Notes: generated by a model from the sequence alone, not told the origin. 63,312 nt of DNA from an uncultured bacterium (GCA_964423875.1 CAYRGS010000001.1:2704-66015), one strand, 5' to 3'; positions 1 through 63,312 are shown, counted from the stretch's first letter. Program-made: numbers and translations.

Positions 1-640
<640 letters not shown>

Positions 641-650
641 CGTTCGGAGA

Positions 651-1496
651 ATGTTTGTTTCCATGAGGCCAATCAGCGAGCGACGCCAGGACATCCTGTT
701 GGTGTGCGGCCTGATTATCTTCTCGCTGACCCTGATGACCCTCCAGGTGCGCCACAAAAGGCTCGCCCTTCCCGTTGAGCGGCTGATGCTGGCCATCAGC
801 GGTCCGATTCAATCCCTGGTCCACAAGCCGGTGGGGGCCCTTCGGCGGCTGAGCATCAAACTCTCCTCGGTGGAAAACCTCCGGGAGGTGAACGAATCCC
901 TGAAGGCCGAGGTGCAGCGTCTGCGCACCGTGGAAACCACTTACCGGGAGCTTCTTCTCAAGAACGCGCGGCTGCGCCGGCTCCTTCTTTTCCAGCAGCA
1001 GATGCCCTTCCAGACCGTCACGGCTTCGGTGATCGCCCGGGCCTTCGCCAACTGGTCGAAGACCATCACCCTGGACGTCGGATCTGAGTCCGGTTTCAAG
1101 GAAAAACTCCCCGTCCTGAATCATCAGGGGATTGTGGGCCACATCATCCGGGTCGCCCCGAAGCACGCGGTAGTTCAACTGATCACCGACGCCCGCGGCG
1201 CGGTGGACGCCCTGATCCAACGCACCCGAACGGGCGGGATCTTCATCGGATCATCCAACGGCCGCAACACCGGATACCTGTGGTACGTTTCCCGGGAGGA
1301 AGACATCCGGGTGAACGACCAGGTCATCTCCTCGGGTTACGGGGGGGTCTACCCCAAAGGCGTTCCGGTGGGTGTGGTAAAGGCCGTGGACCGCAGCGGC
1401 ACGGAGATGTTTCAGACCATTGACGTACGGCCCGCCGTGGATTTTTCCCGTCTTGAAGAAGTCCTCGTTGTGGTGGGCCGGCGACCTCCCCGATGA
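651..1496 (+). CDS. mreC: Rod shape-determining protein MreC
   Basis: 281-aa ORF 10 nt after mreB. It has an N-terminal TM segment (ILLVCGLIIFSLTLMTL), a coiled-coil stretch (LREVNESLKAEVQRLR) and a beta-rich C-terminus. Its position between mreB and mreD fits MreC. Confidence 0.88.
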   Translation: MFVSMRPISERRQDILLVCGLIIFSLTLMTLQVRHKRLALPVERLMLAISGPIQSLVHKPVGALRRLSIKLSSVENLREVNESLKAEVQRLRTVETTYRELLLKNARLRRLLLFQQQMPFQTVTASVIARAFANWSKTITLDVGSESGFKEKLPVLNHQGIVGHIIRVAPKHAVVQLITDARGAVDALIQRTRTGGIFIGSSNGRNTGYLWYVSREEDIRVNDQVISSGYGGVYPKGVPVGVVKAVDRSGTEMFQTIDVRPAVDFSRLEEVLVVVGRRPPR

Positions 1497-2011
1497 TCTT
1501 TCTGTATGACCTCGGCCTGATCGTTGTCATTCTCGTTCTACAAACAACCCTGGCCGAGTTTGTGGCCGATTTGACGGGTGCCACGCCGGACCTGATCCTC
1601 CTTCTGGTCGTCGGCTTCGGGCTGTTGCGGGGGAAGAAGGCCGGAATCGGTTACGGTTGGGGGTTGGGCCTGCTCCAGGACGGCCTCTCGGGAGACCTTC
1701 TGGGCCAGAACGTCCTGTCCAAAGGGCTCATCGGGTACGTCACGGGGGCGTTTCACCGAAACTTGGGGTACCATACGATGATCACCCCGCTTCTGGTCGT
1801 CCCCCTGGCCACCCTGTTCAACGCGGCAATCCACCTGGGCACGAAGTTTCTACTGTACGAGGTCTCGGTGGACAAAACCGTGTGGACGACGCTCGGGACC
1901 ATCGTTTTGCTCAACACCGCGGTCAGCCCCCTGGTGAGTTGGACGGTCCGGACTTATACACTCCGGGTGAAGCGGTCGGCGGGCGATGTCTCTCTGGGAA
2001 GGTCTCGATGA
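1493..2011 (+). CDS. mreD: Rod shape-determining protein MreD
   Basis: 172-aa polytopic membrane ORF. Its start overlaps the mreC stop, and its stop overlaps the mrdA start (ATGA at 2008-2011). Position and hydrophobicity fit MreD. Confidence 0.8.
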   Translation: MIFLYDLGLIVVILVLQTTLAEFVADLTGATPDLILLLVVGFGLLRGKKAGIGYGWGLGLLQDGLSGDLLGQNVLSKGLIGYVTGAFHRNLGYHTMITPLLVVPLATLFNAAIHLGTKFLLYEVSVDKTVWTTLGTIVLLNTAVSPLVSWTVRTYTLRVKRSAGDVSLGRSR

Positions 2012-3942
2012 ACTTTCGAAAGCTGCGCCGAACCCAGTCCGAACTACAGACGGGAAACCTGAACCGGCGTCTCATGTCGATCGGGATCATCGCGTTCGTC
2101 TTCATCGGCGCCCTCACCATCCGGCTCTGGGATCTGCAAGTGACCCACGGAGAGGACTTCCGCCGCCGCTCCGAGACCAACCGGATCACGACGAAACTCG
2201 TTCCCGGGTTGCGGGGGAAGATTCTCGACCGCGATGGACGGTTGCTGGCGGGAACCCGGGCGGCCTTTCATCTCGCCCTGATCGTCCGCTCCGTCCCCGA
2301 CCTGTCGAAGACCCTCAAGCACCTGCAAGCGCAAACCGGCCTCGACCCCGATTGGGCCCGATCCCGGATTCACCGGGGTAATCTCTTCAAGCCCATCGTC
2401 GTCCAGAAGAACCTTCCCCGCGAGGCGGTCGGGCAGGTGATGGAACACCGCTGGCAGCTTCCCGGCGTTCTCCTCCAGATCAATCCCCAGCGCGAGTATC
2501 CCCAGCGGGACACCGCCGCACACCTGATGGGGTACCTCGGGGAGGTCTCGGACGCACAACTTAAGAAGAAGCGAGGCTACCGGAGCGGCGACATGACCGG
2601 AAAGCAGGGCATCGAGCGGGAGTTCGAAGAGGTCCTGCGAGGCGCGTACGGCAAGCGTTTAATCGAGGTGGACGCCTTCGGGCGCGAAATCAAGCTGATC
2701 GGAGTCCGGCCGGCCAAACCCGGCCGGAACCTGGTTTTGACCCTGGATCTGGACCTGCAGAAAAAGGCCGAGTCGCTGTTGGCCGGCCAGCCCGGGGTGC
2801 TGATCGCCATGGACCCGCGCAACGGCGAGATTCTCGCCCTGGCCAGCAACCCGCGTTTTGATCCCAACACCCTGACCCAGGGGATGAGTCCGTCGTCCTG
2901 GGGCTCTCTCCTCCAGAACCCCCTGCGCGTCTTGCAGGACCGCGCCACCCGGGGCCTGTATCCCCCCGGATCGGTCTTCAAGATCATCATGGTCGCCGCC
3001 GCGCTGGAGGAGGGTGTCCTCGATCTTTCGGAAACCCTGTATTGTCCCGGCCAGTTCAGGTTCGGCGCCCGGACCTACCGGTGCTGGAAGTCCGGCGGGC
3101 ACGGCAACGTCAACCTGCACCGGGCCCTCGTTGAATCGTGCGACGCGTTTTTCTATCAGCTCGGGCTGAAGCTGGGGATCGACCGCATTGCCCGATACGC
3201 CTCCGGCTTCGGCATGGGACGGCCGACGGGCATCGTCAGCCGGGGGGAGAAAGGCGGGGTCGTTGCGTCCCCCGCTTGGAAAAAGAAGACCAAGGGCCAG
3301 CCGTGGTATGCCGGGGAGACCATCTCCGTTGCCATCGGGCAAGGCTATACCCTGGTGACCCCGATGCAGATGGCCGTCCTCATCGCCGCCGTCGCCAACG
3401 GAGGAACCCTCCTTCGGCCAAATCTCGTCCGCCGGATCGAGGAGAACGACGGCACGGTCCGGGATACCTTCGGGCCGGAGGTCCGAGGACGCCTTCCCGT
3501 CAGCCCGAAAAACCTGGAGATCATCCGGACCGCCTTGCGGGGTGTCGTCCAGGATGCGCGGGGCACCGGATTCCGGGCCAAGGTGCCGGGAATCCAGGTC
3601 GCCGGCAAGACCGGAACGGCTCAGGTCGTTCGGCTCAAGCACCGAAAGGACTCGAAGGAACAGCGGGAGGGACCCCGCTTGTTCCGGGACCATGCCTGGT
3701 TCGTGGCGTTTGCGCCCTATGAAGAACCCACCATCGCCGTTGTCGTCCTGGCCGAACACGCCGGAGTGGGGGGGAGCCGCTACGCCCCCCTGGCCCGGGA
3801 TCTGATCGCCTACCACCTCGGCATCCGGATGGAAAAACGGCCGCCGGGCGCGCAGTTCTCCAGAACACCCGCCGCCGGACGGAGGGCCTCCGCCTCGGTG
3901 CGTCCGCGCGGGGCCGAGGCCCGCCGTGCGGGAGCCTTGTGA
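2008..3942 (+). CDS. mrdA: Penicillin-binding protein 2 (elongasome transpeptidase)
   Basis: ATG at 2008 (MNFRKLRRTQ...) is followed by a TM anchor (IGIIAFVFIGALTI). Transpeptidase motifs present: GSVFK (SxxK), ESCD (SxD/N) and KTGTA. The track start at 1657 is an upstream extension overlapping mreD. Confidence 0.93.
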   Translation: MNFRKLRRTQSELQTGNLNRRLMSIGIIAFVFIGALTIRLWDLQVTHGEDFRRRSETNRITTKLVPGLRGKILDRDGRLLAGTRAAFHLALIVRSVPDLSKTLKHLQAQTGLDPDWARSRIHRGNLFKPIVVQKNLPREAVGQVMEHRWQLPGVLLQINPQREYPQRDTAAHLMGYLGEVSDAQLKKKRGYRSGDMTGKQGIEREFEEVLRGAYGKRLIEVDAFGREIKLIGVRPAKPGRNLVLTLDLDLQKKAESLLAGQPGVLIAMDPRNGEILALASNPRFDPNTLTQGMSPSSWGSLLQNPLRVLQDRATRGLYPPGSVFKIIMVAAALEEGVLDLSETLYCPGQFRFGARTYRCWKSGGHGNVNLHRALVESCDAFFYQLGLKLGIDRIARYASGFGMGRPTGIVSRGEKGGVVASPAWKKKTKGQPWYAGETISVAIGQGYTLVTPMQMAVLIAAVANGGTLLRPNLVRRIEENDGTVRDTFGPEVRGRLPVSPKNLEIIRTALRGVVQDARGTGFRAKVPGIQVAGKTGTAQVVRLKHRKDSKEQREGPRLFRDHAWFVAFAPYEEPTIAVVVLAEHAGVGGSRYAPLARDLIAYHLGIRMEKRPPGAQFSRTPAAGRRASASVRPRGAEARRAGAL

Positions 3943-5036
3943 TGTTCGAGCGCCGCCTCCTCGCCCAGCTGGACTGGAGAATCATCCTCGTCACCTTCCT
4001 CCTGGCCGCGACGGGTGTCACCATGATTTACAGCGCCACCTATTCCAAGAGCGGGGGATTAGAGGGACTTTACATTCGCCAGCTCTACTGGTTCGGGATC
4101 GGCCTGCTCGGCGTCACGCTTCTGCTTTTCACGGATTACCGGCTCGTTCACCGCCATGCCTATCTGGTGTACGGCGTGGCCGTTGTGCTCCTGATTCTGG
4201 TTTCGCTTTGGGGCAGAAGCGTCGGGGGGGCCCAGCGGTGGCTCGTCTTCGGCCCCGTCCGCGTTCAACCCTCCGAGCTCGCCAAGCTGGCGGTGATCAT
4301 CGCGCTGGCCCGGTACTTTTCAAACGAAGAAAAGAGGGGATTGCTGCGGCTCCGGGACTTGGCGATGCCGGCCGCCATCATCCTGGTTCCGGCCGCCCTG
4401 GTGGCCAAAGAGCCGGATCTGGGCACGGCCCTGGTCATCATCCTGATCGGTCTCACGGTGGTGGCGACTGTCGGTCTTCGCTTCGGGACGAGCATCATCC
4501 TGGCGATGGGCGCGGTGGCCGCGACCTCCGTCGGCTGGTTCTTTCTGAAGGGCTATCAGAAGGAACGGATCTTGACGGTCATCCATGGGGGAGATCCCCT
4601 GGGCGCCGGCTACCACAGCCTGCAAGCCAAAATCTCCATTGGCTCCGGCGGGCTGCTGGGAAAGGGGTTGCTGGAGGGCACGCAGAGTCAGCTCCACTTC
4701 CTTCCCGCGTCACACACCGATTTCATCCTGGCGGTTCTGGCGGAGGAGGTGGGGTTCGTCGGCTCGATGTGGATGTTGGGTCTGTTCTCGATCCTGATCG
4801 CCCTGGGGTTGACCGTCGCCTACCGGTCCCGGGACTTCTTCGGGTCGATTTTGGCCGCCGGGGTGGTGGGCTATTTGTGCCTGCACGTTGTTCTCAACGT
4901 CGCCATGTCGACGGGCATGCTTCCCGTCGTCGGGCTCCCGCTTCCCCTGATGAGCTATGGAGGTTCGTCCATCGTGGTGACGCTGCTGGGGATCGGCTTG
5001 CTCCTGAACATCCGGATGCGGCGGTTCAGTTTCTGA
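3939..5036 (+). CDS. rodA: SEDS-family peptidoglycan glycosyltransferase RodA
   Basis: 365-aa polytopic protein overlapping the mrdA stop. SEDS hallmarks present: PSELAKLAVII, HTDFILAVLAEEVGF, PLPLMSYGGSS. Confidence 0.93.
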   Translation: MMFERRLLAQLDWRIILVTFLLAATGVTMIYSATYSKSGGLEGLYIRQLYWFGIGLLGVTLLLFTDYRLVHRHAYLVYGVAVVLLILVSLWGRSVGGAQRWLVFGPVRVQPSELAKLAVIIALARYFSNEEKRGLLRLRDLAMPAAIILVPAALVAKEPDLGTALVIILIGLTVVATVGLRFGTSIILAMGAVAATSVGWFFLKGYQKERILTVIHGGDPLGAGYHSLQAKISIGSGGLLGKGLLEGTQSQLHFLPASHTDFILAVLAEEVGFVGSMWMLGLFSILIALGLTVAYRSRDFFGSILAAGVVGYLCLHVVLNVAMSTGMLPVVGLPLPLMSYGGSSIVVTLLGIGLLLNIRMRRFSF

Positions 5037-5088
5037 AAACCGGAAATGGCCCGGTTCCCACGGGAGAGGCCGTTCCCCCGGGCGTTTC

Positions 5089-5117
5089 TTGACATTTCGA
5101 AGGCGGGCGGTAACTAT
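5089..5117 (+). promoter_or_regulatory. Candidate sigma70-type promoter upstream of rng
   Basis: TTGACA at 5089-5094, then a 17-nt spacer and AACTAT at 5112-5117, in the 299-nt rodA-rng gap. It would give a ~210-nt leader. The -10 element is imperfect. Confidence 0.35.
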
Positions 5118-5335
5118 CTATAGGGTCAGGGTTCCGAAGAGCCGGCGTCCTGATCGTCCACCCGGGCGCGTCGTTGGTTGGAGGGGAGGGAGGGGCGGCC
5201 TTTTCGACCGGCCCGACCCATTGAGCCCTCCTTTCAAACGGCCTCCGAGACCAGAACACCAAATCCAAACGGCCGTGACGGGATGACACCGCGGGGCCAG
5301 GAACGTCCGAGCCAACCTTTTTCTTCCTGTCTGCC

Positions 5336-6853
5336 ATGCCTTCCAAACTCATTGTCAACGTAGAACCCCAGGAAAGCCGGGTCGCCCTGCTGGAAAACAA
5401 CCTCGTCACGGAGCTCTACATCGAGCGCAAGCAGGACGAGGGGATCGTCGGCAACATCTATAAAGGAAAGGTCACGAAGGTTCTGCCGGGCATGCAAGCG
5501 GCCTTTGTCGACATCGGTCTTGAAAAGGCCGGTTTCCTCTATGTCGCGGACGTGGACGTCGACCGGGACAACCTCGAGGGCTTCTTGGAGCAGAGCGAAG
5601 ACCTGGAGATTGAATACGAGCGTCGGGATCGGGGCCGGCGGGCCCCCTCCCAGCCTATCGAAGACCTCCTCCGCAGCGGGGAGGACGTCATGGTCCAGGT
5701 CACGAAGGAGCCCATCGGAACCAAAGGGTGCCGGATCACCTCCTACATTTCCCTTCCGGGCCGCTATCTCGTCTTCATGCCGACCGGGGACCAGATCGGT
5801 GTCTCCCGCCGGATTGAGGACGAGGTCGAGCGGAAACGGCTGAAAAAACTGGTTCGCCGCCTCAAGGGGAACGGCGGGGGATATATCGTCCGCACGGTGA
5901 GCGAAGGGGTCACCGAGACGGAGTTCGAGAGCGACATCCGCTTCCTGACCACGCTCTGGAATCGGACCCGGGAAACCGGTGAATCGGTGAAATCCCCGAA
6001 CATCATCCATGACGACCTGAACTTGGTTTTGCGGATGATTCGGGACTTGTTCAGCGAAGACATCTCGCAAATGGTGATCGATGCCCCGGAGGTCCACGCC
6101 AAGACCTTGGAATTCGTCGAGAGCTTCTATCCGCACCTGGCCCCGCGCATTGTCCTCCACGACGGACGGGAGCCCATCTTCGACGCCTATGGCGTCGAGC
6201 TCGAGATCGAGCGCGCCCTGGGCCGTCGGGTCTGGCTCAAGTCCGGCGGCTACATCGTCATCGATCAGACCGAGGCCCTCGTCAGCATCGACGTCAACAC
6301 CGGCCGGTTTGTGGGCAAGCGCGATCCGGAAGAGACCATCCTTAAGACCAACATGGAAGCCGTGCGGGAAGTGGTCTTCCAGATCCGGTTGCGGAACATT
6401 GGCGGAATCATCATCATCGATTTCATCGACATGGAGCGCGAGGAGAACAAGGAAAAGGTCTTCGAGACCCTGGCTCAGGAGCTCAAGGCCGACCGATCCA
6501 GGACCCGCATCCTGAAAATCTCCGAAATGGGGCTGGTCGAGATGACCCGAAAAAGGGTTCGGGACAGCCTCAGCCGGACCCTCTGCCAGCCCTGCGCCTA
6601 TTGCGACGGCCGGGGGATCATCAAGTCCACGACCACCGTCTGCTATGAAATCCTCCGGGAGCTCAGGCGGGTGCACACCCACGACCCGCGGTCCCGGAAA
6701 TTGAAGGTCAACGCCCACCCCGCGGTCGTGGATCTTTTGCTGGAGGAACAGAGTGCCCACATGGAGCGCCTCGAGCGCGAGCTCACCATCCGGGTTTCCG
6801 TCAAGGCGGACAAGGGTCTCCACCAGGAAGGTTTCGAGGTGCTCCCCTTTTGA
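5336..6853 (+). CDS. rng: Ribonuclease G (RNase E/G family, short form)
   Basis: S1 domain (GNIYKGKVTKVLPGMQAAFVDIG), catalytic core motifs (VSIDVNTGRFVG, GGIIIIDFIDM) and a Zn-link (CQPCAYCDGRG). At 505 aa it has no long RNase E scaffold tail. Confidence 0.93.
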   Translation: MPSKLIVNVEPQESRVALLENNLVTELYIERKQDEGIVGNIYKGKVTKVLPGMQAAFVDIGLEKAGFLYVADVDVDRDNLEGFLEQSEDLEIEYERRDRGRRAPSQPIEDLLRSGEDVMVQVTKEPIGTKGCRITSYISLPGRYLVFMPTGDQIGVSRRIEDEVERKRLKKLVRRLKGNGGGYIVRTVSEGVTETEFESDIRFLTTLWNRTRETGESVKSPNIIHDDLNLVLRMIRDLFSEDISQMVIDAPEVHAKTLEFVESFYPHLAPRIVLHDGREPIFDAYGVELEIERALGRRVWLKSGGYIVIDQTEALVSIDVNTGRFVGKRDPEETILKTNMEAVREVVFQIRLRNIGGIIIIDFIDMEREENKEKVFETLAQELKADRSRTRILKISEMGLVEMTRKRVRDSLSRTLCQPCAYCDGRGIIKSTTTVCYEILRELRRVHTHDPRSRKLKVNAHPAVVDLLLEEQSAHMERLERELTIRVSVKADKGLHQEGFEVLPF

Positions 6854-6873
6854 AGACCCGACGGCCGGCCTGC

Positions 6874-6902
6874 TTGACACCCTAAAACGCCCATCTTATA
6901 TA
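6874..6902 (+). promoter_or_regulatory. Near-consensus sigma70-type promoter upstream of smg-topA
   Basis: TTGACA (6874-6879), exact 17-nt spacer, TATATA (6897-6902). It stands out as an AT patch in GC-rich DNA, ~180 nt upstream of the smg ATG. Confidence 0.55.
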
Positions 6903-7085
6903 TAGTCGCCGATTGCCATCGGCCCCGCATTGAGCGGGGCGGACCCGCCTGATTCAAGGCCCGGCGGAGGTTTCCGGGGCCTTAATGGCCCTCGAGCTCA
7001 TGGGGCTGATTCGACAGTATCCGGGGAAGGTGTTCGCGAGGGCCTGAACCGGGCGCATGGACGCCGAGCGGGAGAACCGATTCCG

Positions 7086-7559
7086 ATGCGTGAGCGAATG
7101 TTCCACATGGTCAACCTGATCATCGAGCACCTTCTCAAGGACAGCACGATCTCGTTTTACGAGCCGGAGATGGCCGAGATGCTGCGCTCTCACGGCTTCG
7201 ACGCCGATGAGATTTCCGAGGCCTTCCATTGGCTTCATCATTTTGGGGCCTGGGGCGAAAACGGGTTCGGAGAACGGGAGGGAACCGGCGCGGCGTTTCG
7301 GGTGTTCAGCGACGAAGAGCATCTGGCCTTTACGGTCGAAGCCGGCGGGTACCTCCTTCAGCTCCATCAGATGGGGCTGATCGACGATTCCATGCGCGAG
7401 GAAATCATCCAAAGGGCCCTCAGCTTGGTGGAGGGCGAGATCACCCGCGACGACGTTCGGGCCATGGCGTTGCTCGTGGCCTTTCACCGCTCGCAGAAGC
7501 ACTGGCAGACCGATCTCATCCGGTTTCTCAACTCCGAAAACAGGAGCTTTTTGAACTGA
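7086..7559 (+). CDS. smg: Smg protein (DUF494)
   Basis: 157 aa from ATG 7086 (MRERMFHMVNLIIEHLL...SHGFDADEISEAFHWL...). It is collinear with my recollection of E. coli Smg. It lies directly upstream of topA, as in many bacteria. The track start at 6930 is an extension. Confidence 0.8.
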   Translation: MRERMFHMVNLIIEHLLKDSTISFYEPEMAEMLRSHGFDADEISEAFHWLHHFGAWGENGFGEREGTGAAFRVFSDEEHLAFTVEAGGYLLQLHQMGLIDDSMREEIIQRALSLVEGEITRDDVRAMALLVAFHRSQKHWQTDLIRFLNSENRSFLN

Positions 7560-7561
7560 CC

Positions 7562-9841
7562 ATGGCAGACCCCCTACTCATCGTAGAGTCTCCCGCCAAG
7601 GCCGCCACCCTCAAGAAATTTCTGGACAAGGGATTCCGCGTGGCCGCCTCGGTGGGGCATTTGAGAGATCTCCCCCCCAAAAAACTGGGTGTGGACGTCG
7701 AGAACGGCTTCATCCCCCAATACGAAGTCATCGAGGGCAAGAGCAAGGTCTTGGCCCAGCTCAAGGCGGCCGCCGCCAAAAGCGATGCCATCTACCTGGC
7801 GCCGGACCCCGACCGGGAAGGGGAGGCCATCGCCTGGCATATCCAGCAGGAGATCAAGTCCGTCACCCCCGCCAAGATCTACCGGATCACCTTCAACGAG
7901 ATCACCAAACAGGCCGTGACCCGGGCGGTCGAGTGGCCCGGGGAGATTGACCAGAACAAGGTCGAGGCCCAGCAGGCCCGCCGGGTCCTGGATCGGCTGG
8001 TGGGGTATAAGCTGAGTCCGCTCTTGGGCAGACGCCTTCGAAACTGGGGGCTGAGCGCCGGGCGCGTCCAATCGGTCGCCCTGCGTATCATCTGCGACCG
8101 CGAAGACGAGATTGAAAAGTTCGTTCCGGTGGAATACTGGACCCTCACCGCCCGGATGGCGGCCGACGCCCCCCCGGCGTTCGAGGCGGCCCTGCACCGG
8201 ATCGACGGGAAAAAGGTGGAAATCCCGAACGAGGCCCGGGCCCGGGAGATCCTGTCCGAGCTGGAGGGAGCGGAATATCGGGTCGCCAAGGTCGAGCGAA
8301 AAAAGCGCCGCCGCAAGCCCTTTCCCCCGTTTATCACTTCCACCCTCCAGCAGGACGCCTCCCGGCGTCTGCGCTTCACCGCCCGGAAGACCATGGCCAT
8401 TGCCCAGCAGCTCTATGAGGGGATGGACCTAGGGGAGGAGGGTCCGGTTGGGCTGATCACTTACATGCGGACCGATTCCACCCGCGTCGCTGGGGAGGCG
8501 CTGGCTGAGGCGCGCGAATTCATCTCCAATGAGTTCGGCCTGGATTATCTGCCCGGCAAGGCCCAGGTCTACGCGTCGAGGAAGGGCGCGCAGGACGCCC
8601 ATGAGGCCGTCCGCCCGACCTCGGCGTCGCGTGCCCCCGCCACGCTGGAAGGCCGGTTAAGCAAAGATCAGCTTGCGCTCTACCGTCTGATCTGGAACCG
8701 GTTCACAGCCTCCCAGATGAATCCCGCGGTTTACGACCAGACAGCGGTGGACATCCAGGCGGGGAGAAGCCAATTTCGCGCGACCGGGTCCGTTCTCCTT
8801 TTCCCCGGTTTCACCCGGGTGTACGAGGAGCAAACCGACGAAGCCGTGAAGGAGGAGGACCGCCCGCTGCCGCCCCTGCAGGAGGACCAGGGCGTGCGCT
8901 GCGAAGCGCTCGTCCCCAAGCAGCACTTCACGCAGCCCCCGCCCCGGTTCAGCGAGGCCAGCCTGGTTCGCGTCCTGGAAGAAAAGGGGATCGGACGGCC
9001 GAGCACGTACGCCTCCATCATCGGCACATTGACCGACCGGGATTACGTCCGCCTGGAGAAAAGGCAGATGCATCCGACCGATCTGGGGCGGATGATCTCG
9101 GACCTTTTGGTGAAGAACTTCTCCAACCTGATGAACGTGGGATTCACCGCCGACATGGAGAGCCGTCTGGATTCCATCGAAGAGGGAAAGGAAAACTGGA
9201 CCCAAACCCTGAAGGAATTCTACGACCCCTTTGAAAAGGACCTGAGCCGGGCCGAAAAGACCCTGAACGAACCCGAGCCCATCGGCCGCAAGTGTCCCGA
9301 TTGCGGCGGCGAGCTCGCGAAAAGACCCAGCCGGTACGGGATGTTCATCGGGTGCTCCAACTATCCGGACTGCAAATACACCGAATCCACGAATAACCGC
9401 GAGGCCGCGCCCGTCATCGAAACGGATCAGGTGTGCGAGAAATGCGGGAAGCCCATGGTCATCAAGAACGGACGATTCGGGGCGTTTCTGTCCTGCTCGG
9501 CGTATCCCGACTGCAAGAACGCCAAGCCCATCCCCACCGGGGTCTCCTGCCCCAAGTGCGGCGGAGACATCCTCTCCCGGCGCTCGAAGAAGGGCCGAAG
9601 CTTCTACGGCTGCGCCAAATATCCGGACTGCGACTTCGTGACTTGGTCCCGCCCCTACCCGAAGGCCTGTCCGGTCTGCGAATCGCCCTATTTGGTCGTC
9701 CAGCGGCGGGAGCTTCGCTGCCCCGACAAAGCGTGCGAGCACACCGAATCGCTCCCGGAGAATTGGGAAATGGTGGGGGTGACGCCCGTCCGCCCGGTCC
9801 ACGCCGGCGGGGAAGAGACCGCCCCGGAAGGAGGGACGTGA
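7562..9841 (+). CDS. topA: DNA topoisomerase I
   Basis: ATG 7562 (MADPLLIVESPAKAATLKKFL, Toprim). Also DPDREGEAIAWH, the active-site Tyr region (GLITYMRTDS) and four C-terminal Cys4 zinc ribbons (CPDCGG, CEKCG, CPKCGG, CPVCES). The track start at 7229 overlaps smg. Confidence 0.96.
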   Translation: MADPLLIVESPAKAATLKKFLDKGFRVAASVGHLRDLPPKKLGVDVENGFIPQYEVIEGKSKVLAQLKAAAAKSDAIYLAPDPDREGEAIAWHIQQEIKSVTPAKIYRITFNEITKQAVTRAVEWPGEIDQNKVEAQQARRVLDRLVGYKLSPLLGRRLRNWGLSAGRVQSVALRIICDREDEIEKFVPVEYWTLTARMAADAPPAFEAALHRIDGKKVEIPNEARAREILSELEGAEYRVAKVERKKRRRKPFPPFITSTLQQDASRRLRFTARKTMAIAQQLYEGMDLGEEGPVGLITYMRTDSTRVAGEALAEAREFISNEFGLDYLPGKAQVYASRKGAQDAHEAVRPTSASRAPATLEGRLSKDQLALYRLIWNRFTASQMNPAVYDQTAVDIQAGRSQFRATGSVLLFPGFTRVYEEQTDEAVKEEDRPLPPLQEDQGVRCEALVPKQHFTQPPPRFSEASLVRVLEEKGIGRPSTYASIIGTLTDRDYVRLEKRQMHPTDLGRMISDLLVKNFSNLMNVGFTADMESRLDSIEEGKENWTQTLKEFYDPFEKDLSRAEKTLNEPEPIGRKCPDCGGELAKRPSRYGMFIGCSNYPDCKYTESTNNREAAPVIETDQVCEKCGKPMVIKNGRFGAFLSCSAYPDCKNAKPIPTGVSCPKCGGDILSRRSKKGRSFYGCAKYPDCDFVTWSRPYPKACPVCESPYLVVQRRELRCPDKACEHTESLPENWEMVGVTPVRPVHAGGEETAPEGGT

Positions 9842-11172
9842 CCGCTTCGGTCACCATCGTCGGAGGGGGCTTCGCCGGAGTGGAGGCCGCCTGGCAGGTG
9901 GCGGAGCGGGGGGTCGCCGTCACCCTGTACGAGATGCGCCCGGTCCGGAACACCCCGGCCCACAAGACCCCCGACCTCGCCGAGCTCGTTTGCAGCAACT
10001 CCCTCAAAGCCGACTCCCTCGCCACCGCTTCGGGTCTGTTGAAGGCCGAGCTCCGCGCCTTCGACTCGCTGATCCTTCAGGCGGCCGATGCGACGCGGGT
10101 CCCCGCGGGCCAGGCATTGGCGGTCAACCGGGAGGAATTCGCCCGCGAAGTGACCCGGCGCATCGATGGGCATCCCCGCATCTCCGTCTTGCGGGAGGAG
10201 GTCCGGACCATTCCGCCCGGAGACCCCGTCATTCTCGCGACGGGCCCCCTCACGTCGCCGGACCTGGCCGAGGCGCTGGGCCAGATCGCCCGCCGCGAAC
10301 ACCTCTACTTCTACGACGCTGTCTCGCCCATCGTGGATGGAGAATCCATCGATTATGACGTGGCTTTTTCCGCCTCCCGGTATGGAAAGGGCGGGGACGA
10401 CGGCTATCTGAACATCGGCCTCTCCCGAGAGGCGTACCGCACGTTTCACCGAAACCTCTTGGACGCTGAGAAGGTTCCCCTCCACGCCTTTGAGGCCAAA
10501 AGGTATTTCGAGGGCTGCCTGCCCATCGAGGTGCTGGCGGAGCGCGGCGAGGAGACCCTGGCGTACGGCCCGATGAGGCCCGTCGGCCTGATCGACCCGA
10601 AGCGCGAGGGCGCTTACCACGCCGTTGTGCAGCTCCGGCGGGAAAACACGGCCGGCTCGGCCTACAACCTGGTCGGATTTCAGACCAAGATGACCTATCC
10701 TGAGCAGCGGCGGGTGTTCCGCTCGCTTCCAGGAATGGGGGATGCCGTCTTCTTTCGGTACGGGAGCATCCATCGCAACACGTTCCTGAACGCCCCGGCG
10801 CTCCTGCTCCCAAGCCTTCAGATGCGCGACGCGCCCCGGTTGTTTGTCGCCGGCCAGATCACAGGCGTCGAGGGATACCTCGAGTCGGCCGCCATGGGCC
10901 TGTTGGCCGGTCTGAACGCCGTGGCCCGGGTTCGGGCCGATCGCCTCCCCCCTCCCCCGCCCCTTCCTCCCCCCCCGACCGCCACCGCCCTGGGGGCGCT
11001 GGTCGCCTACATCACCGGAGCGGACGAAAAGAATTTTCAGCCCGTGAACATTCATTACGGTCTTCTGCCCCCTGTCCCCAAGCAAGGGTCCAGAGAGGAC
11101 CGCAGGCGGCGAATCGCCGACCGGGCGTTGAAGGAGCTGAATGGATGGCGGAAATGCCTGCTCTTCGACTGA
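9838..11172 (+). CDS. trmFO: Methylenetetrahydrofolate--tRNA-(uracil54-C5)-methyltransferase TrmFO
   Basis: GTG at 9838 overlaps the topA stop (GTGA). N-terminal FAD fold (VTIVGGGFAGVEAAWQ) and Gid/TrmFO-like sequence throughout. The track start at 9433 lies inside topA. Confidence 0.9.
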   Translation: MTASVTIVGGGFAGVEAAWQVAERGVAVTLYEMRPVRNTPAHKTPDLAELVCSNSLKADSLATASGLLKAELRAFDSLILQAADATRVPAGQALAVNREEFAREVTRRIDGHPRISVLREEVRTIPPGDPVILATGPLTSPDLAEALGQIARREHLYFYDAVSPIVDGESIDYDVAFSASRYGKGGDDGYLNIGLSREAYRTFHRNLLDAEKVPLHAFEAKRYFEGCLPIEVLAERGEETLAYGPMRPVGLIDPKREGAYHAVVQLRRENTAGSAYNLVGFQTKMTYPEQRRVFRSLPGMGDAVFFRYGSIHRNTFLNAPALLLPSLQMRDAPRLFVAGQITGVEGYLESAAMGLLAGLNAVARVRADRLPPPPPLPPPPTATALGALVAYITGADEKNFQPVNIHYGLLPPVPKQGSREDRRRRIADRALKELNGWRKCLLFD

Positions 11173-12146
11173 GCGGCGCGATTCGCTCCTTCGAGCGATA
11201 TCTTCGCCTGGAAAGGAACGTCTCCCCCCACACCTTGAGAAATTACCTGCGCGACTTGAAGGACTTCGAGATCTTCCTGCGGGCGGACGCGCGTCCCGAT
11301 CCCGCGCTCGCCGAGATCGACCGCTTGGACATCCGGAGCTACCTGGCGCATCTTCACCGGCGCGGAAACCGGCCGTCCACCGTTTCCCGCAAGCTGAGCA
11401 CGCTGCGCGGCTGCTTCCGCCAGGCGCGCCGGGAGGGGTTTCCCGGGCCGGACCCCGTGTCGGGGCTCCCGATGCCCCGGAAGGAGTCCCGTATATCCCG
11501 AACGCTCACGGTGGACGAGACCTTTCGGCTGATGGATTCCCCGGCGCCCCGGTCGTTATCGAATCCGGCCCTCGCGCTCCGCAACCAGGCGATGTGGGAA
11601 ATGTTATACTCGACGGGTGTGCGTGTCAGCGAGCTGGTCGGCGCGAACCTCGGCTCCCTGGATCTCGCGGAGGGGATGCTTCGCGTCCATGGGAAGGGCT
11701 CCAAGGAGCGGCTCGTCCCGGTCGGGCGCAAGGCACGGGCCGCCCTCTCGGATTACCTGAAGGTCCGGCCGTCGCTGGGCGCGCGGGACAAAGGTGCGGA
11801 CGCCCCCCTCTTCGTCAACCGGCGGGGAAGTCGGCTCAGCGGCCAGTGGGTCCGTGACCTGCTGGCGAAGCGCATGCGGGAGCTTGGACTGCCCGGAAAG
11901 GCGTCTCCGCATACCCTCCGCCACTCCATGGCGACCCATCTGCTGGAGGCTGGCGCGAACCTGCGGGACATTCAAGAGATGCTGGGGCACAGCTCCCTTT
12001 CGACGACGCAGAAATACACCCACGTGGCGGTGGACCGGCTTTTCGAGGTGTACGATAAATCCCACCCGCGGGCGCTGAAGGACCGGGGCCAAAGGCGCGG
12101 GCCTCCGGCGCGGCCGCCCCCACCGGAGGATGAGGACGAGACATGA
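11145..12146 (+). CDS. xerC: Tyrosine recombinase XerC/XerD family
   Basis: Core-binding domain ([23 protein letters not shown]). Catalytic region with [13 protein letters not shown] and [15 protein letters not shown] (R..HxxR..Y). The xerC-hslVU arrangement is common. Confidence 0.88.
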
Positions 12147-12670
12147 TCCGCTCGACGACCATTCTCTCCATTCGCCGGGACGACCGGGTCGCCATGGCGG
12201 GCGACGGCCAGGTCACCGTGGGGCAGCAGGTCATGAAGAATCAGGCGTCGAAGATTCGCAGGCTCTACAAGGACCAGGTCCTCGCGGGGTTTGCCGGGGC
12301 GGCGGCGGACGCCCTCGCCCTGTTCGAGAAGTTCGAGGGCCGGCTGGACGAGTATCACGGTAACCTGCCCCGGGCCGCTGTCGAGCTGGCCAAAGACTGG
12401 CGGACCGACCGCGTGCTCCGGCGGCTGGAGGCCCTCCTGGCCGTCGCGGACCGGGACAACACCTTCCTCATCTCCGGGACCGGCGATCTGATCGAGCCGG
12501 ACGACGGCATCGTGGCCATCGGATCCGGAGGGGCCTATGCCCTGGCCGCGGCCCGGGCCTTGCGCAAGCACACCGACCTCGGGGCGGAGGCCATCGCCCG
12601 GGAGGCCATGCTGGAGGCGGCGGCGATCTGCGTTTACACCAACACGGAAATCCGCATCGAGACCCTGTGA
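12143..12670 (+). CDS. hslV: ATP-dependent protease subunit HslV
   Basis: 175 aa. The N-terminal [10 protein letters not shown] has the catalytic Thr near the N-terminus. It is followed by hslU. Confidence 0.95.
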
Positions 12671-12671
12671 G

Positions 12672-14102
12672 ATGGAAGACCTGACCCCCCGGCAGATCGT
12701 CGAAGAGCTGGACCGGTACATCATCGGCCAGAAAGATGCCAAGCGCGCCGTGGCCGTCGCTCTGCGGAACCGCTGGCGCCGGCGCCAGCTCGGCCCTGAG
12801 CTCCGCGAAGAAGTCTCGCCGAAGAACATCATCATGATCGGACCCACCGGCGTGGGCAAGACGGAGATCGCCCGGCGCCTGGCCCGAATGGCCAAGAGCC
12901 CCTTTATCAAGGTCGAGGCCACCAAGTACACGGAGGTCGGGTACGTGGGCCGGGACGTGGAGAGCATGATCCGCGACCTGGTCGCCAACGCGATGAGCGC
13001 CGTGGAGGCGGAGCACCGCAAAGACGTCGAGACCCGGGCGAAGGACCTGGCGCTGGAGCGGCTTTTGGACGCCTTGCTCCCCAACGGCGAGCGGGAAATC
13101 CTTGAGGCGGCCCGGTGGGAGAAGAGCGAACGGCTTGCCGGCGAAGGAAACGGGGGGCAGCGGTTCGACTACATCGGTCCCGCGACCCCCCCGCGGGACC
13201 CGTCACCCCCCGTCTCCAGCGGCCGGAACACGCGTGAAAAGCTCCGGGAGCTGCTGTTCGCGGGCAGGCTGGACGACCGGGAGATCGAGATCGAGACGAC
13301 CCTTCAGGTCTCCCCGGTCATCGGTGTCATGCCGGGCGCGGGTCTCGAGGACCTGGACATTAACCTCAAAGAGATGATCGGCAATTTCCTCCCGGAGAAG
13401 AAGAAGGTCCAGAAGGTCAAGGTGCCCGAGGCCCTGAAGCTCTTCGTAGAGGAGGAGACCGCGAAGCTGGTCGACAAGGACAAGGTCGTCCTGGAGGCCG
13501 TCGAGCGGGTCGAGGAATCGGGCATTGTGTTCGTCGACGAGCTGGACAAGGTGGCGAGCCGCGGGCAGGCCCACGGGGCCGACGTTTCCCGGGAGGGGGT
13601 CCAGCGCGACATCCTGCCCATCGTGGAAGGCTCCACCGTCCCCACGAAGTACGGGCCCGTCCGGACCGACCACATCCTGTTCATCGCGGCCGGGGCCTTT
13701 CACATGTCCAAGCCCTCGGACCTGATCCCGGAGCTTCAGGGGCGCTTCCCCATCCGGGTCGAGCTCGAGGCCCTGGGCGAGGACGAGTTCGTCCGCATCC
13801 TCACCGAGCCGGAGAACGCCCTCATCCGGCAGTACATCGAGCTTTTGGCGACCGAGGGGATCACCCTCGATTTCACGCCCGAGGCCATCCAGGAAGTGGC
13901 CCGCTTGGCGGCCCAGGTGAACGGCCGGACCGAGAACATTGGCGCCCGCCGCCTGCACACCATCATGGAGCGCCTCCTGGAAGAGATCTCCTTCGAAGCG
14001 CCCGACCTGCAAGACAAGGAGGTCGCCATCGACGCCGCCTACGTCCGGGAGCGCCTTGCGGACGTTGTCCAGGATGAGGACTATAGCCGGTACATCCTGT
14101 GA
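12672..14102 (+). CDS. hslU: ATP-dependent protease ATPase subunit HslU
   Basis: ATG 12672 ([37 protein letters not shown]), Walker A ([15 protein letters not shown]), Walker B ([10 protein letters not shown]). The track start at 12537 lies inside hslV. Confidence 0.96.
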
Positions 14103-14142
14103 CCCGCCGGGGCCGGTTCGACGACCCCGACACACGAAATCC

Positions 14143-14805
14143 ATGACCGACCCACGAAACCGGGGCGTTGTTTTCGACCTGTGGAACACCCTGGCGTATG
14201 CCGCCGTTTCCCCCAACCCGGTCGTCTGGATGGCGGAGCGGCTGGGCATCTCGGGCCGGCCGGACTGGGGGGACCTCATCGAGCGGGCCTACATGACCGA
14301 GCAGGTCCCGGGGATCGAGGAGGCCCTCCGGCGCGTGGAGGAGGCCGCGGGCCTCCCCCCGACGAGCCCCGCGCCGTTTGTAGAGGTCTTCCGGCGCGCC
14401 GATCGCTCCACCCGGCTGTTCGACGACGTCCTGCCGACCTTGAGAGAATTGCGCCTCCGTTTCCGCCTCGCCCTTTTGACCAACACCCAATCCTTCGGCC
14501 TGGATTTCATTCGCGAGACGGGTCTCGCCGGACTTTTCGACGTGACGTGCTACTCGTTCGAATGCGGCTATCTCAAGCCGGACCCGAGGATCTTCCAGTG
14601 GACGTCCGATCGCCTGGGCCTGCCGCCGGAGCGTTTGACGATGGTGGGTGACAATCTGGAAAATGACATTCTGGCCGCCGAAGCGGCCGGATGGCGGGGG
14701 ATTCTTATCAAGCGCGCCGAGGGGGCGCTATCCCATTCCGAGACCGGCGAGCACCCCATGACCGTCCGCCTGCTTTCTGAAATCGTTCCGCTTCTGGACG
14801 ACTGA
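14143..14805 (+). CDS. HAD-superfamily hydrolase, subfamily IA-like
   Basis: ATG 14143. Motif I variant VVFDLWNTL, motif III/IV region (KPDPRIF...MVGDNLENDI). Substrate unknown. Confidence 0.75.
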   Translation: MTDPRNRGVVFDLWNTLAYAAVSPNPVVWMAERLGISGRPDWGDLIERAYMTEQVPGIEEALRRVEEAAGLPPTSPAPFVEVFRRADRSTRLFDDVLPTLRELRLRFRLALLTNTQSFGLDFIRETGLAGLFDVTCYSFECGYLKPDPRIFQWTSDRLGLPPERLTMVGDNLENDILAAEAAGWRGILIKRAEGALSHSETGEHPMTVRLLSEIVPLLDD

Positions 14806-14853
14806 AGGCGTCTCTCCACACATCCTCTGTCGGGATTCTTCCTTCATATTCAG

Positions 14854-14882
14854 TTGAAACCCCGCCGGGACGAGTCCATAAT
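14854..14882 (+). promoter_or_regulatory. Candidate sigma70-type promoter of the arg operon
   Basis: TTGAAA (14854-14859), exact 17-nt spacer, CATAAT (14877-14882). It lies ~40 nt upstream of the ATG at 14926. This argues against the earlier in-frame starts at 14854 and 14881. Confidence 0.5.
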
Positions 14883-14925
14883 GATAAATTCGATCCGGTC
14901 ATTCCCAGCGAGAGCGATCCGCGCG

Positions 14926-15816
14926 ATGAACCTGACACCCGGCGATAAGACGAACGTCCTCGTCCAGGCCCTGCCTTACATTCGCCGCTTCCACGGCAAG
15001 ACTGTCGTCGTGAAATACGGCGGGGCCGCCATGGACCAGGCTGATCTGCGCGAATCCTTCGCCGAGGACGTGACCCTCCTGAGCTACATCGGCATCCGGA
15101 CGGTCATCGTCCACGGCGGCGGCCCCCAAATCGGCGAGGTGCTGGAACGCCAGGGCAAAGAGACCCGGTTCGTCATGGGCCTCCGTGTCACCGACGAGGA
15201 GACGATGGATATTGTCTCCATGGTCCTGGGCGGCAAGGTGAACAAGGAGATCGTCGGCTGGATCAACGCACACGGCGGGCGCGCCGTTGGGCTCTCCGGT
15301 GTGGACGGGGGCACCCTTCAGACCCGCAAGCTCCAGATCGACCCCCCCGATGGCTGGGAGGGCGCGCCGCCGGATTTGGGCATGGTGGGAGAGATTCGGG
15401 AAGTTCGGACCGGCCTGTTGGAGCTTTTGACCGAAAGCGGATTCATCCCCGTCGTCGCACCGATGGGCGTCGGCGAAGACGGTGCGCTATACAACATCAA
15501 CGCGGATACGGCCGCCGGACACATCGCGGGCGCCCTGCGGGCCGAGAAGATCGTGGTGCTGACCGACGTTGCGGGAATCCAGGACGATGACGGCGGTCTC
15601 CTGACCTCTTTGGACAAAAACACGGTTCTGTCCCTTCAGAGCCGGGGCGTGATCGCCGGCGGAATGTTGCCCAAGGCGGACGCCTGTCTGCGGGCCCTGG
15701 AGGCCGGGGTCGCGAAGGCCCACATCATCGACGGCCGGGTCCCCCACTCGATCCTCCTGGAGGTTTTCACCGACCAGGGGATCGGGACGGAGATCGTCCT
15801 GGACCGGCGGGAGTAA
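14926..15816 (+). CDS. argB: Acetylglutamate kinase
   Basis: MNLTPGDKTNVLVQALPYIRRFHGKTVVVKYGGAAM is the typical NAGK N-terminus; amino-acid kinase fold throughout. The start was chosen downstream of the promoter-like element; the track ORF opens at 14854. Confidence 0.9.
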   Translation: MNLTPGDKTNVLVQALPYIRRFHGKTVVVKYGGAAMDQADLRESFAEDVTLLSYIGIRTVIVHGGGPQIGEVLERQGKETRFVMGLRVTDEETMDIVSMVLGGKVNKEIVGWINAHGGRAVGLSGVDGGTLQTRKLQIDPPDGWEGAPPDLGMVGEIREVRTGLLELLTESGFIPVVAPMGVGEDGALYNINADTAAGHIAGALRAEKIVVLTDVAGIQDDDGGLLTSLDKNTVLSLQSRGVIAGGMLPKADACLRALEAGVAKAHIIDGRVPHSILLEVFTDQGIGTEIVLDRRE

Positions 15817-15871
15817 GAAGCGCCAATGCCTGTCTCGGGCGTTTGCCTTCGGACAGAGGGGAAGGGTCGAC

Positions 15872-17064
15872 ATGCCAACCGAAGATTACATCCGCGAAGC
15901 GGAAAAATACGTCGCCAAGACCTACGGCCGGTACGCCATGGTCCCCGTCCGGGGAAAGGACACCCGCCTCTGGGACGCAGACGGCAAGGAGTACACCGAC
16001 TTCGTCGCGGGCTTGGCGGTCATCAACCTGGGACACTGCCACCCCAAGGTGGTCGAGGCCATCCGCGAGCAGGCGGGGACGCTGATCCACACCTCGAACC
16101 TCTTTCACATCCCGCCCCAGATCGAGCTGGCGAAGCGGCTGGTGGAATCCTCTTTCGGCGACAAGGTCTTCTTCTGCAACAGCGGCGCCGAGGCCAACGA
16201 GGCGGCCATCAAGCTGGCCCGCAAGTACAGCTTCGACAAGTACGACGAGGGCCGGGGTGACATCCTCACGATGCTGGACTCTTTTCACGGCCGGACGCTG
16301 GCGACCATCGCCGCCACGGGACAGGAGAAATTCCGCAAGGGTTTTTATCCGCCCTCTCCCGGATTCGTCCACGTCCCCTTCGACGATCTGGAGGCCGCCG
16401 AGGCCGCCGTGACCGACGCGACGTGCGCCGTCCTGGTGGAGCCGATCCAGGGGGAAGGGGGGGTCAACGTCCCGGGCGAGGGTTACCTGGCCGGCCTGCG
16501 CCGGCTGTGCGACGAGCGGGACCTGGTCCTCATCTTCGACGAGGTTCAGACGGGGATGGGCCGGACGGGAACGCTGTTCGCCTATGAGCAGGAAGGGGTC
16601 GAGCCGGACGCCATGACCCTCGCCAAATCCCTGGCAGGCGGGACGGCCATCGGGGCCCTGGTGGCTCGGGAACCTTTCATCTCCGCCCTGGGCCCCGGCA
16701 CGCACGCCAGCACGTTCGGGGGAAATTTTCTGGCGACGGCGGCGGGCGTAGCGGCCATGGATGTTCTGGCGGAAGGGGGGCTTCTGGAGAACTGCCGGGA
16801 GATGGGCGCCTATCTTGTCTCCGGCCTGGAGACCCTCCGGGAAGGCCATTCCTGCATCCGGGAGATCCGGGGCTCGTCGGCGTCGAGCTCGACCACGACG
16901 GCCCGGAATACGTCCTTCAGGCCATGGAGCGGGGGTTCCTGATCAACTGCACGATGGGCAACGTCCTCCGGTTCCTGCCGCCCTTGACGATCACCCAGGC
17001 CGACATCGACCGCCTCCTGGTCCTCCTGGACGAGATCCTCCCGGGGAAACCGGAGGCAGAATAG
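15872..17064 (+). CDS. argD: Acetylornithine aminotransferase, reading frame broken by an apparent 1-nt deletion near 16869-16873
   Basis: Class-III aminotransferase sequence (PLP Lys region TLAKSLAGG) runs in frame to ...IREIRG, then degenerates (SSASSSTTTARN). The conserved C-terminus LVGVELDHDGPEYVLQAMERGFLINCTMGNVLRFLPPLTITQADIDRLL continues in the next frame from 16873 to TAG at 17062-17064. One extra G in the GGGG run would restore a ~397-aa protein. Confidence 0.85.
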
Positions 17065-17067
17065 GGA

Positions 17068-18033
17068 ATGTCGCCCGTGAAGCACCTGGTGAGCCTGGAC
17101 GACATCAGCGCGGAGGAGGTCCACGCCCTCTTCGAGCGGGTCGATGAGCTTTTGGAGGCCCGGAGCTCGGGGAAGACCGTCACCCCGCTTCGGGGCAAGA
17201 CGCTCGCCATGATCTTCCGCAAACCCTCCACCCGGACCCGGATCTCCTTCCACGTGGGCATGAAGGAGCTGGGCGGCGATTCGATCATCCTTCGGGAGGA
17301 TGAGATCCAGATCGGCCGCGGGGAGACCATCGCCGACACCGCCAGGGTCCTCTCACGATACGTGGACGGCGTCATGATCCGCACCTTCGACCCGGCCGAT
17401 GTCGAGGGTCTGGCGAGGTTCGGGAGCATTCCGGTGATCAATGGCCTCACGGATCTGGAACACCCCTGCCAGGTCTTGACCGATCTCTACACCATCCGAC
17501 AGAGATTCCCCGGGGGCCGGGGCCCCGAATGGACGGATTGCGGGATCGCCTATGTGGGGGACGGCAACAACGTGGCCAACTCCTGGCTTCTCGCGGCGGG
17601 AAAGCTGGGTCTGCGCTTCTCCCTGGCCGCGCCGCGGGCTCACCCGGCGAATCCGGACATCATCCGGCGCGCCCGGGACCTGGCGTCCGCCAGCGGCGCG
17701 AAGATCAAGATCGGCAACAACCCCGAAGAGGCTGTCCGGGAGGCCCATGTGATTTACACCGACACCTGGTTCAGCATGGGGGCCGAGAAGGAGCGCGCGG
17801 ACCGGCTGTCGAGGTTCGAGGGCTTCCAGGTCAACGCCGGGCTCCTCGCCCTTGCCGATCCCGAGGCCATCGTCATGCATTGCCTCCCCGCCCACCGGGG
17901 CGAGGAGATCACCGACGAGGTTATGGACGGGCCGCAAAGCGTCGTCTTCGATCAGGCGGAAAACCGGCTTCACGTCCAGAAGGGGATTCTCGTCGAGGTG
18001 ATGGCCAACGATCCGGAAGAGGGAATGCATTGA
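17068..18033 (+). CDS. argF: Ornithine carbamoyltransferase
   Basis: Carbamoyl-phosphate motif [12 protein letters not shown], plus DLEHPCQ and the ornithine-binding [10 protein letters not shown]. Confidence 0.95.
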
Positions 18034-19250
18034 GCCAAGACGTGAGCAAAATTGTCCTGGCCTACTCGGGCGGGCTCGACACTTCGGTCATCATCCAGTG
18101 GCTCCGGGAGACCTACGGATGCCCGGTCGTCGCCTTCGTCGCGGATGTCGGCCAGGGGGAGGATCTGGAGGCCGTCCGCGAAAAGGCCCTAAAGACCGGG
18201 GCGGAGGAATGTTTCGTGGAGGACCTCCGCGAGGAGTTCGTCCGGGACTACGTTTTCCCCATCATCCGCGCGGGGGCCGTCTACGAGGGGGGATACCTGC
18301 TGGGGACATCCATCGCCCGGCCCCTCATCGCCAAGGCCCAGATGGACCTCGCCCGCCGCGTCGGAGCCCACGCCGTCGCGCACGGGGCCACCGGCAAGGG
18401 CAACGACCAGGTCCGCTTCGAGCTGACCTACCTGGCCGTCGATCCGAAGATCCAGATCATCGCCCCCTGGCGGGAATGGGACTTCAAGGGCCGGGAGGAC
18501 CTGGTCGCCTACGCGAAGTCCCACGGCATCCCGGTCCCCGTCACGAAGGAAAGGCCCTACAGCACGGACCGCAATCTCCTCCACCTCAGCTTCGAGGGCG
18601 GCATCCTGGAGGATCCCTGGTCCGAGGCCCCGGAGGACATGTATGTCCTGACGGTCTCGCCCGAGAAGGCCCCCGACAGGCCCGAGTACGTCGAGATCGA
18701 GTTCGAGCGGGGCGACCCGGTGGCCGTAAACGGCGAGGCGTATACGCCGGCGAGCCTCCTGGCCCGGCTCAACGACCTGGCGGGCGCGCACGGGATCGGC
18801 CGGGTCGATTTGGTGGAGAACCGCTTCGTCGGCATCAAGTCGAGGGGGGTCTACGAGACCCCGGGCGGGACCCTCCTGCACGCCGCGCGCTCAGGCCTGG
18901 AGTCCATCGTCCTGGATCGGGAGGCGCTCCACCTGCGCGACCAGTTCATGCCGAAATACGCCGAGCAGGTCTACTACGGCTTCTGGTTCGCGCCCGAGCG
19001 GGAGATGATCCAGGCGGCGGTGGACAAGGCGGCGGAGACCGTTACGGGGACGGTCCGGATGAAGCTGTTCAAGGGCTCGTGCGCGGTCGTCGGCCGAAAG
19101 GCCCCCCGCTCCCTCTACAGCGGCGACCACGCCACGTTCGAAGCCGATGAGGTCTACGACCAGCGCCACGCGGAGGGTTTCATCCGCCTCAACGCCCTGC
19201 GCCTGATGATGCGCGCGGCGGTTGAGGGTGAAAAACCGCAAGAGGAATAA
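18030..19250 (+). CDS. argG: Argininosuccinate synthase
   Basis: Starts at TTG 18030 or GTG 18042 ([18 protein letters not shown] pyrophosphatase motif). The full-length ArgG-like sequence ends at 19250. The track start at 17529 lies inside argF. Confidence 0.93.
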
Positions 19251-19330
19251 ATTCTTGGCGAAGGTTTGAGACGCGACCCGTTTGGGTCTGTCGCCCCACT
19301 CTCCCTCGAAAGCTTTAAATCTTGCGCGGA

Positions 19331-20263
19331 TTACGCGCCTTTTTTCCGCTTCCGAAGGGACGTGGCGGCGGCCTGGGCCGGCGTCCAGGCGAGGATGATG
19401 GGCGCGGCGATGTAGATCGAGGAATACGTCCCGGCGAGGATGCCGACCAGAAGCGCGAAGGTGAACCCGCGGATGACCTCGCCCCCGTAGAAATAAAGCG
19501 CCAGGACAACGAACAACGTCGTTCCCGACGTGAGGATCGTCCGGCTGATCGTCTGGTTGATGCTGATGTTGATCAGCTCCCCGATGGACTCCTTGCGGAG
19601 GCTTTTCAGGTTCTCGCGGATGCGGTCGAACACGACGATGGTGTCGTTCAGCGAGTAGCCGATGATGGTCAGGATCGCCGCGATGACCGGAAGCGTGAAT
19701 TCCAGGTCCAGGACGACGAAGGCCGCGATGGTGATCAGGATGTCGTGCGCCAGGGCGGCGATGGCGGCGACGGCGAACCGGAACTCGAAGCGCCACGAGA
19801 TGTAAATCAGGATCCCGATCATCGCGTAGAGCATGGCCAGCAGGGCCTTCCGCCTGAGGTCCGCGCCCACGGTGGGGCCCACCGTTTCCACGCGCCGCAC
19901 CTCGAAGGCGTCCTTTCCGCCGAACGTCTCGGCCAGGCTCTTCCGGATGAGTCCCGACAGCTCGCTCAACTCCACGCTGGACTTCTCCACGCGGATCAGA
20001 ACCTCCCGCGGATCCCCGAACTCCTGAACCACGGCCTCACCGACCCTCAGCTTTCCCATGGCCTCCCGGACGAGACCGATCGGCTTCGGCGACTCAAACC
20101 GGACCTGGACCATTGTTCCCCCGAGAAAGTCGATCCCGAAGTTCGGTCCGCTGCGGAGGAGGAGCGCCGCGACCCCCACCAGAAGCGCCACGCTCGAAAG
20201 CATGAGTGCGTGCTTGCGCAAACCGATGAAATTGATTCTGGAGTCGGGGTTGAAGAACTGCAC
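19331..20263 (-). CDS. secF: Protein translocase subunit SecF
   Basis: 310 aa. MQFFNPDSRINFIGLRKHALMLS...GIDFLGGT is the typical SecF N-terminus. Six-TM RND-like core, immediately downstream of secD. Confidence 0.94.
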   Translation of the reverse strand: MQFFNPDSRINFIGLRKHALMLSSVALLVGVAALLLRSGPNFGIDFLGGTMVQVRFESPKPIGLVREAMGKLRVGEAVVQEFGDPREVLIRVEKSSVELSELSGLIRKSLAETFGGKDAFEVRRVETVGPTVGADLRRKALLAMLYAMIGILIYISWRFEFRFAVAAIAALAHDILITIAAFVVLDLEFTLPVIAAILTIIGYSLNDTIVVFDRIRENLKSLRKESIGELINISINQTISRTILTSGTTLFVVLALYFYGGEVIRGFTFALLVGILAGTYSSIYIAAPIILAWTPAQAAATSLRKRKKGA

Positions 20264-20282
20264 GGGGGTTTCCTCTATGCTC

Positions 20283-22001
20283 CTAAATGCTGAGCGCGCG
20301 CACCTCGCGGCGGTTCAGTATCCTATCGAACACCACCCGGGTCACGAAGACGGCGGTGAACATGCTGGCCCCGATTCCGACCGAGAGCGTGACGGCGAAC
20401 CCCCGGACCGGACCGGTTCCGAATTGGAGGAGGACAAGCGCTGCGATCAGGGTCGTCACGTTGGCGTCCAGAATGGTGAGGAAGGCCCGGCCGTAGCCCT
20501 GGTCCACCGCCGCCCGGATCGTCTTGCCCAGGCGGAGCTCCTCTCGGATGCGCTCGAAGATCAGGACGTTGGCGTCCACGGCCATGCCCACGGTGAGGAT
20601 CAGCCCGGCGATTCCGGGCAGGGTCAACGTGGCGCCGAATCCCGCCAGAACCCCCATGATGATGACCAGGTTCAGGACCAGGGCCAGGTTGGCCAGGAAT
20701 CCCGAAAGCCCGTAGTAGACCACCATGAAGATGAGGACCACGATGCCGCCGACGATGATCGCGACGATCCCCGCGCGGATCGAGTCCCGCCCGAGCGAGG
20801 GGCCCACCGTCCGCTCCTCGAGGATCTTCACCGGGGCCGGCAGGGCGCCCGCCCGCAGGACGATGGCCAAGTCGCGGGCCTCTTCATCGGAGAAGCTCCC
20901 GGAGATGATCGCGCTCCCCCCACTGATGCGCTCCTGAATCACCGGGGCCGAGTAGATGCGCTTGTCCAGGACGATGGCGAGGCGTTTGCCGACGTTGGCG
21001 GAGGTGATCCGATCGAAAATCCGTGACCCCCGGCCGTCGAACCGGACGGAAACCTGCGGCTGGCTGAACTGGCCGAATTCCACGCGCGCGTCCAACAGGG
21101 AGTTCCCTGTCAAAACGGTCCGGCGCTTGAGCAGGAAGGGGGTTCGGCGTTCAACCTTGCGGGTTTTCCGGTTGATGATCGGCTGGTAGAGGATCTCGCT
21201 GCCGGGTGGGACGCGGCCCGTGAGCGCGTCCTCGACGCTGTTCCGATCGTCCACCAGCTTGAACTCCAGCAGGGCCGTTTGGCCGATGAGGCGCTTGGCC
21301 CGCTCCGGGTCCTTGATGCCCGGAAGCTGGATGACGAGCCGCCGGTCCCCCTGCCGGATGAGGCTGGGCTCGGACACGCCGAACTGGTCAATCCGGTTTC
21401 GCATGGTCTCGAGCGCCTGGCGGACCGCCAGGTCCTTCACCCGGACCTTGGCCTCGGAGGCCATCTCGATGAGGTGGGTGTTCCCCTTTTCGCGCTCCAT
21501 CCGGAGATCGGGGAAGCCCTGAACCACGGTCGAGACTTTCTTGAAGTCCCCCTTTTCCGGCAGCGTAACCTTCAGGACGTCACCCTCGCGCGAGAAATTC
21601 ACGTACTTCACGCCCTTTCGGTTCAGACGGCCGCGGATCTCGCCGAAGGCGCGCTCCATGGAACCTTCGATAGCTTTTTCGGCCTCAACCTCCAGGACGA
21701 GGTGCATCCCGCCCTGGAGGTCCAGTCCCAGCTTGATGGTCTTGTTCAGGGGCAGGGCGTACCAGAGCGAAGTAGCCAGTATCAGGATAATGAGCCCAAT
21801 CTTCCAGATAAAAGGCGATTTCATGTCCCCGAACATTCCAAACCGCTGCGCGACCAAGAACGCGATACCCAGGGAGACGAGAGCCGACATCGCTTTCATG
21901 AGCGTCGAGTCGGTTCCGACTTGGTAGATGGCGACCCCAAGGCCCAGAAGTGCCCCCACCAGGACAAGGAGCCCGATTTTCCAGGCAAAAGGCGATTTCA
22001 T
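20283..22001 (-). CDS. secD: Protein translocase subunit SecD (canonical start probably ATG 21824; upstream in-frame 59-codon duplicated extension to 22001)
   Basis: The canonical SecD N-terminus MKSPFIWKIGLIILILATSLWYALPLNKTIKLGLDLQGG begins at 21824. A paralogous MKSPFAWKIGLLVLVGALLGLGV... begins at 22001 in the same frame. The rest is full-length SecD with a P1 head and an RND-like TM bundle. Confidence 0.92.
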   Translation of the reverse strand: MKSPFAWKIGLLVLVGALLGLGVAIYQVGTDSTLMKAMSALVSLGIAFLVAQRFGMFGDMKSPFIWKIGLIILILATSLWYALPLNKTIKLGLDLQGGMHLVLEVEAEKAIEGSMERAFGEIRGRLNRKGVKYVNFSREGDVLKVTLPEKGDFKKVSTVVQGFPDLRMEREKGNTHLIEMASEAKVRVKDLAVRQALETMRNRIDQFGVSEPSLIRQGDRRLVIQLPGIKDPERAKRLIGQTALLEFKLVDDRNSVEDALTGRVPPGSEILYQPIINRKTRKVERRTPFLLKRRTVLTGNSLLDARVEFGQFSQPQVSVRFDGRGSRIFDRITSANVGKRLAIVLDKRIYSAPVIQERISGGSAIISGSFSDEEARDLAIVLRAGALPAPVKILEERTVGPSLGRDSIRAGIVAIIVGGIVVLIFMVVYYGLSGFLANLALVLNLVIIMGVLAGFGATLTLPGIAGLILTVGMAVDANVLIFERIREELRLGKTIRAAVDQGYGRAFLTILDANVTTLIAALVLLQFGTGPVRGFAVTLSVGIGASMFTAVFVTRVVFDRILNRREVRALSI

Positions 22002-22073
22002 AGCCCTGGTCTCACACTCCGCGCTCGGTCTGGAAATGATAGGTGGAAAAAGTCATGTGAAATGGGGGAATCC

Positions 22074-22107
22074 ATCAAAAAGGAAGGGCCGGTGCGGGTC
22101 CCGGCCC
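22074..22107 (-). terminator. Rho-independent terminator-like hairpin between yajC and secD
   Basis: On the minus strand: GGGCCGG-gacccgca-CCGGCCC (7-bp GC stem, plus-strand coordinates 22086-22107), followed by TTCCTTTTTG. Confidence 0.5.
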
Positions 22108-22210
22108 GGGATGGCGAGGCACCCCCGCTTCGCCCGGGGCGGGGCGGAGCGGAAAATGAGCGGCGCGTTCCCCCCCCGTCCGTTATCGGCGGAGCGGGAA
22201 GGACGCCGCC

Positions 22211-22591
22211 CTACTCGTCGTCATCGTCCTCATCATCCTTGCCGCCGTCCTCTTTGGACTTCGGCCCGCCGCCTCTGCCGACCACCGAGGAGATATTGGA
22301 CCGCTGGACGCGAACGCGAACGTTTTCCGCGATATCGAGCCAGACCTTGTCTTCCCGGATCTTGGAGACGACCCCGAAGAGCCCTCCGGAGGTCAACACT
22401 TGATCGCCCGGGGCCAGCCCGTCCAGCATCCTCCGGTGTTCGGCCTGTTTCTTCTGCTGCGGGCGGATCATCAGAAAATACATGATGGCGAAGATCATGC
22501 CGAAAACAACAATCATCTGCCCGAAGCCGCCACCCCCGGGCCCGCCGCCTCCGGTCCCTCCACCGAGCGCATATGCTGTATCAACCCACAC
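22211..22591 (-). CDS. yajC: Preprotein translocase subunit YajC, with Gly-rich N-terminal and acidic C-terminal extensions
   Basis: Core IVVFGMIFAIMYFLMIRPQQKKQAEHRRMLDGLAPGDQVLTSGGLFGVVSKI is the YajC signature. The tail ends ...KEDGGKDDEDDDDE. Confidence 0.9.
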   Translation of the reverse strand: MWVDTAYALGGGTGGGGPGGGGFGQMIVVFGMIFAIMYFLMIRPQQKKQAEHRRMLDGLAPGDQVLTSGGLFGVVSKIREDKVWLDIAENVRVRVQRSNISSVVGRGGGPKSKEDGGKDDEDDDDE

Positions 22592-22716
22592 TGGTCAATC
22601 TCCTCATCAGCCGCTGTCCGTCCCGGCGGCATTCATGGAAACCGTACTTTACTATCAGACAAGCCTCCGGGTGTCAATCGGGACGTGGCCGTTCACGGCC
22701 CCCCACCTTCTTCCAC

Positions 22717-23880
<1,164 letters not shown>

Positions 23881-24642
23881 TCACACGACCTGGATGGGGC
23901 CGTCGGCGCTTCCGGTGATGAATTGCCGGACGACGGGGTCTTCTGTGTTCCTGATTGCCTCGGGCGTCCCGGAGGCCCGGATTCGGCCGTCGTGCAGCAT
24001 GGCGATATAGTCGCCGATCTTGAAGGCCCCCTCGATATCGTGGCTGATGACCACGGAGGTCACGTTGAGCTCTTCCTGCATCCGCATGATGAGCCGGTCG
24101 ATCGTGTCGCACAGGATGGGGTCCAGCCCCGTGGTCGGCTCGTCGTAGAGGATGATGGGGGGGTCCAGGGCAATCGCCCGGGCCAAGCCCACGCGCTTGC
24201 GCATCCCGCCGGAGAGCTCGGAAGGCATCTTGCCCTCCGCCCCGTCCAGGCCCACCAGCCGAAGCTTTTCGCGGACCCGATCTTCGATCTCCCCGCGGTT
24301 CAACCGGGTGTGCTCCCGCAGGGGGAAGGCGACGTTATCGAAAACGTTCATCGAGTCGAACAGGGCCGCGTTCTGAAACAGCATGCCGAACTTCCGGCGG
24401 ATGTGGTCCATTTCTTTGATGGGCAAAGGCGTGACATCCTCGCCGTCGATCCAGATTTGCCCTTCATCGGGTTTCATGAGGCCGATGATGTGCTTCAGGA
24501 GAACGCTCTTGCCGATGCCGGACCTTCCGATGACTACCGTCGTCTCGCCGTGCGGCACGTCCAAGTCTACACCCGTCAGCACCTGCTGGTCGTTGAAAGC
24601 GCGATGGAGGTTGCGGACGCGAATGACGACATCATCGGACAT
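23881..24642 (-). CDS. ABC transporter ATP-binding protein, MlaF-like, with no adjacent permease
   Basis: ATG 24642 (MSDDVVIRVRNLHRAFNDQQVL). Walker A GRSGIGKS, signature LSGGMRKR, Walker B IILYDEPT. The sequence style matches MlaF/Ttg2A ATPases. Confidence 0.85.
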   Translation of the reverse strand: MSDDVVIRVRNLHRAFNDQQVLTGVDLDVPHGETTVVIGRSGIGKSVLLKHIIGLMKPDEGQIWIDGEDVTPLPIKEMDHIRRKFGMLFQNAALFDSMNVFDNVAFPLREHTRLNRGEIEDRVREKLRLVGLDGAEGKMPSELSGGMRKRVGLARAIALDPPIILYDEPTTGLDPILCDTIDRLIMRMQEELNVTSVVISHDIEGAFKIGDYIAMLHDGRIRASGTPEAIRNTEDPVVRQFITGSADGPIQVV

Positions 24643-24732
24643 AGGGCGCTCCCTTCTTCCAGCGGCGAGTCCGCTCTGCCGGACGGGCCGAGGTCTCTGT
24701 TTCATCGCGCACGGACCCGAGGGCCGCCGCCC

Positions 24733-26016
24733 CTACAACGCCAAGCGCTCCGGACCGGCGTCCGGCTCCGGAAGGGCTCCTTCGGGAAAGAGGGCGTCCG
24801 GATAGGTGGTGCGAACGGCGCGGCCTCCCTCCAGATACACCCGGGGGACCCGCCGGGACAAGCCGCAGAGGATCTCATAGGGGACGGTGTTCGCCAGGTC
24901 GGCCAGTTCCTCGGCGGTGACCCGCTCGCCCCCCCCCCCCTGCGCCCCCAGGAGGACGACCTCGTCGCCCACCGCGACGTCCGGGAGGTGGCCGACAGAG
25001 ACCGCCAGCATGTCCATGGAAACCGCCCCGATGACCGGGGCCCTCCTTCCGCGCACCAGGACGTCCGCCTTGTTGCTGAGAATTCGCGGATACCCGTCCG
25101 CATAGCCCATGGGGACGATGGCCAGCCGGCTTGGGCCGGATATCCGGTGCGTCCGGCCGTAACCCACGGTCCGGCCGGATTCGGCCTCGTTGATGTGGAC
25201 GACGCGGCTGTTCCACGACATCGCGGGCGAGTAACCCTCGATGGGCCGGCCGGCCCACGGGGCCGCGCCCAGGAGCAGGATCCCCACCCTCGCCATATCA
25301 AGCCGGGACCCCGGCAAGGAGAGCGCCGCCGCGCTGTTGGCGCAATGCAGAATCGGCGAATTCCCTCCGGGCTCCGGCCACAGGGCCCGGGTCCGAAGGG
25401 ATTCCACCAGGCCGAGGAAGGAATCCATCTGGCGATCCGAGCCGCCTTCGGGGTCCTCGGCGTCGGCGAAATGGGACATCAGCCCCCGGACCTCGATCCC
25501 GTCCAGGCCCGAGAGAAACGACAGAAAATCGGCCGCCTCACCCGGCTGGACCCCCAGTCTGCCCATCCCCGTGTCCACCTTGACGTGGACGGGGATCCGG
25601 CGCCCCGCTGCATGGCCCGCCGCCGACAGGGCCTCGGCCAGGGAGGTGTCGCAGAGGACTACGTGAAACTCGCCCGCCGCCAAGGAGGGGGCCTGGTCGG
25701 CCAGGGCGCCGGCAAGGATCAGGATGGGCGAGGCCACACCGGCCCGCCGGAGCTCCCATCCCTCCTCCAGCACCCCCACCCCCAGCATCTCGGCCCCGGC
25801 GGCGACGGCGGCGCCGGCGATCTCCGCGGCCCCGTGGCCGTAGCCGTCCGCTTTGACGACGGCCAGGAGCTTCGTGGATCGGCCCAGGAGCGAGCGCACC
25901 CGGGCGGTGTTCCGGGCCACGGCGTCCAGGTCGATCCGCGCGACCGTGGGCCGGAGGGTCTGGACAGCTTTCTCTTGGGTCAAAATCGTCAGGCTCAATC
26001 CGGGGAGACCCGCCAA
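24733..26016 (-). CDS. alr: Alanine racemase
   Basis: PLP-lysine motif AVVKADGYGHG, and a C-terminal beta domain with VSMDML. The start is uncertain: the track start at 26016 is TTG and several in-frame TTG codons follow. Confidence 0.9.
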   Translation of the reverse strand: MAGLPGLSLTILTQEKAVQTLRPTVARIDLDAVARNTARVRSLLGRSTKLLAVVKADGYGHGAAEIAGAAVAAGAEMLGVGVLEEGWELRRAGVASPILILAGALADQAPSLAAGEFHVVLCDTSLAEALSAAGHAAGRRIPVHVKVDTGMGRLGVQPGEAADFLSFLSGLDGIEVRGLMSHFADAEDPEGGSDRQMDSFLGLVESLRTRALWPEPGGNSPILHCANSAAALSLPGSRLDMARVGILLLGAAPWAGRPIEGYSPAMSWNSRVVHINEAESGRTVGYGRTHRISGPSRLAIVPMGYADGYPRILSNKADVLVRGRRAPVIGAVSMDMLAVSVGHLPDVAVGDEVVLLGAQGGGGERVTAEELADLANTVPYEILCGLSRRVPRVYLEGGRAVRTTYPDALFPEGALPEPDAGPERLAL

Positions 26017-26058
26017 GGCTCAGGGGGAGACGGAAACATTCGCGGCGCGGAAGACCGC

Positions 26059-27492
26059 TCAGAAAGGAACGGGTTCATCGGTCGGTGCGTAATATTCCTC
26101 GCTGGTGGCGCTTTCAAACCGGGCATAGTCCTTGATGAAGGTGGCTTTGACGATGCCGATGGGGCCGTTTCGCTGCTTCGCGATAATGATTTCGGCCTTT
26201 CCTTCCAATTCCCGGCGCTTCTCCTCATCGTCCCGGAGATACACCTCGGGCCTGTAAAGAAACACCACAACGTCGGCGTCCTGCTCGATGGCGCCGGACT
26301 CGCGAAGGTCGGCGAGCTGCGGTCTGTTCCCTTCACGGTGTTCGACCTGGCGGCTCAGTTGCGACAACGCGATGACCGGGACATTCAGCTCCTTGGCCAG
26401 TTCTTTCAAGGAGCGGGTGATCTCTGAAATCTCCTGTTGCCGATTCTCCGACTTCGCCCGGCCTCTCATCAGCTGGAGGTAATCCACGACGATCAGGGAG
26501 AGGCCTTTCTCGGCTTTCAATCGCCTGGAACGCGCCCGGATGTCCAGGGCGGTCAGGGCGCCGCTGTCATCGATATAGATCTGCGCGTCCTCGAGGTCTC
26601 CCGCGGCTTTGGTGAGGGCCACCCATTCTTTTGGGTTCATATGGCCTGTCCGCAGCTTCTGAATGTCAATCCTGCCCATCGAGCAAAGAAGACGAATCAA
26701 TAACTGCTCCTTCGACATCTCCAGGCTGAAAATTCCGACAGGCGTCTTGGTCTCTTGCCGCACGCCCAGGTTCTGGACGATGCTCAGGGCGAAAGAGGTC
26801 TTCCCCATGCTCGGCCGGCCCGCGATGATCACCAGATCGGAAGGTTGAAGTCCGGCCGTCAGCCGGTCGAAATCCTGGAAACCGGTGGGGACGCCCGTCA
26901 CCATTTCCTTGCGTTCGTAAAGCTCCTCGATCATCCCGAACGTGGACTTGATGACCTCGCTTATGTTGACGAAGCTTTGCGAGACGCGGTCTTGTGAAAT
27001 CTCGAAAATCACACGTTCCGCCTGATCCAGGTAAACCTCGGCGTCCTCGGTCTCTTCATAACCCCGCGCAATGATCTCGGTGGCCGCTGAAATGAGGTCG
27101 CGGACAATGGCCTTCTCCTTGATCAGCTCCGCGTGGCGCGCGACGCCCGCCGCGGTCGGCACCGCGTCCACCAGGGCGCCCAGGTACGCTTCCCCCCCCA
27201 CGTCTTCCAGGCAGGCGCTCTTGCGGAGCCGGTCGGTCAGGGTCAACAGGTCGATGGGCTCATTGCGCTCGAAGAGCTCCCGCATCCCGGAAAAGATCTT
27301 GCGGTGGGCCTCCCGGTAAAAGTAATTCTCTTTGAGGATTTCGAGGGCTTTGGGGAACGCGGTGTTATCCAGCAGAACGGCCCCGAGGACGGCCTGCTCG
27401 GCCTCGATGTTCTGGGGCGGGAGTCTGTGGAGGGCTTCTTCTTCGGGGGGTGTCATGAGCCGTCTTTCGGCCTGCGTAAGGCGAGGTGGCAT
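26059..27492 (-). CDS. dnaB: Replicative DNA helicase DnaB
   Basis: N-terminal PPQNIEAEQAVLGAVLLD, Walker A GRPSMGKTSFAL, and the RecA-like C-terminal domain. Confidence 0.96.
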   Translation of the reverse strand: MPPRLTQAERRLMTPPEEEALHRLPPQNIEAEQAVLGAVLLDNTAFPKALEILKENYFYREAHRKIFSGMRELFERNEPIDLLTLTDRLRKSACLEDVGGEAYLGALVDAVPTAAGVARHAELIKEKAIVRDLISAATEIIARGYEETEDAEVYLDQAERVIFEISQDRVSQSFVNISEVIKSTFGMIEELYERKEMVTGVPTGFQDFDRLTAGLQPSDLVIIAGRPSMGKTSFALSIVQNLGVRQETKTPVGIFSLEMSKEQLLIRLLCSMGRIDIQKLRTGHMNPKEWVALTKAAGDLEDAQIYIDDSGALTALDIRARSRRLKAEKGLSLIVVDYLQLMRGRAKSENRQQEISEITRSLKELAKELNVPVIALSQLSRQVEHREGNRPQLADLRESGAIEQDADVVVFLYRPEVYLRDDEEKRRELEGKAEIIIAKQRNGPIGIVKATFIKDYARFESATSEEYYAPTDEPVPF

Positions 27493-27525
27493 GCGACCGG
27501 CGCGACGGTCCGGCCTCCGGACCTT

Positions 27526-27674
27526 CCGGAGTCCCGGCCACTGATTGTAACAGACCGCGGGAGCGGCGTGGGCGCGGGGCGCGGGCGCCCTCCCATCCGG
27601 TGGGCCTTCCGGGCGGCGGCAAGGCGCCCCATCTACTCTCAGACCGGGGTCCCGGCTAGCCGGAGTCCCGGCTA
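27526..27674. repeat. Three copies of a 15-nt motif CCGGRGTCCCGGCYA in the rplI-dnaB intergenic region
   Basis: Copies at 27526-27540 (ccggagtcccggcca), 27644-27658 (ccggggtcccggcta) and 27660-27674 (ccggagtcccggcta). The last two are in tandem and overlap the rplI stop codon. Confidence 0.6.
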
Positions 27675-28277
27675 CTCGTTCTCCTCCGCCGGCTTCGCGT
27701 CGCCGGTTTCCGAAGGGCCTTCCCCGGCTTCGGCTTCGCCCGCGGGGTTCGTCCGGGCCTCCGCCGCGGGTGTCTTCTCCGAAGAGGTGTCGGCCGGATC
27801 GGTCTCGACCGGATCGGTCTCCTCGGCCTGGACCTTTTCGCCCTCCACCGTGACGCTCAGCTCGGCCGTGACGTCCGGGTGGACCTTGACGGGCACCTTG
27901 AACACCCCCAGGGCTTTGATGGGGGCCTCGAGCTGGATCTTCCGGCGGTCCACCTTCTCTCCGGCCGCTTGGACGGCCTCGGCGATCTCCTGGGAGGTCA
28001 CCGATCCGTACAAACGGTCGCCTTCTCCGACCTTTTTCTTGAGACGCAGGGACAGCTTCTCCAGCCGGGCGGCGAACTCTTCGGCCGCGCCCTTGAGTTT
28101 GTGGAGGCGCTGGGCCTGAAGGCGCTTTTCGTGCTCCATCGCCTTGACGTTGCGAATTGAGGCCTGAACCGCCAGACCCTGGGGGATCAGGTAATTGCGT
28201 CCATATCCGTTCGCCACCTCGACCAGGTCTCCCATATCGCCGAGGTTCTCGACCTCCTCTCGAAGGATCACTTTCAT
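27672..28277 (-). CDS. rplI: 50S ribosomal protein L9 with an acidic ~50-aa C-terminal extension
   Basis: MKVILREEVENLGDMGDLVEVANGYGRNYLIPQGLA is the L9 N-terminus. The tail is EETDPVETDPADTSSEKTPAAEARTNPAGEAEAGEGPSETGDAKPAEENE. Confidence 0.95.
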   Translation of the reverse strand: MKVILREEVENLGDMGDLVEVANGYGRNYLIPQGLAVQASIRNVKAMEHEKRLQAQRLHKLKGAAEEFAARLEKLSLRLKKKVGEGDRLYGSVTSQEIAEAVQAAGEKVDRRKIQLEAPIKALGVFKVPVKVHPDVTAELSVTVEGEKVQAEETDPVETDPADTSSEKTPAAEARTNPAGEAEAGEGPSETGDAKPAEENE

Positions 28278-28292
28278 GTTGTCACATCCTCC

Positions 28293-29369
28293 TCAGCCGT
28301 CTTCTTTGTCCGCGGAAGGGGCGGCGGTCCGGATCTTGCGGAAGTCAAACCACAGATCGAACAAGCCGAGCGCGGCCACGACATAACTGAAAGTCAGCAC
28401 GAAAAAGTAAAGCGGAATCCGATAGATCACGGCGACGCCCGTCTTCCGGAACAGAAAATGGGTCACCGAAATCCCCTGTAAAAAATAGCCGAAGAGGAGG
28501 ATCAGAAGGACGTTGCCCATCACCCAGGCCAGCGAGGTCCCCCTCAGGAAGTAGAGCAACCCGGTGCTGACGATCAGTGCCCAGACCGCCGGCTCCGCCA
28601 TCGACCACCGGCCCAGATCCTGCGCCGGAAAGAGACCGCCCGCCCCGCGCAGGGTCCAGATATGCCGCAACAACATGTAATTCAGCAGCGAGGTCAGTGT
28701 CGCCTGCATGACGGCGAACGCGGGTATCAAATGTCCCATGATCCGGATCAGACGGCTGAGCTCCTCCTGTTGCGCTCCGGCGGCGCCCCCGGGCAACCGG
28801 CGCAGAACTTTTTCCCCCTCCGGCCCGAGAAAGACGCTGAGTCCGTCCCCGCTTCCCCCCAGGGTCAGCACCGCATACAACACCCCCAGACCGATCGCCG
28901 CGCCCAGGATGCTGATGCCCACGGCCCGCTCGATGGGGCGCCCGGCGGAGATGGACGCGGCCAGCAGCCAGGCGATCACGCCGATGGACGCCAGGAACTG
29001 GAGGGAGATCTCCCAGCCTTCGGCCCAGGCCAAGACGGCGCCCACGCCGAGGATCACGGCCGACCCGGCCCCCGTCCCCCAGCGAAGGAAGACCTGAATG
29101 GCGGGCGCGGGGGAGAACAGCCCCACGATCGTGCCGATGACGCCGATGACGCCGCCCATCAGCGGCAATCGCTCCAGGGCCAAATAGAGCAGAAACGTCG
29201 CGCCCCCCAAGCCCAGAATTTGGGCCGCGTCGGACAGGAGAATCCCCCCGGGCTTCGGAAGGTCCTGCCGCTCCGGGGAGTCCCCGCCGTGCGTGGTGAG
29301 GTCGGGCGCGGCGTCCGGGCGGGGAGCCGCGCCCCCGTCTTCAGCCGGTCGGGATGTGTCCATGCCCAT
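28293..29369 (-). CDS. Polytopic membrane protein, DUF2232/YybS-like
   Basis: 358 aa with many TM helices. It sits between rpsR and rplI, the position of yybS in Firmicutes. Family assignment is from memory only. Confidence 0.6.
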   Translation of the reverse strand: MGMDTSRPAEDGGAAPRPDAAPDLTTHGGDSPERQDLPKPGGILLSDAAQILGLGGATFLLYLALERLPLMGGVIGVIGTIVGLFSPAPAIQVFLRWGTGAGSAVILGVGAVLAWAEGWEISLQFLASIGVIAWLLAASISAGRPIERAVGISILGAAIGLGVLYAVLTLGGSGDGLSVFLGPEGEKVLRRLPGGAAGAQQEELSRLIRIMGHLIPAFAVMQATLTSLLNYMLLRHIWTLRGAGGLFPAQDLGRWSMAEPAVWALIVSTGLLYFLRGTSLAWVMGNVLLILLFGYFLQGISVTHFLFRKTGVAVIYRIPLYFFVLTFSYVVAALGLFDLWFDFRKIRTAAPSADKEDG

Positions 29370-29460
29370 GTCCGAAACCTCGCGAGTCGCTTCCCGCCGG
29401 TTCAGCCGAGAGGCGCCCGGACCGCCGAAGCCGGCTCGCCCAAGGCCTTTCCGCCGCCGG

Positions 29461-29715
29461 TCATTGCCGATCGACGGCGAAAGGCAACAGGGCGATGTTC
29501 CGGGCCCGCTTGATGGCCGTGGTGAGTTGTCTTTGGTGGCGCGCGCAGTTGCCCGAAATTCTCCGAGAAATGATCTTCCCCCTCTCGGTCATCAAGTTCC
29601 GGATGCGCCGAAGGTCCTTGTAATCGATGTGTTCCACTTTGTCCACACAGAAGCGGCAGACCTTCTTGGGCACGTAGCGCTTCTTCTTTTTTCTGACTGG
29701 TTTCCTGAGTGCCAA
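29461..29715 (-). CDS. rpsR: 30S ribosomal protein S18
   Basis: 84 aa: [60 protein letters not shown]. Confidence 0.97.
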
Positions 29716-29727
29716 AGGGAATGTCTC

Positions 29728-30168
29728 CTAGAAGGGAATGTCGTCATCGACGGAAGGGGGGGAGGGGTCGGGGGGAGCGCCCTCATCCGGGTCTTGCGCC
29801 CGGGGCCTCCGGCCGCCGTCTCCCGCCTGGCCAGCTTGGCCCGACTGGGGCATGAATTGCACGCTCTGGGCGACCACCTCGTGCTTGCTCCGCTTGGCGC
29901 CGTCCTGCGCTTCCCAGGTGCGGTATTGGAGCCGGCCTTCGATCAGCGCGGACCGCCCTTTGGAGAGGTATTCGCCCACCAGCTCGGCCTGCCGCCCGAA
30001 AGCCACGATGTCCACGAAGCAGGTGTCCTCCCGCTGTTCTTCGCCTTGACGGTATCGATGATTGACGGCGAGGCCGAAGTTGGCCACGGGCGTGCCTTGG
30101 GGTGTGTAGCGGACTTCCGGATCGCGGGTGAGGTTTCCCAACAGGATCACTCGGTTGTAGTTGGCCAT
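29728..30168 (-). CDS. ssb: Single-stranded DNA-binding protein
   Basis: OB-fold N-terminus MANYNRVILLGNLTRDPEVRYTPQGTPVANFGLAVN, a Gly/Pro-rich linker and the acidic tip DDDIPF. Confidence 0.96.
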   Translation of the reverse strand: MANYNRVILLGNLTRDPEVRYTPQGTPVANFGLAVNHRYRQGEEQREDTCFVDIVAFGRQAELVGEYLSKGRSALIEGRLQYRTWEAQDGAKRSKHEVVAQSVQFMPQSGQAGQAGDGGRRPRAQDPDEGAPPDPSPPSVDDDIPF

Positions 30169-30201
30169 CTCGCCTCTTCCTCCTGACCCTCCGGCCCGGG
30201 G

Positions 30202-30795
30202 TTACGCTCCGGGTTTTACGTCGGGCGTCTCGGATTCCGCCGCGGCCGACTCGGGTTCCGCCGCAAGCGTTTCGGGTTCCGCCGCGGCCGTCTCGGGTTC
30301 CGCCGCAGGCGTCTCGGCTTCCGCTACGGCCGGCTCGGGGGCTTTCTCATCGGCTTCTTGCGGCGCCGGGGGGGGCTTTTCCGAAACGAATGATTCAGCC
30401 GGCGGACGCGTCGTCCGCTCCGGCGCGCGACGCGACGTCTCCTCGGCGGGTTCGCCTTCCTCCGCGCGTCCGCGCTCGCCGCGCAAGAACTCGGGCGGGG
30501 TGGTTTCATCGGACCCGCAACGGACGGTGAGGTATTTCAGCACGAGCTCGGAGATCGTCAGGTGACTCTCCGTTTCCCGGATCACCTTGGCGGGAGCGGT
30601 GTACCGATAGAGGATGTAGTGGCCGTACCGCTGCCGGCGAATGTTGTACGCGAGGCGTCTCTTCCCCCAACGCTCCATGTCCGAGATCTCGGCACCGCCC
30701 GCCGTCAGGCGATCCCGGACGGCCTCGGCATGGGTTTCGAGCTCTTCGTCGGACAGGTCGGGATGGAAGATCAGAATGGTTTCGTAGTGGGTCAT
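30202..30795 (-). CDS. rpsF: 30S ribosomal protein S6 with a long repetitive Ala/Glu/Pro C-terminal tail
   Basis: ATG 30795 (MTHYETILIFHPDLSDEELE...WGKRRLAYNI). About 95 aa of S6 core are followed by ~100 aa of low-complexity tail including AEPETAA-type heptads. The track start at 30870 is an extension. Confidence 0.93.
   Translation of the reverse strand: MTHYETILIFHPDLSDEELETHAEAVRDRLTAGGAEISDMERWGKRRLAYNIRRQRYGHYILYRYTAPAKVIRETESHLTISELVLKYLTVRCGSDETTPPEFLRGERGRAEEGEPAEETSRRAPERTTRPPAESFVSEKPPPAPQEADEKAPEPAVAEAETPAAEPETAAAEPETLAAEPESAAAESETPDVKPGA
30230..30334. repeat. Five tandem 21-bp repeats inside the rpsF tail
   Basis: Plus-strand units tcggattccgccgcggccgac / tcgggttccgccgcaagcgtt / tcgggttccgccgcggccgtc / tcgggttccgccgcaggcgtc / tcggcttccgctacggccggc. 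They are in frame and encode 7-aa Ala/Glu/Pro/Thr units on the minus strand. Confidence 0.9.
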
Positions 30796-30875
30796 CTGGT
30801 TCTCCTCTCGGGTTGGCAGCCCACAGGTCGAGGCCGGCCCCGCAATGGAGCGTTGGATGCCTGAGAGCAAGGAGA

Positions 30876-30903
30876 AATATAAGGCAGGGGCACGCTACCA
30901 CAA
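30876..30903 (-). promoter_or_regulatory. Candidate promoter of the rpsF-ssb-rpsR operon
   Basis: On the minus strand: TTGTGG (30903-30898), 16-nt spacer, TATATT (30881-30876), ~80 nt upstream of the rpsF ATG. Confidence 0.3.
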
Positions 30904-30972
30904 GGGCGCCCCTGAACACAATCGCTGTCTCCCCTATCTAGTCGGCGTTGGCCGGATCGGCAACCCGGGTTG

Positions 30973-32940
<1,968 letters not shown>

Positions 32941-32945
32941 CGATC

Positions 32946-33554
32946 TCAATCTCCCTTCCGACCCTCTGGGATCCGATCCCGGTCCCAAATCCGAATCAAT
33001 TCAAAAACGCGATCGACGGCTGTGTCGATCACCGCATTCAACGCCCCGCGCTCATGGCGGGTGAACGGGCTCAGGACGTAATCGGCCTCGCGTCCCCGTT
33101 CGGTCTCGCGGCCGATCCCCACCCGGATGCGGGAAAAATCCCCTCCGCCCAGGCTGGCAATGATGGAACGGATTCCGCGTTGCCCGCCGTCTCCGCCCGC
33201 GCGCTTGAGGCGGACCTTTCCGAACTCGATGTCCAGGTCATCGTGGACCACCAGCAGGTCCGCGGGCTCCAGACCGTGCGCTTTCATCAGCCCCCGAACC
33301 GCCCCGCCGGAACGGTTCATGTAAGTCTGCGGCTTGGCCAGGATGACGCGGCGGTCATAAAGAGAGCCATTGTCCGCAAGCGAACAATGGCCCGCGTCCT
33401 CGAACGCGACGCCCAGCCGGGCGGCCATTTCATCCACCACGAGAAACCCGACGTTGTGGCGGGTCTCTTCGTACTCAGCCCCCGGATTTCCCATCCCGAT
33501 GACCAGAACGATTTCACCCGGTTCCGGCCTGGGGCGGGGCTTGAAAAGCCTCAA
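32946..33554 (-). CDS. pth: Peptidyl-tRNA hydrolase
   Basis: [20 protein letters not shown] and HDDLD motifs; 202 aa. Confidence 0.95.
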
Positions 33555-34240
33555 TCCTTGGAGGGCTCTTCTTTGGCCTCTTCGGCCGATTCGGAATCCT
33601 CTCCCTTCGCCTCGTCCTCGCCTTCCACCGCCTCGACCTCTTCGCCTTCCTCCACCTCGGCCGGGGCTTCTTCCTCGACCGTGACGATGGTCACGCTGGC
33701 GACCGCCTCTTCGGATTCGGTCAGGACGGTGACGCCCTCGGGCAATTCCAGGTCTTCCACGTGGAGGACCTGTCCGATCATGAGCTCGCTCACGTCGGCA
33801 TTAATGGCGTCCGGGATGGCTATCGGCAGACAGCGCAGGGTCAGGGTCGAGAGCAACTGGCCGAGATAGCCGTCGTCCTGGGACACCCCGATGGGTATGC
33901 CCTCCAGGTTGATGCGGACCTCGACCTCGACCTCCCGATCCATGGAGATCCGAAGCAGGTCGGCGTGCAGGACCTCGCCCCGGACGGGGTCGTTCTGAAG
34001 GTCCCGGACCATGACCACACGGCTGACGTCGGTGTCTCCCTCGACCTTGAGGGTCATGAGGGCGTTGGCACCCGCCTCTGTGTTCAAGAGCGTCTGGAGC
34101 TCCCGCGGGTCGAGGAGAAGGGAGATGTTCTCTCCTTCCCCGTACATCACCGCCGGGATGCCTCCCTTCCGGCGAACGCGGCGGGCGGGGCCTTTTCCCC
34201 GGCCTTCCCGGGGCTGGGCGTTCAACACCAACTCTTCCAT
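33551..34240 (-). CDS. rplY: 50S ribosomal protein L25/general stress protein Ctc, with an acidic tail
   Basis: ATG 34240 (MEELVLNAQPREGRGKGPARRVRRKGGIPAVMYGEG). Two-domain Ctc form. The tail is [42 protein letters not shown]. Confidence 0.92.
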   Translation of the reverse strand: MEELVLNAQPREGRGKGPARRVRRKGGIPAVMYGEGENISLLLDPRELQTLLNTEAGANALMTLKVEGDTDVSRVVMVRDLQNDPVRGEVLHADLLRISMDREVEVEVRINLEGIPIGVSQDDGYLGQLLSTLTLRCLPIAIPDAINADVSELMIGQVLHVEDLELPEGVTVLTESEEAVASVTIVTVEEEAPAEVEEGEEVEAVEGEDEAKGEDSESAEEAKEEPSKD

Positions 34241-34253
34241 GACCTTCCTCTCA

Positions 34254-35195
<942 letters not shown>

Positions 35196-35232
35196 CAATG
35201 TTGAGGTCCCCGATGTGTCAAGAACTGTACGC

Positions 35233-35307
35233 TGGCTGGGGCGGGAGGATTCGAACCTCCGAATGCTGGGTCCAAAACCCAGTGCCTTACCGCTTGGCGA
35301 CGCCCCA
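35233..35307 (-). tRNA. tRNA-Gln (anticodon UUG), CCA encoded
   Basis: The minus-strand sequence TGGGGCGTCGCCAAGCGGTAAGGCACTGGGTTTTGGACCCAGCATTCGGAGGTTCGAATCCTCCCGCCCCAGCCA folds as a cloverleaf. Acceptor TGGGGCG/CGCCCCA, anticodon stem CTGGG/CCCAG with loop TTTTGGA, T arm GGAGG-TTCGAAT-CCTCC. It closely resembles E. coli tRNA-Gln as I recall it. Confidence 0.93.
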
Positions 35308-35328
35308 AAAAGGGGCAAAACCACTCCA

Positions 35329-35673
35329 TTAAAAAGGCTCCGGCTGTTGGAAAAGAGGTGGCTCGCCGGCCGACCCCTCGCCCTCCGCGGGCGGTGTCGT
35401 TTGCCGGGGCTCCTGACGCTGGCGCAGAATCTCTTGGTATCGGCCCAGGATCCGGTCTTCAATCATCCGACGGGTTTCGCTGTTCAGTGGGTGAGCGGTG
35501 TCCTTGAACGAGCCATCCTTGCGCTTTCGACTCGGCATTGCCACGAACAATCCGTTGGTCCCTTGGATAATCTTCAAGTCTCTGACGACGAAGCATTGAT
35601 CAAAAGTGATGGTCACATAGGCCTTCAGCTTGTCTTCGTCAACGGGGTATACGCGGACCTCGGTGATCTCCAT
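35329..35673 (-). CDS. spoVG: Septation protein SpoVG with a C-terminal extension
   Basis: MEITEVRVYPVDEDKLKAYVTITFDQCFVVRDLKIIQGTNGLFVAMPSRK is the SpoVG signature. Confidence 0.93.
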   Translation of the reverse strand: MEITEVRVYPVDEDKLKAYVTITFDQCFVVRDLKIIQGTNGLFVAMPSRKRKDGSFKDTAHPLNSETRRMIEDRILGRYQEILRQRQEPRQTTPPAEGEGSAGEPPLFQQPEPF

Positions 35674-35722
35674 TTCGCCACCACCCCTCCCCTTTCGGGG
35701 CCCTTGGGATCCTTCGGAAACG

Positions 35723-36601
35723 TTAGAACATGTGGTCTTCCACTCCCAGAGTTCGGGTCAAGCGAGAATAGAACCCATCGCGCGCGATGCTTCGGGCGAC
35801 GCGCGCCGCCCGCCGAGCATCACGAAACCATCCGAAGACCGTCGGCCCGCTTCCACTCATGAGCGCAGGCTCCGCGCCCAGTTTCTCCAGCCGGGATTTC
35901 AACTCCCCGACGATGGGGTGGGCCGTAACCACCGCCCCCTCCAAGTCATTCCGCCCCGCGTCCCACCCCGGCGGCAGCCGGGGAATCACGGGTTTTCCGT
36001 ACCTCATCTTAGGTTTGCTGGCAGGGAGTGTCAACCCGGATTTCAACGCCCCGTACGCCCACGCGGTCGACACCGAAAGGGGCGGTTTGACCAGTACCAC
36101 CGGACGGACCGGGCCGGGCGGGATCTCGGTCAGGCGGTTCCCCTTTCCTTCACCCAAGGCGCACGATCCGCCCAGAAAAAACGGAACATCCGCCCCGAGC
36201 TCCCCCGCCATGGCCGACAGGGCTTTCATCGAAAGGCCCAGCTCCAACAGGGTGTTCAGGCCGAACAGAACCGCCGCCGCATCTGCGCTCCCTCCGCCCA
36301 GCCCCGCCGCGGCGGGGATCTTCTTTTCGATGTATACCGAACATCCAGCCGTGGAGCGCGTCTTCTCCAGCAAGCGTTCGGCCGCACGATGGGCGAGATT
36401 GAGCGCTCCATCGGGAACGTCGGGATGCGAGCACCAGACGCGCAGCCCCTGGGGTCGGCGCGTCAAGGTCACGCGGTCCCGCAGGTCCACTTTTTGAAGG
36501 ACCGTCCGGACCTCGTGATATCCGTCCGGCCGCTTGCCCTGGACAGTCAGGCCCAGGTTGATTTTCGCCGGAGGGTAAAGACTCAGGGTCCGCGGGGGCA
36601 T
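35723..36601 (-). CDS. ispE: 4-diphosphocytidyl-2-C-methyl-D-erythritol kinase
   Basis: ATG 36601 (MPPRTLSLYPPAKINLGLTV). GHMP kinase motif IPAAAGLGGGSADAAA. The track start at 37036 overlaps the upstream gene. Confidence 0.92.
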   Translation of the reverse strand: MPPRTLSLYPPAKINLGLTVQGKRPDGYHEVRTVLQKVDLRDRVTLTRRPQGLRVWCSHPDVPDGALNLAHRAAERLLEKTRSTAGCSVYIEKKIPAAAGLGGGSADAAAVLFGLNTLLELGLSMKALSAMAGELGADVPFFLGGSCALGEGKGNRLTEIPPGPVRPVVLVKPPLSVSTAWAYGALKSGLTLPASKPKMRYGKPVIPRLPPGWDAGRNDLEGAVVTAHPIVGELKSRLEKLGAEPALMSGSGPTVFGWFRDARRAARVARSIARDGFYSRLTRTLGVEDHMF

Positions 36602-36606
36602 CGTTG

Positions 36607-37416
36607 TCAACGACCCATGGGGATCACGGGGACATTCGTGGGGGCCGGGAGGCGGAAGGCCGGCGGCGCGAGGCCCCGGTTCACCGATACCCGGCCGTAA
36701 TGGACCTCGAGGGTCCGCTTCTCCGGCCCCACTTCGACCGAGACATCCGTTGGGATCAGGGTATCCGCCTCCCTGCGATAGGCGTCGTACCGGACGGTCA
36801 ATATGGTCTCTCCCCCGGGGTTGAGCGCCTGAAACCGGATGGGCAGGAAGGTCCGGGCGTCGACCCACCAGCGGCGCGCCGACCCCCCCTTCATGAGGAC
36901 TTCTAGGCGGTAGGCCCCCGGGCCGCCGCCCGAGCCGTCCCACGCGGCCCGGACTTGACCCCCTTCTCCGGACGCCGCGACTTCCGCCCAGAGAACATCC
37001 ACCACTTCTTTCGGGGAAAGCGGAATTCCGAGCCACTGACGCAGGTTCTCAGGGGTGGCGGGTCCGCGGAAGTGCTTGCGGCTGCCGGGTTGGTAGGCCT
37101 GCAAACGGCCGTTGTGCGCGATGATGTAGATCAGGGGCCGGCCGAAGAAGTTGAGCGGCTCGAGCCGAATCGACCCCCCGGCCCGAAGAAGCAGGACCGC
37201 CTTTCCGACGTAACGCTCTTGCCCGGAATCCAGGGTGATTTCCACCAGTCCCCGCAGGTCGCGCACCCGATTTCGCGCGCGCCGAACCCGTTCCAGGAGC
37301 GAATCGGGGCGGCTCAGAAACCGGCCGGCTTCCGGGGGGGGAGGGACGGCGATGGAGGCGCAACCCGCCGCGGCGGCCAGGATCCACCCCACCGTCGCGG
37401 TCCGGAGGGGTCTCAC
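36607..37416 (-). CDS. LolB-like outer-membrane lipoprotein (DUF4292-type)
   Basis: Signal peptide with lipobox (ILAAAAGC). Beta-rich, 269 aa. It lies immediately upstream of ispE, as lolB does in the lolB-ispE-prs arrangement. Family assignment rests on position and general features only. Confidence 0.55.
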   Translation of the reverse strand: MRPLRTATVGWILAAAAGCASIAVPPPPEAGRFLSRPDSLLERVRRARNRVRDLRGLVEITLDSGQERYVGKAVLLLRAGGSIRLEPLNFFGRPLIYIIAHNGRLQAYQPGSRKHFRGPATPENLRQWLGIPLSPKEVVDVLWAEVAASGEGGQVRAAWDGSGGGPGAYRLEVLMKGGSARRWWVDARTFLPIRFQALNPGGETILTVRYDAYRREADTLIPTDVSVEVGPEKRTLEVHYGRVSVNRGLAPPAFRLPAPTNVPVIPMGR

Positions 37417-39257
37417 CTCCGTTCCGCCCTTTGCAGCTCCTTTTGCACGCGCTCGAATTTGGCTCGGACTTTTTTGTTCTTAAAATCGATCTTGAGAGAT
37501 CTCTGCCAGGCGCGCCTGGCCGCCTTCCACCGTTTCAGATCAAAGTACACATCTCCCAGATGATCCAGGATAACCGGGTCGTCCGGGAGAAGAGAGGTCG
37601 CCAGCTTCAGCTTCTTCAGCGCCTTTTTGAGCCATCCCTTCTTGTAATAGACCCAGCCTAGGCTATCCATGAACGCCCCGTTGTTGGGTTCGAGGGCCAA
37701 GGCCTTTTCCACAGCCGCAACGGCCTCGTCCAGGCGGATGCCCTGCTCGGACCACATGTAACCCAATAGGTTGTTGGCGTTGGAATTGCGTGGATTGATC
37801 TTCAGAACGGCCTTCATCAACCGGGCGACTTCGGGGTATTCCTTCAGCTCATAGTGGGCCACGCCCAGGTTGAACAGATACCGTTCGTTCTTCGGTTCCA
37901 GCGCGATGGCGCGGCGGTAGTGGGGGATGGCGGGCCTGAATTTCTTCCGGCGGGCATTGAAAAGTCCCAGCATGAACGGGGCCCGGGGGTCTTTGGGAGC
38001 GAGGGTCTGGACCTCTTCGAGGGGTTTCAGCGCCTCCTCCTCGCGTTTGAGCTCCATGAGCACGCGACTGACCTGAATCCGGCCGTCCACGGACTTGGGG
38101 TGATCGCGAAGCACGAGCTCCAACTCCTTGTGCGCCGCGGCCAACCGCCCTTGGTTCTCGAGAATGCTCGCGATGTATCGCCGGATTCTGCCGTCTTGGG
38201 GGCGACTGTGAAGGACCAGACGAAACTTCTCCAGCGCCCAGGCGTAACGGCGCTGCTCGAAGAGGATGAGCCCCACGACCCGTTGGGCGAGTAGGGTGGC
38301 GGTGGAGTGCTGAAACCATTTCGCGAATCCGGCCTTCGGCGGCGGAAGGCCGTCCTTCATGTGCGTCAACTGTTCCAGTCGCTCCCGGACGACTTTGTTC
38401 TCGGGCGCGAGGTGAAGGACCCGGCGGTACGCCTTGACGGCCTCGGGGATCTTGGCCTGAAGCTCCAGGACCCTTCCGACGCTGATCAGAGCGTCCCGGA
38501 AACGCGGTAACGAGCGAAGGGTGGACCGCAGACTCTTCAAGGCCTTCTCATATTCCTTCGTCCGAAGGTGGATCTGCCCCAGATAGTAATGGGCGAAAGC
38601 CGACCGGCGGTTCAGCTTCAATAACTGATTTAGGTTCCGCGCGGCATTCTCGTACTCGCCCGTCTCCGTGAGCAGCGCCCCCAGATACAGGTGGGCCTCC
38701 TGACGGTTCGGCCGTATCTTCAGGACGGCCCGGAATTGGGCGATGGCCTTCTTCCGGCGGCCCGAAGCGATCTCGAGATCGGCCAGCAGGAGCCTGAGCC
38801 TTATCCGGCCGGGCGCTAGGCGAACGCCCGCTCGCGCCTCTTTTGTCGCGTTTTCCACCCGGCCGAGCCGCAGGAGCACGGAGGCCAGGACGTATCGGAG
38901 GTAAGCATTGCGCGGGGCCAGACGGACCGCTTGCCGGTAAGCCCGTTCGGCCGCCGGAAGGTCGCTTTCCAGGTCCGCCGAGTATCCCCGGATAAACAGA
39001 GCGTAATCGGCCCCGGGCGCATCGGGGGAGCGCCGAGACTTCGAATCGGGCCATTTCGCCTGATCTCGCGCGGACGCGCGCAGGGTTCCGCCCGCGTCCT
39101 TTTTCTCCGACTGGACTTGGCGAAGGGGCCGGCGATCCGGAACGGACCCGACGGGCCGGGCCGGGTTTTCGGCCTGCGAAGGGATCTCCGCGCATCCCGG
39201 GGTCAGCCCCAGGGACAGGAAGAGTCCGCAAACCCAAGCAATCGTTCGATATGTCAA
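37413..39257 (-). CDS. TPR-repeat lipoprotein
   Basis: Lipobox LSLGLTPGC, followed by many 34-aa TPR units (repeated A..Y..AL.L.P.....A...LG patterns) over 614 aa. Confidence 0.8.
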   Translation of the reverse strand: MTYRTIAWVCGLFLSLGLTPGCAEIPSQAENPARPVGSVPDRRPLRQVQSEKKDAGGTLRASARDQAKWPDSKSRRSPDAPGADYALFIRGYSADLESDLPAAERAYRQAVRLAPRNAYLRYVLASVLLRLGRVENATKEARAGVRLAPGRIRLRLLLADLEIASGRRKKAIAQFRAVLKIRPNRQEAHLYLGALLTETGEYENAARNLNQLLKLNRRSAFAHYYLGQIHLRTKEYEKALKSLRSTLRSLPRFRDALISVGRVLELQAKIPEAVKAYRRVLHLAPENKVVRERLEQLTHMKDGLPPPKAGFAKWFQHSTATLLAQRVVGLILFEQRRYAWALEKFRLVLHSRPQDGRIRRYIASILENQGRLAAAHKELELVLRDHPKSVDGRIQVSRVLMELKREEEALKPLEEVQTLAPKDPRAPFMLGLFNARRKKFRPAIPHYRRAIALEPKNERYLFNLGVAHYELKEYPEVARLMKAVLKINPRNSNANNLLGYMWSEQGIRLDEAVAAVEKALALEPNNGAFMDSLGWVYYKKGWLKKALKKLKLATSLLPDDPVILDHLGDVYFDLKRWKAARRAWQRSLKIDFKNKKVRAKFERVQKELQRAERR

Positions 39258-39733
39258 GGTTCCACCCTTCTAGCCCGGGCCAGGAGTTGCGCAAGGGCAT
39301 CGCGGACCCCGGGGTCTTCGATCTTCGCTAGGGCGGCCCGCGATTCCGCCCGATCCGGGGCTTGGGCGGCCATCCGGGCTCTCCGCTTCCGCGTCTTTTC
39401 GGCCTCGATATTGTCCTCCGGGGCCGCGGGCCTCCACGGTGCGTCCGCCTGGCGGAAAAAGATCCGGTCCAGGACGTCCCGGCCCACCGCTTGATTGAGC
39501 GCACGGCGGACGGATTCGCTGAGGAACACCATCTGCTGCAACCACACCGGGTCCCGAACCTCTACGTATAATGTTCGCCCTTTCACTTCCACTGGATTTG
39601 TCATCCGGGCCACCGTCGGGCCGACGGCCTCCTCCCAGTTCCGGATGACCTCGTAGCGTTGAATCCCCGGTCCCCAGGGGGCGGACCGGGTGACATTACG
39701 AAGGATCGACCCTACAGGGGTGAAGCCGCTCAT
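39254..39733 (-). CDS. DUF721-domain protein (DciA-like)
   Basis: ATG 39733 (MSGFTPVGSILRNV...). IRNWEEAVGPTVARMTNPVEVKGRTLYVEVRDPVWLQQMVFLSESVRRALNQAVG matches my memory of the DUF721 pattern. The track start at 39943 overlaps plsC. Confidence 0.65.
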   Translation of the reverse strand: MSGFTPVGSILRNVTRSAPWGPGIQRYEVIRNWEEAVGPTVARMTNPVEVKGRTLYVEVRDPVWLQQMVFLSESVRRALNQAVGRDVLDRIFFRQADAPWRPAAPEDNIEAEKTRKRRARMAAQAPDRAESRAALAKIEDPGVRDALAQLLARARRVEP

Positions 39734-40473
39734 ATCTCGACGACCCGGCCTTCGGCTTTGACTTCTTCCACAAGCCCGCCGATGGCCGACATGACGTGAT
39801 CGATGATTTGCTGGCTGTTCTCTTTGGTGGGCGGCAGCGCGTAGAGAGGTTCCATGTCCAATGGGGGGCCGAACCGGACGCCGAGATCCTTTCCGACGCG
39901 GGGCCATGGGCTGGTGGGCGGTATGGCTAGGATGGTCCCCCACACCGCGGCTGGAATAACGACCGGCTGGGCCTGATGAATCAATCTGCCCACGGTCCGC
40001 TTTCCCGGAAGGAGCTTTCCGTCCATGCTCCGGGTTCCCTCGGGGTAGAGCACAACCTTCCCCGTTCTCATCGCCTGGATGATCTGGCGCATGCCCCGAA
40101 GGTCCCGACCTGTCCGGTTCACGAAGATGGAGCCGTAACTCTGAAGAAAAGCGCCGAGCATGGGAACCTTTTTGAGCTCGGTCTTGGCCACGGATCGGGC
40201 CAGTTGAGTCGGATACCGAATCAGGATGGCCGCCGGGATCAGCGCCGGGTCCAGGTCCGAGATGTGGTTGCTGACAATCAGCACGGGGCCGTCTTCGGGA
40301 ATGTGTTCAAGCCCCTCGAAACGGGTATGGTTGAAGATCTTCAGATAAATGAGAATGAGGATCAGGGAAAACCAGACCCAGAGATACCACAGGGGCTTCA
40401 GGATTCCCTCGGGCCTCCTCCAGCCCGAATGCGCCGATTTCCTCAAGACCTTGCTTCTGATTGTATTGGCCAT
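39730..40473 (-). CDS. plsC: 1-acyl-sn-glycerol-3-phosphate acyltransferase
   Basis: ATG 40473. HX4D motif (NHISDLD), FVNR and PEGTRS motifs, plus an N-terminal TM helix. Confidence 0.85.
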   Translation of the reverse strand: MANTIRSKVLRKSAHSGWRRPEGILKPLWYLWVWFSLILILIYLKIFNHTRFEGLEHIPEDGPVLIVSNHISDLDPALIPAAILIRYPTQLARSVAKTELKKVPMLGAFLQSYGSIFVNRTGRDLRGMRQIIQAMRTGKVVLYPEGTRSMDGKLLPGKRTVGRLIHQAQPVVIPAAVWGTILAIPPTSPWPRVGKDLGVRFGPPLDMEPLYALPPTKENSQQIIDHVMSAIGGLVEEVKAEGRVVEI

Positions 40474-40719
40474 GACCCAAGAGTGACGTTGGTGGATTAA
40501 ACAGCTTGCCAAATTCGCAAGGTGCATACGGATCATACCATAGTCCGGGCCGAACCCCGCTGGAAGATTTCTGTGCTGTGGATCAGATATACGAACGCCC
40601 ATTTTTGGGCCGGCGCGCGCGGGTCATGAGTTGCGGGCCTTCCATACCTTGTGCTATCGTGGAGCCTAGCGATAGGTATCCTCATCTTTCTCCCCATTGC
40701 TTGAACCCTCCGGTACTCG

Positions 40720-42093
40720 ATGCCAACTGTCAACCGCGAAATCTTCAGAGAATACGACATTCGGGGTGTAGTGGAAGAGGACTTGGACGTCCCCGCGGTT
40801 CGTGCGATCGGGCGCGCCATCGGGACGGCCCTTCGCGTTCAAGACGGCACCACCTTCGTTGTGGGCCGGGACGTGCGGCCGAGCTCGCCCGCCATCCGGG
40901 TGAGCCTCATCGACGGTCTTCGCGCCACGGGCGCACAGGTGAGCGACGTCGGCATTGTCCCCACACCGGTTTTGTACTTCGCCGCGATTCACCTCGAAAG
41001 CGACGGCGCCGTCATGGTCACGGCGAGTCATAACCCCCCGGAGTTCAATGGATTCAAGGTTTGCCGGGGCGTGGAATCTTTGGCGGGAGAGATGATTCGC
41101 GCCCTGGCCGATATCATCGAGCGCCGCGATTTCGCCCGGGGCAACGGCCGCGCCGTCCGGGTGGAAGTCCTCGACGACTACCGGGCGGTCCTGGGCTCCA
41201 AGTTCTCTTTCGACCAGCCGCTCAAGGTGGTCGTGGACGGCGGCAACGGGGTCATGGGCGGGTTGGCGGTGCGGGTCATCGAATCCTTCGGCCATAAGGT
41301 CATTCCGCTTTATTGCGAGCCGGACGGCAACTTTCCCCATCATCACCCGGACCCTTCCGTTGCGGAGAACCTGGAAGACCTCATCGAAACGGTCCGGACC
41401 GAAGGCGCGGACCTCGGCGTCGCATTCGATGGAGACGGCGACCGCCTCGGCGCGGTCGACGAAAAGGGGGCCATCCTCTGGCCCGATTACCTGATGATCC
41501 TCTTCGCCCGCGACGTTCTCTCTCGCAGGCCCGGGGCCCCCATCGTGTTCGAGGTGAAATGCTCGATGAACCTCATCCGGGCCATCGAGAAAGCGGGGGG
41601 CCGGCCGGTGATGTGGAAGGCCGGACACTCCCTCATCAAAAAAAAGCTGAAGGAAGAGAACGCGCCGCTGGCGGGTGAGTTCTCCGGCCACATGTTTTTC
41701 GCAGACGATTACTACGGCTACGACGACGCACTCTACGCGGCCCTGCGGCTCCTGGATTTGCGCGCCCGCGCCGGCGCGCCGCTCTCCAGCCTCCTGGCCG
41801 ACGTTCCGCCGCTCTTCGCGTCCCCCGAAATCAAGCTCCCATGCCCGGACGCCGAAAAGTTCCGCGTCGTCGAGGGCCTGCGGGACCGACTGGAAGGCCG
41901 CTTCCCCCTGATCACCCTCGACGGCGTCCGGGTAGATTTCGGCGACGGCTGGGGTTTGGTGCGCGCCTCCAATACGACCGAGGCCCTGACCGTCCGCTTC
42001 GAGGCCGAGTCCGCGGAGCGGCTCGAAGAGATCCGCTCGGAGATCCTGGGTCACTTGAGGGCGTTTCCTCAAGTCGAGGGCGTGAATGGTTAA
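40720..42093 (+). CDS. Phosphomannomutase/phosphoglucomutase
   Basis: Active-site TASHNPPEFNGFK, metal loop GVAFDGDGDR, sugar-binding GEFSGH; 457 aa. Confidence 0.93.
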   Translation: MPTVNREIFREYDIRGVVEEDLDVPAVRAIGRAIGTALRVQDGTTFVVGRDVRPSSPAIRVSLIDGLRATGAQVSDVGIVPTPVLYFAAIHLESDGAVMVTASHNPPEFNGFKVCRGVESLAGEMIRALADIIERRDFARGNGRAVRVEVLDDYRAVLGSKFSFDQPLKVVVDGGNGVMGGLAVRVIESFGHKVIPLYCEPDGNFPHHHPDPSVAENLEDLIETVRTEGADLGVAFDGDGDRLGAVDEKGAILWPDYLMILFARDVLSRRPGAPIVFEVKCSMNLIRAIEKAGGRPVMWKAGHSLIKKKLKEENAPLAGEFSGHMFFADDYYGYDDALYAALRLLDLRARAGAPLSSLLADVPPLFASPEIKLPCPDAEKFRVVEGLRDRLEGRFPLITLDGVRVDFGDGWGLVRASNTTEALTVRFEAESAERLEEIRSEILGHLRAFPQVEGVNG

Positions 42094-42700
42094 GTCACTT
42101 TATGACTGGATGCTCCATTGGGCGGAAACACCCTACGGGAGTTGGGCCCTGGGCCTGCTGGCCTTCGCGGAGTCTTCCTTCTTCCCCCTTCCGCCCGATC
42201 CGCTTCTCATCGCGCTGGCGCTGGGCGCCCCCGACAAGGCCCTGTGGTTTGCGCTGATCTGCTCGGCGGCCTCGGTGGCCGGCGGCATCCTGGGCTATCT
42301 GATCGGGATGGGGCTCATGGGGACCGTCGGGAGCCGCATCCTTAGATTCTACGGGGCCGAAGCCAAGTGGGAGTCCATCAAGCGACTGTTCGACCGCTAT
42401 GACGCCTGGGCGGTCGTCATCGCCGGTTTCACCCCGATCCCGTACAAGGTATTTACCATCGCCGCCGGGGCCTTTCGGATCCGCTTCGGGACGTTCGTGA
42501 TCGCCTCCATCATCGGCCGGGCCGGGCGGTTCTTCCTGGTGGCCGGATTGATTTACCTCTACGGTGATGTGATTCGCACGTTCATCGACCGGTATTTCAA
42601 CCTCCTGTCCGTGGCGTTTATCGTCCTCCTCGTTCTGGGGTTTTTGCTCGTGAAGCTCGCCTTGGGCCGTCACGGGAAGGCCCCATCGGAATCTTCATGA
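42086..42700 (+). CDS. yqaA: YqaA-type membrane protein (DedA/SNARE-associated superfamily)
   Basis: 204 aa: LLAFAESSFFPLPPDPLLIALAL...AGFTPIPYKVFTIAAG. It overlaps the pmm stop by 8 nt and the manC start by 4 nt. Confidence 0.75.
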   Translation: MVKSLYDWMLHWAETPYGSWALGLLAFAESSFFPLPPDPLLIALALGAPDKALWFALICSAASVAGGILGYLIGMGLMGTVGSRILRFYGAEAKWESIKRLFDRYDAWAVVIAGFTPIPYKVFTIAAGAFRIRFGTFVIASIIGRAGRFFLVAGLIYLYGDVIRTFIDRYFNLLSVAFIVLLVLGFLLVKLALGRHGKAPSESS

Positions 42701-43788
42701 ACCCGGCGGCCTACGCGGTGATCCTGGCGGGCGGACCCGGCGCCCGACTGTGGCCGATCAGCCGAAGACAAACGCCGAAACCCTTCCTGAAACTGTTCGG
42801 CGGGACCTCCCTCATCCGCGCCACGCAGAACCGGCTTCGCGGACTGATCCCTCCCTCTCGCACGTTCGTGGTGACGGGGGCCGAAACGGCCTCCGCCGTG
42901 ACCGGGGAGCTGCCGCGTTTGCCAAAGGAAAATCTCCTCCCCGAGCCCGAGGGCCGGAACACGGCCGCGAGCATCGGCTACGCCGCCCTCCACGCGCGCC
43001 GCCGGAATCCCAAGGCCCTGCTGGTCGTCCTGCCGGCCGATCATTTCATCCGAAATGAACCGGAATTCCGCAAAATCCTCGACGCCGCCTTGGCGTGGTC
43101 CTGGGAGACCGACGATATCGTGACGCTGGGGGTGCCTCCCGATCGGCCGGAAACGGGATACGGCTACCTGCGCGAAGGGGACTCGATCGGAACCTCGGGC
43201 GGCTGCCCCGTCCATCGCGTAGCGGCCTTCGTTGAGAAGCCGAGCCCGCGAAGGGCCAAGCGGTACTTGGCCGCAGGCGGGTACGCGTGGAACAGCGGGA
43301 TCTTCATTCTCTCGGCGGAACGGGTGATGAACGAGATGGCCCGCCGCCAGCCGGCGCTTCACCAGGGGCTCGTGCGGATCGAGCGATCCTTGGGAAAAAG
43401 GACGGAAGGGAAAACGCTGAGAGAGACGTTTCCCCGGCTCCCGGCCGTCTCCATCGATTTCGGCTTGATGGAGGCCGCCACGCGGGAGGGCGCCGTGGCC
43501 TCCTTGCCCTGCCGGGTGGGATGGAGCGACATCGGAGATTTCTGCGCGATCGGCGACCTGCTCTCCGGCCCGTCTGGGAAAGGCGCCGTGGTGGGCGAGC
43601 ACATCGGCGTGGATAGCGGCAACCTGATCGTCTATGCTCCCGGGAAGCTTGTGGCCACCGTGGGCGTCAAGGACTTGATCGTGGTGGACGCCGGCGACGC
43701 GATGTTGATCTGTCCGCGGAGTCAAGCGCAGGATGTCCGGAAGGTGGTCGAGGTTTTGAAGCGGAAGCGGCTGGACAAGTATCTATAA
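42697..43788 (+). CDS. manC: Mannose-1-phosphate guanylyltransferase
   Basis: N-terminal nucleotidyltransferase motif AVILAGGPGARLWPISR...PKPFL; 363 aa with no isomerase domain. Confidence 0.88.
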   Translation: MNPAAYAVILAGGPGARLWPISRRQTPKPFLKLFGGTSLIRATQNRLRGLIPPSRTFVVTGAETASAVTGELPRLPKENLLPEPEGRNTAASIGYAALHARRRNPKALLVVLPADHFIRNEPEFRKILDAALAWSWETDDIVTLGVPPDRPETGYGYLREGDSIGTSGGCPVHRVAAFVEKPSPRRAKRYLAAGGYAWNSGIFILSAERVMNEMARRQPALHQGLVRIERSLGKRTEGKTLRETFPRLPAVSIDFGLMEAATREGAVASLPCRVGWSDIGDFCAIGDLLSGPSGKGAVVGEHIGVDSGNLIVYAPGKLVATVGVKDLIVVDAGDAMLICPRSQAQDVRKVVEVLKRKRLDKYL

Positions 43789-43839
43789 TCCTTTGTGGCT
43801 TTAGGTTCCATTTACAACCGGGTGGGTGGGGACCAACCG

Positions 43840-44646
43840 ATGGAGGGGTTAAGTGATTATCTCAAGGCCGCGCTCCTCGGCGCCCTCCAGGGATTGACAG
43901 AGTTTCTTCCGGTCAGCAGCTCGGGCCACTTGGCCGTTCTCCAGAAAATTCTGAACGTCCAGGGGCCCGTGTTGTTCTTGGACGTCATGCTTCACGTGGG
44001 AACGCTTGTCGCCATCCTCGTGGTGTTCTCCGGAGACATACGGGTTGTTCTGTCCTCCATGTTCGTAAAAGGGGGCGGACAATCTCCCGGCGCCGCCCGC
44101 CTGGGCTGGCTGGTCATCCTCGGGACCGTCCCCATAGGTGTGATCGGCATCTTGTTCAATCAGTGGATAGAGAAGGCCTTCAACATCATTCCGTTGATCG
44201 GGGGGATGTTCATCATCACGGGCATCCTGTTGTTTGCCATCCGGAATAAGCAGGGCGAGCGGTCGGAGGATGATTTAAACGTCCGGGATGCCGCGTGGGT
44301 CGGGGTCTACCAGGCCATCGCCCTCCTGCCCGGAATCTCCCGCAGCGGGATGACGATCGGAAGCGGCCTCTTCCTGGGCATCGAGCGAGGCCTGGCGGTC
44401 CGGTTTTCGTTCCTGATGGCCATCCCCGCCATCCTCGGCGCTTTGGTCCTGAAGGCCGGTGAACTGCCCGGCCAGACGGGGGGGATCGGGATCGGCCCCA
44501 TTCTCCTGGGGACGGTCATCGCGGCCGTGGTCGGCTATTTTGGATTGAAGGGGCTCATCCGGCTTACCATCTCCGGACACCTCTACCTGTTCTCCTTCTA
44601 CCTCTGGACGCTGGGCCTTGTGGTCCTGTGGGTCTCGCTCACGTGA
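43840..44646 (+). CDS. uppP: Undecaprenyl-diphosphate phosphatase
   Basis: ATG 43840. GLTEFLPVSSSGHL and PGISRSG motifs; eight-TM BacA family. Confidence 0.93.
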   Translation: MEGLSDYLKAALLGALQGLTEFLPVSSSGHLAVLQKILNVQGPVLFLDVMLHVGTLVAILVVFSGDIRVVLSSMFVKGGGQSPGAARLGWLVILGTVPIGVIGILFNQWIEKAFNIIPLIGGMFIITGILLFAIRNKQGERSEDDLNVRDAAWVGVYQAIALLPGISRSGMTIGSGLFLGIERGLAVRFSFLMAIPAILGALVLKAGELPGQTGGIGIGPILLGTVIAAVVGYFGLKGLIRLTISGHLYLFSFYLWTLGLVVLWVSLT

Positions 44647-44767
44647 GCCTGGCTCGACGGAAACCTGTTTCCCCCTCGACGCTCCCGCCCGCCGCGTCTA
44701 TCTAGACAAAAGAACGTTTATCCGTGGGAAGGCGTCGAGGCGCGTCTTCCTATGTTTTCCGCGACCC

Positions 44768-45709
44768 ATGAAAATGTACGTGAAAAGCGAATCCTCAGCC
44801 GACGTGCGAGCCGATCACCCGGACACCCTTACGCTCCTGGCCGTCCACGCCCATTCGGACGATGAGTGCAGCGGGACGGGAGGGTTATTGATCCAGTCGG
44901 TCGCGGCGGGGCGAACGACTGTCTTGATCACCTGCACCAACGGGGAGATGGGCGAGGCCAAGGACCCGCGCCACCCGCTGAAGCCACGGGAAAATCTTGA
45001 AGACCGCAAACGGCTGATCGAGCTCCGGAAACGGGAACAGGGCAAGGCGGCGAAGATCCTGGGCATCACGCACGTCTACAACCTGGACTACCGGGACTCG
45101 GGCATGGACGGGTGGGAGCAAAACGACGACCCCGGCGTGTTCATGAACGCGGACCTGGACGAGGTCGCCGGGCGCATTGCCGAGGTTATCCGCCGACATC
45201 GGCCGGACGTGGTTGTCACGTACAACGAAAACGGCGGCTACGGCCACCCCGACCACATCATGACCCACCAGGCGACCCTGGCGGCACTGGGGGTGGCGGA
45301 AGGCCCAACAAGGGATAGACGAGAGGATGGGGATAACGTCCCGGGTTCCTGGCGCGTGAAAAAGTTCTATTACACCGCCTGGCGCCGGTCGGACATGCTC
45401 CGCTTGTGGAGGACGCTGAAATTTCTCGGCAAAAAGACCCCCATGGATAACCCCGACTTTGACGAGAACAAGGTCGGAACGCCGGACGACACCATCACCA
45501 CACGACTGGACATCCGTCGCGATCTCAGAAGGAAGCGCCGAGCGCTGTTTGCGTATCGAAGCCAGATGGGGGTGTGGGGGTTCAAGACCCATTGGTGGTG
45601 GCTCATGGGCCTGGCCGGCCGCTGGCTCTTTCCCTACGAATCCTTCGTCTGCGCCCGAAGCGACGTGGAGATCCATCCCCCCGAGCCGGATCCGTTCGCC
45701 GGCCTCTAA
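44768..45709 (+). CDS. PIG-L/LmbE-family N-acetylglucosaminyl deacetylase (MshB/Mca-like)
   Basis: ATG 44768. Zinc motifs AVHAHSDDE and GYGHPDH. 313 aa with a C-terminal extension typical of Mca/MshB-like members. Confidence 0.8.
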   Translation: MKMYVKSESSADVRADHPDTLTLLAVHAHSDDECSGTGGLLIQSVAAGRTTVLITCTNGEMGEAKDPRHPLKPRENLEDRKRLIELRKREQGKAAKILGITHVYNLDYRDSGMDGWEQNDDPGVFMNADLDEVAGRIAEVIRRHRPDVVVTYNENGGYGHPDHIMTHQATLAALGVAEGPTRDRREDGDNVPGSWRVKKFYYTAWRRSDMLRLWRTLKFLGKKTPMDNPDFDENKVGTPDDTITTRLDIRRDLRRKRRALFAYRSQMGVWGFKTHWWWLMGLAGRWLFPYESFVCARSDVEIHPPEPDPFAGL

Positions 45710-45850
45710 CCCGCCCGTCCGATCCGTCCCAACAACCGACTGTCCATCGGGGGGGGGAGGGGGGAGGAGTGGCCCAACGGCGGGGCGTTTTCTCTCCCTA
45801 GGGATGGCCCCTTCTCATCGGGGCGTTGCCGGTGCCGCGGCTCTCCGCGA

Positions 45851-45880
45851 TTGACACCCCCGAAAACCTTGTGGGATGAT
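45851..45880 (+). promoter_or_regulatory. Candidate sigma70-type promoter upstream of the small lipoprotein gene
   Basis: TTGACA (45851-45856), 18-nt spacer, GATGAT (45875-45880). It would give a ~135-nt leader to ATG 46019. Confidence 0.35.
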
Positions 45881-46018
45881 TTTTCCGCGCCGGGCGATTC
45901 GACGGATTCACCGCCGAGCGGTCCCAGGCGTCTGCTTGCGCGGGAGGGGGGCGAGGAACTTCGAGCCTCGCGTATCACGTCGGAAGAATCACATCGCGGG
46001 AAGGAATCACCCGATACA

Positions 46019-46393
46019 ATGACAAAGACCATTTTCCGAGTTGCCGGACCCGTCCTGCTTTCCGTAGCCTTGTTCGGATGCCGTTCGCCCATCCCCGACC
46101 AATTTCAGCGGGATTTTCTCGTCGAGCCGAAGGCCGGATACCTGGTCACCGATGAAAGGGCGAACGGTTTCGACTTGAAAGTTTTTTATTACGAGAACGG
46201 CATGTTTTCGAATGGCAGGAAAGTGGAAGAGAACGCAAAGTCGACCTTTGTCCAGATTGCCGTGTGGCTGGCCTCGCGCATCGGCCGGACGCCCAGGGAG
46301 ATCTCGAAGCGGGATTTGCGGGTCACGGTCAACCGGAAGAGGCTCAAGCGGCGGTATGAGGTGTCCGTGACCGGCCGGGTGACGTACAGGTAG
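46019..46393 (+). CDS. Small lipoprotein of unknown function
   Basis: ATG 46019. Signal peptide with lipobox (LLSVALFGC). The 124-aa mature part has no family I recognise. Confidence 0.6.
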   Translation: MTKTIFRVAGPVLLSVALFGCRSPIPDQFQRDFLVEPKAGYLVTDERANGFDLKVFYYENGMFSNGRKVEENAKSTFVQIAVWLASRIGRTPREISKRDLRVTVNRKRLKRRYEVSVTGRVTYR

Positions 46394-46612
46394 TAGCCCC
46401 GGGCGGCGCGCGCAAGGGGGGGAGGCGGGGCCGCCTAGGTTCAGAATTTGAGGCGCGTCGGGGCGCTTCACATCGAAAGGGAGTTCCTGCATGATCCCTT
46501 TCTACGCGTACCCGCATGCGCCAAATGAGCTGGTGACCCGACCGTCCCGTCGGCTTCGACCCGGGGGGTCCCGCGACCCGGTGGTCATCGATTCCGAGGC
46601 TGGAAACCCGAA

Positions 46613-47479
46613 ATGCAGTCCGCCGCCGCCCGGTCCCTGGAATTTTGCAGAAAGCTCACCCGCCGCAGCCGGTCGAACTTTTTTTATTCTTTCCTGTTTT
46701 TGCCCCGGCCGCGCCGCGAGGCGATTTACGCGGTGTACGCGTTTTCCCGGGCCGTGGACGACGTGGTGGATGAAATGGCCGACCCGGCGGAAGCGGCCGA
46801 GGGCCTGGCCGAATGGCGGCGGGAGGTGGACCGGATGTACGGGGGCCGGGGGGGCGGGGGGGGGCGGCCGGAGCACCCCATCGCCGCCCAGATGGCCGAA
46901 GCCGTCCGGGCCTTCCACATCCCCCGGGAGCTCCCCCTCGCCCTCATTGACGGCTGCGAGATGGACCTCGCCCGCGGCCGCTACGATACCTTCGAGGATC
47001 TCTATCGCTACTGCTACCACGTGGCCTCGGTCATCGGTCTGATGTGCATCGAGGTCTTCGGCTACCGCACCGAGAGCGCCAAGCGCTACGCCGAGAAGCT
47101 GGGCATCGCTTTTCAGCTCACCAACATTCTGCGCGACGTCAGGCCCGACGCCGAGCGGGGACGTATCTATCTCCCCCGGGAAGACTTGGACCGATTCGGC
47201 TGCGGGGAGGAAGAGATCCTGGGCGGCGTCTATGGCGATCGGTTCACCGCCCTCATGAAGTTCCAGTGTGAGCGGGCGCACCGCTTCTACGAAGAGGCCC
47301 GGGAGGCCCTCGCTCCCGAAGACCGGCCTGGAATGCTGGCCGCCGAGATCATGGGCGGCATCTACCGCCGGCTCCTCCGTGAGATCGAAAACCTTCGGTA
47401 CGACGTCTTCCGCAACACCGTTTCTCTCTCCCGCTTACAGAAGATCTGGATCGCCCTCAAGATCTGGGCCGCCCGATGA
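46613..47479 (+). CDS. Squalene/phytoene synthase family protein (HpnD/CrtB-like)
   Basis: SNFFYSFLFLP, Asp-rich motif 1 (YAFSRAVDDVVDE), second motif region (QLTNILRDVRPDAERGRIYLP); 288 aa. Confidence 0.85.
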   Translation: MQSAAARSLEFCRKLTRRSRSNFFYSFLFLPRPRREAIYAVYAFSRAVDDVVDEMADPAEAAEGLAEWRREVDRMYGGRGGGGGRPEHPIAAQMAEAVRAFHIPRELPLALIDGCEMDLARGRYDTFEDLYRYCYHVASVIGLMCIEVFGYRTESAKRYAEKLGIAFQLTNILRDVRPDAERGRIYLPREDLDRFGCGEEEILGGVYGDRFTALMKFQCERAHRFYEEAREALAPEDRPGMLAAEIMGGIYRRLLREIENLRYDVFRNTVSLSRLQKIWIALKIWAAR

Positions 47480-47588
47480 CGGAAAGGGAGAGGGGTCGCG
47501 CCCCGGATTGCTCCATGGCAATAACGTGATACAGGTTATGGAGCCGGAAGAAGCGGCCGTTTCTCCCGCGATGGAAGGGTTAGAAGGT

Positions 47589-47656
47589 AAGGGTTGACCC
47601 TTCCTGTTCCTTCAACCCCCTCTGGTTTGACACGGCGGCCATCCAGATTTTAAGGT
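47589..47656 (+). promoter_or_regulatory. Inverted repeat plus candidate promoter in front of the NicX-like gene
   Basis: AAGGGT-tg-ACCCTT inverted repeat at 47589-47602, nested in the larger GGAAGGGT...ACCCTTCC symmetry. Then TTGACA (47627-47632), 18-nt spacer, TAAGGT (47651-47656). If this promoter is used, the real start codon is probably ATG 47697 rather than GTG 47658. Confidence 0.35.
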
Positions 47657-47657
47657 T

Positions 47658-48779
47658 GTGGACAATTTTCCGGTTGAAACTTTGCGTCCAGATCCGATGG
47701 AGGAAATTTTGGACTCGCTATGGGATCTGATGGAAGGGGCGCGAAACTGTGTTCGAGGCTACACCCGCGTCAAGTCGGGGGAAAAGGTCTGCATTTGGAC
47801 GGACCGCTCGGCAGAGGTCGATCCCCGGGTGGTGGAGGCCTTCGGCGTGGCGGTGGAGGAAGTCGGGGCCGAGGCGTTTCTCCTGTCCTCCGGGTCGGTG
47901 ATCCATCGTCTCAAACAGCCCTTGCAAAAGCCCGTGCTCGCGGCCATAAAGGAGGCGGACGTCCTCCTGAGCTTTCAGCGGCTCGAGAACGCGGCGACGA
48001 TCCACAACAACGATATTTCCGCCCTCTTGTTTTCCACCCCGCTTCGGAACACGGCCGTCATCAGCCTGACGCCCGAGCTTTTGGCTTCGGAGTGGGCGCG
48101 TTTTCCCGCTGACCTACTCTTTTTCATCTGCCGAAAAATCCGTGACCAAGCTCTGTCGTCGGGGACCGATGTTTTCCGCTTGACTGATCCCTGCGGCTCC
48201 GATTTGATGGGTCGCATTCCCTACGGTTACGGCTTCAAGTACGTTGAGCCGCCGAAGAAGTGGCAGTTCTTCCCGGGTGGGGAGATGGCGGAGCTCCCGG
48301 CTCCTCCAGTCAACGGCACGCTGGTCTTTGAGCAGTTGGAGGGATTCGAGGGTTTTGTGAGCGAGCCCATTCGCCTGACGATCGAAGACCAGTGGGTGAC
48401 GCGGGTCGATGGGGGCGACGAGGCTCGCTGGTTCCGGGGGCGGATGGACCGCTACGAGAACGGGAACTTTTTCTGCGAGGTCGCCATTGGTGCTCACCCA
48501 AAGGCCCCGGTTGCGGTGGGGCTGAAGACTCGGGCGATGGACACTATTGCCCACCGCCACTCGGGTACCTTCCACTGCGGCGTGGGCAAGTGGGGGGCGC
48601 CTGGTATGGAGGTATCGAGCGATTGGCACTGGGACGGCGGGGGCCTTCATCCGACGTTCACGCTGGGGGACGTTGTTTTGGTCGAAAACGGAAGGCTCAC
48701 GGCCCTCGACGACCCTGAAGTCCGCGAGTTTGCCTCCAAATACGGACACCCTGACGATGTCTTGGCGGAGGTTTGGTAA
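47658..48779 (+). CDS. NicX-like protein (M29 aminopeptidase-fold, 2,5-dihydroxypyridine dioxygenase family homolog)
   Basis: Collinear with my recollection of P. putida NicX. IRLTIEDQWVTRVDGGDEARWFRGRM matches ITLEIEKGFITGIHGG; FCEVAIGAHPKA matches ISHIGWGLQPRA; SDWHWDGGGLHPTFTLGDVVLVENG matches CHLDIPLRNCDIYLDD. This preserves a His...His-x-Asp metal triad pattern. The start is GTG 47658 or ATG 47697. Confidence 0.6.
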   Translation: MDNFPVETLRPDPMEEILDSLWDLMEGARNCVRGYTRVKSGEKVCIWTDRSAEVDPRVVEAFGVAVEEVGAEAFLLSSGSVIHRLKQPLQKPVLAAIKEADVLLSFQRLENAATIHNNDISALLFSTPLRNTAVISLTPELLASEWARFPADLLFFICRKIRDQALSSGTDVFRLTDPCGSDLMGRIPYGYGFKYVEPPKKWQFFPGGEMAELPAPPVNGTLVFEQLEGFEGFVSEPIRLTIEDQWVTRVDGGDEARWFRGRMDRYENGNFFCEVAIGAHPKAPVAVGLKTRAMDTIAHRHSGTFHCGVGKWGAPGMEVSSDWHWDGGGLHPTFTLGDVVLVENGRLTALDDPEVREFASKYGHPDDVLAEVW

Positions 48780-48857
48780 GCAAGGGGGAGACTTGTTTAT
48801 CGGGTTCCGCCGGGGCTTTTTGGATCGACTCCGGCAGGCTTTCAGGAGGGGCGGCGG

Positions 48858-49604
48858 ATGTACGGATGGCGGGCGTTGATCGGGATGATTTGGCCGGCGG
48901 GGGGTCCCGTTCCCGAAGACGAAGTCAGGATGGCGGCGCCCGAGGGCGTCACCTTCGCCAGCACCAGGATGTACGTCGAGGAGGTGAGCCCGAAGGGGCT
49001 CGAGGAGATGGTCACGCACGTCGAGCGGGCGGCCCGGGAGGTTGCCATCATGAAGGCCGATTGCTGCCTCGTGGGCGGGACGCCGGCCGGTTTCTTCAAG
49101 GGCCACGCTTTCAATCTGGAGCTCACCGGGCGCGCCCGGGAGGCGTCCGGCCTGCCCAGCAAGACCCAGGCCACGGCGGTCGTGGAGGCCCTGCGCGAGC
49201 TCGACCTCCGCCGGATCGTCGTCGCTACTGCTTACATCGACGAGCTGAACGACCTCCTCCGGACGTTTTTGGAAGAGGCTGGTTTCGAGGTCCTGGCCCT
49301 GAAGGGCCTTCGCGAGCGGTACAACTGGGACATCCACCGGCTTCCGCCGAGCGCTGCTTACCGCCTCACCATGGATGCTGTGAAAGAGGTCTCCGACGCG
49401 GATGGGGTCTTCATCAGCTGCGGGGGGCTCCGGACGTTCGAGGTCATCGAAACACTGGAAAAGGACTTGGGCCTGCCCGTGGTGACCAGCAATCAGGCGG
49501 CCCTGTGGGCGGGACTTGGCATGACCCGGGTGAGTGAGCCCGTCGAAGGGTACGGGCGGCTGCTGAGGATGGACAGGAGCGCACGGGAGCAGGTTGGAGC
49601 GTAA
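48858..49604 (+). CDS. Maleate cis-trans isomerase-like enzyme (Asp/Glu/hydantoin racemase superfamily)
   Basis: 248 aa with a good RBS (GGAGG, 8 nt upstream). It has two candidate catalytic Cys in the expected halves (KADCCLVGGT and VFISCGGLRT), as in maleate isomerases. Arylmalonate decarboxylases keep only one. Confidence 0.65.
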   Translation: MYGWRALIGMIWPAGGPVPEDEVRMAAPEGVTFASTRMYVEEVSPKGLEEMVTHVERAAREVAIMKADCCLVGGTPAGFFKGHAFNLELTGRAREASGLPSKTQATAVVEALRELDLRRIVVATAYIDELNDLLRTFLEEAGFEVLALKGLRERYNWDIHRLPPSAAYRLTMDAVKEVSDADGVFISCGGLRTFEVIETLEKDLGLPVVTSNQAALWAGLGMTRVSEPVEGYGRLLRMDRSAREQVGA

Positions 49605-49788
49605 GGGCGGCGATCCTGTGTGGGCCGTCCTCACGCTGCGTTGCGCGTTGCCTTCAAACAGGTTCGTAGAACGTCGGACTCAATCCCGCGCAGCGGGTGA
49701 GCCCGCAAAATCAGGGTGAGTCCACGATTTCCATTTGGTCCACGGGTGTAAACCGCGGTAAGGAATCTGGGCCGCTCGCAGACGTTCC

Positions 49789-50784
49789 TCAGACCATCGC
49801 GACGTCGAGTAGCGTCGATTTGGCGAACACCTCCTCCGGGGTAAGCTTCCTCTCCGACAGTCCTTGCTCGAACGAATACCGGGTGAACGTTTCGATGGTG
49901 GTCCGGTTGGCCTCTACGCCGTACGCCCAGTAGTCCTCGCCCAGGATCTTCTTGCAGTCCTCGATTTCGCTGATCACCCAGGGAAGGGAGGCCCCCGGCA
50001 CTCCTGTGTACTCCAGAATTTCCATGCAATGGTTTTTGGCCTCACAGAAGGCGGCGTACAGGTTCTGAGCTGCCCAGGGGTGCTTTTTGAGAACGGACTC
50101 CTTGATGACCACCAAGTGCATGATTGGAAAGCACCCCGTCCGTCTGTAGTAGTCGATCTCCACTTCCTTGTAGTTGGGGAAAAGTCGGACGACGTTGGAC
50201 GAAGTCCTGAAGAACGCCGGAGGGGCCGTAGCGGTGAACAGGGCGTCGATTTCGCCGGAATCCAGCATCTCGTCGAGGGTCTTGGGCTCGGGAGCGAACT
50301 CGATTGTAATCGAAGGGGGCAGGTTGAGGTCCACCCGATCCTTTCGGCCCCATGACTCCTGCCCGCCCGTGACCCAGGTCACGCCCTCCGGGTCCACACC
50401 GTGCTCGTGGTGCATAATCCCACGAATCCACACCACGGCCGACATGGCGTACTCGGGAACCCCTATGCGTCTCCCAGCAAGGTCCTCCGGCTTTTGGATC
50501 CCGGCGTTCTTATTGATGAACACGCACGCGTGTCGGAAGATTTTGGAAAGGAAAACGGGGATCGCGACAAACGGGGGATTGGGCCGCGAGCGAAAGATCA
50601 AATAGGCGGAGAAGCTCATCTCCGAGGCATCGAACTCCTGGTGTTGACACATCCGCCAGAAGGTGTCTATCACCGGCAGGCGGATGAAGTTCAGGTCAAT
50701 CCCGACGGGTTTGACCGTTCCATCCTCCAGGGCCTTGATCCGGTCGTATTCCGAGCACGCAAAATCGATCTTGATGTTCGCCAC
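49789..50784 (-). CDS. 4,5-dihydroxyphthalate decarboxylase (PhtD)-like protein, periplasmic-binding-protein fold
   Basis: GTG 50784 with GGGAG RBS. CSEYDRIKALEDGTVKPVGIDLNF...FDASEMSFSAYL...FVAIPVFLSKIFRHACVFINKNAGIQKPEDLAGRRIGVPEYAMSAVVWIRG is collinear with the PhtD/Pht5 family as I recall it. Confidence 0.65.
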   Translation of the reverse strand: MANIKIDFACSEYDRIKALEDGTVKPVGIDLNFIRLPVIDTFWRMCQHQEFDASEMSFSAYLIFRSRPNPPFVAIPVFLSKIFRHACVFINKNAGIQKPEDLAGRRIGVPEYAMSAVVWIRGIMHHEHGVDPEGVTWVTGGQESWGRKDRVDLNLPPSITIEFAPEPKTLDEMLDSGEIDALFTATAPPAFFRTSSNVVRLFPNYKEVEIDYYRRTGCFPIMHLVVIKESVLKKHPWAAQNLYAAFCEAKNHCMEILEYTGVPGASLPWVISEIEDCKKILGEDYWAYGVEANRTTIETFTRYSFEQGLSERKLTPEEVFAKSTLLDVAMV

Positions 50785-50922
50785 GGTCGTTCTCCCATGG
50801 ATAAGCGAAGAGGCGAGATCTCATTCTCCCTTCGGCCTCGAAGCGAAACTCAATCCGTCCCGTCCGGCTTCCAAACAGAGTCGAGTCTTTCTCTCCCCCG
50901 CCGCCCGAAAGGAATCCGGTCC

Positions 50923-51873
50923 TTACTCCACGCCAATTTCTCTTAGGAACCTCCGGTAAGCGAGGGCGACGCCGTCGGGTCCCTTGACGTGAAGCTCTTC
51001 GGCTAGGTCAAGCGGAAGCTCCTCCGGCCGCTGATTTTCCACAATCACCTGATCTTGGTTGTTGATGATTTCCGCGAACCTTTGCGGATTTCCTTCCTGG
51101 TCATAGTTTCGGGTGATGATCAGAAACCGGGTGCACTCATCGGCCGATACCGGCATGCAAACAAAGCTCAGCGTCTCCCGCCTGCCGTCGGTTTCGTCCT
51201 TCCACTGATAGATGGAAAAAGGCCGGGTCAGGCGGTAGTTGCGTGTATGGGGAACCGGGTGGACCCGGTCGGGGAGGTTCGTATAGCCGAAGCGGAGCTC
51301 TTCCCCATCCCGCTCCACGTCGATGTCGGGTATTCGCGGATGATCGCGGTCCCCCAGGATGCCTTCGTGAATCCACGGGAAATGGGCGAAGTCCACGAAG
51401 TTCTCGATGGCCCGAGCGGCGCCGCATTTCCAGTTCCGCTGGTCCCGGACGACAATGCGGTGGCTCGGGTCCTCGATGGCCGGAAGCTCGGGAATGGGCG
51501 TCCGGGATTTTTCGGACATGCAGACCCAAACGATGCCGTACCGCTCCTCGGCCCGGTGCCGGGTGAGGCAGGCCTTCTTCGGAATGGGGTGGTCCGGCGG
51601 AACGGAGGGAATGCGGGTGCACCTGCCCTCGGCGTTGTAAGACCAGCCGTGATACGCGCAGACGATCTCCTCGCCCTCCACCCACCCGAGCGATAGGGGG
51701 GTTCCCCGGTGAATGCAAAGGTCGTTGAACGCCGCCCACCGATTTCCCAGACGGCAAATGACGATTCGCTCGTCCAAGAGCCTTGCCGCGTAAGGCCGCT
51801 CCCCCACATTTTCCGCCAGGGTAACCGGGTGCCAGTATTCCCGCAACGCGGGCCAAAGGTCGCCTTCGCGCAT
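50923..51873 (-). CDS. Rieske [2Fe-2S] non-heme iron oxygenase, phthalate-family (alpha-only) type
   Basis: Rieske motif CIHRGTPLSLG...CAYHGWSY. Mononuclear iron motif ENFVDFAHFPWIH (E-x3-D-x2-H-x4-H). ATG 51873 is preferred over TTG 51900. No beta subunit or reductase is adjacent. Confidence 0.85.
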   Translation of the reverse strand: MREGDLWPALREYWHPVTLAENVGERPYAARLLDERIVICRLGNRWAAFNDLCIHRGTPLSLGWVEGEEIVCAYHGWSYNAEGRCTRIPSVPPDHPIPKKACLTRHRAEERYGIVWVCMSEKSRTPIPELPAIEDPSHRIVVRDQRNWKCGAARAIENFVDFAHFPWIHEGILGDRDHPRIPDIDVERDGEELRFGYTNLPDRVHPVPHTRNYRLTRPFSIYQWKDETDGRRETLSFVCMPVSADECTRFLIITRNYDQEGNPQRFAEIINNQDQVIVENQRPEELPLDLAEELHVKGPDGVALAYRRFLREIGVE

Positions 51874-51949
51874 TTTCTTTCTCGAATCTCCCCGTGCCAA
51901 TTCTGCCTCCCGGTCAGGGCGCTGGATGCCGCGCCTTCACTGCTTCCCC

Positions 51950-53227
51950 TCAGCCCGCCCCGGCCTCTCGATTACAGATATCCATCGCCACACGGGCATA
52001 GGCCCTGGCGGCTTTCCACAGGTCGTCCGCGTGAATGGCCATCCGCAATTTCCCCTCGGTGAGGTCCATGCCGAAGGAAGGTCCATACGTGGCCGCCGGG
52101 ATTTGGACCTCGTTGAAGATGTTCATGTCGCGCCACATGCTGGTGATGGGCGGGGGGACGGTCTTCATGGGTTCGCCCACGACCTGGTCGTGGGCCCGCC
52201 GGATGGCCTCGACCAACGGTTCGTGCCCCTTCGCGATGTATCCCCTGCGCGTCATGTAGGGACGAACCTCGGCCTCGACGCCCGTCTCGGCGATGACTCG
52301 CTCGATCTCCGGCTGGACGAACAGGGGGTCCTTCCCGGGAGGGATCCGGACGTCCAGATAGAGACTGCACCGGCCCGCGGTATTGGCGAGCTTGGTCGGG
52401 ACCCCGGCCCGGATGGCGCCCATGCACGCGTTGGGCCGGATGAGGCCCCCCTCGAATTCCATGCTTTCGCGCTCGATGTATTCGTTCGCCCAGCTCTCCA
52501 GGGCGTTGACGACCCGGGCTATCCGGACGATGGCGTTGGGGTTGTCGGCGAAGGTGGTGGGCCGGGGAATGGTGGGGGTGTAGTACGCCGTGCCCCGGAC
52601 GGTGATCTGAAAGTACGTGCACCCGCACTGGGCCCAGGTTGTGGAGAAGTCGGTGCACTCGGCCACCAAGGCGTAGTCGGCGAAGACGCCGTGGTCCACC
52701 AGCCGGCGCGCTCCCACCCCCTTTCCCACGTACCGGGAAGATTGGAACTCGTCCACCGGGGCCGAGCCGATCTCCCCGACCACGGCGGTGAGGTGGAGGT
52801 CGCCTTTGAGCCGCACGCCGCCGTCCCGGATGGCCCTGGCCGCCAGGAACGTGGCCGCGAGCGGCCCCTTGTCGTTCATCACCCCGTGGCCGAACAGGAG
52901 GTCGCCTTCTCTCCAGGCCCGTGTGTACTCTGGCAGGATATCCCCGGCGGACCAGAAGTCGTCCGCCCCCCCGTACTTGGTGTCCATGTGGGCGTTGAAG
53001 ATGAGGGAAGCGCCCCCGCCCGTTCCCTTGAGCAAGGCGGCCACGTTGAACCGCCCGGGGGCGACCGTTATCTTCCGGGGATCGAATCCGTTTTCCGTCA
53101 GCCAGCCGAAGACCTCCTCGCCCATGGCCTCTTCGCTCCCGGTCGGGCTCGGGATGTTCGCCAGACGCAAAGCCAGCTCCGCGAGTTCTTGCCGGTCGAT
53201 GCCGGCCAGAACCGTATCGATGTTCAT
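51950..53227 (-). CDS. M20-family metallo-amidohydrolase (ArgE/DapE/ACY1-like)
   Basis: ATG 53227 with GGAAGGG RBS (track start TTG 53242). IPSPTGSEEAM...ASLIFNAHMDT is typical of M20 metal-binding regions; 425 aa. Confidence 0.8.
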   Translation of the reverse strand: MNIDTVLAGIDRQELAELALRLANIPSPTGSEEAMGEEVFGWLTENGFDPRKITVAPGRFNVAALLKGTGGGASLIFNAHMDTKYGGADDFWSAGDILPEYTRAWREGDLLFGHGVMNDKGPLAATFLAARAIRDGGVRLKGDLHLTAVVGEIGSAPVDEFQSSRYVGKGVGARRLVDHGVFADYALVAECTDFSTTWAQCGCTYFQITVRGTAYYTPTIPRPTTFADNPNAIVRIARVVNALESWANEYIERESMEFEGGLIRPNACMGAIRAGVPTKLANTAGRCSLYLDVRIPPGKDPLFVQPEIERVIAETGVEAEVRPYMTRRGYIAKGHEPLVEAIRRAHDQVVGEPMKTVPPPITSMWRDMNIFNEVQIPAATYGPSFGMDLTEGKLRMAIHADDLWKAARAYARVAMDICNREAGAG

Positions 53228-53303
53228 CCGATTCCCTTCCAATCGGCGGGCGCTCGTATCCGGCCTTGGTGTTGGAATGGCGGAGAGCTTCCCGGACTCT
53301 ATC

Positions 53304-53426
53304 TTACGGCTTGATCCCCGGGAGAAACTCGTTCGTGTAAATGTTCTCGACGGGAACGCGCGTCTTCAGCTTGAACAGTTTGGCGATCAGGTCCCTGGAA
53401 TTCTCCGTCCCGGACTGCCGAGTGGC
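53304..53426 (-). pseudogene. Possible remnant of a solute-binding protein C-terminus fused in frame after the EamA stop
   Basis: The 40 codons after the EamA TAA, in the same frame, read ATRQSGTENSRDLIAKLFKLKTRVPVENIYTNEFLPGIKP then stop. The ending resembles C-termini of NMT1/TauA-type binding proteins. This is a weak call from memory. Confidence 0.25.
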
Positions 53427-54296
53427 TTAATGCCCCAGGCCCGTGATAACGGCCGCACCGGCCACAATCAGGGCAGACCCGAGAAAGAGCCGGGCTGTGA
53501 CCTGCTCTTTTTCCCTCAGGAAGATCCAGGCGATCAACACCACAAGGAGAGGGAAGGTGTGGACCAGCGGAATGACGACGCTCACGTTGCCCAAACGAAG
53601 ACCCTCCATCAGCATGTAGAGGGCCAGGGCGATCCCCAGCATGTGAATGAAATATAAGGCCAACCCCTTGGGGTGGAGGGTCAGCCTGGAGCCCGCTGGC
53701 ATGACAGGAAGCACCAGGATGAGCGCCAGCACCGCCCCCAAATTTCCGATCGCCATACCCGTTGTCGATGATGGGATGTAAGCAAGCCCAATTTTCCTGA
53801 AGGTGTGCGATACAGCGAACATAATGGCCGCCAGCACGGCAAACGCATAGCCTGATTTATTGTCTGTGGCTCCTTTTTTTTCATAAGCGATTGCGCCCAC
53901 GCCGACGACTATGGTCAGGGTCCCCAGCCAAACCCAGGCATTCGGCCGTTCTCCCAGAAAAAGGATAGCCGCGGCGGCGCTGAATATGGGAGAGGTTCCC
54001 AAAACCGTTGCTGATCGGGCGACGCCGATTCGGGCGAAAGCCGCAAAATAGCAGATGACGGCGAAACCGGGGTCAAAGGCGCCTGAAGCGAAAAACCACC
54101 AGCCTCCAGCATTGAAGATGTCGGGGCGGGGGGAAATCGAAAGGGCCAGGAGTCCGAAAATGATGAGGTGGACGACGGCCTGCATCAGCGCCCCCGTATA
54201 CGGGGAGGCGTACCGTACCGCGATGCGCGCCGCGAATTCCGAACAGGCGAATGCCGTGGCAGAGTACAGGGCAAGGGAGACAGGCGTGTAGAACAT
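53427..54296 (-). CDS. EamA/DMT-family transporter
   Basis: 289 aa, ten predicted TM helices in two EamA-like halves. More AT-rich than the flanking DNA by eye. Contains an A8 run (EKKG codons, 53874-53881). Confidence 0.8.
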   Translation of the reverse strand: MFYTPVSLALYSATAFACSEFAARIAVRYASPYTGALMQAVVHLIIFGLLALSISPRPDIFNAGGWWFFASGAFDPGFAVICYFAAFARIGVARSATVLGTSPIFSAAAAILFLGERPNAWVWLGTLTIVVGVGAIAYEKKGATDNKSGYAFAVLAAIMFAVSHTFRKIGLAYIPSSTTGMAIGNLGAVLALILVLPVMPAGSRLTLHPKGLALYFIHMLGIALALYMLMEGLRLGNVSVVIPLVHTFPLLVVLIAWIFLREKEQVTARLFLGSALIVAGAAVITGLGH

Positions 54297-54471
54297 GAGG
54301 CGGCCGGAACTCCAGTCCTCCGGACGGGATCAAAAAAGATGCTGACCGGAATTTTCCCATTTCAAATCCGGACAGACCTGTACCGACCACTCGCTACTGT
54401 TTAGCACGATTAGATCACCCTCTACCGGACCTGTCAACCGGAGTTCGGGTGCCAGAAAGCCCGACCTGGGT

Positions 54472-54499
54472 GATTCTATGGACACCATACATAATTCTC
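54472..54499 (+). repeat. Copy A of a short repeated motif (GATTCT-NNGG-ACACCATAC-N-TAATT)
   Basis: gattctatggacaccatacataattctc. Compare copy C at 56109-56137, gattctggggacaccatacttaatttct. Confidence 0.6.
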
Positions 54500-54532
54500 G
54501 GCTTTTGGGTTGCGTCTCCATCTTGTCGGGGC

Positions 54533-54841
54533 ATGGCAAGAATCGCATGGTACGTCGAACTCAATCCGGTACGGGCTGAGGACCCCGGGACGTATCCATG
54601 GAGGGGCGCATATCTCAGGCAGAGGCAACGATCTGCTGAAGGCAAGCCCCTGCTTGAAAGGGTCGGGAATTGGAGGGACTTTCTTCTGGGTGGCGTATCC
54701 GAGGAGGAGATCGAGAGGATACAACGTTATGAGAGGACAGGCAGACCCTTGGGAATGACGGTTTTGTTGGGAAGCTTGAAGGGCCCTAGGGAGGCGCCGG
54801 AAAACTCCATCACGGATAATCGGAGAGGCATTGGGTCGTAG
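54533..54841 (+). pseudogene. C-terminal fragment of an IS200-like/RayT-type (Y1, COG1943) transposase
   Basis: ARIAWYVELNPVRAEDPGTYPWRGAYLRQ...TGRPLGMTVLLGSLKG matches the conserved ...YIHLNPVRAGLV..PEDYPWSSY...GRPLG C-terminal half. The N-terminal HUH/Tyr catalytic half is missing. Confidence 0.6.
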
Positions 54842-54883
54842 CCTGCAACGGCGGAGGCTAGGGCGAAAAAGGGGGCGCAAGCA

Positions 54884-54912
54884 GAAATGAGGATGGTGTC
54901 CCCCCGGATTAC
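54884..54912 (-). repeat. Copy B of the repeated motif, inverted relative to copy A
   Basis: The reverse complement reads gtaatccggggggacaccatcctcatttc. Together with copy A it brackets the RayT-like fragment (~440 bp). Confidence 0.5.
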
Positions 54913-54916
54913 CCAG

Positions 54917-54942
54917 AACGGACCATCCGCAAGGTCCGTTTT
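54917..54942 (+). terminator. Terminator-like hairpin
   Basis: AACGGACC-atccgcaa-GGTCCGTT (perfect 8-bp stem) followed by TT CGCT. It lies between the RayT-like fragment (+) and the DUF3568 gene (-). Confidence 0.4.
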
Positions 54943-55026
54943 CGCTATAGGTACAGCCTGTTGGAAATTTGCAGAGACTTGGGCGTAGCACTCTTCGCCT
55001 GTTGCTGATGGATTTCATCCAGACCG

Positions 55027-55614
55027 CTACGGTGCCATGAGGATCAGGGGGCTTTGCCTTGTTTTGTGGGGGCTTGCGTACGGCGCCATGAGGAGCAGGG
55101 AGCTTGAATATTTGCCGATTTCTGTTTCGGCCTTTGCAACCCGTCGCTCGATCACGGCGCCTGTCATCCGGATGATCTCCGCTGCGGTCGCGCGATCCTT
55201 CCGGAAAAATCCCCTCTTCGCGTTCACGCTGATCCGCGAGACACGGTCCGTGACTCGCTCGAGATCAACTTGTATATCAAGTTTGGGGGTGGCTGCCAAG
55301 ATGCGGAAGCCGGTTTCGGTCGGAACGGGCGTTTCAGGTTGAAAGGCCATCTCATCCAGCGCCTCGACAGAAGCAATCTTCAGCGTCGACAGACTCGTTG
55401 TAAAACTCCTATCGGCGATATTTTCAACCGAATACTCGAACCCCTTGAGCGTGCTGGTCGCGCCTCCGGCGAGAAGTGCGGCGCATCCGCCCGAGAAGAG
55501 CAAAGACATGGCCAGCAAACAGAACCGGAGTTCCCGTCCGGCTTTGAGGAACGGCGAGGACTTTCCTTCGATCATTCGGGTCCGCGCATTTTCCATAGGT
55601 GTAAACTGTCCCAT
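55027..55614 (-). CDS. DUF3568-like lipoprotein
   Basis: Lipobox LLFSGGC after a positively charged N-region. The alternative start ATG 55575 gives a normal-length signal peptide. The mature part resembles DUF3568 lipoproteins from memory. Confidence 0.55.
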   Translation of the reverse strand: MGQFTPMENARTRMIEGKSSPFLKAGRELRFCLLAMSLLFSGGCAALLAGGATSTLKGFEYSVENIADRSFTTSLSTLKIASVEALDEMAFQPETPVPTETGFRILAATPKLDIQVDLERVTDRVSRISVNAKRGFFRKDRATAAEIIRMTGAVIERRVAKAETEIGKYSSSLLLMAPYASPHKTRQSPLILMAP

Positions 55615-55877
55615 TTGATGAAGGCTGTCAGGAACATCTCATTTCTCGTGTCGAACAACATGAATCCGGGATTTCCCAGATGACGAGAGTTTAGCGATGC
55701 GGCGGTCCTCATGTGTCATCAAGGTGCTCATTTTACACTGATCCAGGGTCTCTTTGCAGAACCCTCTGCTCAATCGAGCGGCTACGGCCGGTTCAAAGCC
55801 GCAATCCCTTGAAGACCCAGCCCTACCGTCACGCTCACAGGAGATCGGCACAGACTTATTCCTCTGGCTCCGTCACG

Positions 55878-56099
55878 TCATTGGGTAGCCACCTTCGCAC
55901 CGAGTCTTAATCAGCTTTTCCCGAAGTGTCGCCAGCGACCGGTGCTTCACCGCTCTCGGCAATGCCAGCCTCCGCAGGAAATTGCCCAGGTTGTACGCCA
56001 AGGCAAACAGTTGCAGGCGAACCTGATTTTCTTCAAAGCCGTGGCAGGACAGGCGCGTCCAGTTCAGGACGTACTTGCCCTCCTTGATGTGGGAAATTC
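55878..56099 (-). pseudogene. Fragment of an IS1380-family (DDE group 1) transposase
   Basis: My translation of the minus strand is GISHIKEGKYVLNWTRLSCHGFEENQVRLQLFALAYNLGNFLRRLALPRAVKHRSLATLREKLIKTRCEGGYPMT*. The ...WTRLSCH.F..N.VRLQLFALAYNL.NFLR.LALP......SL.TLREKLIK pattern is the conserved C-terminal region of this family. It is N-terminally truncated at the palindrome, with frame decay beyond 55878. Confidence 0.7.
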
Positions 56100-56108
56100 C
56101 TACTGGGG

Positions 56109-56159
56109 GATTCTGGGGACACCATACTTAATTTCTTTTAAAATAAGTATGGTGTCCCC
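56109..56159. repeat. Copies C and D of the repeated motif, forming a near-perfect 45-nt palindrome
   Basis: GGGGACACCATACTTA (56115-56130), loop atttcttttaaaa, TAAGTATGGTGTCCCC (56144-56159): a perfect 16-bp stem. It sits exactly at the truncation point of the IS1380 fragment. Confidence 0.85.
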
Positions 56160-56191
56160 CCCCTCCGCGAAGGTCATTCCATCGATGATGT

Positions 56192-57541
56192 TCACTTTCC
56201 CCCCCGAAGCACCCGCCACATGATGGGCGGTTGGAACAGGCTCTTCCGGGGGGCCAACAGATTGGCAACTCTCAGAAACGCGCCATACACAACCGTATCG
56301 CGCTGTGTCGCCCGCTGTAATTTGGCCATGTAGGCATTTTTCAGATTGGTCCCGCGGGTCTTCCTGCCCTGGGTTTCCGGGAAATTGAAATCCTGGCCCG
56401 CCGCTAATGCCCACGCGAGGTCCACCACCTTGGCCGTCCGTTTGAAGAACAGCTTCCACAGCGTGTCCAACGGCCCGCGGCCGGTCAAGACCTCGTCCAG
56501 TACGGCCGCTTGCAGTGCGGCCGAGGCCATCGCTTGCGCATAGACCGGATTGAAACTGGCGATGGCGTCCCCCAGGACAAGATAACCGCCCGGGAATCGG
56601 GTTAATTTCTGATACTCGCGGCGCAGATTGGACGGGGTTTTGTGGTGGAAGAAATCGGTCAGGGGCTCAAGATGAGGGAGGATGTTGTAGATGTCCGGCG
56701 CGGCCAGGCCGCGGGCGAATTCGAGGAAACCCGCCTCGTCGGCCGGGGCGTGATCGCCTCCCCAGCCGACCAGCGATACGTTCCAGCGGTCATCCTCCAT
56801 CGGGACAAAGAGGCCGGCGCGCTTGGTGCCCGGCGGAGCGGCCGCGATGATGATCAACTCCGCGCCTACGAGATCACCGGGCCGGCGGCGGTAGATGCGC
56901 GTGGTGTAGCCAAGGCCGATCTTGACGGCGTTCTCCTCCGGGCCGGCGTAACCCAACGCCTCCAGCCATCTCAGTCCGGCGGACCCGCGACCCGTGGCGT
57001 CAATCACCAATTCGGCCGTCCACTCCTCTTCCCGGCTGTTCTCGCCCCGGCGGACGGTCCGCACCCCGGTGACGCGGCCGCCTTTGCCGCTCGAGAGCAG
57101 GGCCGTGACCGTGGAGCGGTCAACCGCGGAGACGTTGGGCAGGGAGAACACGCGGCGGCGAACCTCCCACTCGAGGAACGGCCGGCTCGCCAAGGCGAAA
57201 TACACGTCGCTCTTGAATTGCCGCCGGTAGCCGCCGGAAACGTGCCAGCGGATGGCGGTTCCCACATCTGTAATGGAGGCGCCGCCCTTGCGCAATGCGT
57301 CAGGCAGGTCGGGAAAGTACCGGGTCAGCACGTTGAGTCCGTTGGCCAGCACGGTGTGCGGGTGACGGACCTGGGGCTGTCCCTTGCGCGCTTCGGGCCG
57401 ATCATTCATTTCGTCGCGCTCGATGAGCGTGACCCGGTCGAAGTGATCGCTGAGAACCCGGGCCGCCAACAATCCAGCGAAACTGCCGCCGATCACGATG
57501 GCCTGCTGTCCGCGTTTGGCTCTTCTGTTGTTCACTTTCAT
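56192..57541 (-). CDS. FAD-dependent monooxygenase/oxidoreductase (group A flavoprotein-like)
   Basis: 449 aa. N-terminal dinucleotide fold (QAIVIGGSFAGLLAARVL), VIDATGRGS, and a second FAD motif region (GDAIASFNPVYAQAM). Substrate unknown. Confidence 0.8.
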   Translation of the reverse strand: MKVNNRRAKRGQQAIVIGGSFAGLLAARVLSDHFDRVTLIERDEMNDRPEARKGQPQVRHPHTVLANGLNVLTRYFPDLPDALRKGGASITDVGTAIRWHVSGGYRRQFKSDVYFALASRPFLEWEVRRRVFSLPNVSAVDRSTVTALLSSGKGGRVTGVRTVRRGENSREEEWTAELVIDATGRGSAGLRWLEALGYAGPEENAVKIGLGYTTRIYRRRPGDLVGAELIIIAAAPPGTKRAGLFVPMEDDRWNVSLVGWGGDHAPADEAGFLEFARGLAAPDIYNILPHLEPLTDFFHHKTPSNLRREYQKLTRFPGGYLVLGDAIASFNPVYAQAMASAALQAAVLDEVLTGRGPLDTLWKLFFKRTAKVVDLAWALAAGQDFNFPETQGRKTRGTNLKNAYMAKLQRATQRDTVVYGAFLRVANLLAPRKSLFQPPIMWRVLRGGK

Positions 57542-57832
57542 GCAATCCTCGGAAGAAACGGATTTTCAGTCGCCGCCTCCGGCGCTCCCCATCCCCTCAA
57601 AAGGCCTCTCGATCGCCCAGTGAGGCCGCTTCGGAAGGAGAAACCCTGGCGGGTCGTCGATGTTGTACAAGCCGCTGAGGAATGATTTCATCTTGATGTC
57701 GTCGGCCTCCACGATGATCTCCCGGGTCGACCGGAAAATTTCGTCCGTCCTTCAGCCCGGTCCCGAGCGCCTCCGGTCCGATGTGGGCCACAGGTCCGGC
57801 GCAAGGCCCCCATGGAGACCCGGGAGGTGAAT

Positions 57833-58636
57833 TCAGCCGGGGATCACGCGAAAATTCATCTCGATCGGGGGGGCTTCCCGCAAAGCGGCGTGGAGGTCCT
57901 CCTCCGTGTCGAAAGGGTGCCCGGGGATGCGGAGACCTTGGACGGAAGCCTCGAGCGAATCCCGGTTGAAGGGCCAGGGCGTCAGTTGGAGACACATCCC
58001 GGTCGGACCCGCCGGGTCGGCCCACTTGACGCCGATGTCGCCAAAGTAGTCTCCCCCCATGGGGACGCCCGCCATCCGGTCCAGGTGGGTCCAACCGTTG
58101 CACAGGATGAGCGAGAGCAAGTCCAGCACCGTCACGAACCGGCCGTTTCGGTGGACGGCTTCATTCGTCACCGCCCGCTCAAATCCCGGCTGATCTGTCA
58201 ATTCGCGGAAGATCTCCGCTTGCCTGGCTTCCAGTTTCGAGACATAGGCGTGGATTTTGGCTTCTTCTTCCGGCGCCAAACCGCGGAGACTTAGAACGAG
58301 CTCATACACGTTGATCGCGTGGCGATTGACCAGCGCGGCCGCGTAAGGGCGTCCCTTCTCGTAGGCCTTCTCCACCGTGCGGCGGAAGTTGTCGATGGTG
58401 ACTTCCAGAGGGGTTCTGTTGAAGTTGACCAAAAAATGGTCCGCGTCCAGGGTGGGTTTTTCCTCCCATTCCACCCAGCCTTCGTCGTGATCGTAAGTCG
58501 CCAGAAGAACTTCAGCCCAGGGTTCGGGGCGGACGAATTCACCGGCGCCCCAGTGCTCTGCCAGGGCGCCCGAGAGCCGGGCGTGCTCCGGCTGAGGGAT
58601 GAGAACGAAATCCCCTTCCCATTCTCTACGAATCAT
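57833..58636 (-). CDS. DUF3891-like protein of unknown function
   Basis: 267 aa: IPQPEHARLSGALAEHWG...ATYDHDEGW. Family assignment is from memory and no catalytic motif is recognised. Confidence 0.5.
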   Translation of the reverse strand: MIRREWEGDFVLIPQPEHARLSGALAEHWGAGEFVRPEPWAEVLLATYDHDEGWVEWEEKPTLDADHFLVNFNRTPLEVTIDNFRRTVEKAYEKGRPYAAALVNRHAINVYELVLSLRGLAPEEEAKIHAYVSKLEARQAEIFRELTDQPGFERAVTNEAVHRNGRFVTVLDLLSLILCNGWTHLDRMAGVPMGGDYFGDIGVKWADPAGPTGMCLQLTPWPFNRDSLEASVQGLRIPGHPFDTEEDLHAALREAPPIEMNFRVIPG

Positions 58637-59160
58637 GGAATGTCTCCCTTTCTTGCGGCCCCCGCCGCCTCGCCGCGCCCGGAGAGACCGGTCTCAGGCG
58701 GTTCCAAGGCGAGCCTTCAAGACCAAACCGGGGGTTGGCCTCTCCAGAATTATTTCCCATTTCATCCCGCGGCGATGCCTTTTCGAGCCCCATCGCCGAT
58801 TAAACACATTGAACCTATCCCAATGTCCCAGTCAACAGCCTCTCGAAGCCCGCATAAGGGCGGGTCGACCGCCATTCGCTATGAACAATACGCTGTTTTC
58901 CCTATGAAGCCGGTCCATTGGATCATAACGGATGCCTGGTATTTTTTCGATCTTTGAACGAATTGACGTTATGATTTCAAAAGAGGTTCGCTCTGACGAA
59001 GGCGGCGGCCTCGCGAAGCCGCGGAATCCTGAACCGTGAACGGCGTTTTTCTACGATGGGAGAATGAATGCGAGCGTTCCATCGGCCGGGTGAACGTTGC
59101 CCGGTCCGGGCTTCATCTGCATCACGGGACCTTCCGAACGCGATTTCCGAGATGGGCGAG

Positions 59161-59184
59161 AGGCGCCCCCGGCGCCTTCTTTGT
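59161..59184 (+). terminator. Terminator/attenuator-like hairpin 15 nt upstream of the RBS of the molybdo-hydroxylase gene
   Basis: aGGCGCC-ccc-GGCGCCt followed by TCTTTGT, at the end of a 560-nt non-coding region. A 3-nt loop is tight, so the call is tentative. Confidence 0.35.
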
Positions 59185-59198
59185 GCGGGAGAGGAACG

Positions 59199-61988
59199 AT
59201 GAGCGAGAGAGTTTCCTATCACCTAAATGGCGAGGCGGTCACGGCGGATGTCCCCTCGAAGTGGTCCTTGGTCCGGCATCTGCGGGATGACCGCCGCCTG
59301 ACCGGGGCCAAGATCGGCTGCACACCGGGCGACGGGGACTGCGGGACATGCACGGTGCTTGTGGACGGCCGCCCCCAAAGGGCCTGCCTGATGGAGATGG
59401 CCCAGGTGGAGGGGAAACGGGTGGAGACCGTCGAGGGCCTGGCCCGGGATGGCACCCTCCATCCCGTTCAGGAGGCCTTCGTCCGCACCGGAGCGGTGCA
59501 ATGCGGCTTTTGCTCCCCGGGGTTCATCATGGCGGCCAAGGCCCTCCTCGACGCCAACCCCGGGCCGACGACCGAGAAGATCCGAGAGGCCCTGTCCGGC
59601 GTTCTGTGCCGGTGCACGGGGTATGTCAAGGTGGTTCAGGCAGTGGAGGATGCCGCCGCCTTCCTGGCCGAGGGGAAATGGCCCCCGGTGAGGACCCAGG
59701 TGGCTCAGGAGACCGAGGGGGTCATCGGCGTCGCCGTCTCTCCCAAGGACGGCTCCCCGAAAGTCACCGGGGAGGCCCGTTTCGCCGACGACATCTACCT
59801 CGATGGGATGATCCACTGCAAGCTGCTGTTCAGCGAGCATACCCACGCCGAGATTCTTTCCATCGACACGGCCGAGGCCGAGAAGGACCCCGGGGTTCTC
59901 CTCGTTCTGACGGCCAAGGACCTTCCGGGGACCAATCTCACCGGGGTGAAGGTCAAAGACAAACCCATCTTCGCCGATGACCGGGTGCGGGCGCGGACCG
60001 ATGTGGTTGCGGCCGTTTACGCCGAGACCGAGGAGGCCGGACGCGAGGCCGTGAAGAAGATCCGCGTGGCGTATCGGGAGTTGCCCGCCGTCTTCGACGG
60101 CGCGGAAGCCCTGAAGGAGGGCGCGCCCCTCGTCCATCCGGAGAACGAAACCGGAAACATCCTGGCCCGGGTCGAGGTCAAACGGGGCGACGCGGCCAAG
60201 GTCTTCGCCGATTCGGACATCGTTGTCGAGAACGAGTACGGCATCTCATGCGTGGACCACGCCTTTATCGAGCCGGAATCCGCCGTGGGCTACGTGGACG
60301 AAAGGGGGGTGGCCACGCTGTGGATCGCCACCCAGGCCCCATTCCGGGATCGGCACCAGTTGACCGAAATTCTGAACCTGCCCGTGGAGAAGATCCGGCT
60401 CATCATTCCGGCCATCGGGGGGGCCTTCGGGGGCAAGGAAGACATCACCTTGCACCCCTACGTTCTCCTGGGGGCCATGCGGACGGGCCGGCCGGTCAAG
60501 CTCACCACAACGCGGGCGGAGTCTTTTCTCATCCACCATAAAAAACACGCCATGCGCCTGCGCTATAAGACCGGGGCCACGAAGGACGGAAAGCTCACGG
60601 CGCTGCACGCACGGATCACGGCCGATGGAGGCGCCTACGCCTATGCCGGTCCGATGATCATTCATCAGTGCGCCATCTTCGCCCCCGGCCCCTACTACGT
60701 TCCGCACCTCGACATCGAGGGGATCCGCGTCTACACCAACAAGGCATCTTGCGGGGCCTTCCGGGGGTTCGGGATCAACCAGGCCACTTTCGCCATGGAG
60801 AGCCAGTTGGACATCCTGGCCCGGGAGCTGGGCCTGGACCCCATCGACCTCCGGCTCCGCAACGCCCTGGAACCGGGCAAACCCATCTCCACGGGGCAAG
60901 TCCTCCAGGCGAGCGTGGGTTACAAAGAATGCCTGAATCTGCTCCGCGAGGCCCTCTCGGCCCATCGTCCGAACGGCGGAGGCGGGAAGATCGGGGTCGG
61001 CGTGGCGGGGGCGTTCAAGAATTGCGGCATCGGCCAGGGGGTGCCGGACCATGCCGGCGCCGTAGTGGAGCTGACCGGAGAGGGGCGTCTTCAGGTCCGC
61101 TGCGGGGCCGCCGACTTGGGCGAGGGGTGCACCACCGTGGTCGCCCAGATGACCGCCGAGACCCTGGGCATCCCGTACGACGAGGTCGTCGTCATGACCC
61201 CGGACACGGAAACCACCCCCGACGGGGGCCAAACGAGCGCGTCCCGCCAGACCCTCTTCACGGGCAACGCCACCGTCGGAGCGGCGCGGGCGTTCCGGGA
61301 GAAGCTCATGGGCTTCGTCGCCGGGGAGTTCGAGATCGCCTCTGAAGATCTCGAGTGGAGAGACGGCCGGGCCTTTTTTTCGAAGGGCGGACAACTTGTC
61401 GCCGCAAACAAGGCCGTGGCCGATCGGGCCGCCGCCAAGGGGGTGTCCCTGCAAGCCGAACACAAGTACATGAGTCCCCGCACCTACAACCTGCTTGAAG
61501 ACGCCTCCGACGTGGACCCGGACGACTACCGCAACTATCTCGCCTTCTCCTTCGTGGCCAACGGGGCCATCGTCGAGGTGGACGAGAAGACCGGCGTGGT
61601 GAAGGTCCTCAAGATCATCGCCGCAGCGGACTGCGGCCGCATCATCTACCCGCAAGGCCTCGAGGGTCAGATCGAAGGGTGCGTCGCGATGGGCCTCGGC
61701 TACGCCTTGTCCGAGCGATATGAAATGAACCAAGGGCGGCCCGTCACGCAAACCCTCACGCAGGCGGGGATCCCGACCTTGAAGGACATGCCGGAAATCG
61801 AGCAGATGATTGTGCAGGACCCCGAGCCCGAGGGGCCCTTCGGCGCCAAGGGCTTCGCCGAGGCGGGCCTCCTGCCTACGGCCCCCGCGATCATCAACGC
61901 CATTTATGACGCCGTGGGCGTCCGGGTGATGGACCTGCCCGCAACGCCCGAAAAGGTCCTGGACCTGCTAAGGAAGAAGAAGCCATAG
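59199..61988 (+). CDS. MOP-type molybdopterin hydroxylase: fused 2x[2Fe-2S] and Moco-binding domains (xanthine dehydrogenase/aldehyde oxidoreductase family), no FAD domain
   Basis: ATG 59199 with GGAGAGG RBS. N-terminus has CTPGDGDCGTCTV (plant-type [2Fe-2S]) and QCGFCSPGFIM...CRCTGY (second cluster). A ~750-aa Moco domain follows (GGAFGGKED, catalytic-Glu region GAKGFAEAGLLPTAPAI). 929 aa, comparable to my recollection of D. gigas MOP architecture. Confidence 0.88.
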   Translation: MSERVSYHLNGEAVTADVPSKWSLVRHLRDDRRLTGAKIGCTPGDGDCGTCTVLVDGRPQRACLMEMAQVEGKRVETVEGLARDGTLHPVQEAFVRTGAVQCGFCSPGFIMAAKALLDANPGPTTEKIREALSGVLCRCTGYVKVVQAVEDAAAFLAEGKWPPVRTQVAQETEGVIGVAVSPKDGSPKVTGEARFADDIYLDGMIHCKLLFSEHTHAEILSIDTAEAEKDPGVLLVLTAKDLPGTNLTGVKVKDKPIFADDRVRARTDVVAAVYAETEEAGREAVKKIRVAYRELPAVFDGAEALKEGAPLVHPENETGNILARVEVKRGDAAKVFADSDIVVENEYGISCVDHAFIEPESAVGYVDERGVATLWIATQAPFRDRHQLTEILNLPVEKIRLIIPAIGGAFGGKEDITLHPYVLLGAMRTGRPVKLTTTRAESFLIHHKKHAMRLRYKTGATKDGKLTALHARITADGGAYAYAGPMIIHQCAIFAPGPYYVPHLDIEGIRVYTNKASCGAFRGFGINQATFAMESQLDILARELGLDPIDLRLRNALEPGKPISTGQVLQASVGYKECLNLLREALSAHRPNGGGGKIGVGVAGAFKNCGIGQGVPDHAGAVVELTGEGRLQVRCGAADLGEGCTTVVAQMTAETLGIPYDEVVVMTPDTETTPDGGQTSASRQTLFTGNATVGAARAFREKLMGFVAGEFEIASEDLEWRDGRAFFSKGGQLVAANKAVADRAAAKGVSLQAEHKYMSPRTYNLLEDASDVDPDDYRNYLAFSFVANGAIVEVDEKTGVVKVLKIIAAADCGRIIYPQGLEGQIEGCVAMGLGYALSERYEMNQGRPVTQTLTQAGIPTLKDMPEIEQMIVQDPEPEGPFGAKGFAEAGLLPTAPAIINAIYDAVGVRVMDLPATPEKVLDLLRKKKP

Positions 61989-62000
61989 GGGAGTGAGCGC

Positions 62001-63312
62001 ATGCCGAAGGACCTTCGAACCTTCATTGACTCTTTGTGCGAGGAACATCCGAACGAGATTGTCCGCGTGTCCCGACCGGTGGACCCAGCCTGGGAGATCG
62101 CCGCCGTTGTCCGCAAGTTCCAGGCCGAGAATCAATTCCCTACCCTCCTGTTTGAGGACGTGAAGGGTTCTTCGATGCCGGTCATGACCAATCTTTTCGC
62201 GTCCCGTCTGAAGCTGGCGGCGGCCCTGGACGTCTCCGTCGAGGACACGTTGAATGAATACATGCGTCGGGAGGGCCGTCCTCTTGAGCCCCGCTGGGTG
62301 GAGGACGGTCCGGTCAAGGAGTGCAAGTGGATCGGCGAGGAGGCGGATCTGTCCCGCCTGCCCATCGTCACGCACGGCGAGAAGGACGCCGGACCCTACA
62401 TCAACCCCGGCGTGGGGATCGCCAAGGACCCTGACACCGGGGTTCACAACGCCGGGATCTACCGGCACATGTACCGGAACCCCCGGGAGATGGGCATCGA
62501 CATCGGGCCGGAATCCCACCTCGCGCACATCCTGCGAAAGCGGGAAGGGAAGGGGGAAGACCTGGAATTCGCCGTGGCCCTGGGGCATCATCCTGCCTTC
62601 TGTCACGGTTCTCAGGTCCGGGGCCTCCTGGAGCTGGATGAATTCGCCGTTATCGGCGGGCTCCTGGGAGAGCCTCTGGAGCTGGTGAAGGGCGAGACGG
62701 TGGACCTGGGCGTCCCCGCGCGCGCCGAGATCGTCATCGAGGGCCGGATCCGGGCCGGCGTCCGGGAAGATGAAGGCCCCTTGGGCGAGTTCACCTGGCA
62801 CTACGGCCCCGCCCGGGAAAATCCCGTAGTCGAAATCACGGCCATTACCCACCGGAGGGACGCCATTTTTCTGGACCTCAACAACCTGTACCTGGACCAC
62901 AATTACCTGGGCCTGCTGGGCCGGGAGTCCAACCTGTACAAGCGAGTGAAGGAAGCGATCCCGTCCATGCGTAATGTGGTCGTGGCGGAATCGGGCGGTT
63001 GCCGCTTGACCGGATTCGTCCAGATCCGCAAAGAGTTCGAGGGCCAGGGAAAGAACGCGGCCCTAGCGGCCCTGGCGGCGGATCCCTATATGAAGATGGT
63101 GGTGGTCGTGGATGAGGATGTGGACATCTACAGTGAGCGCGAGGTCATGTGGGCCATGACCACCCGCACCCAGCCGGACCGGGATTTCTTCTTTGTTCCG
63201 GGATCCTTCGTGTGTATCATCGACCCCTCGGGTCATACGGGCAGAAGCCGCAACGAACACGGGGGGATGAACACCCGCGTCGGCATCGACGCCAGCAGGC
63301 CGGTGGATATTC
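62001..63312 (+). CDS. UbiD-family (prFMN-dependent) decarboxylase, 3' end outside window; not present in the supplied ORF track
   Basis: Hand translation from ATG 62001 (GGGGAG RBS, 12 nt after the previous stop) stays open to the window end. It reads MPKDLRTFIDSLCEEHPNEIVRVSRPVDPAWEIAAVVRKF...DAGPYINPGVGIAKDPDTGVHNAGIYR...REDEGPLGEFTWHYG...VVVVDEDVDIYSEREVMWAMTTRTQPDRD. These are typical UbiD motifs. Confidence 0.88.
   Translation, partial: MPKDLRTFIDSLCEEHPNEIVRVSRPVDPAWEIAAVVRKFQAENQFPTLLFEDVKGSSMPVMTNLFASRLKLAAALDVSVEDTLNEYMRREGRPLEPRWVEDGPVKECKWIGEEADLSRLPIVTHGEKDAGPYINPGVGIAKDPDTGVHNAGIYRHMYRNPREMGIDIGPESHLAHILRKREGKGEDLEFAVALGHHPAFCHGSQVRGLLELDEFAVIGGLLGEPLELVKGETVDLGVPARAEIVIEGRIRAGVREDEGPLGEFTWHYGPARENPVVEITAITHRRDAIFLDLNNLYLDHNYLGLLGRESNLYKRVKEAIPSMRNVVVAESGGCRLTGFVQIRKEFEGQGKNAALAALAADPYMKMVVVVDEDVDIYSEREVMWAMTTRTQPDRDFFFVPGSFVCIIDPSGHTGRSRNEHGGMNTRVGIDASRPVDI

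Follow-up and report, generated by a model that had tools for sequence, protein, structure and literature searches.

A few described systems come closest to the genes analysed here. The lower nicotinate/picolinate (nic/pic) pathway comprises the dioxygenase NicX/PicD, NicD, NicF and the maleate isomerase NicE, which uses two catalytic Cys residues; the phthalate pathway has a Rieske phthalate dioxygenase with its reductase, a dihydrodiol dehydrogenase and the decarboxylase PhtD; the hmf furan pathway combines the Mo-dependent furoyl-CoA dehydrogenase HmfABC with the UbiD/UbiX proteins HmfF/HmfG. The Fe(II) ligands of NicX are His265, Ser302, His318 and Asp320 (PMC7910607). Isomerases and racemases related to arylmalonate decarboxylase (AMDase) need two catalytic Cys residues, the first at the position of AMDase Gly74; true AMDases have been reported beside MR/MLE and TTT transporter genes, and as of 2016 no natural substrate of AMDase had been identified (PMC4996985).

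The window is a stretch of 63,312 nucleotides from an uncultured bacterium, and positions 47589-63312 carry ten genes, denoted g1 to g10 in Table 1. ORFs were called with GC3 as a guide, and sorted by Pfam, NCBIfam and PDB searches. All ten enzyme genes of the original prediction were found roughly where it had placed them; most family assignments hold, four had to be corrected or refined (g1 as NicX, g2 as isomerase, g4 in its Rieske oxygenase type, and g10, a UbiD closest to HmfF). A mosaic patch of accessory catabolic enzymes is supported. We give a probability of about 0.5 to the joint explanation that the patch is an accessory region resident in, and typical of, the lineage of a host related to Nitrospinota/Tectomicrobia, made of several independently transcribed modules from a recurring repertoire for carboxylated N-heterocycles or cyclic amides, rather than one dedicated pathway.

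Table 1. Features of the gene patch (window coordinates).
Feature	Position	Strand	Basis or remark
g1, NicX-like	47709-48779	+	NicX/M29 fold, PF26233 in homologues
g2, Amdase/Asp_Glu_race, single-Cys AMDase type	48858-49604	+	Pfam, 2vlb alignment
g3, PhtD-like decarboxylase, NMT1/substrate-binding-protein fold	49789-50784	-	PDB 9jp7
g4, alpha-only Rieske oxygenase (Rieske + VanA_C), NdmA/SxtT type	50923-51900	-	Pfam, PDB
g5, M20 metallohydrolase, ArgE/DapE deacylase type	51950-53242	-	Pfam Peptidase_M20, M20_dimer
g6, EamA membrane transporter, drug/metabolite transporter family	53427-54296	-	Pfam EamA
AT-richer non-coding gap	54297-56191		GC 0.554, palindromes, transposase remnant, lipoprotein-like ORF
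19-nt palindromic element, 4 copies	54478-54496, 54885-54903, 56115-56133, 56141-56159		0.01 expected by chance
Lipoprotein-like ORF in the gap	55027-55614	-	
Transposase remnant, 42 aa	55873-56001	-	DDE_Tnp_1_4 C-terminal, E 2e-4, below gathering score
g7, FAD-dependent monooxygenase/epoxidase-like enzyme	56192-57541	-	PDB MonCI, Lsd18/LasC
g8, DUF3891 protein	57833-58636	-	Pfam DUF3891; divergent from g9
g9, fused 2Fe-2S/Moco hydroxylase, xanthine-oxidase family	59199-61988	+	Pfam, NCBIfam, PDB
g10, UbiD-family (prFMN) decarboxylase	62001-63312	+	TIGR00148; gene cut by window end

Homologues of g1 measure 353-356 aa, and the ATG at 47709 is therefore favoured as start over the GTG at 47658; the PF26233 'NicX' domain is present in these homologues. 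In a Foldseek search with the AF2 model of g1 (pLDDT 94), NicX (7cn3) ranks first (TM 0.70, E 1e-20, 19% identity), followed by M29 aminopeptidases (TM 0.55-0.63); the two-domain NicX fold is retained overall. The NicX-like ring-cleavage homologue of the original prediction stands as to fold, but not as to active site. Two of the four NicX iron ligands are retained (His318, Asp320); the His265 position is occupied by a Glu invariant across the close family of g1, the Ser302 position by Gly/Ala, and a His that never varies precedes the latter by two residues. The predicted metal tetrad is Glu257/His289/His307/Asp309, a Glu/His/His/Asp site as opposed to the His/Ser/His/Asp site of NicX. Neither of the DHP-binding, substrate-positioning residues is kept in the profile alignment to 7cn3 (Glu177 to Gly, His189 to Phe). 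In an alignment of 173 sequences, of which g1 is one, 115 share the E/H/H/D tetrad; at the His265 position 145 of the 173 have Glu and 4 have His. Only 33 of the 173 have a Glu matching the first Glu of what we take to be the M29 dinuclear site. Judged from these alignments, g1 belongs to a rare sister family of NicX marked by the Glu/His/His/Asp tetrad.

The g2 gene starts 78 bp downstream of g1, and its product matches Pfam Amdase (E 4e-54). AMDase is the nearer relative (E 2e-35 over the full length), maleate isomerase the more remote one (E 1e-18); against the NCBIfam arylmal_decarb model NF052327, g2 scores 184 bits (cut-off 225). Aligned to 2vlb, G74, T75, Y126, C188 and G189 are kept and S76 is changed to P, the residues compared for the dioxyanion hole being T75, S76, Y126 and G189; the Gly74/Cys188 layout, Thr75, Tyr126 and Gly189 are thus shared with the Bordetella bronchiseptica AMDase. 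Cys is found only at the 188 equivalent, and the 74 equivalent is Gly. Lacking the second catalytic Cys, g2 was rejected as a maleate cis-trans isomerase, the function first proposed for it, and as an Asp/Glu/hydantoin racemase; in this it differs also from NicE. A true AMDase was defined by 12 sequence criteria (among them the L40, V43, Y48, V156, M159 pocket, P14-P15, and the LMGTSLSF motif), and g2 was rejected also as such, as P14 is deleted, Y48L, V156N and S76P changes are present, the motif reads LVGGTPAGF, and the score is below the NCBIfam cut-off. Its neighbours are NicX-like and amidohydrolase genes, unlike the MR/MLE and TTT context of true AMDases. With ligands and substrate residues changed in g1, and Gly at the second-Cys position in g2, the two genes are not supported as a 2,5-dihydroxypyridine cleavage/isomerase pair. 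They are adjacent at four loci (window/L085, L082, L120, L086), and a remnant of the pair resides in L081.

The g3 product is similar over its full length to a solved 4,5-dihydroxyphthalate decarboxylase (PDB 9jp7, E 9.8e-84, residues 3-324 versus 23-343 of the chain), and an alpha-only Rieske oxygenase gene adjoins it, as in the phthalate pathway. In six contigs (L114-L119, two being near-duplicates) the g3 orthologue (67-76% identity) comes every time after an SDR gene, which echoes the dehydrogenase plus decarboxylase arrangement of that pathway; these orthologues are flanked by genes for a CN_hydrolase, a cupin, a Mo subunit and an unknown ~550-aa protein, and never by Rieske or M20 genes. 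The g3 cluster differs from the PhtD context, as it has neither reductase nor dihydrodiol dehydrogenase, and its Rieske gene is of the NdmA/SxtT type, unlike phthalate dioxygenase. The PhtD-like family, for the most part uncharacterised, is very large: at least 6966 matches reach E<=1e-30, and ABC substrate-binding protein is a frequent annotation among them. Rieske cluster (CxH...CxxH at residues 62-84), mononuclear iron motif (D-x2-H-x4-H) and VanA_C domain mark g4 as an alpha-only Rieske oxygenase. This much of the earlier assignment to the phthalate family is retained, but the best solved relatives are the monooxygenases NdmA, SxtT and NdmB (E 6e-53 to 9e-41), and phthalate dioxygenase is matched in the Rieske domain only (E 2e-22). 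The g5 product scores 114 bits with TIGR01910 (cut-off 218), g6 features two EamA repeats (Pfam E 1e-30). Polyether epoxidases (MonCI, Lsd18/LasC) are the closest PDB entries to g7 (E about 1e-65, nearly full length), Pfam matches being weak. DUF3891 is recognised in g8 with E 1.3e-40, and the PDB sequence search gave no match; in L083/L084 a homologue 53% identical to g8 lies after a NicX-like paralogue.

The start of g9 is ATG 59199, not TTG 59097, going by start codon and ribosome-binding site. Fer2, Fer2_2, Ald_Xan_dh_C, MoCoBD_1 and MoCoBD_2 domains are present, the FAD domain is absent, and two 2Fe-2S, a/b hammerhead and two Moco domains are found in one chain. This layout is already known, as D. 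gigas MOP (the best PDB match, E 2e-124) and Se-dependent XDH-like enzymes share it. No NCBIfam equivalog cut-off is reached; the best models are XDH-type, Se_dep_XDH leading with 730 bits (cut-off 830). The nearest genome homologue, apart from that in L001, is 42% identical. A GFAEAG motif (residues 885-890) falls where we believe the catalytic Glu of the xanthine-oxidase family to be. Unlike MOP and Se-dependent XDH-like enzymes, g9 retains the Glu of the GGAFGGKE motif, presumably the equivalent of bovine XDH Glu802 and, as we understand it, typical of purine/N-heterocycle hydroxylases, and its C-terminal third aligns better with the alpha subunit of 4-hydroxybenzoyl-CoA reductase. The g10 gene starts 12 bp after g9; its product scores 332.5 bits with TIGR00148 (cut-off 244.85), and has UbiD_N, UbiD and UbiD_C domains. 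A full-length copy (469 aa) is found in L001 at 12803-14212. The succession of Mo hydroxylase and UbiD genuinely recurs, since L081 has a paralogous Mo-large plus UbiD pair, next to which lies an isochorismatase-family gene. The hmf pathway likewise combines a Mo enzyme with a UbiD, and the best PDB match of g10 is 6h6v (E 4.7e-93), which we take to be HmfF of P. thermopropionicum. In contrast to that pathway, CoA ligase, HmfE and UbiX are missing here, and a single fused FeS/Moco polypeptide without FAD subunit stands in the place of HmfABC. Together with g2 and g3, g10 brings the decarboxylase-type genes to three, not two.

The closest DnaB relative of the window is in L001 (93% identity), followed among named relatives by Nitrospinota MAGs (76-77%); the nearest named homologues of g1 and g3 reside in Candidatus Tectomicrobia and Nitrospinota MAGs (71-82%). 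By these similarities the host is an uncultured bacterium related to Nitrospinota/Tectomicrobia, and not the Geobacter-like anaerobe considered at first. AT-rich stretches are confirmed only for the 1.9-kb gap and for the g8/g9 intergenic region (GC 0.577, versus 0.638 in housekeeping genes); in GC, GC3 and codon usage the ten genes do not stand out from the range of the host, except for the GC3 of g6 (0.70, z = -2.6, lowest of the ten). The transposase debris is weakly confirmed by the DDE_Tnp_1_4 remnant, the four palindromes, and an intact IS3-family element inserted in L001 at about window position 55815. Promoter and terminator scans of the patch gave results no better than chance. A horizontally acquired genomic island, as originally suggested, is not supported: composition is native, mobile elements are remnants only, the best homologues of the patch genes belong to the lineage of the host, and L001 and L085, the two close relatives that were sampled, both carry the patch, its left junction being kept in the metagenome contig L085 at 94.7% nucleotide identity.

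Co-localisation of all ten genes is confined to the population of the window itself (L001, L085), and farther away the orthologues of g1, g3 and g8 stand beside other genes, which argues against a single pathway; across relatives only the NicX-like plus AMDase-like and, as paralogues, the Mo hydroxylase plus UbiD pairs recur, an absent neighbour being weak evidence as many comparison contigs are short. In L001 at least 8.7 kb more of the cluster follow beyond the window end, with genes for a CN_hydrolase (best match N-carbamoylputrescine amidase), a second Rieske protein, a second Mo large subunit, an isochorismatase-family hydrolase (best matches RutB, BiuH), a CocE/NonD hydrolase and an M24 peptidase. 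The lack of canonical partners noted in the window is thus in part an edge effect, but UbiX, Rieske reductase, FAD subunit and regulator are missing in these 8.7 kb as well; the gene for UbiX may lie at another place in the genome. NicX-like genes elsewhere sit among Amidohydro_1 (L083, L086, L120, L121), hydantoinase A/B (L087, L121), isochorismatase (directly after NicX-like genes in L121) and NMT1 genes; an adenine-deaminase-like gene is found in L087, and alpha/beta-hydrolases, which we believe to share the NicD fold, flank g1 orthologues in L081 and L082.

What the genes are, which residues line their active sites, how they are spaced in operons and which neighbourhoods are conserved was observed directly; the substrate class and the following chemical steps are inferred, and module boundaries are drawn by strand, spacing and conservation. 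In module A (g1-g2), a NicX-fold mononuclear-metal enzyme with the Glu/His/His/Asp site would cleave a ring or amide bond, and the single-Cys AMDase-type g2 would remove a carboxyl group from the product. In module B (g6-g5-g4-g3), EamA uptake may be followed by M20 deacylation, Rieske hydroxylation or N/O-demethylation, and decarboxylation of a hydroxylated dicarboxylate by the PhtD-type g3. Module C (g8-g7) would join the DUF3891 protein to the flavin monooxygenase. In module D (g9-g10 and the CN-hydrolase just outside the window), g9 would introduce a hydroxyl group from water beside a ring nitrogen, UbiD would take off a ring carboxylate, and the CN-hydrolase would cleave an amide. Carbocyclic aromatics would suit the PhtD-type, FAD and Rieske enzymes equally well.

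The genes could alternatively form one pathway, in which a pyridine (di)carboxylate is hydroxylated (Mo, Rieske, FAD enzymes) and decarboxylated (PhtD-like, UbiD) to 2,5-dihydroxypyridine, opened by g1 and led to maleamate/maleate, with g2 as maleate isomerase. The composition is nic/pic-like, as Mo hydroxylase, monooxygenase, decarboxylase, NicX fold and an Asp/Glu-racemase superfamily gene lie close together, and genes of the latter superfamily and of the isochorismatase (NicF) fold recur beside g1-type genes, as do the putative NicD-fold hydrolases; isochorismatase-family genes occur also just past the window in L001. We give this pathway little credence, as His265, Ser302, Glu177 and His189 of NicX are lost in g1, the Glu at the His265 position prevails in the aligned sequences, g2 has a single Cys, the isochorismatase genes score best as RutB/BiuH-like, NicC/PicB-type partner and nic/pic regulator are missing from the patch, and the gene set is not co-conserved outside the window's own population. 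The modular reading has its own weak point in how often genes for NicX-like proteins, isochorismatases, Asp/Glu-racemase-type enzymes, Mo hydroxylases and decarboxylases recur together, and one shared pathway in varying gene order is conceivable. A mainly hydrolytic ureide/hydantoin pathway, with g1 as M29-like metallo-amidase, g2 as hydantoin-racemase/decarboxylase relative, M20, CN-hydrolase and RutB-like enzymes as carbamoyl/ureido amidases, and XDH-like Mo and NdmA-like Rieske enzymes preparing (methylated) purine/pyrimidine-like rings, would account for the Amidohydro_1, hydantoinase and adenine-deaminase-like neighbours, the amidase, RutB/BiuH and XDH-type best matches, the relation of g4 to the methylxanthine N-demethylases NdmA and NdmB, and the fold shared by g1 and M29 aminopeptidases. 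It is unlikely, as equivalog scores are all far below cut-offs, the first M29 Glu is infrequent in the g1 alignment, and neither the FAD enzyme nor decarboxylases of the PhtD and UbiD types have a known place in ureide pathways.

That the genes have no shared function, being unrelated accessory genes joined by rearrangement in a flexible region, agrees with the indels between window and L001 (IS3-family element, NMT1 fragment), the transposase remnant and repeats, the absence of the usual SDR partner of g3, and the lack of a regulator; it is made quite improbable by the spacing of g9/g10 and of the conserved g1/g2 pair, and by the same families neighbouring one another, in varying order, in several relatives. 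Tailoring of a secondary metabolite, with an epoxidase like MonCI, a Rieske hydroxylase like SxtT and decarboxylases, would fit the polyether epoxidases among the solved relatives of g7 and the saxitoxin hydroxylases among those of g4, and Tectomicrobia are a group rich in natural products. Searched with Pfam, the genes called in the island and in the 8.7 kb beyond gave no PKS, NRPS, terpene or RiPP core gene, and Mo hydroxylases, amidohydrolases and a transporter are typical of catabolism, so that tailoring is highly improbable.

The g1-g2 pair might tentatively, and against the odds, carry out an undescribed two-step reaction, in which an N-heterocycle is opened or hydrolysed by g1 to an alpha-substituted (malonate-type) acid, decarboxylated in turn by the AMDase-type g2. 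If true, this would be the first physiological context for AMDase-type chemistry.

The region from 47.6 kb to the window end hosts ten genes of catabolic type (g1 to g10). They correspond to those of the original prediction, and were confirmed by GC3-guided ORF calling and by Pfam, NCBIfam and PDB searches. The island is best viewed as a set of modules in an accessory region that would act on carboxylated N-heterocycles or cyclic amides, a reading to which we assign a probability of about 0.5; the modules would be g1-g2, g6-g3, g8-g7, and g9-g10, the last possibly with a CN hydrolase. The Rieske and mononuclear-iron motifs of g4 are both intact. The start of g9 is an ATG preceded by GGGAGAGG, and an upstream TTG is not used. 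The top PDB match of g10 is presumably HmfF of P. thermopropionicum. The g8 product has no sequence match in PDB, and its single-sequence AF2 model has a pLDDT of 40. Its His-rich motifs PEHARLSG and YDHDEGW resemble HD-domain metal sites, and DUF3891 recurs beside a NicX-like paralogue.

Features of the island and of the loci compared (L001, locus of a close relative; L081 and L114-L119, other comparison loci; unlabelled positions refer to the window)
Feature	Location	Strand	Remarks
g1	47709-48779	+	NicX-like
g2	48858-49604	+	Amdase/Asp_Glu_race
g3	49789-50784	-	PhtD-like; PDB 9jp7, E 1e-83
g4	50923-51900	-	Rieske + VanA_C
g5	51950-53242	-	M20
g6	53427-54296	-	EamA
g7	56192-57541	-	FAD enzyme; MonCI/Lsd18, E about 1e-65
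g8	57833-58636	-	DUF3891
g9	59199-61988	+	two 2Fe-2S domains and Moco, no FAD domain; MOP, E 2e-124
g10	62001-window end	+	UbiD; PDB 6h6v, E 5e-93
19-nt palindromic element	54478-54496; 54885-54903; 56115-56133; 56141-56159
Orphan Mo large subunits	L001 16881-19238; L081 1825-4122; L114 14107-16422; L115 14181-16496; L116 9999-12314; L117 5361-6988		L117 gene cut at contig end
Protein of about 510-560 aa	L114 11040-12704; L115 11098-12777; L116 6916-8595; L117 2349-3878; L119 3084-4715		no Pfam match
CN_hydrolase	L001, 3' of UbiD gene		top NCBIfam match N-carbamoylputrescine amidase, far under cut-off
Second Rieske/VanA_C gene	L001, 3' of UbiD gene		66% identical to g4
Mo large subunit, 785 aa	L001, 3' of UbiD gene		no FeS or FAD subunit adjoining
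Isochorismatase-family hydrolase	L001, 3' of UbiD gene		top matches RutB, BiuH
CocE/NonD hydrolase	L001, 3' of UbiD gene
M24 peptidase	L001, 3' of UbiD gene

Genes g1 and g2 stand next to each other in four independent contexts: the window and L085, a metagenome contig from the same population; L082; L120; L086. Outside the window's population the paired g1 and g2 are 74-82% and 69-76% identical, respectively, and a decayed copy of the pair is found in L081. Other g1 relatives have a DUF3891 gene next downstream (L083, L084), or adjoin isochorismatase, NMT1, Amidohydro_1, hydantoinase A/B, adenine-deaminase-like and EamA genes. L087 has four tandem EamA genes, 31-33% identical to g6, at 12.4-16.4 kb; genes nearby encode a NicX-like protein, hydantoinase A/B and an amidohydrolase similar to adenine deaminase. 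In the six contigs carrying g3 orthologues (L114-L119, 67-76% identity, including two near-duplicates) an SDR gene always precedes, and neighbours are either CN_hydrolase, cupin, a protein of about 550 aa and a Mo subunit, or a three-subunit Mo enzyme; Rieske or M20 genes never flank them. In several lineages the PhtD-like gene and CN_hydrolase have between them a conserved gene for a protein of about 510-560 aa. Since recurrence in the compared loci is pairwise only, the complete ten-gene arrangement is limited to the window's own population, and the set is not co-conserved beyond it; what recurs are pairs and a common family repertoire.

The structure nearest to the AF2 model of g1 (pLDDT 94) is NicX (PDB 7cn3; TM 0.70, 19% identity), with M29 aminopeptidases second. 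In NicX, iron is bound by His265, Ser302, His318 and Asp320, and the substrate is positioned by Glu177 and His189 (PMC7910607). In pairwise and profile alignments g1 keeps His318 and Asp320, and features Glu at 265, Gly at 177, Phe at 189 and Gly/Ala at 302; the second residue before 302 is an invariant His. When 1.84 billion cluster representatives were searched exhaustively, 590 g1 relatives came up at E<=1e-3, and just 21 at E<=1e-30. Among 173 aligned sequences (g1 and 172 near-full-length relatives) position 265 is Glu in 145 and His in 4, and 115 have the complete Glu/His/His/Asp tetrad. The changed ligand and substrate positions, and the family-wide pattern, mark g1 on sequence grounds as a sister family of NicX, not demonstrable as a 2,5-dihydroxypyridine (2,5-DHP) dioxygenase. 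Aligned to arylmalonate decarboxylase (AMDase, 2vlb), g2 retains Gly74, Thr75, Tyr126, Cys188 and Gly189. Racemases and isomerases of the Asp/Glu-racemase superfamily have a second Cys at position 74 (PMC4996985); as g2 has Gly there, maleate-isomerase chemistry would not be expected. Of the 12 criteria published for "true" AMDases g2 misses several (P14, S76, Y48, V156, LMGTSLSF motif), and its score lies under the NCBIfam cut-off for AMDase.

The motifs GGAFGGKE, AFRGFG and C-terminal GFAEAG, retained in g9, presumably correspond to Glu802, Arg912/Phe914 and catalytic Glu1261 of bovine XDH; by this analogy they may be a lead to an N-heterocycle pocket over an aldehyde pocket. Mo large subunit and UbiD recur as paired paralogues in L081, with an isochorismatase-family gene alongside. 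In 79 distant g9-related loci (L002-L080, <=42% identity) no UbiD or other cluster gene adjoins, one weak M20 match in L044 excepted. Some Mo-hydroxylase large-subunit genes (765-785 aa) are orphans, with neither a 2Fe-2S nor an FAD subunit gene beside them; among the loci compared for these, only L118 has a three-subunit set. L001 is 95-99% identical to the window in nucleotide sequence over most aligned segments. It carries hydrolases 3' of the UbiD gene, and the missing amidase originally pointed out is therefore partly a window-edge effect; UbiX, Rieske reductase, FAD subunit and regulator, also said to be lacking, were seen neither in the window nor in the L001 extension.

The g6-g7 gap measures 1.9 kb and has no convincing genes. 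Four copies of the 19-nt palindromic element GGGGACACCATACTTAATT reside here (<=3 mismatches; 0.01 expected by chance), forming a hairpin that is nearly perfect (56115-56159) and an inverted pair around about 390 bp at 54480-54901; no further copy was found in the 63-kb window. By sequence they look like REP/MITE-type repeats. Transposase debris, reported earlier, is represented by a 42-aa DDE remnant (E 2e-4) in the gap, while transposases from L001, L081 and L084 had no tblastn match in the window. Pfam did not confirm a likeness of 54449-54841 to the C-terminal end of a REP-associated tyrosine transposase. At 55027-55614 the minus strand has an ORF whose N-terminus resembles a signal peptide with a lipobox and which matches DUF3568 weakly (E 0.011); it may be genuine and encode a small lipoprotein. 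At the gap position (window about 55815) L001 carries an IS3-family element (5433-6751) that is intact, and it has an extra 770-bp segment with an NMT1 gene fragment (2146-2877) between g5 and g6 (window about 53392-53402); both are absent from the window, and the region is thus structurally plastic between close relatives. The divergent g8/g9 intergenic region (58637-59198) measures 562 bp, with no regulator gene nearby. Rfam matched neither a riboswitch nor any other RNA within 47000-63312, this region included, and promoter and terminator scans gave chance-level results.

AT-rich stretches, taken at first as a mark of horizontal acquisition, are real in the gap 54297-56191 (GC 0.554) and between g8 and g9 (GC 0.577), but not in the genes: GC, GC3 and synonymous-codon distance of g1-g10 fall inside the spread of 36 housekeeping genes, except for the low GC3 of g6 (z = -2.6). 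L085 is colinear with window 44755-51234 (94.7% nucleotide identity), so the squalene/phytoene synthase-g1 junction is stable. With composition in the native range and the left junction kept, nothing points to a recent foreign source, plastic as the region is. DnaB of the window (26059-27492) is 93% identical to the copy on the 1.8-Mb MAG contig CBDHDG010000006.1, which includes L001, and next-best matches are Nitrospinota MAGs (76-77%); among named taxa, the homologues nearest to g1 and g3 are from Candidatus Tectomicrobia and Nitrospinota. The host is therefore not the Geobacter-like anaerobe first considered, and O2-dependent enzymes are unremarkable in this Nitrospinota/Tectomicrobia-related organism. 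Island proteins are mostly 96-99% identical to those of L001 (g8 just 85%), versus 93% for DnaB; the contrast, drawn from one housekeeping gene, might point to recombination between the two genomes or to uneven constraint.

Other readings of the island are less probable. A more hydrolytic, ureide/hydantoin-type function has several weak supports, and is a tentative option. Both the active-site residues of g1 and g2 and the missing co-conservation of the genes count against the single route first proposed, from pyridine-dicarboxylate to 2,5-DHP and maleate, and we deem it quite unlikely. Juxtaposition of unrelated genes by chance is an unlikely explanation, and biosynthetic tailoring of a secondary metabolite a very improbable one. 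The enzyme set of the published dip cluster does not match the island. Homarine degradation (N-demethylation to picolinate) found no support, the known hom operon being TgnAB-like and unrelated.

Every family in the island, and the MOP-type architecture, are already known, and such clusters are common in MAGs. If the modules act as proposed, a Nitrospinota/Tectomicrobia-related uncultured lineage would have a shuffled toolkit for the breakdown of carboxylated N-heterocycles or cyclic amides, made of families that are sisters to NicX, AMDase, PhtD, MOP and HmfF and are themselves uncharacterised. The g1-g2 lead aside, the island is one among very many catabolic clusters in metagenome-assembled genomes that have no assigned function. 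The Glu/His/His/Asp sister family of NicX, conserved beside a single-Cys AMDase-like gene, might be the single element of specialist interest; rare and conserved as a pair, g1-g2 is the most useful lead, and could reveal the natural role of AMDase-type enzymes.
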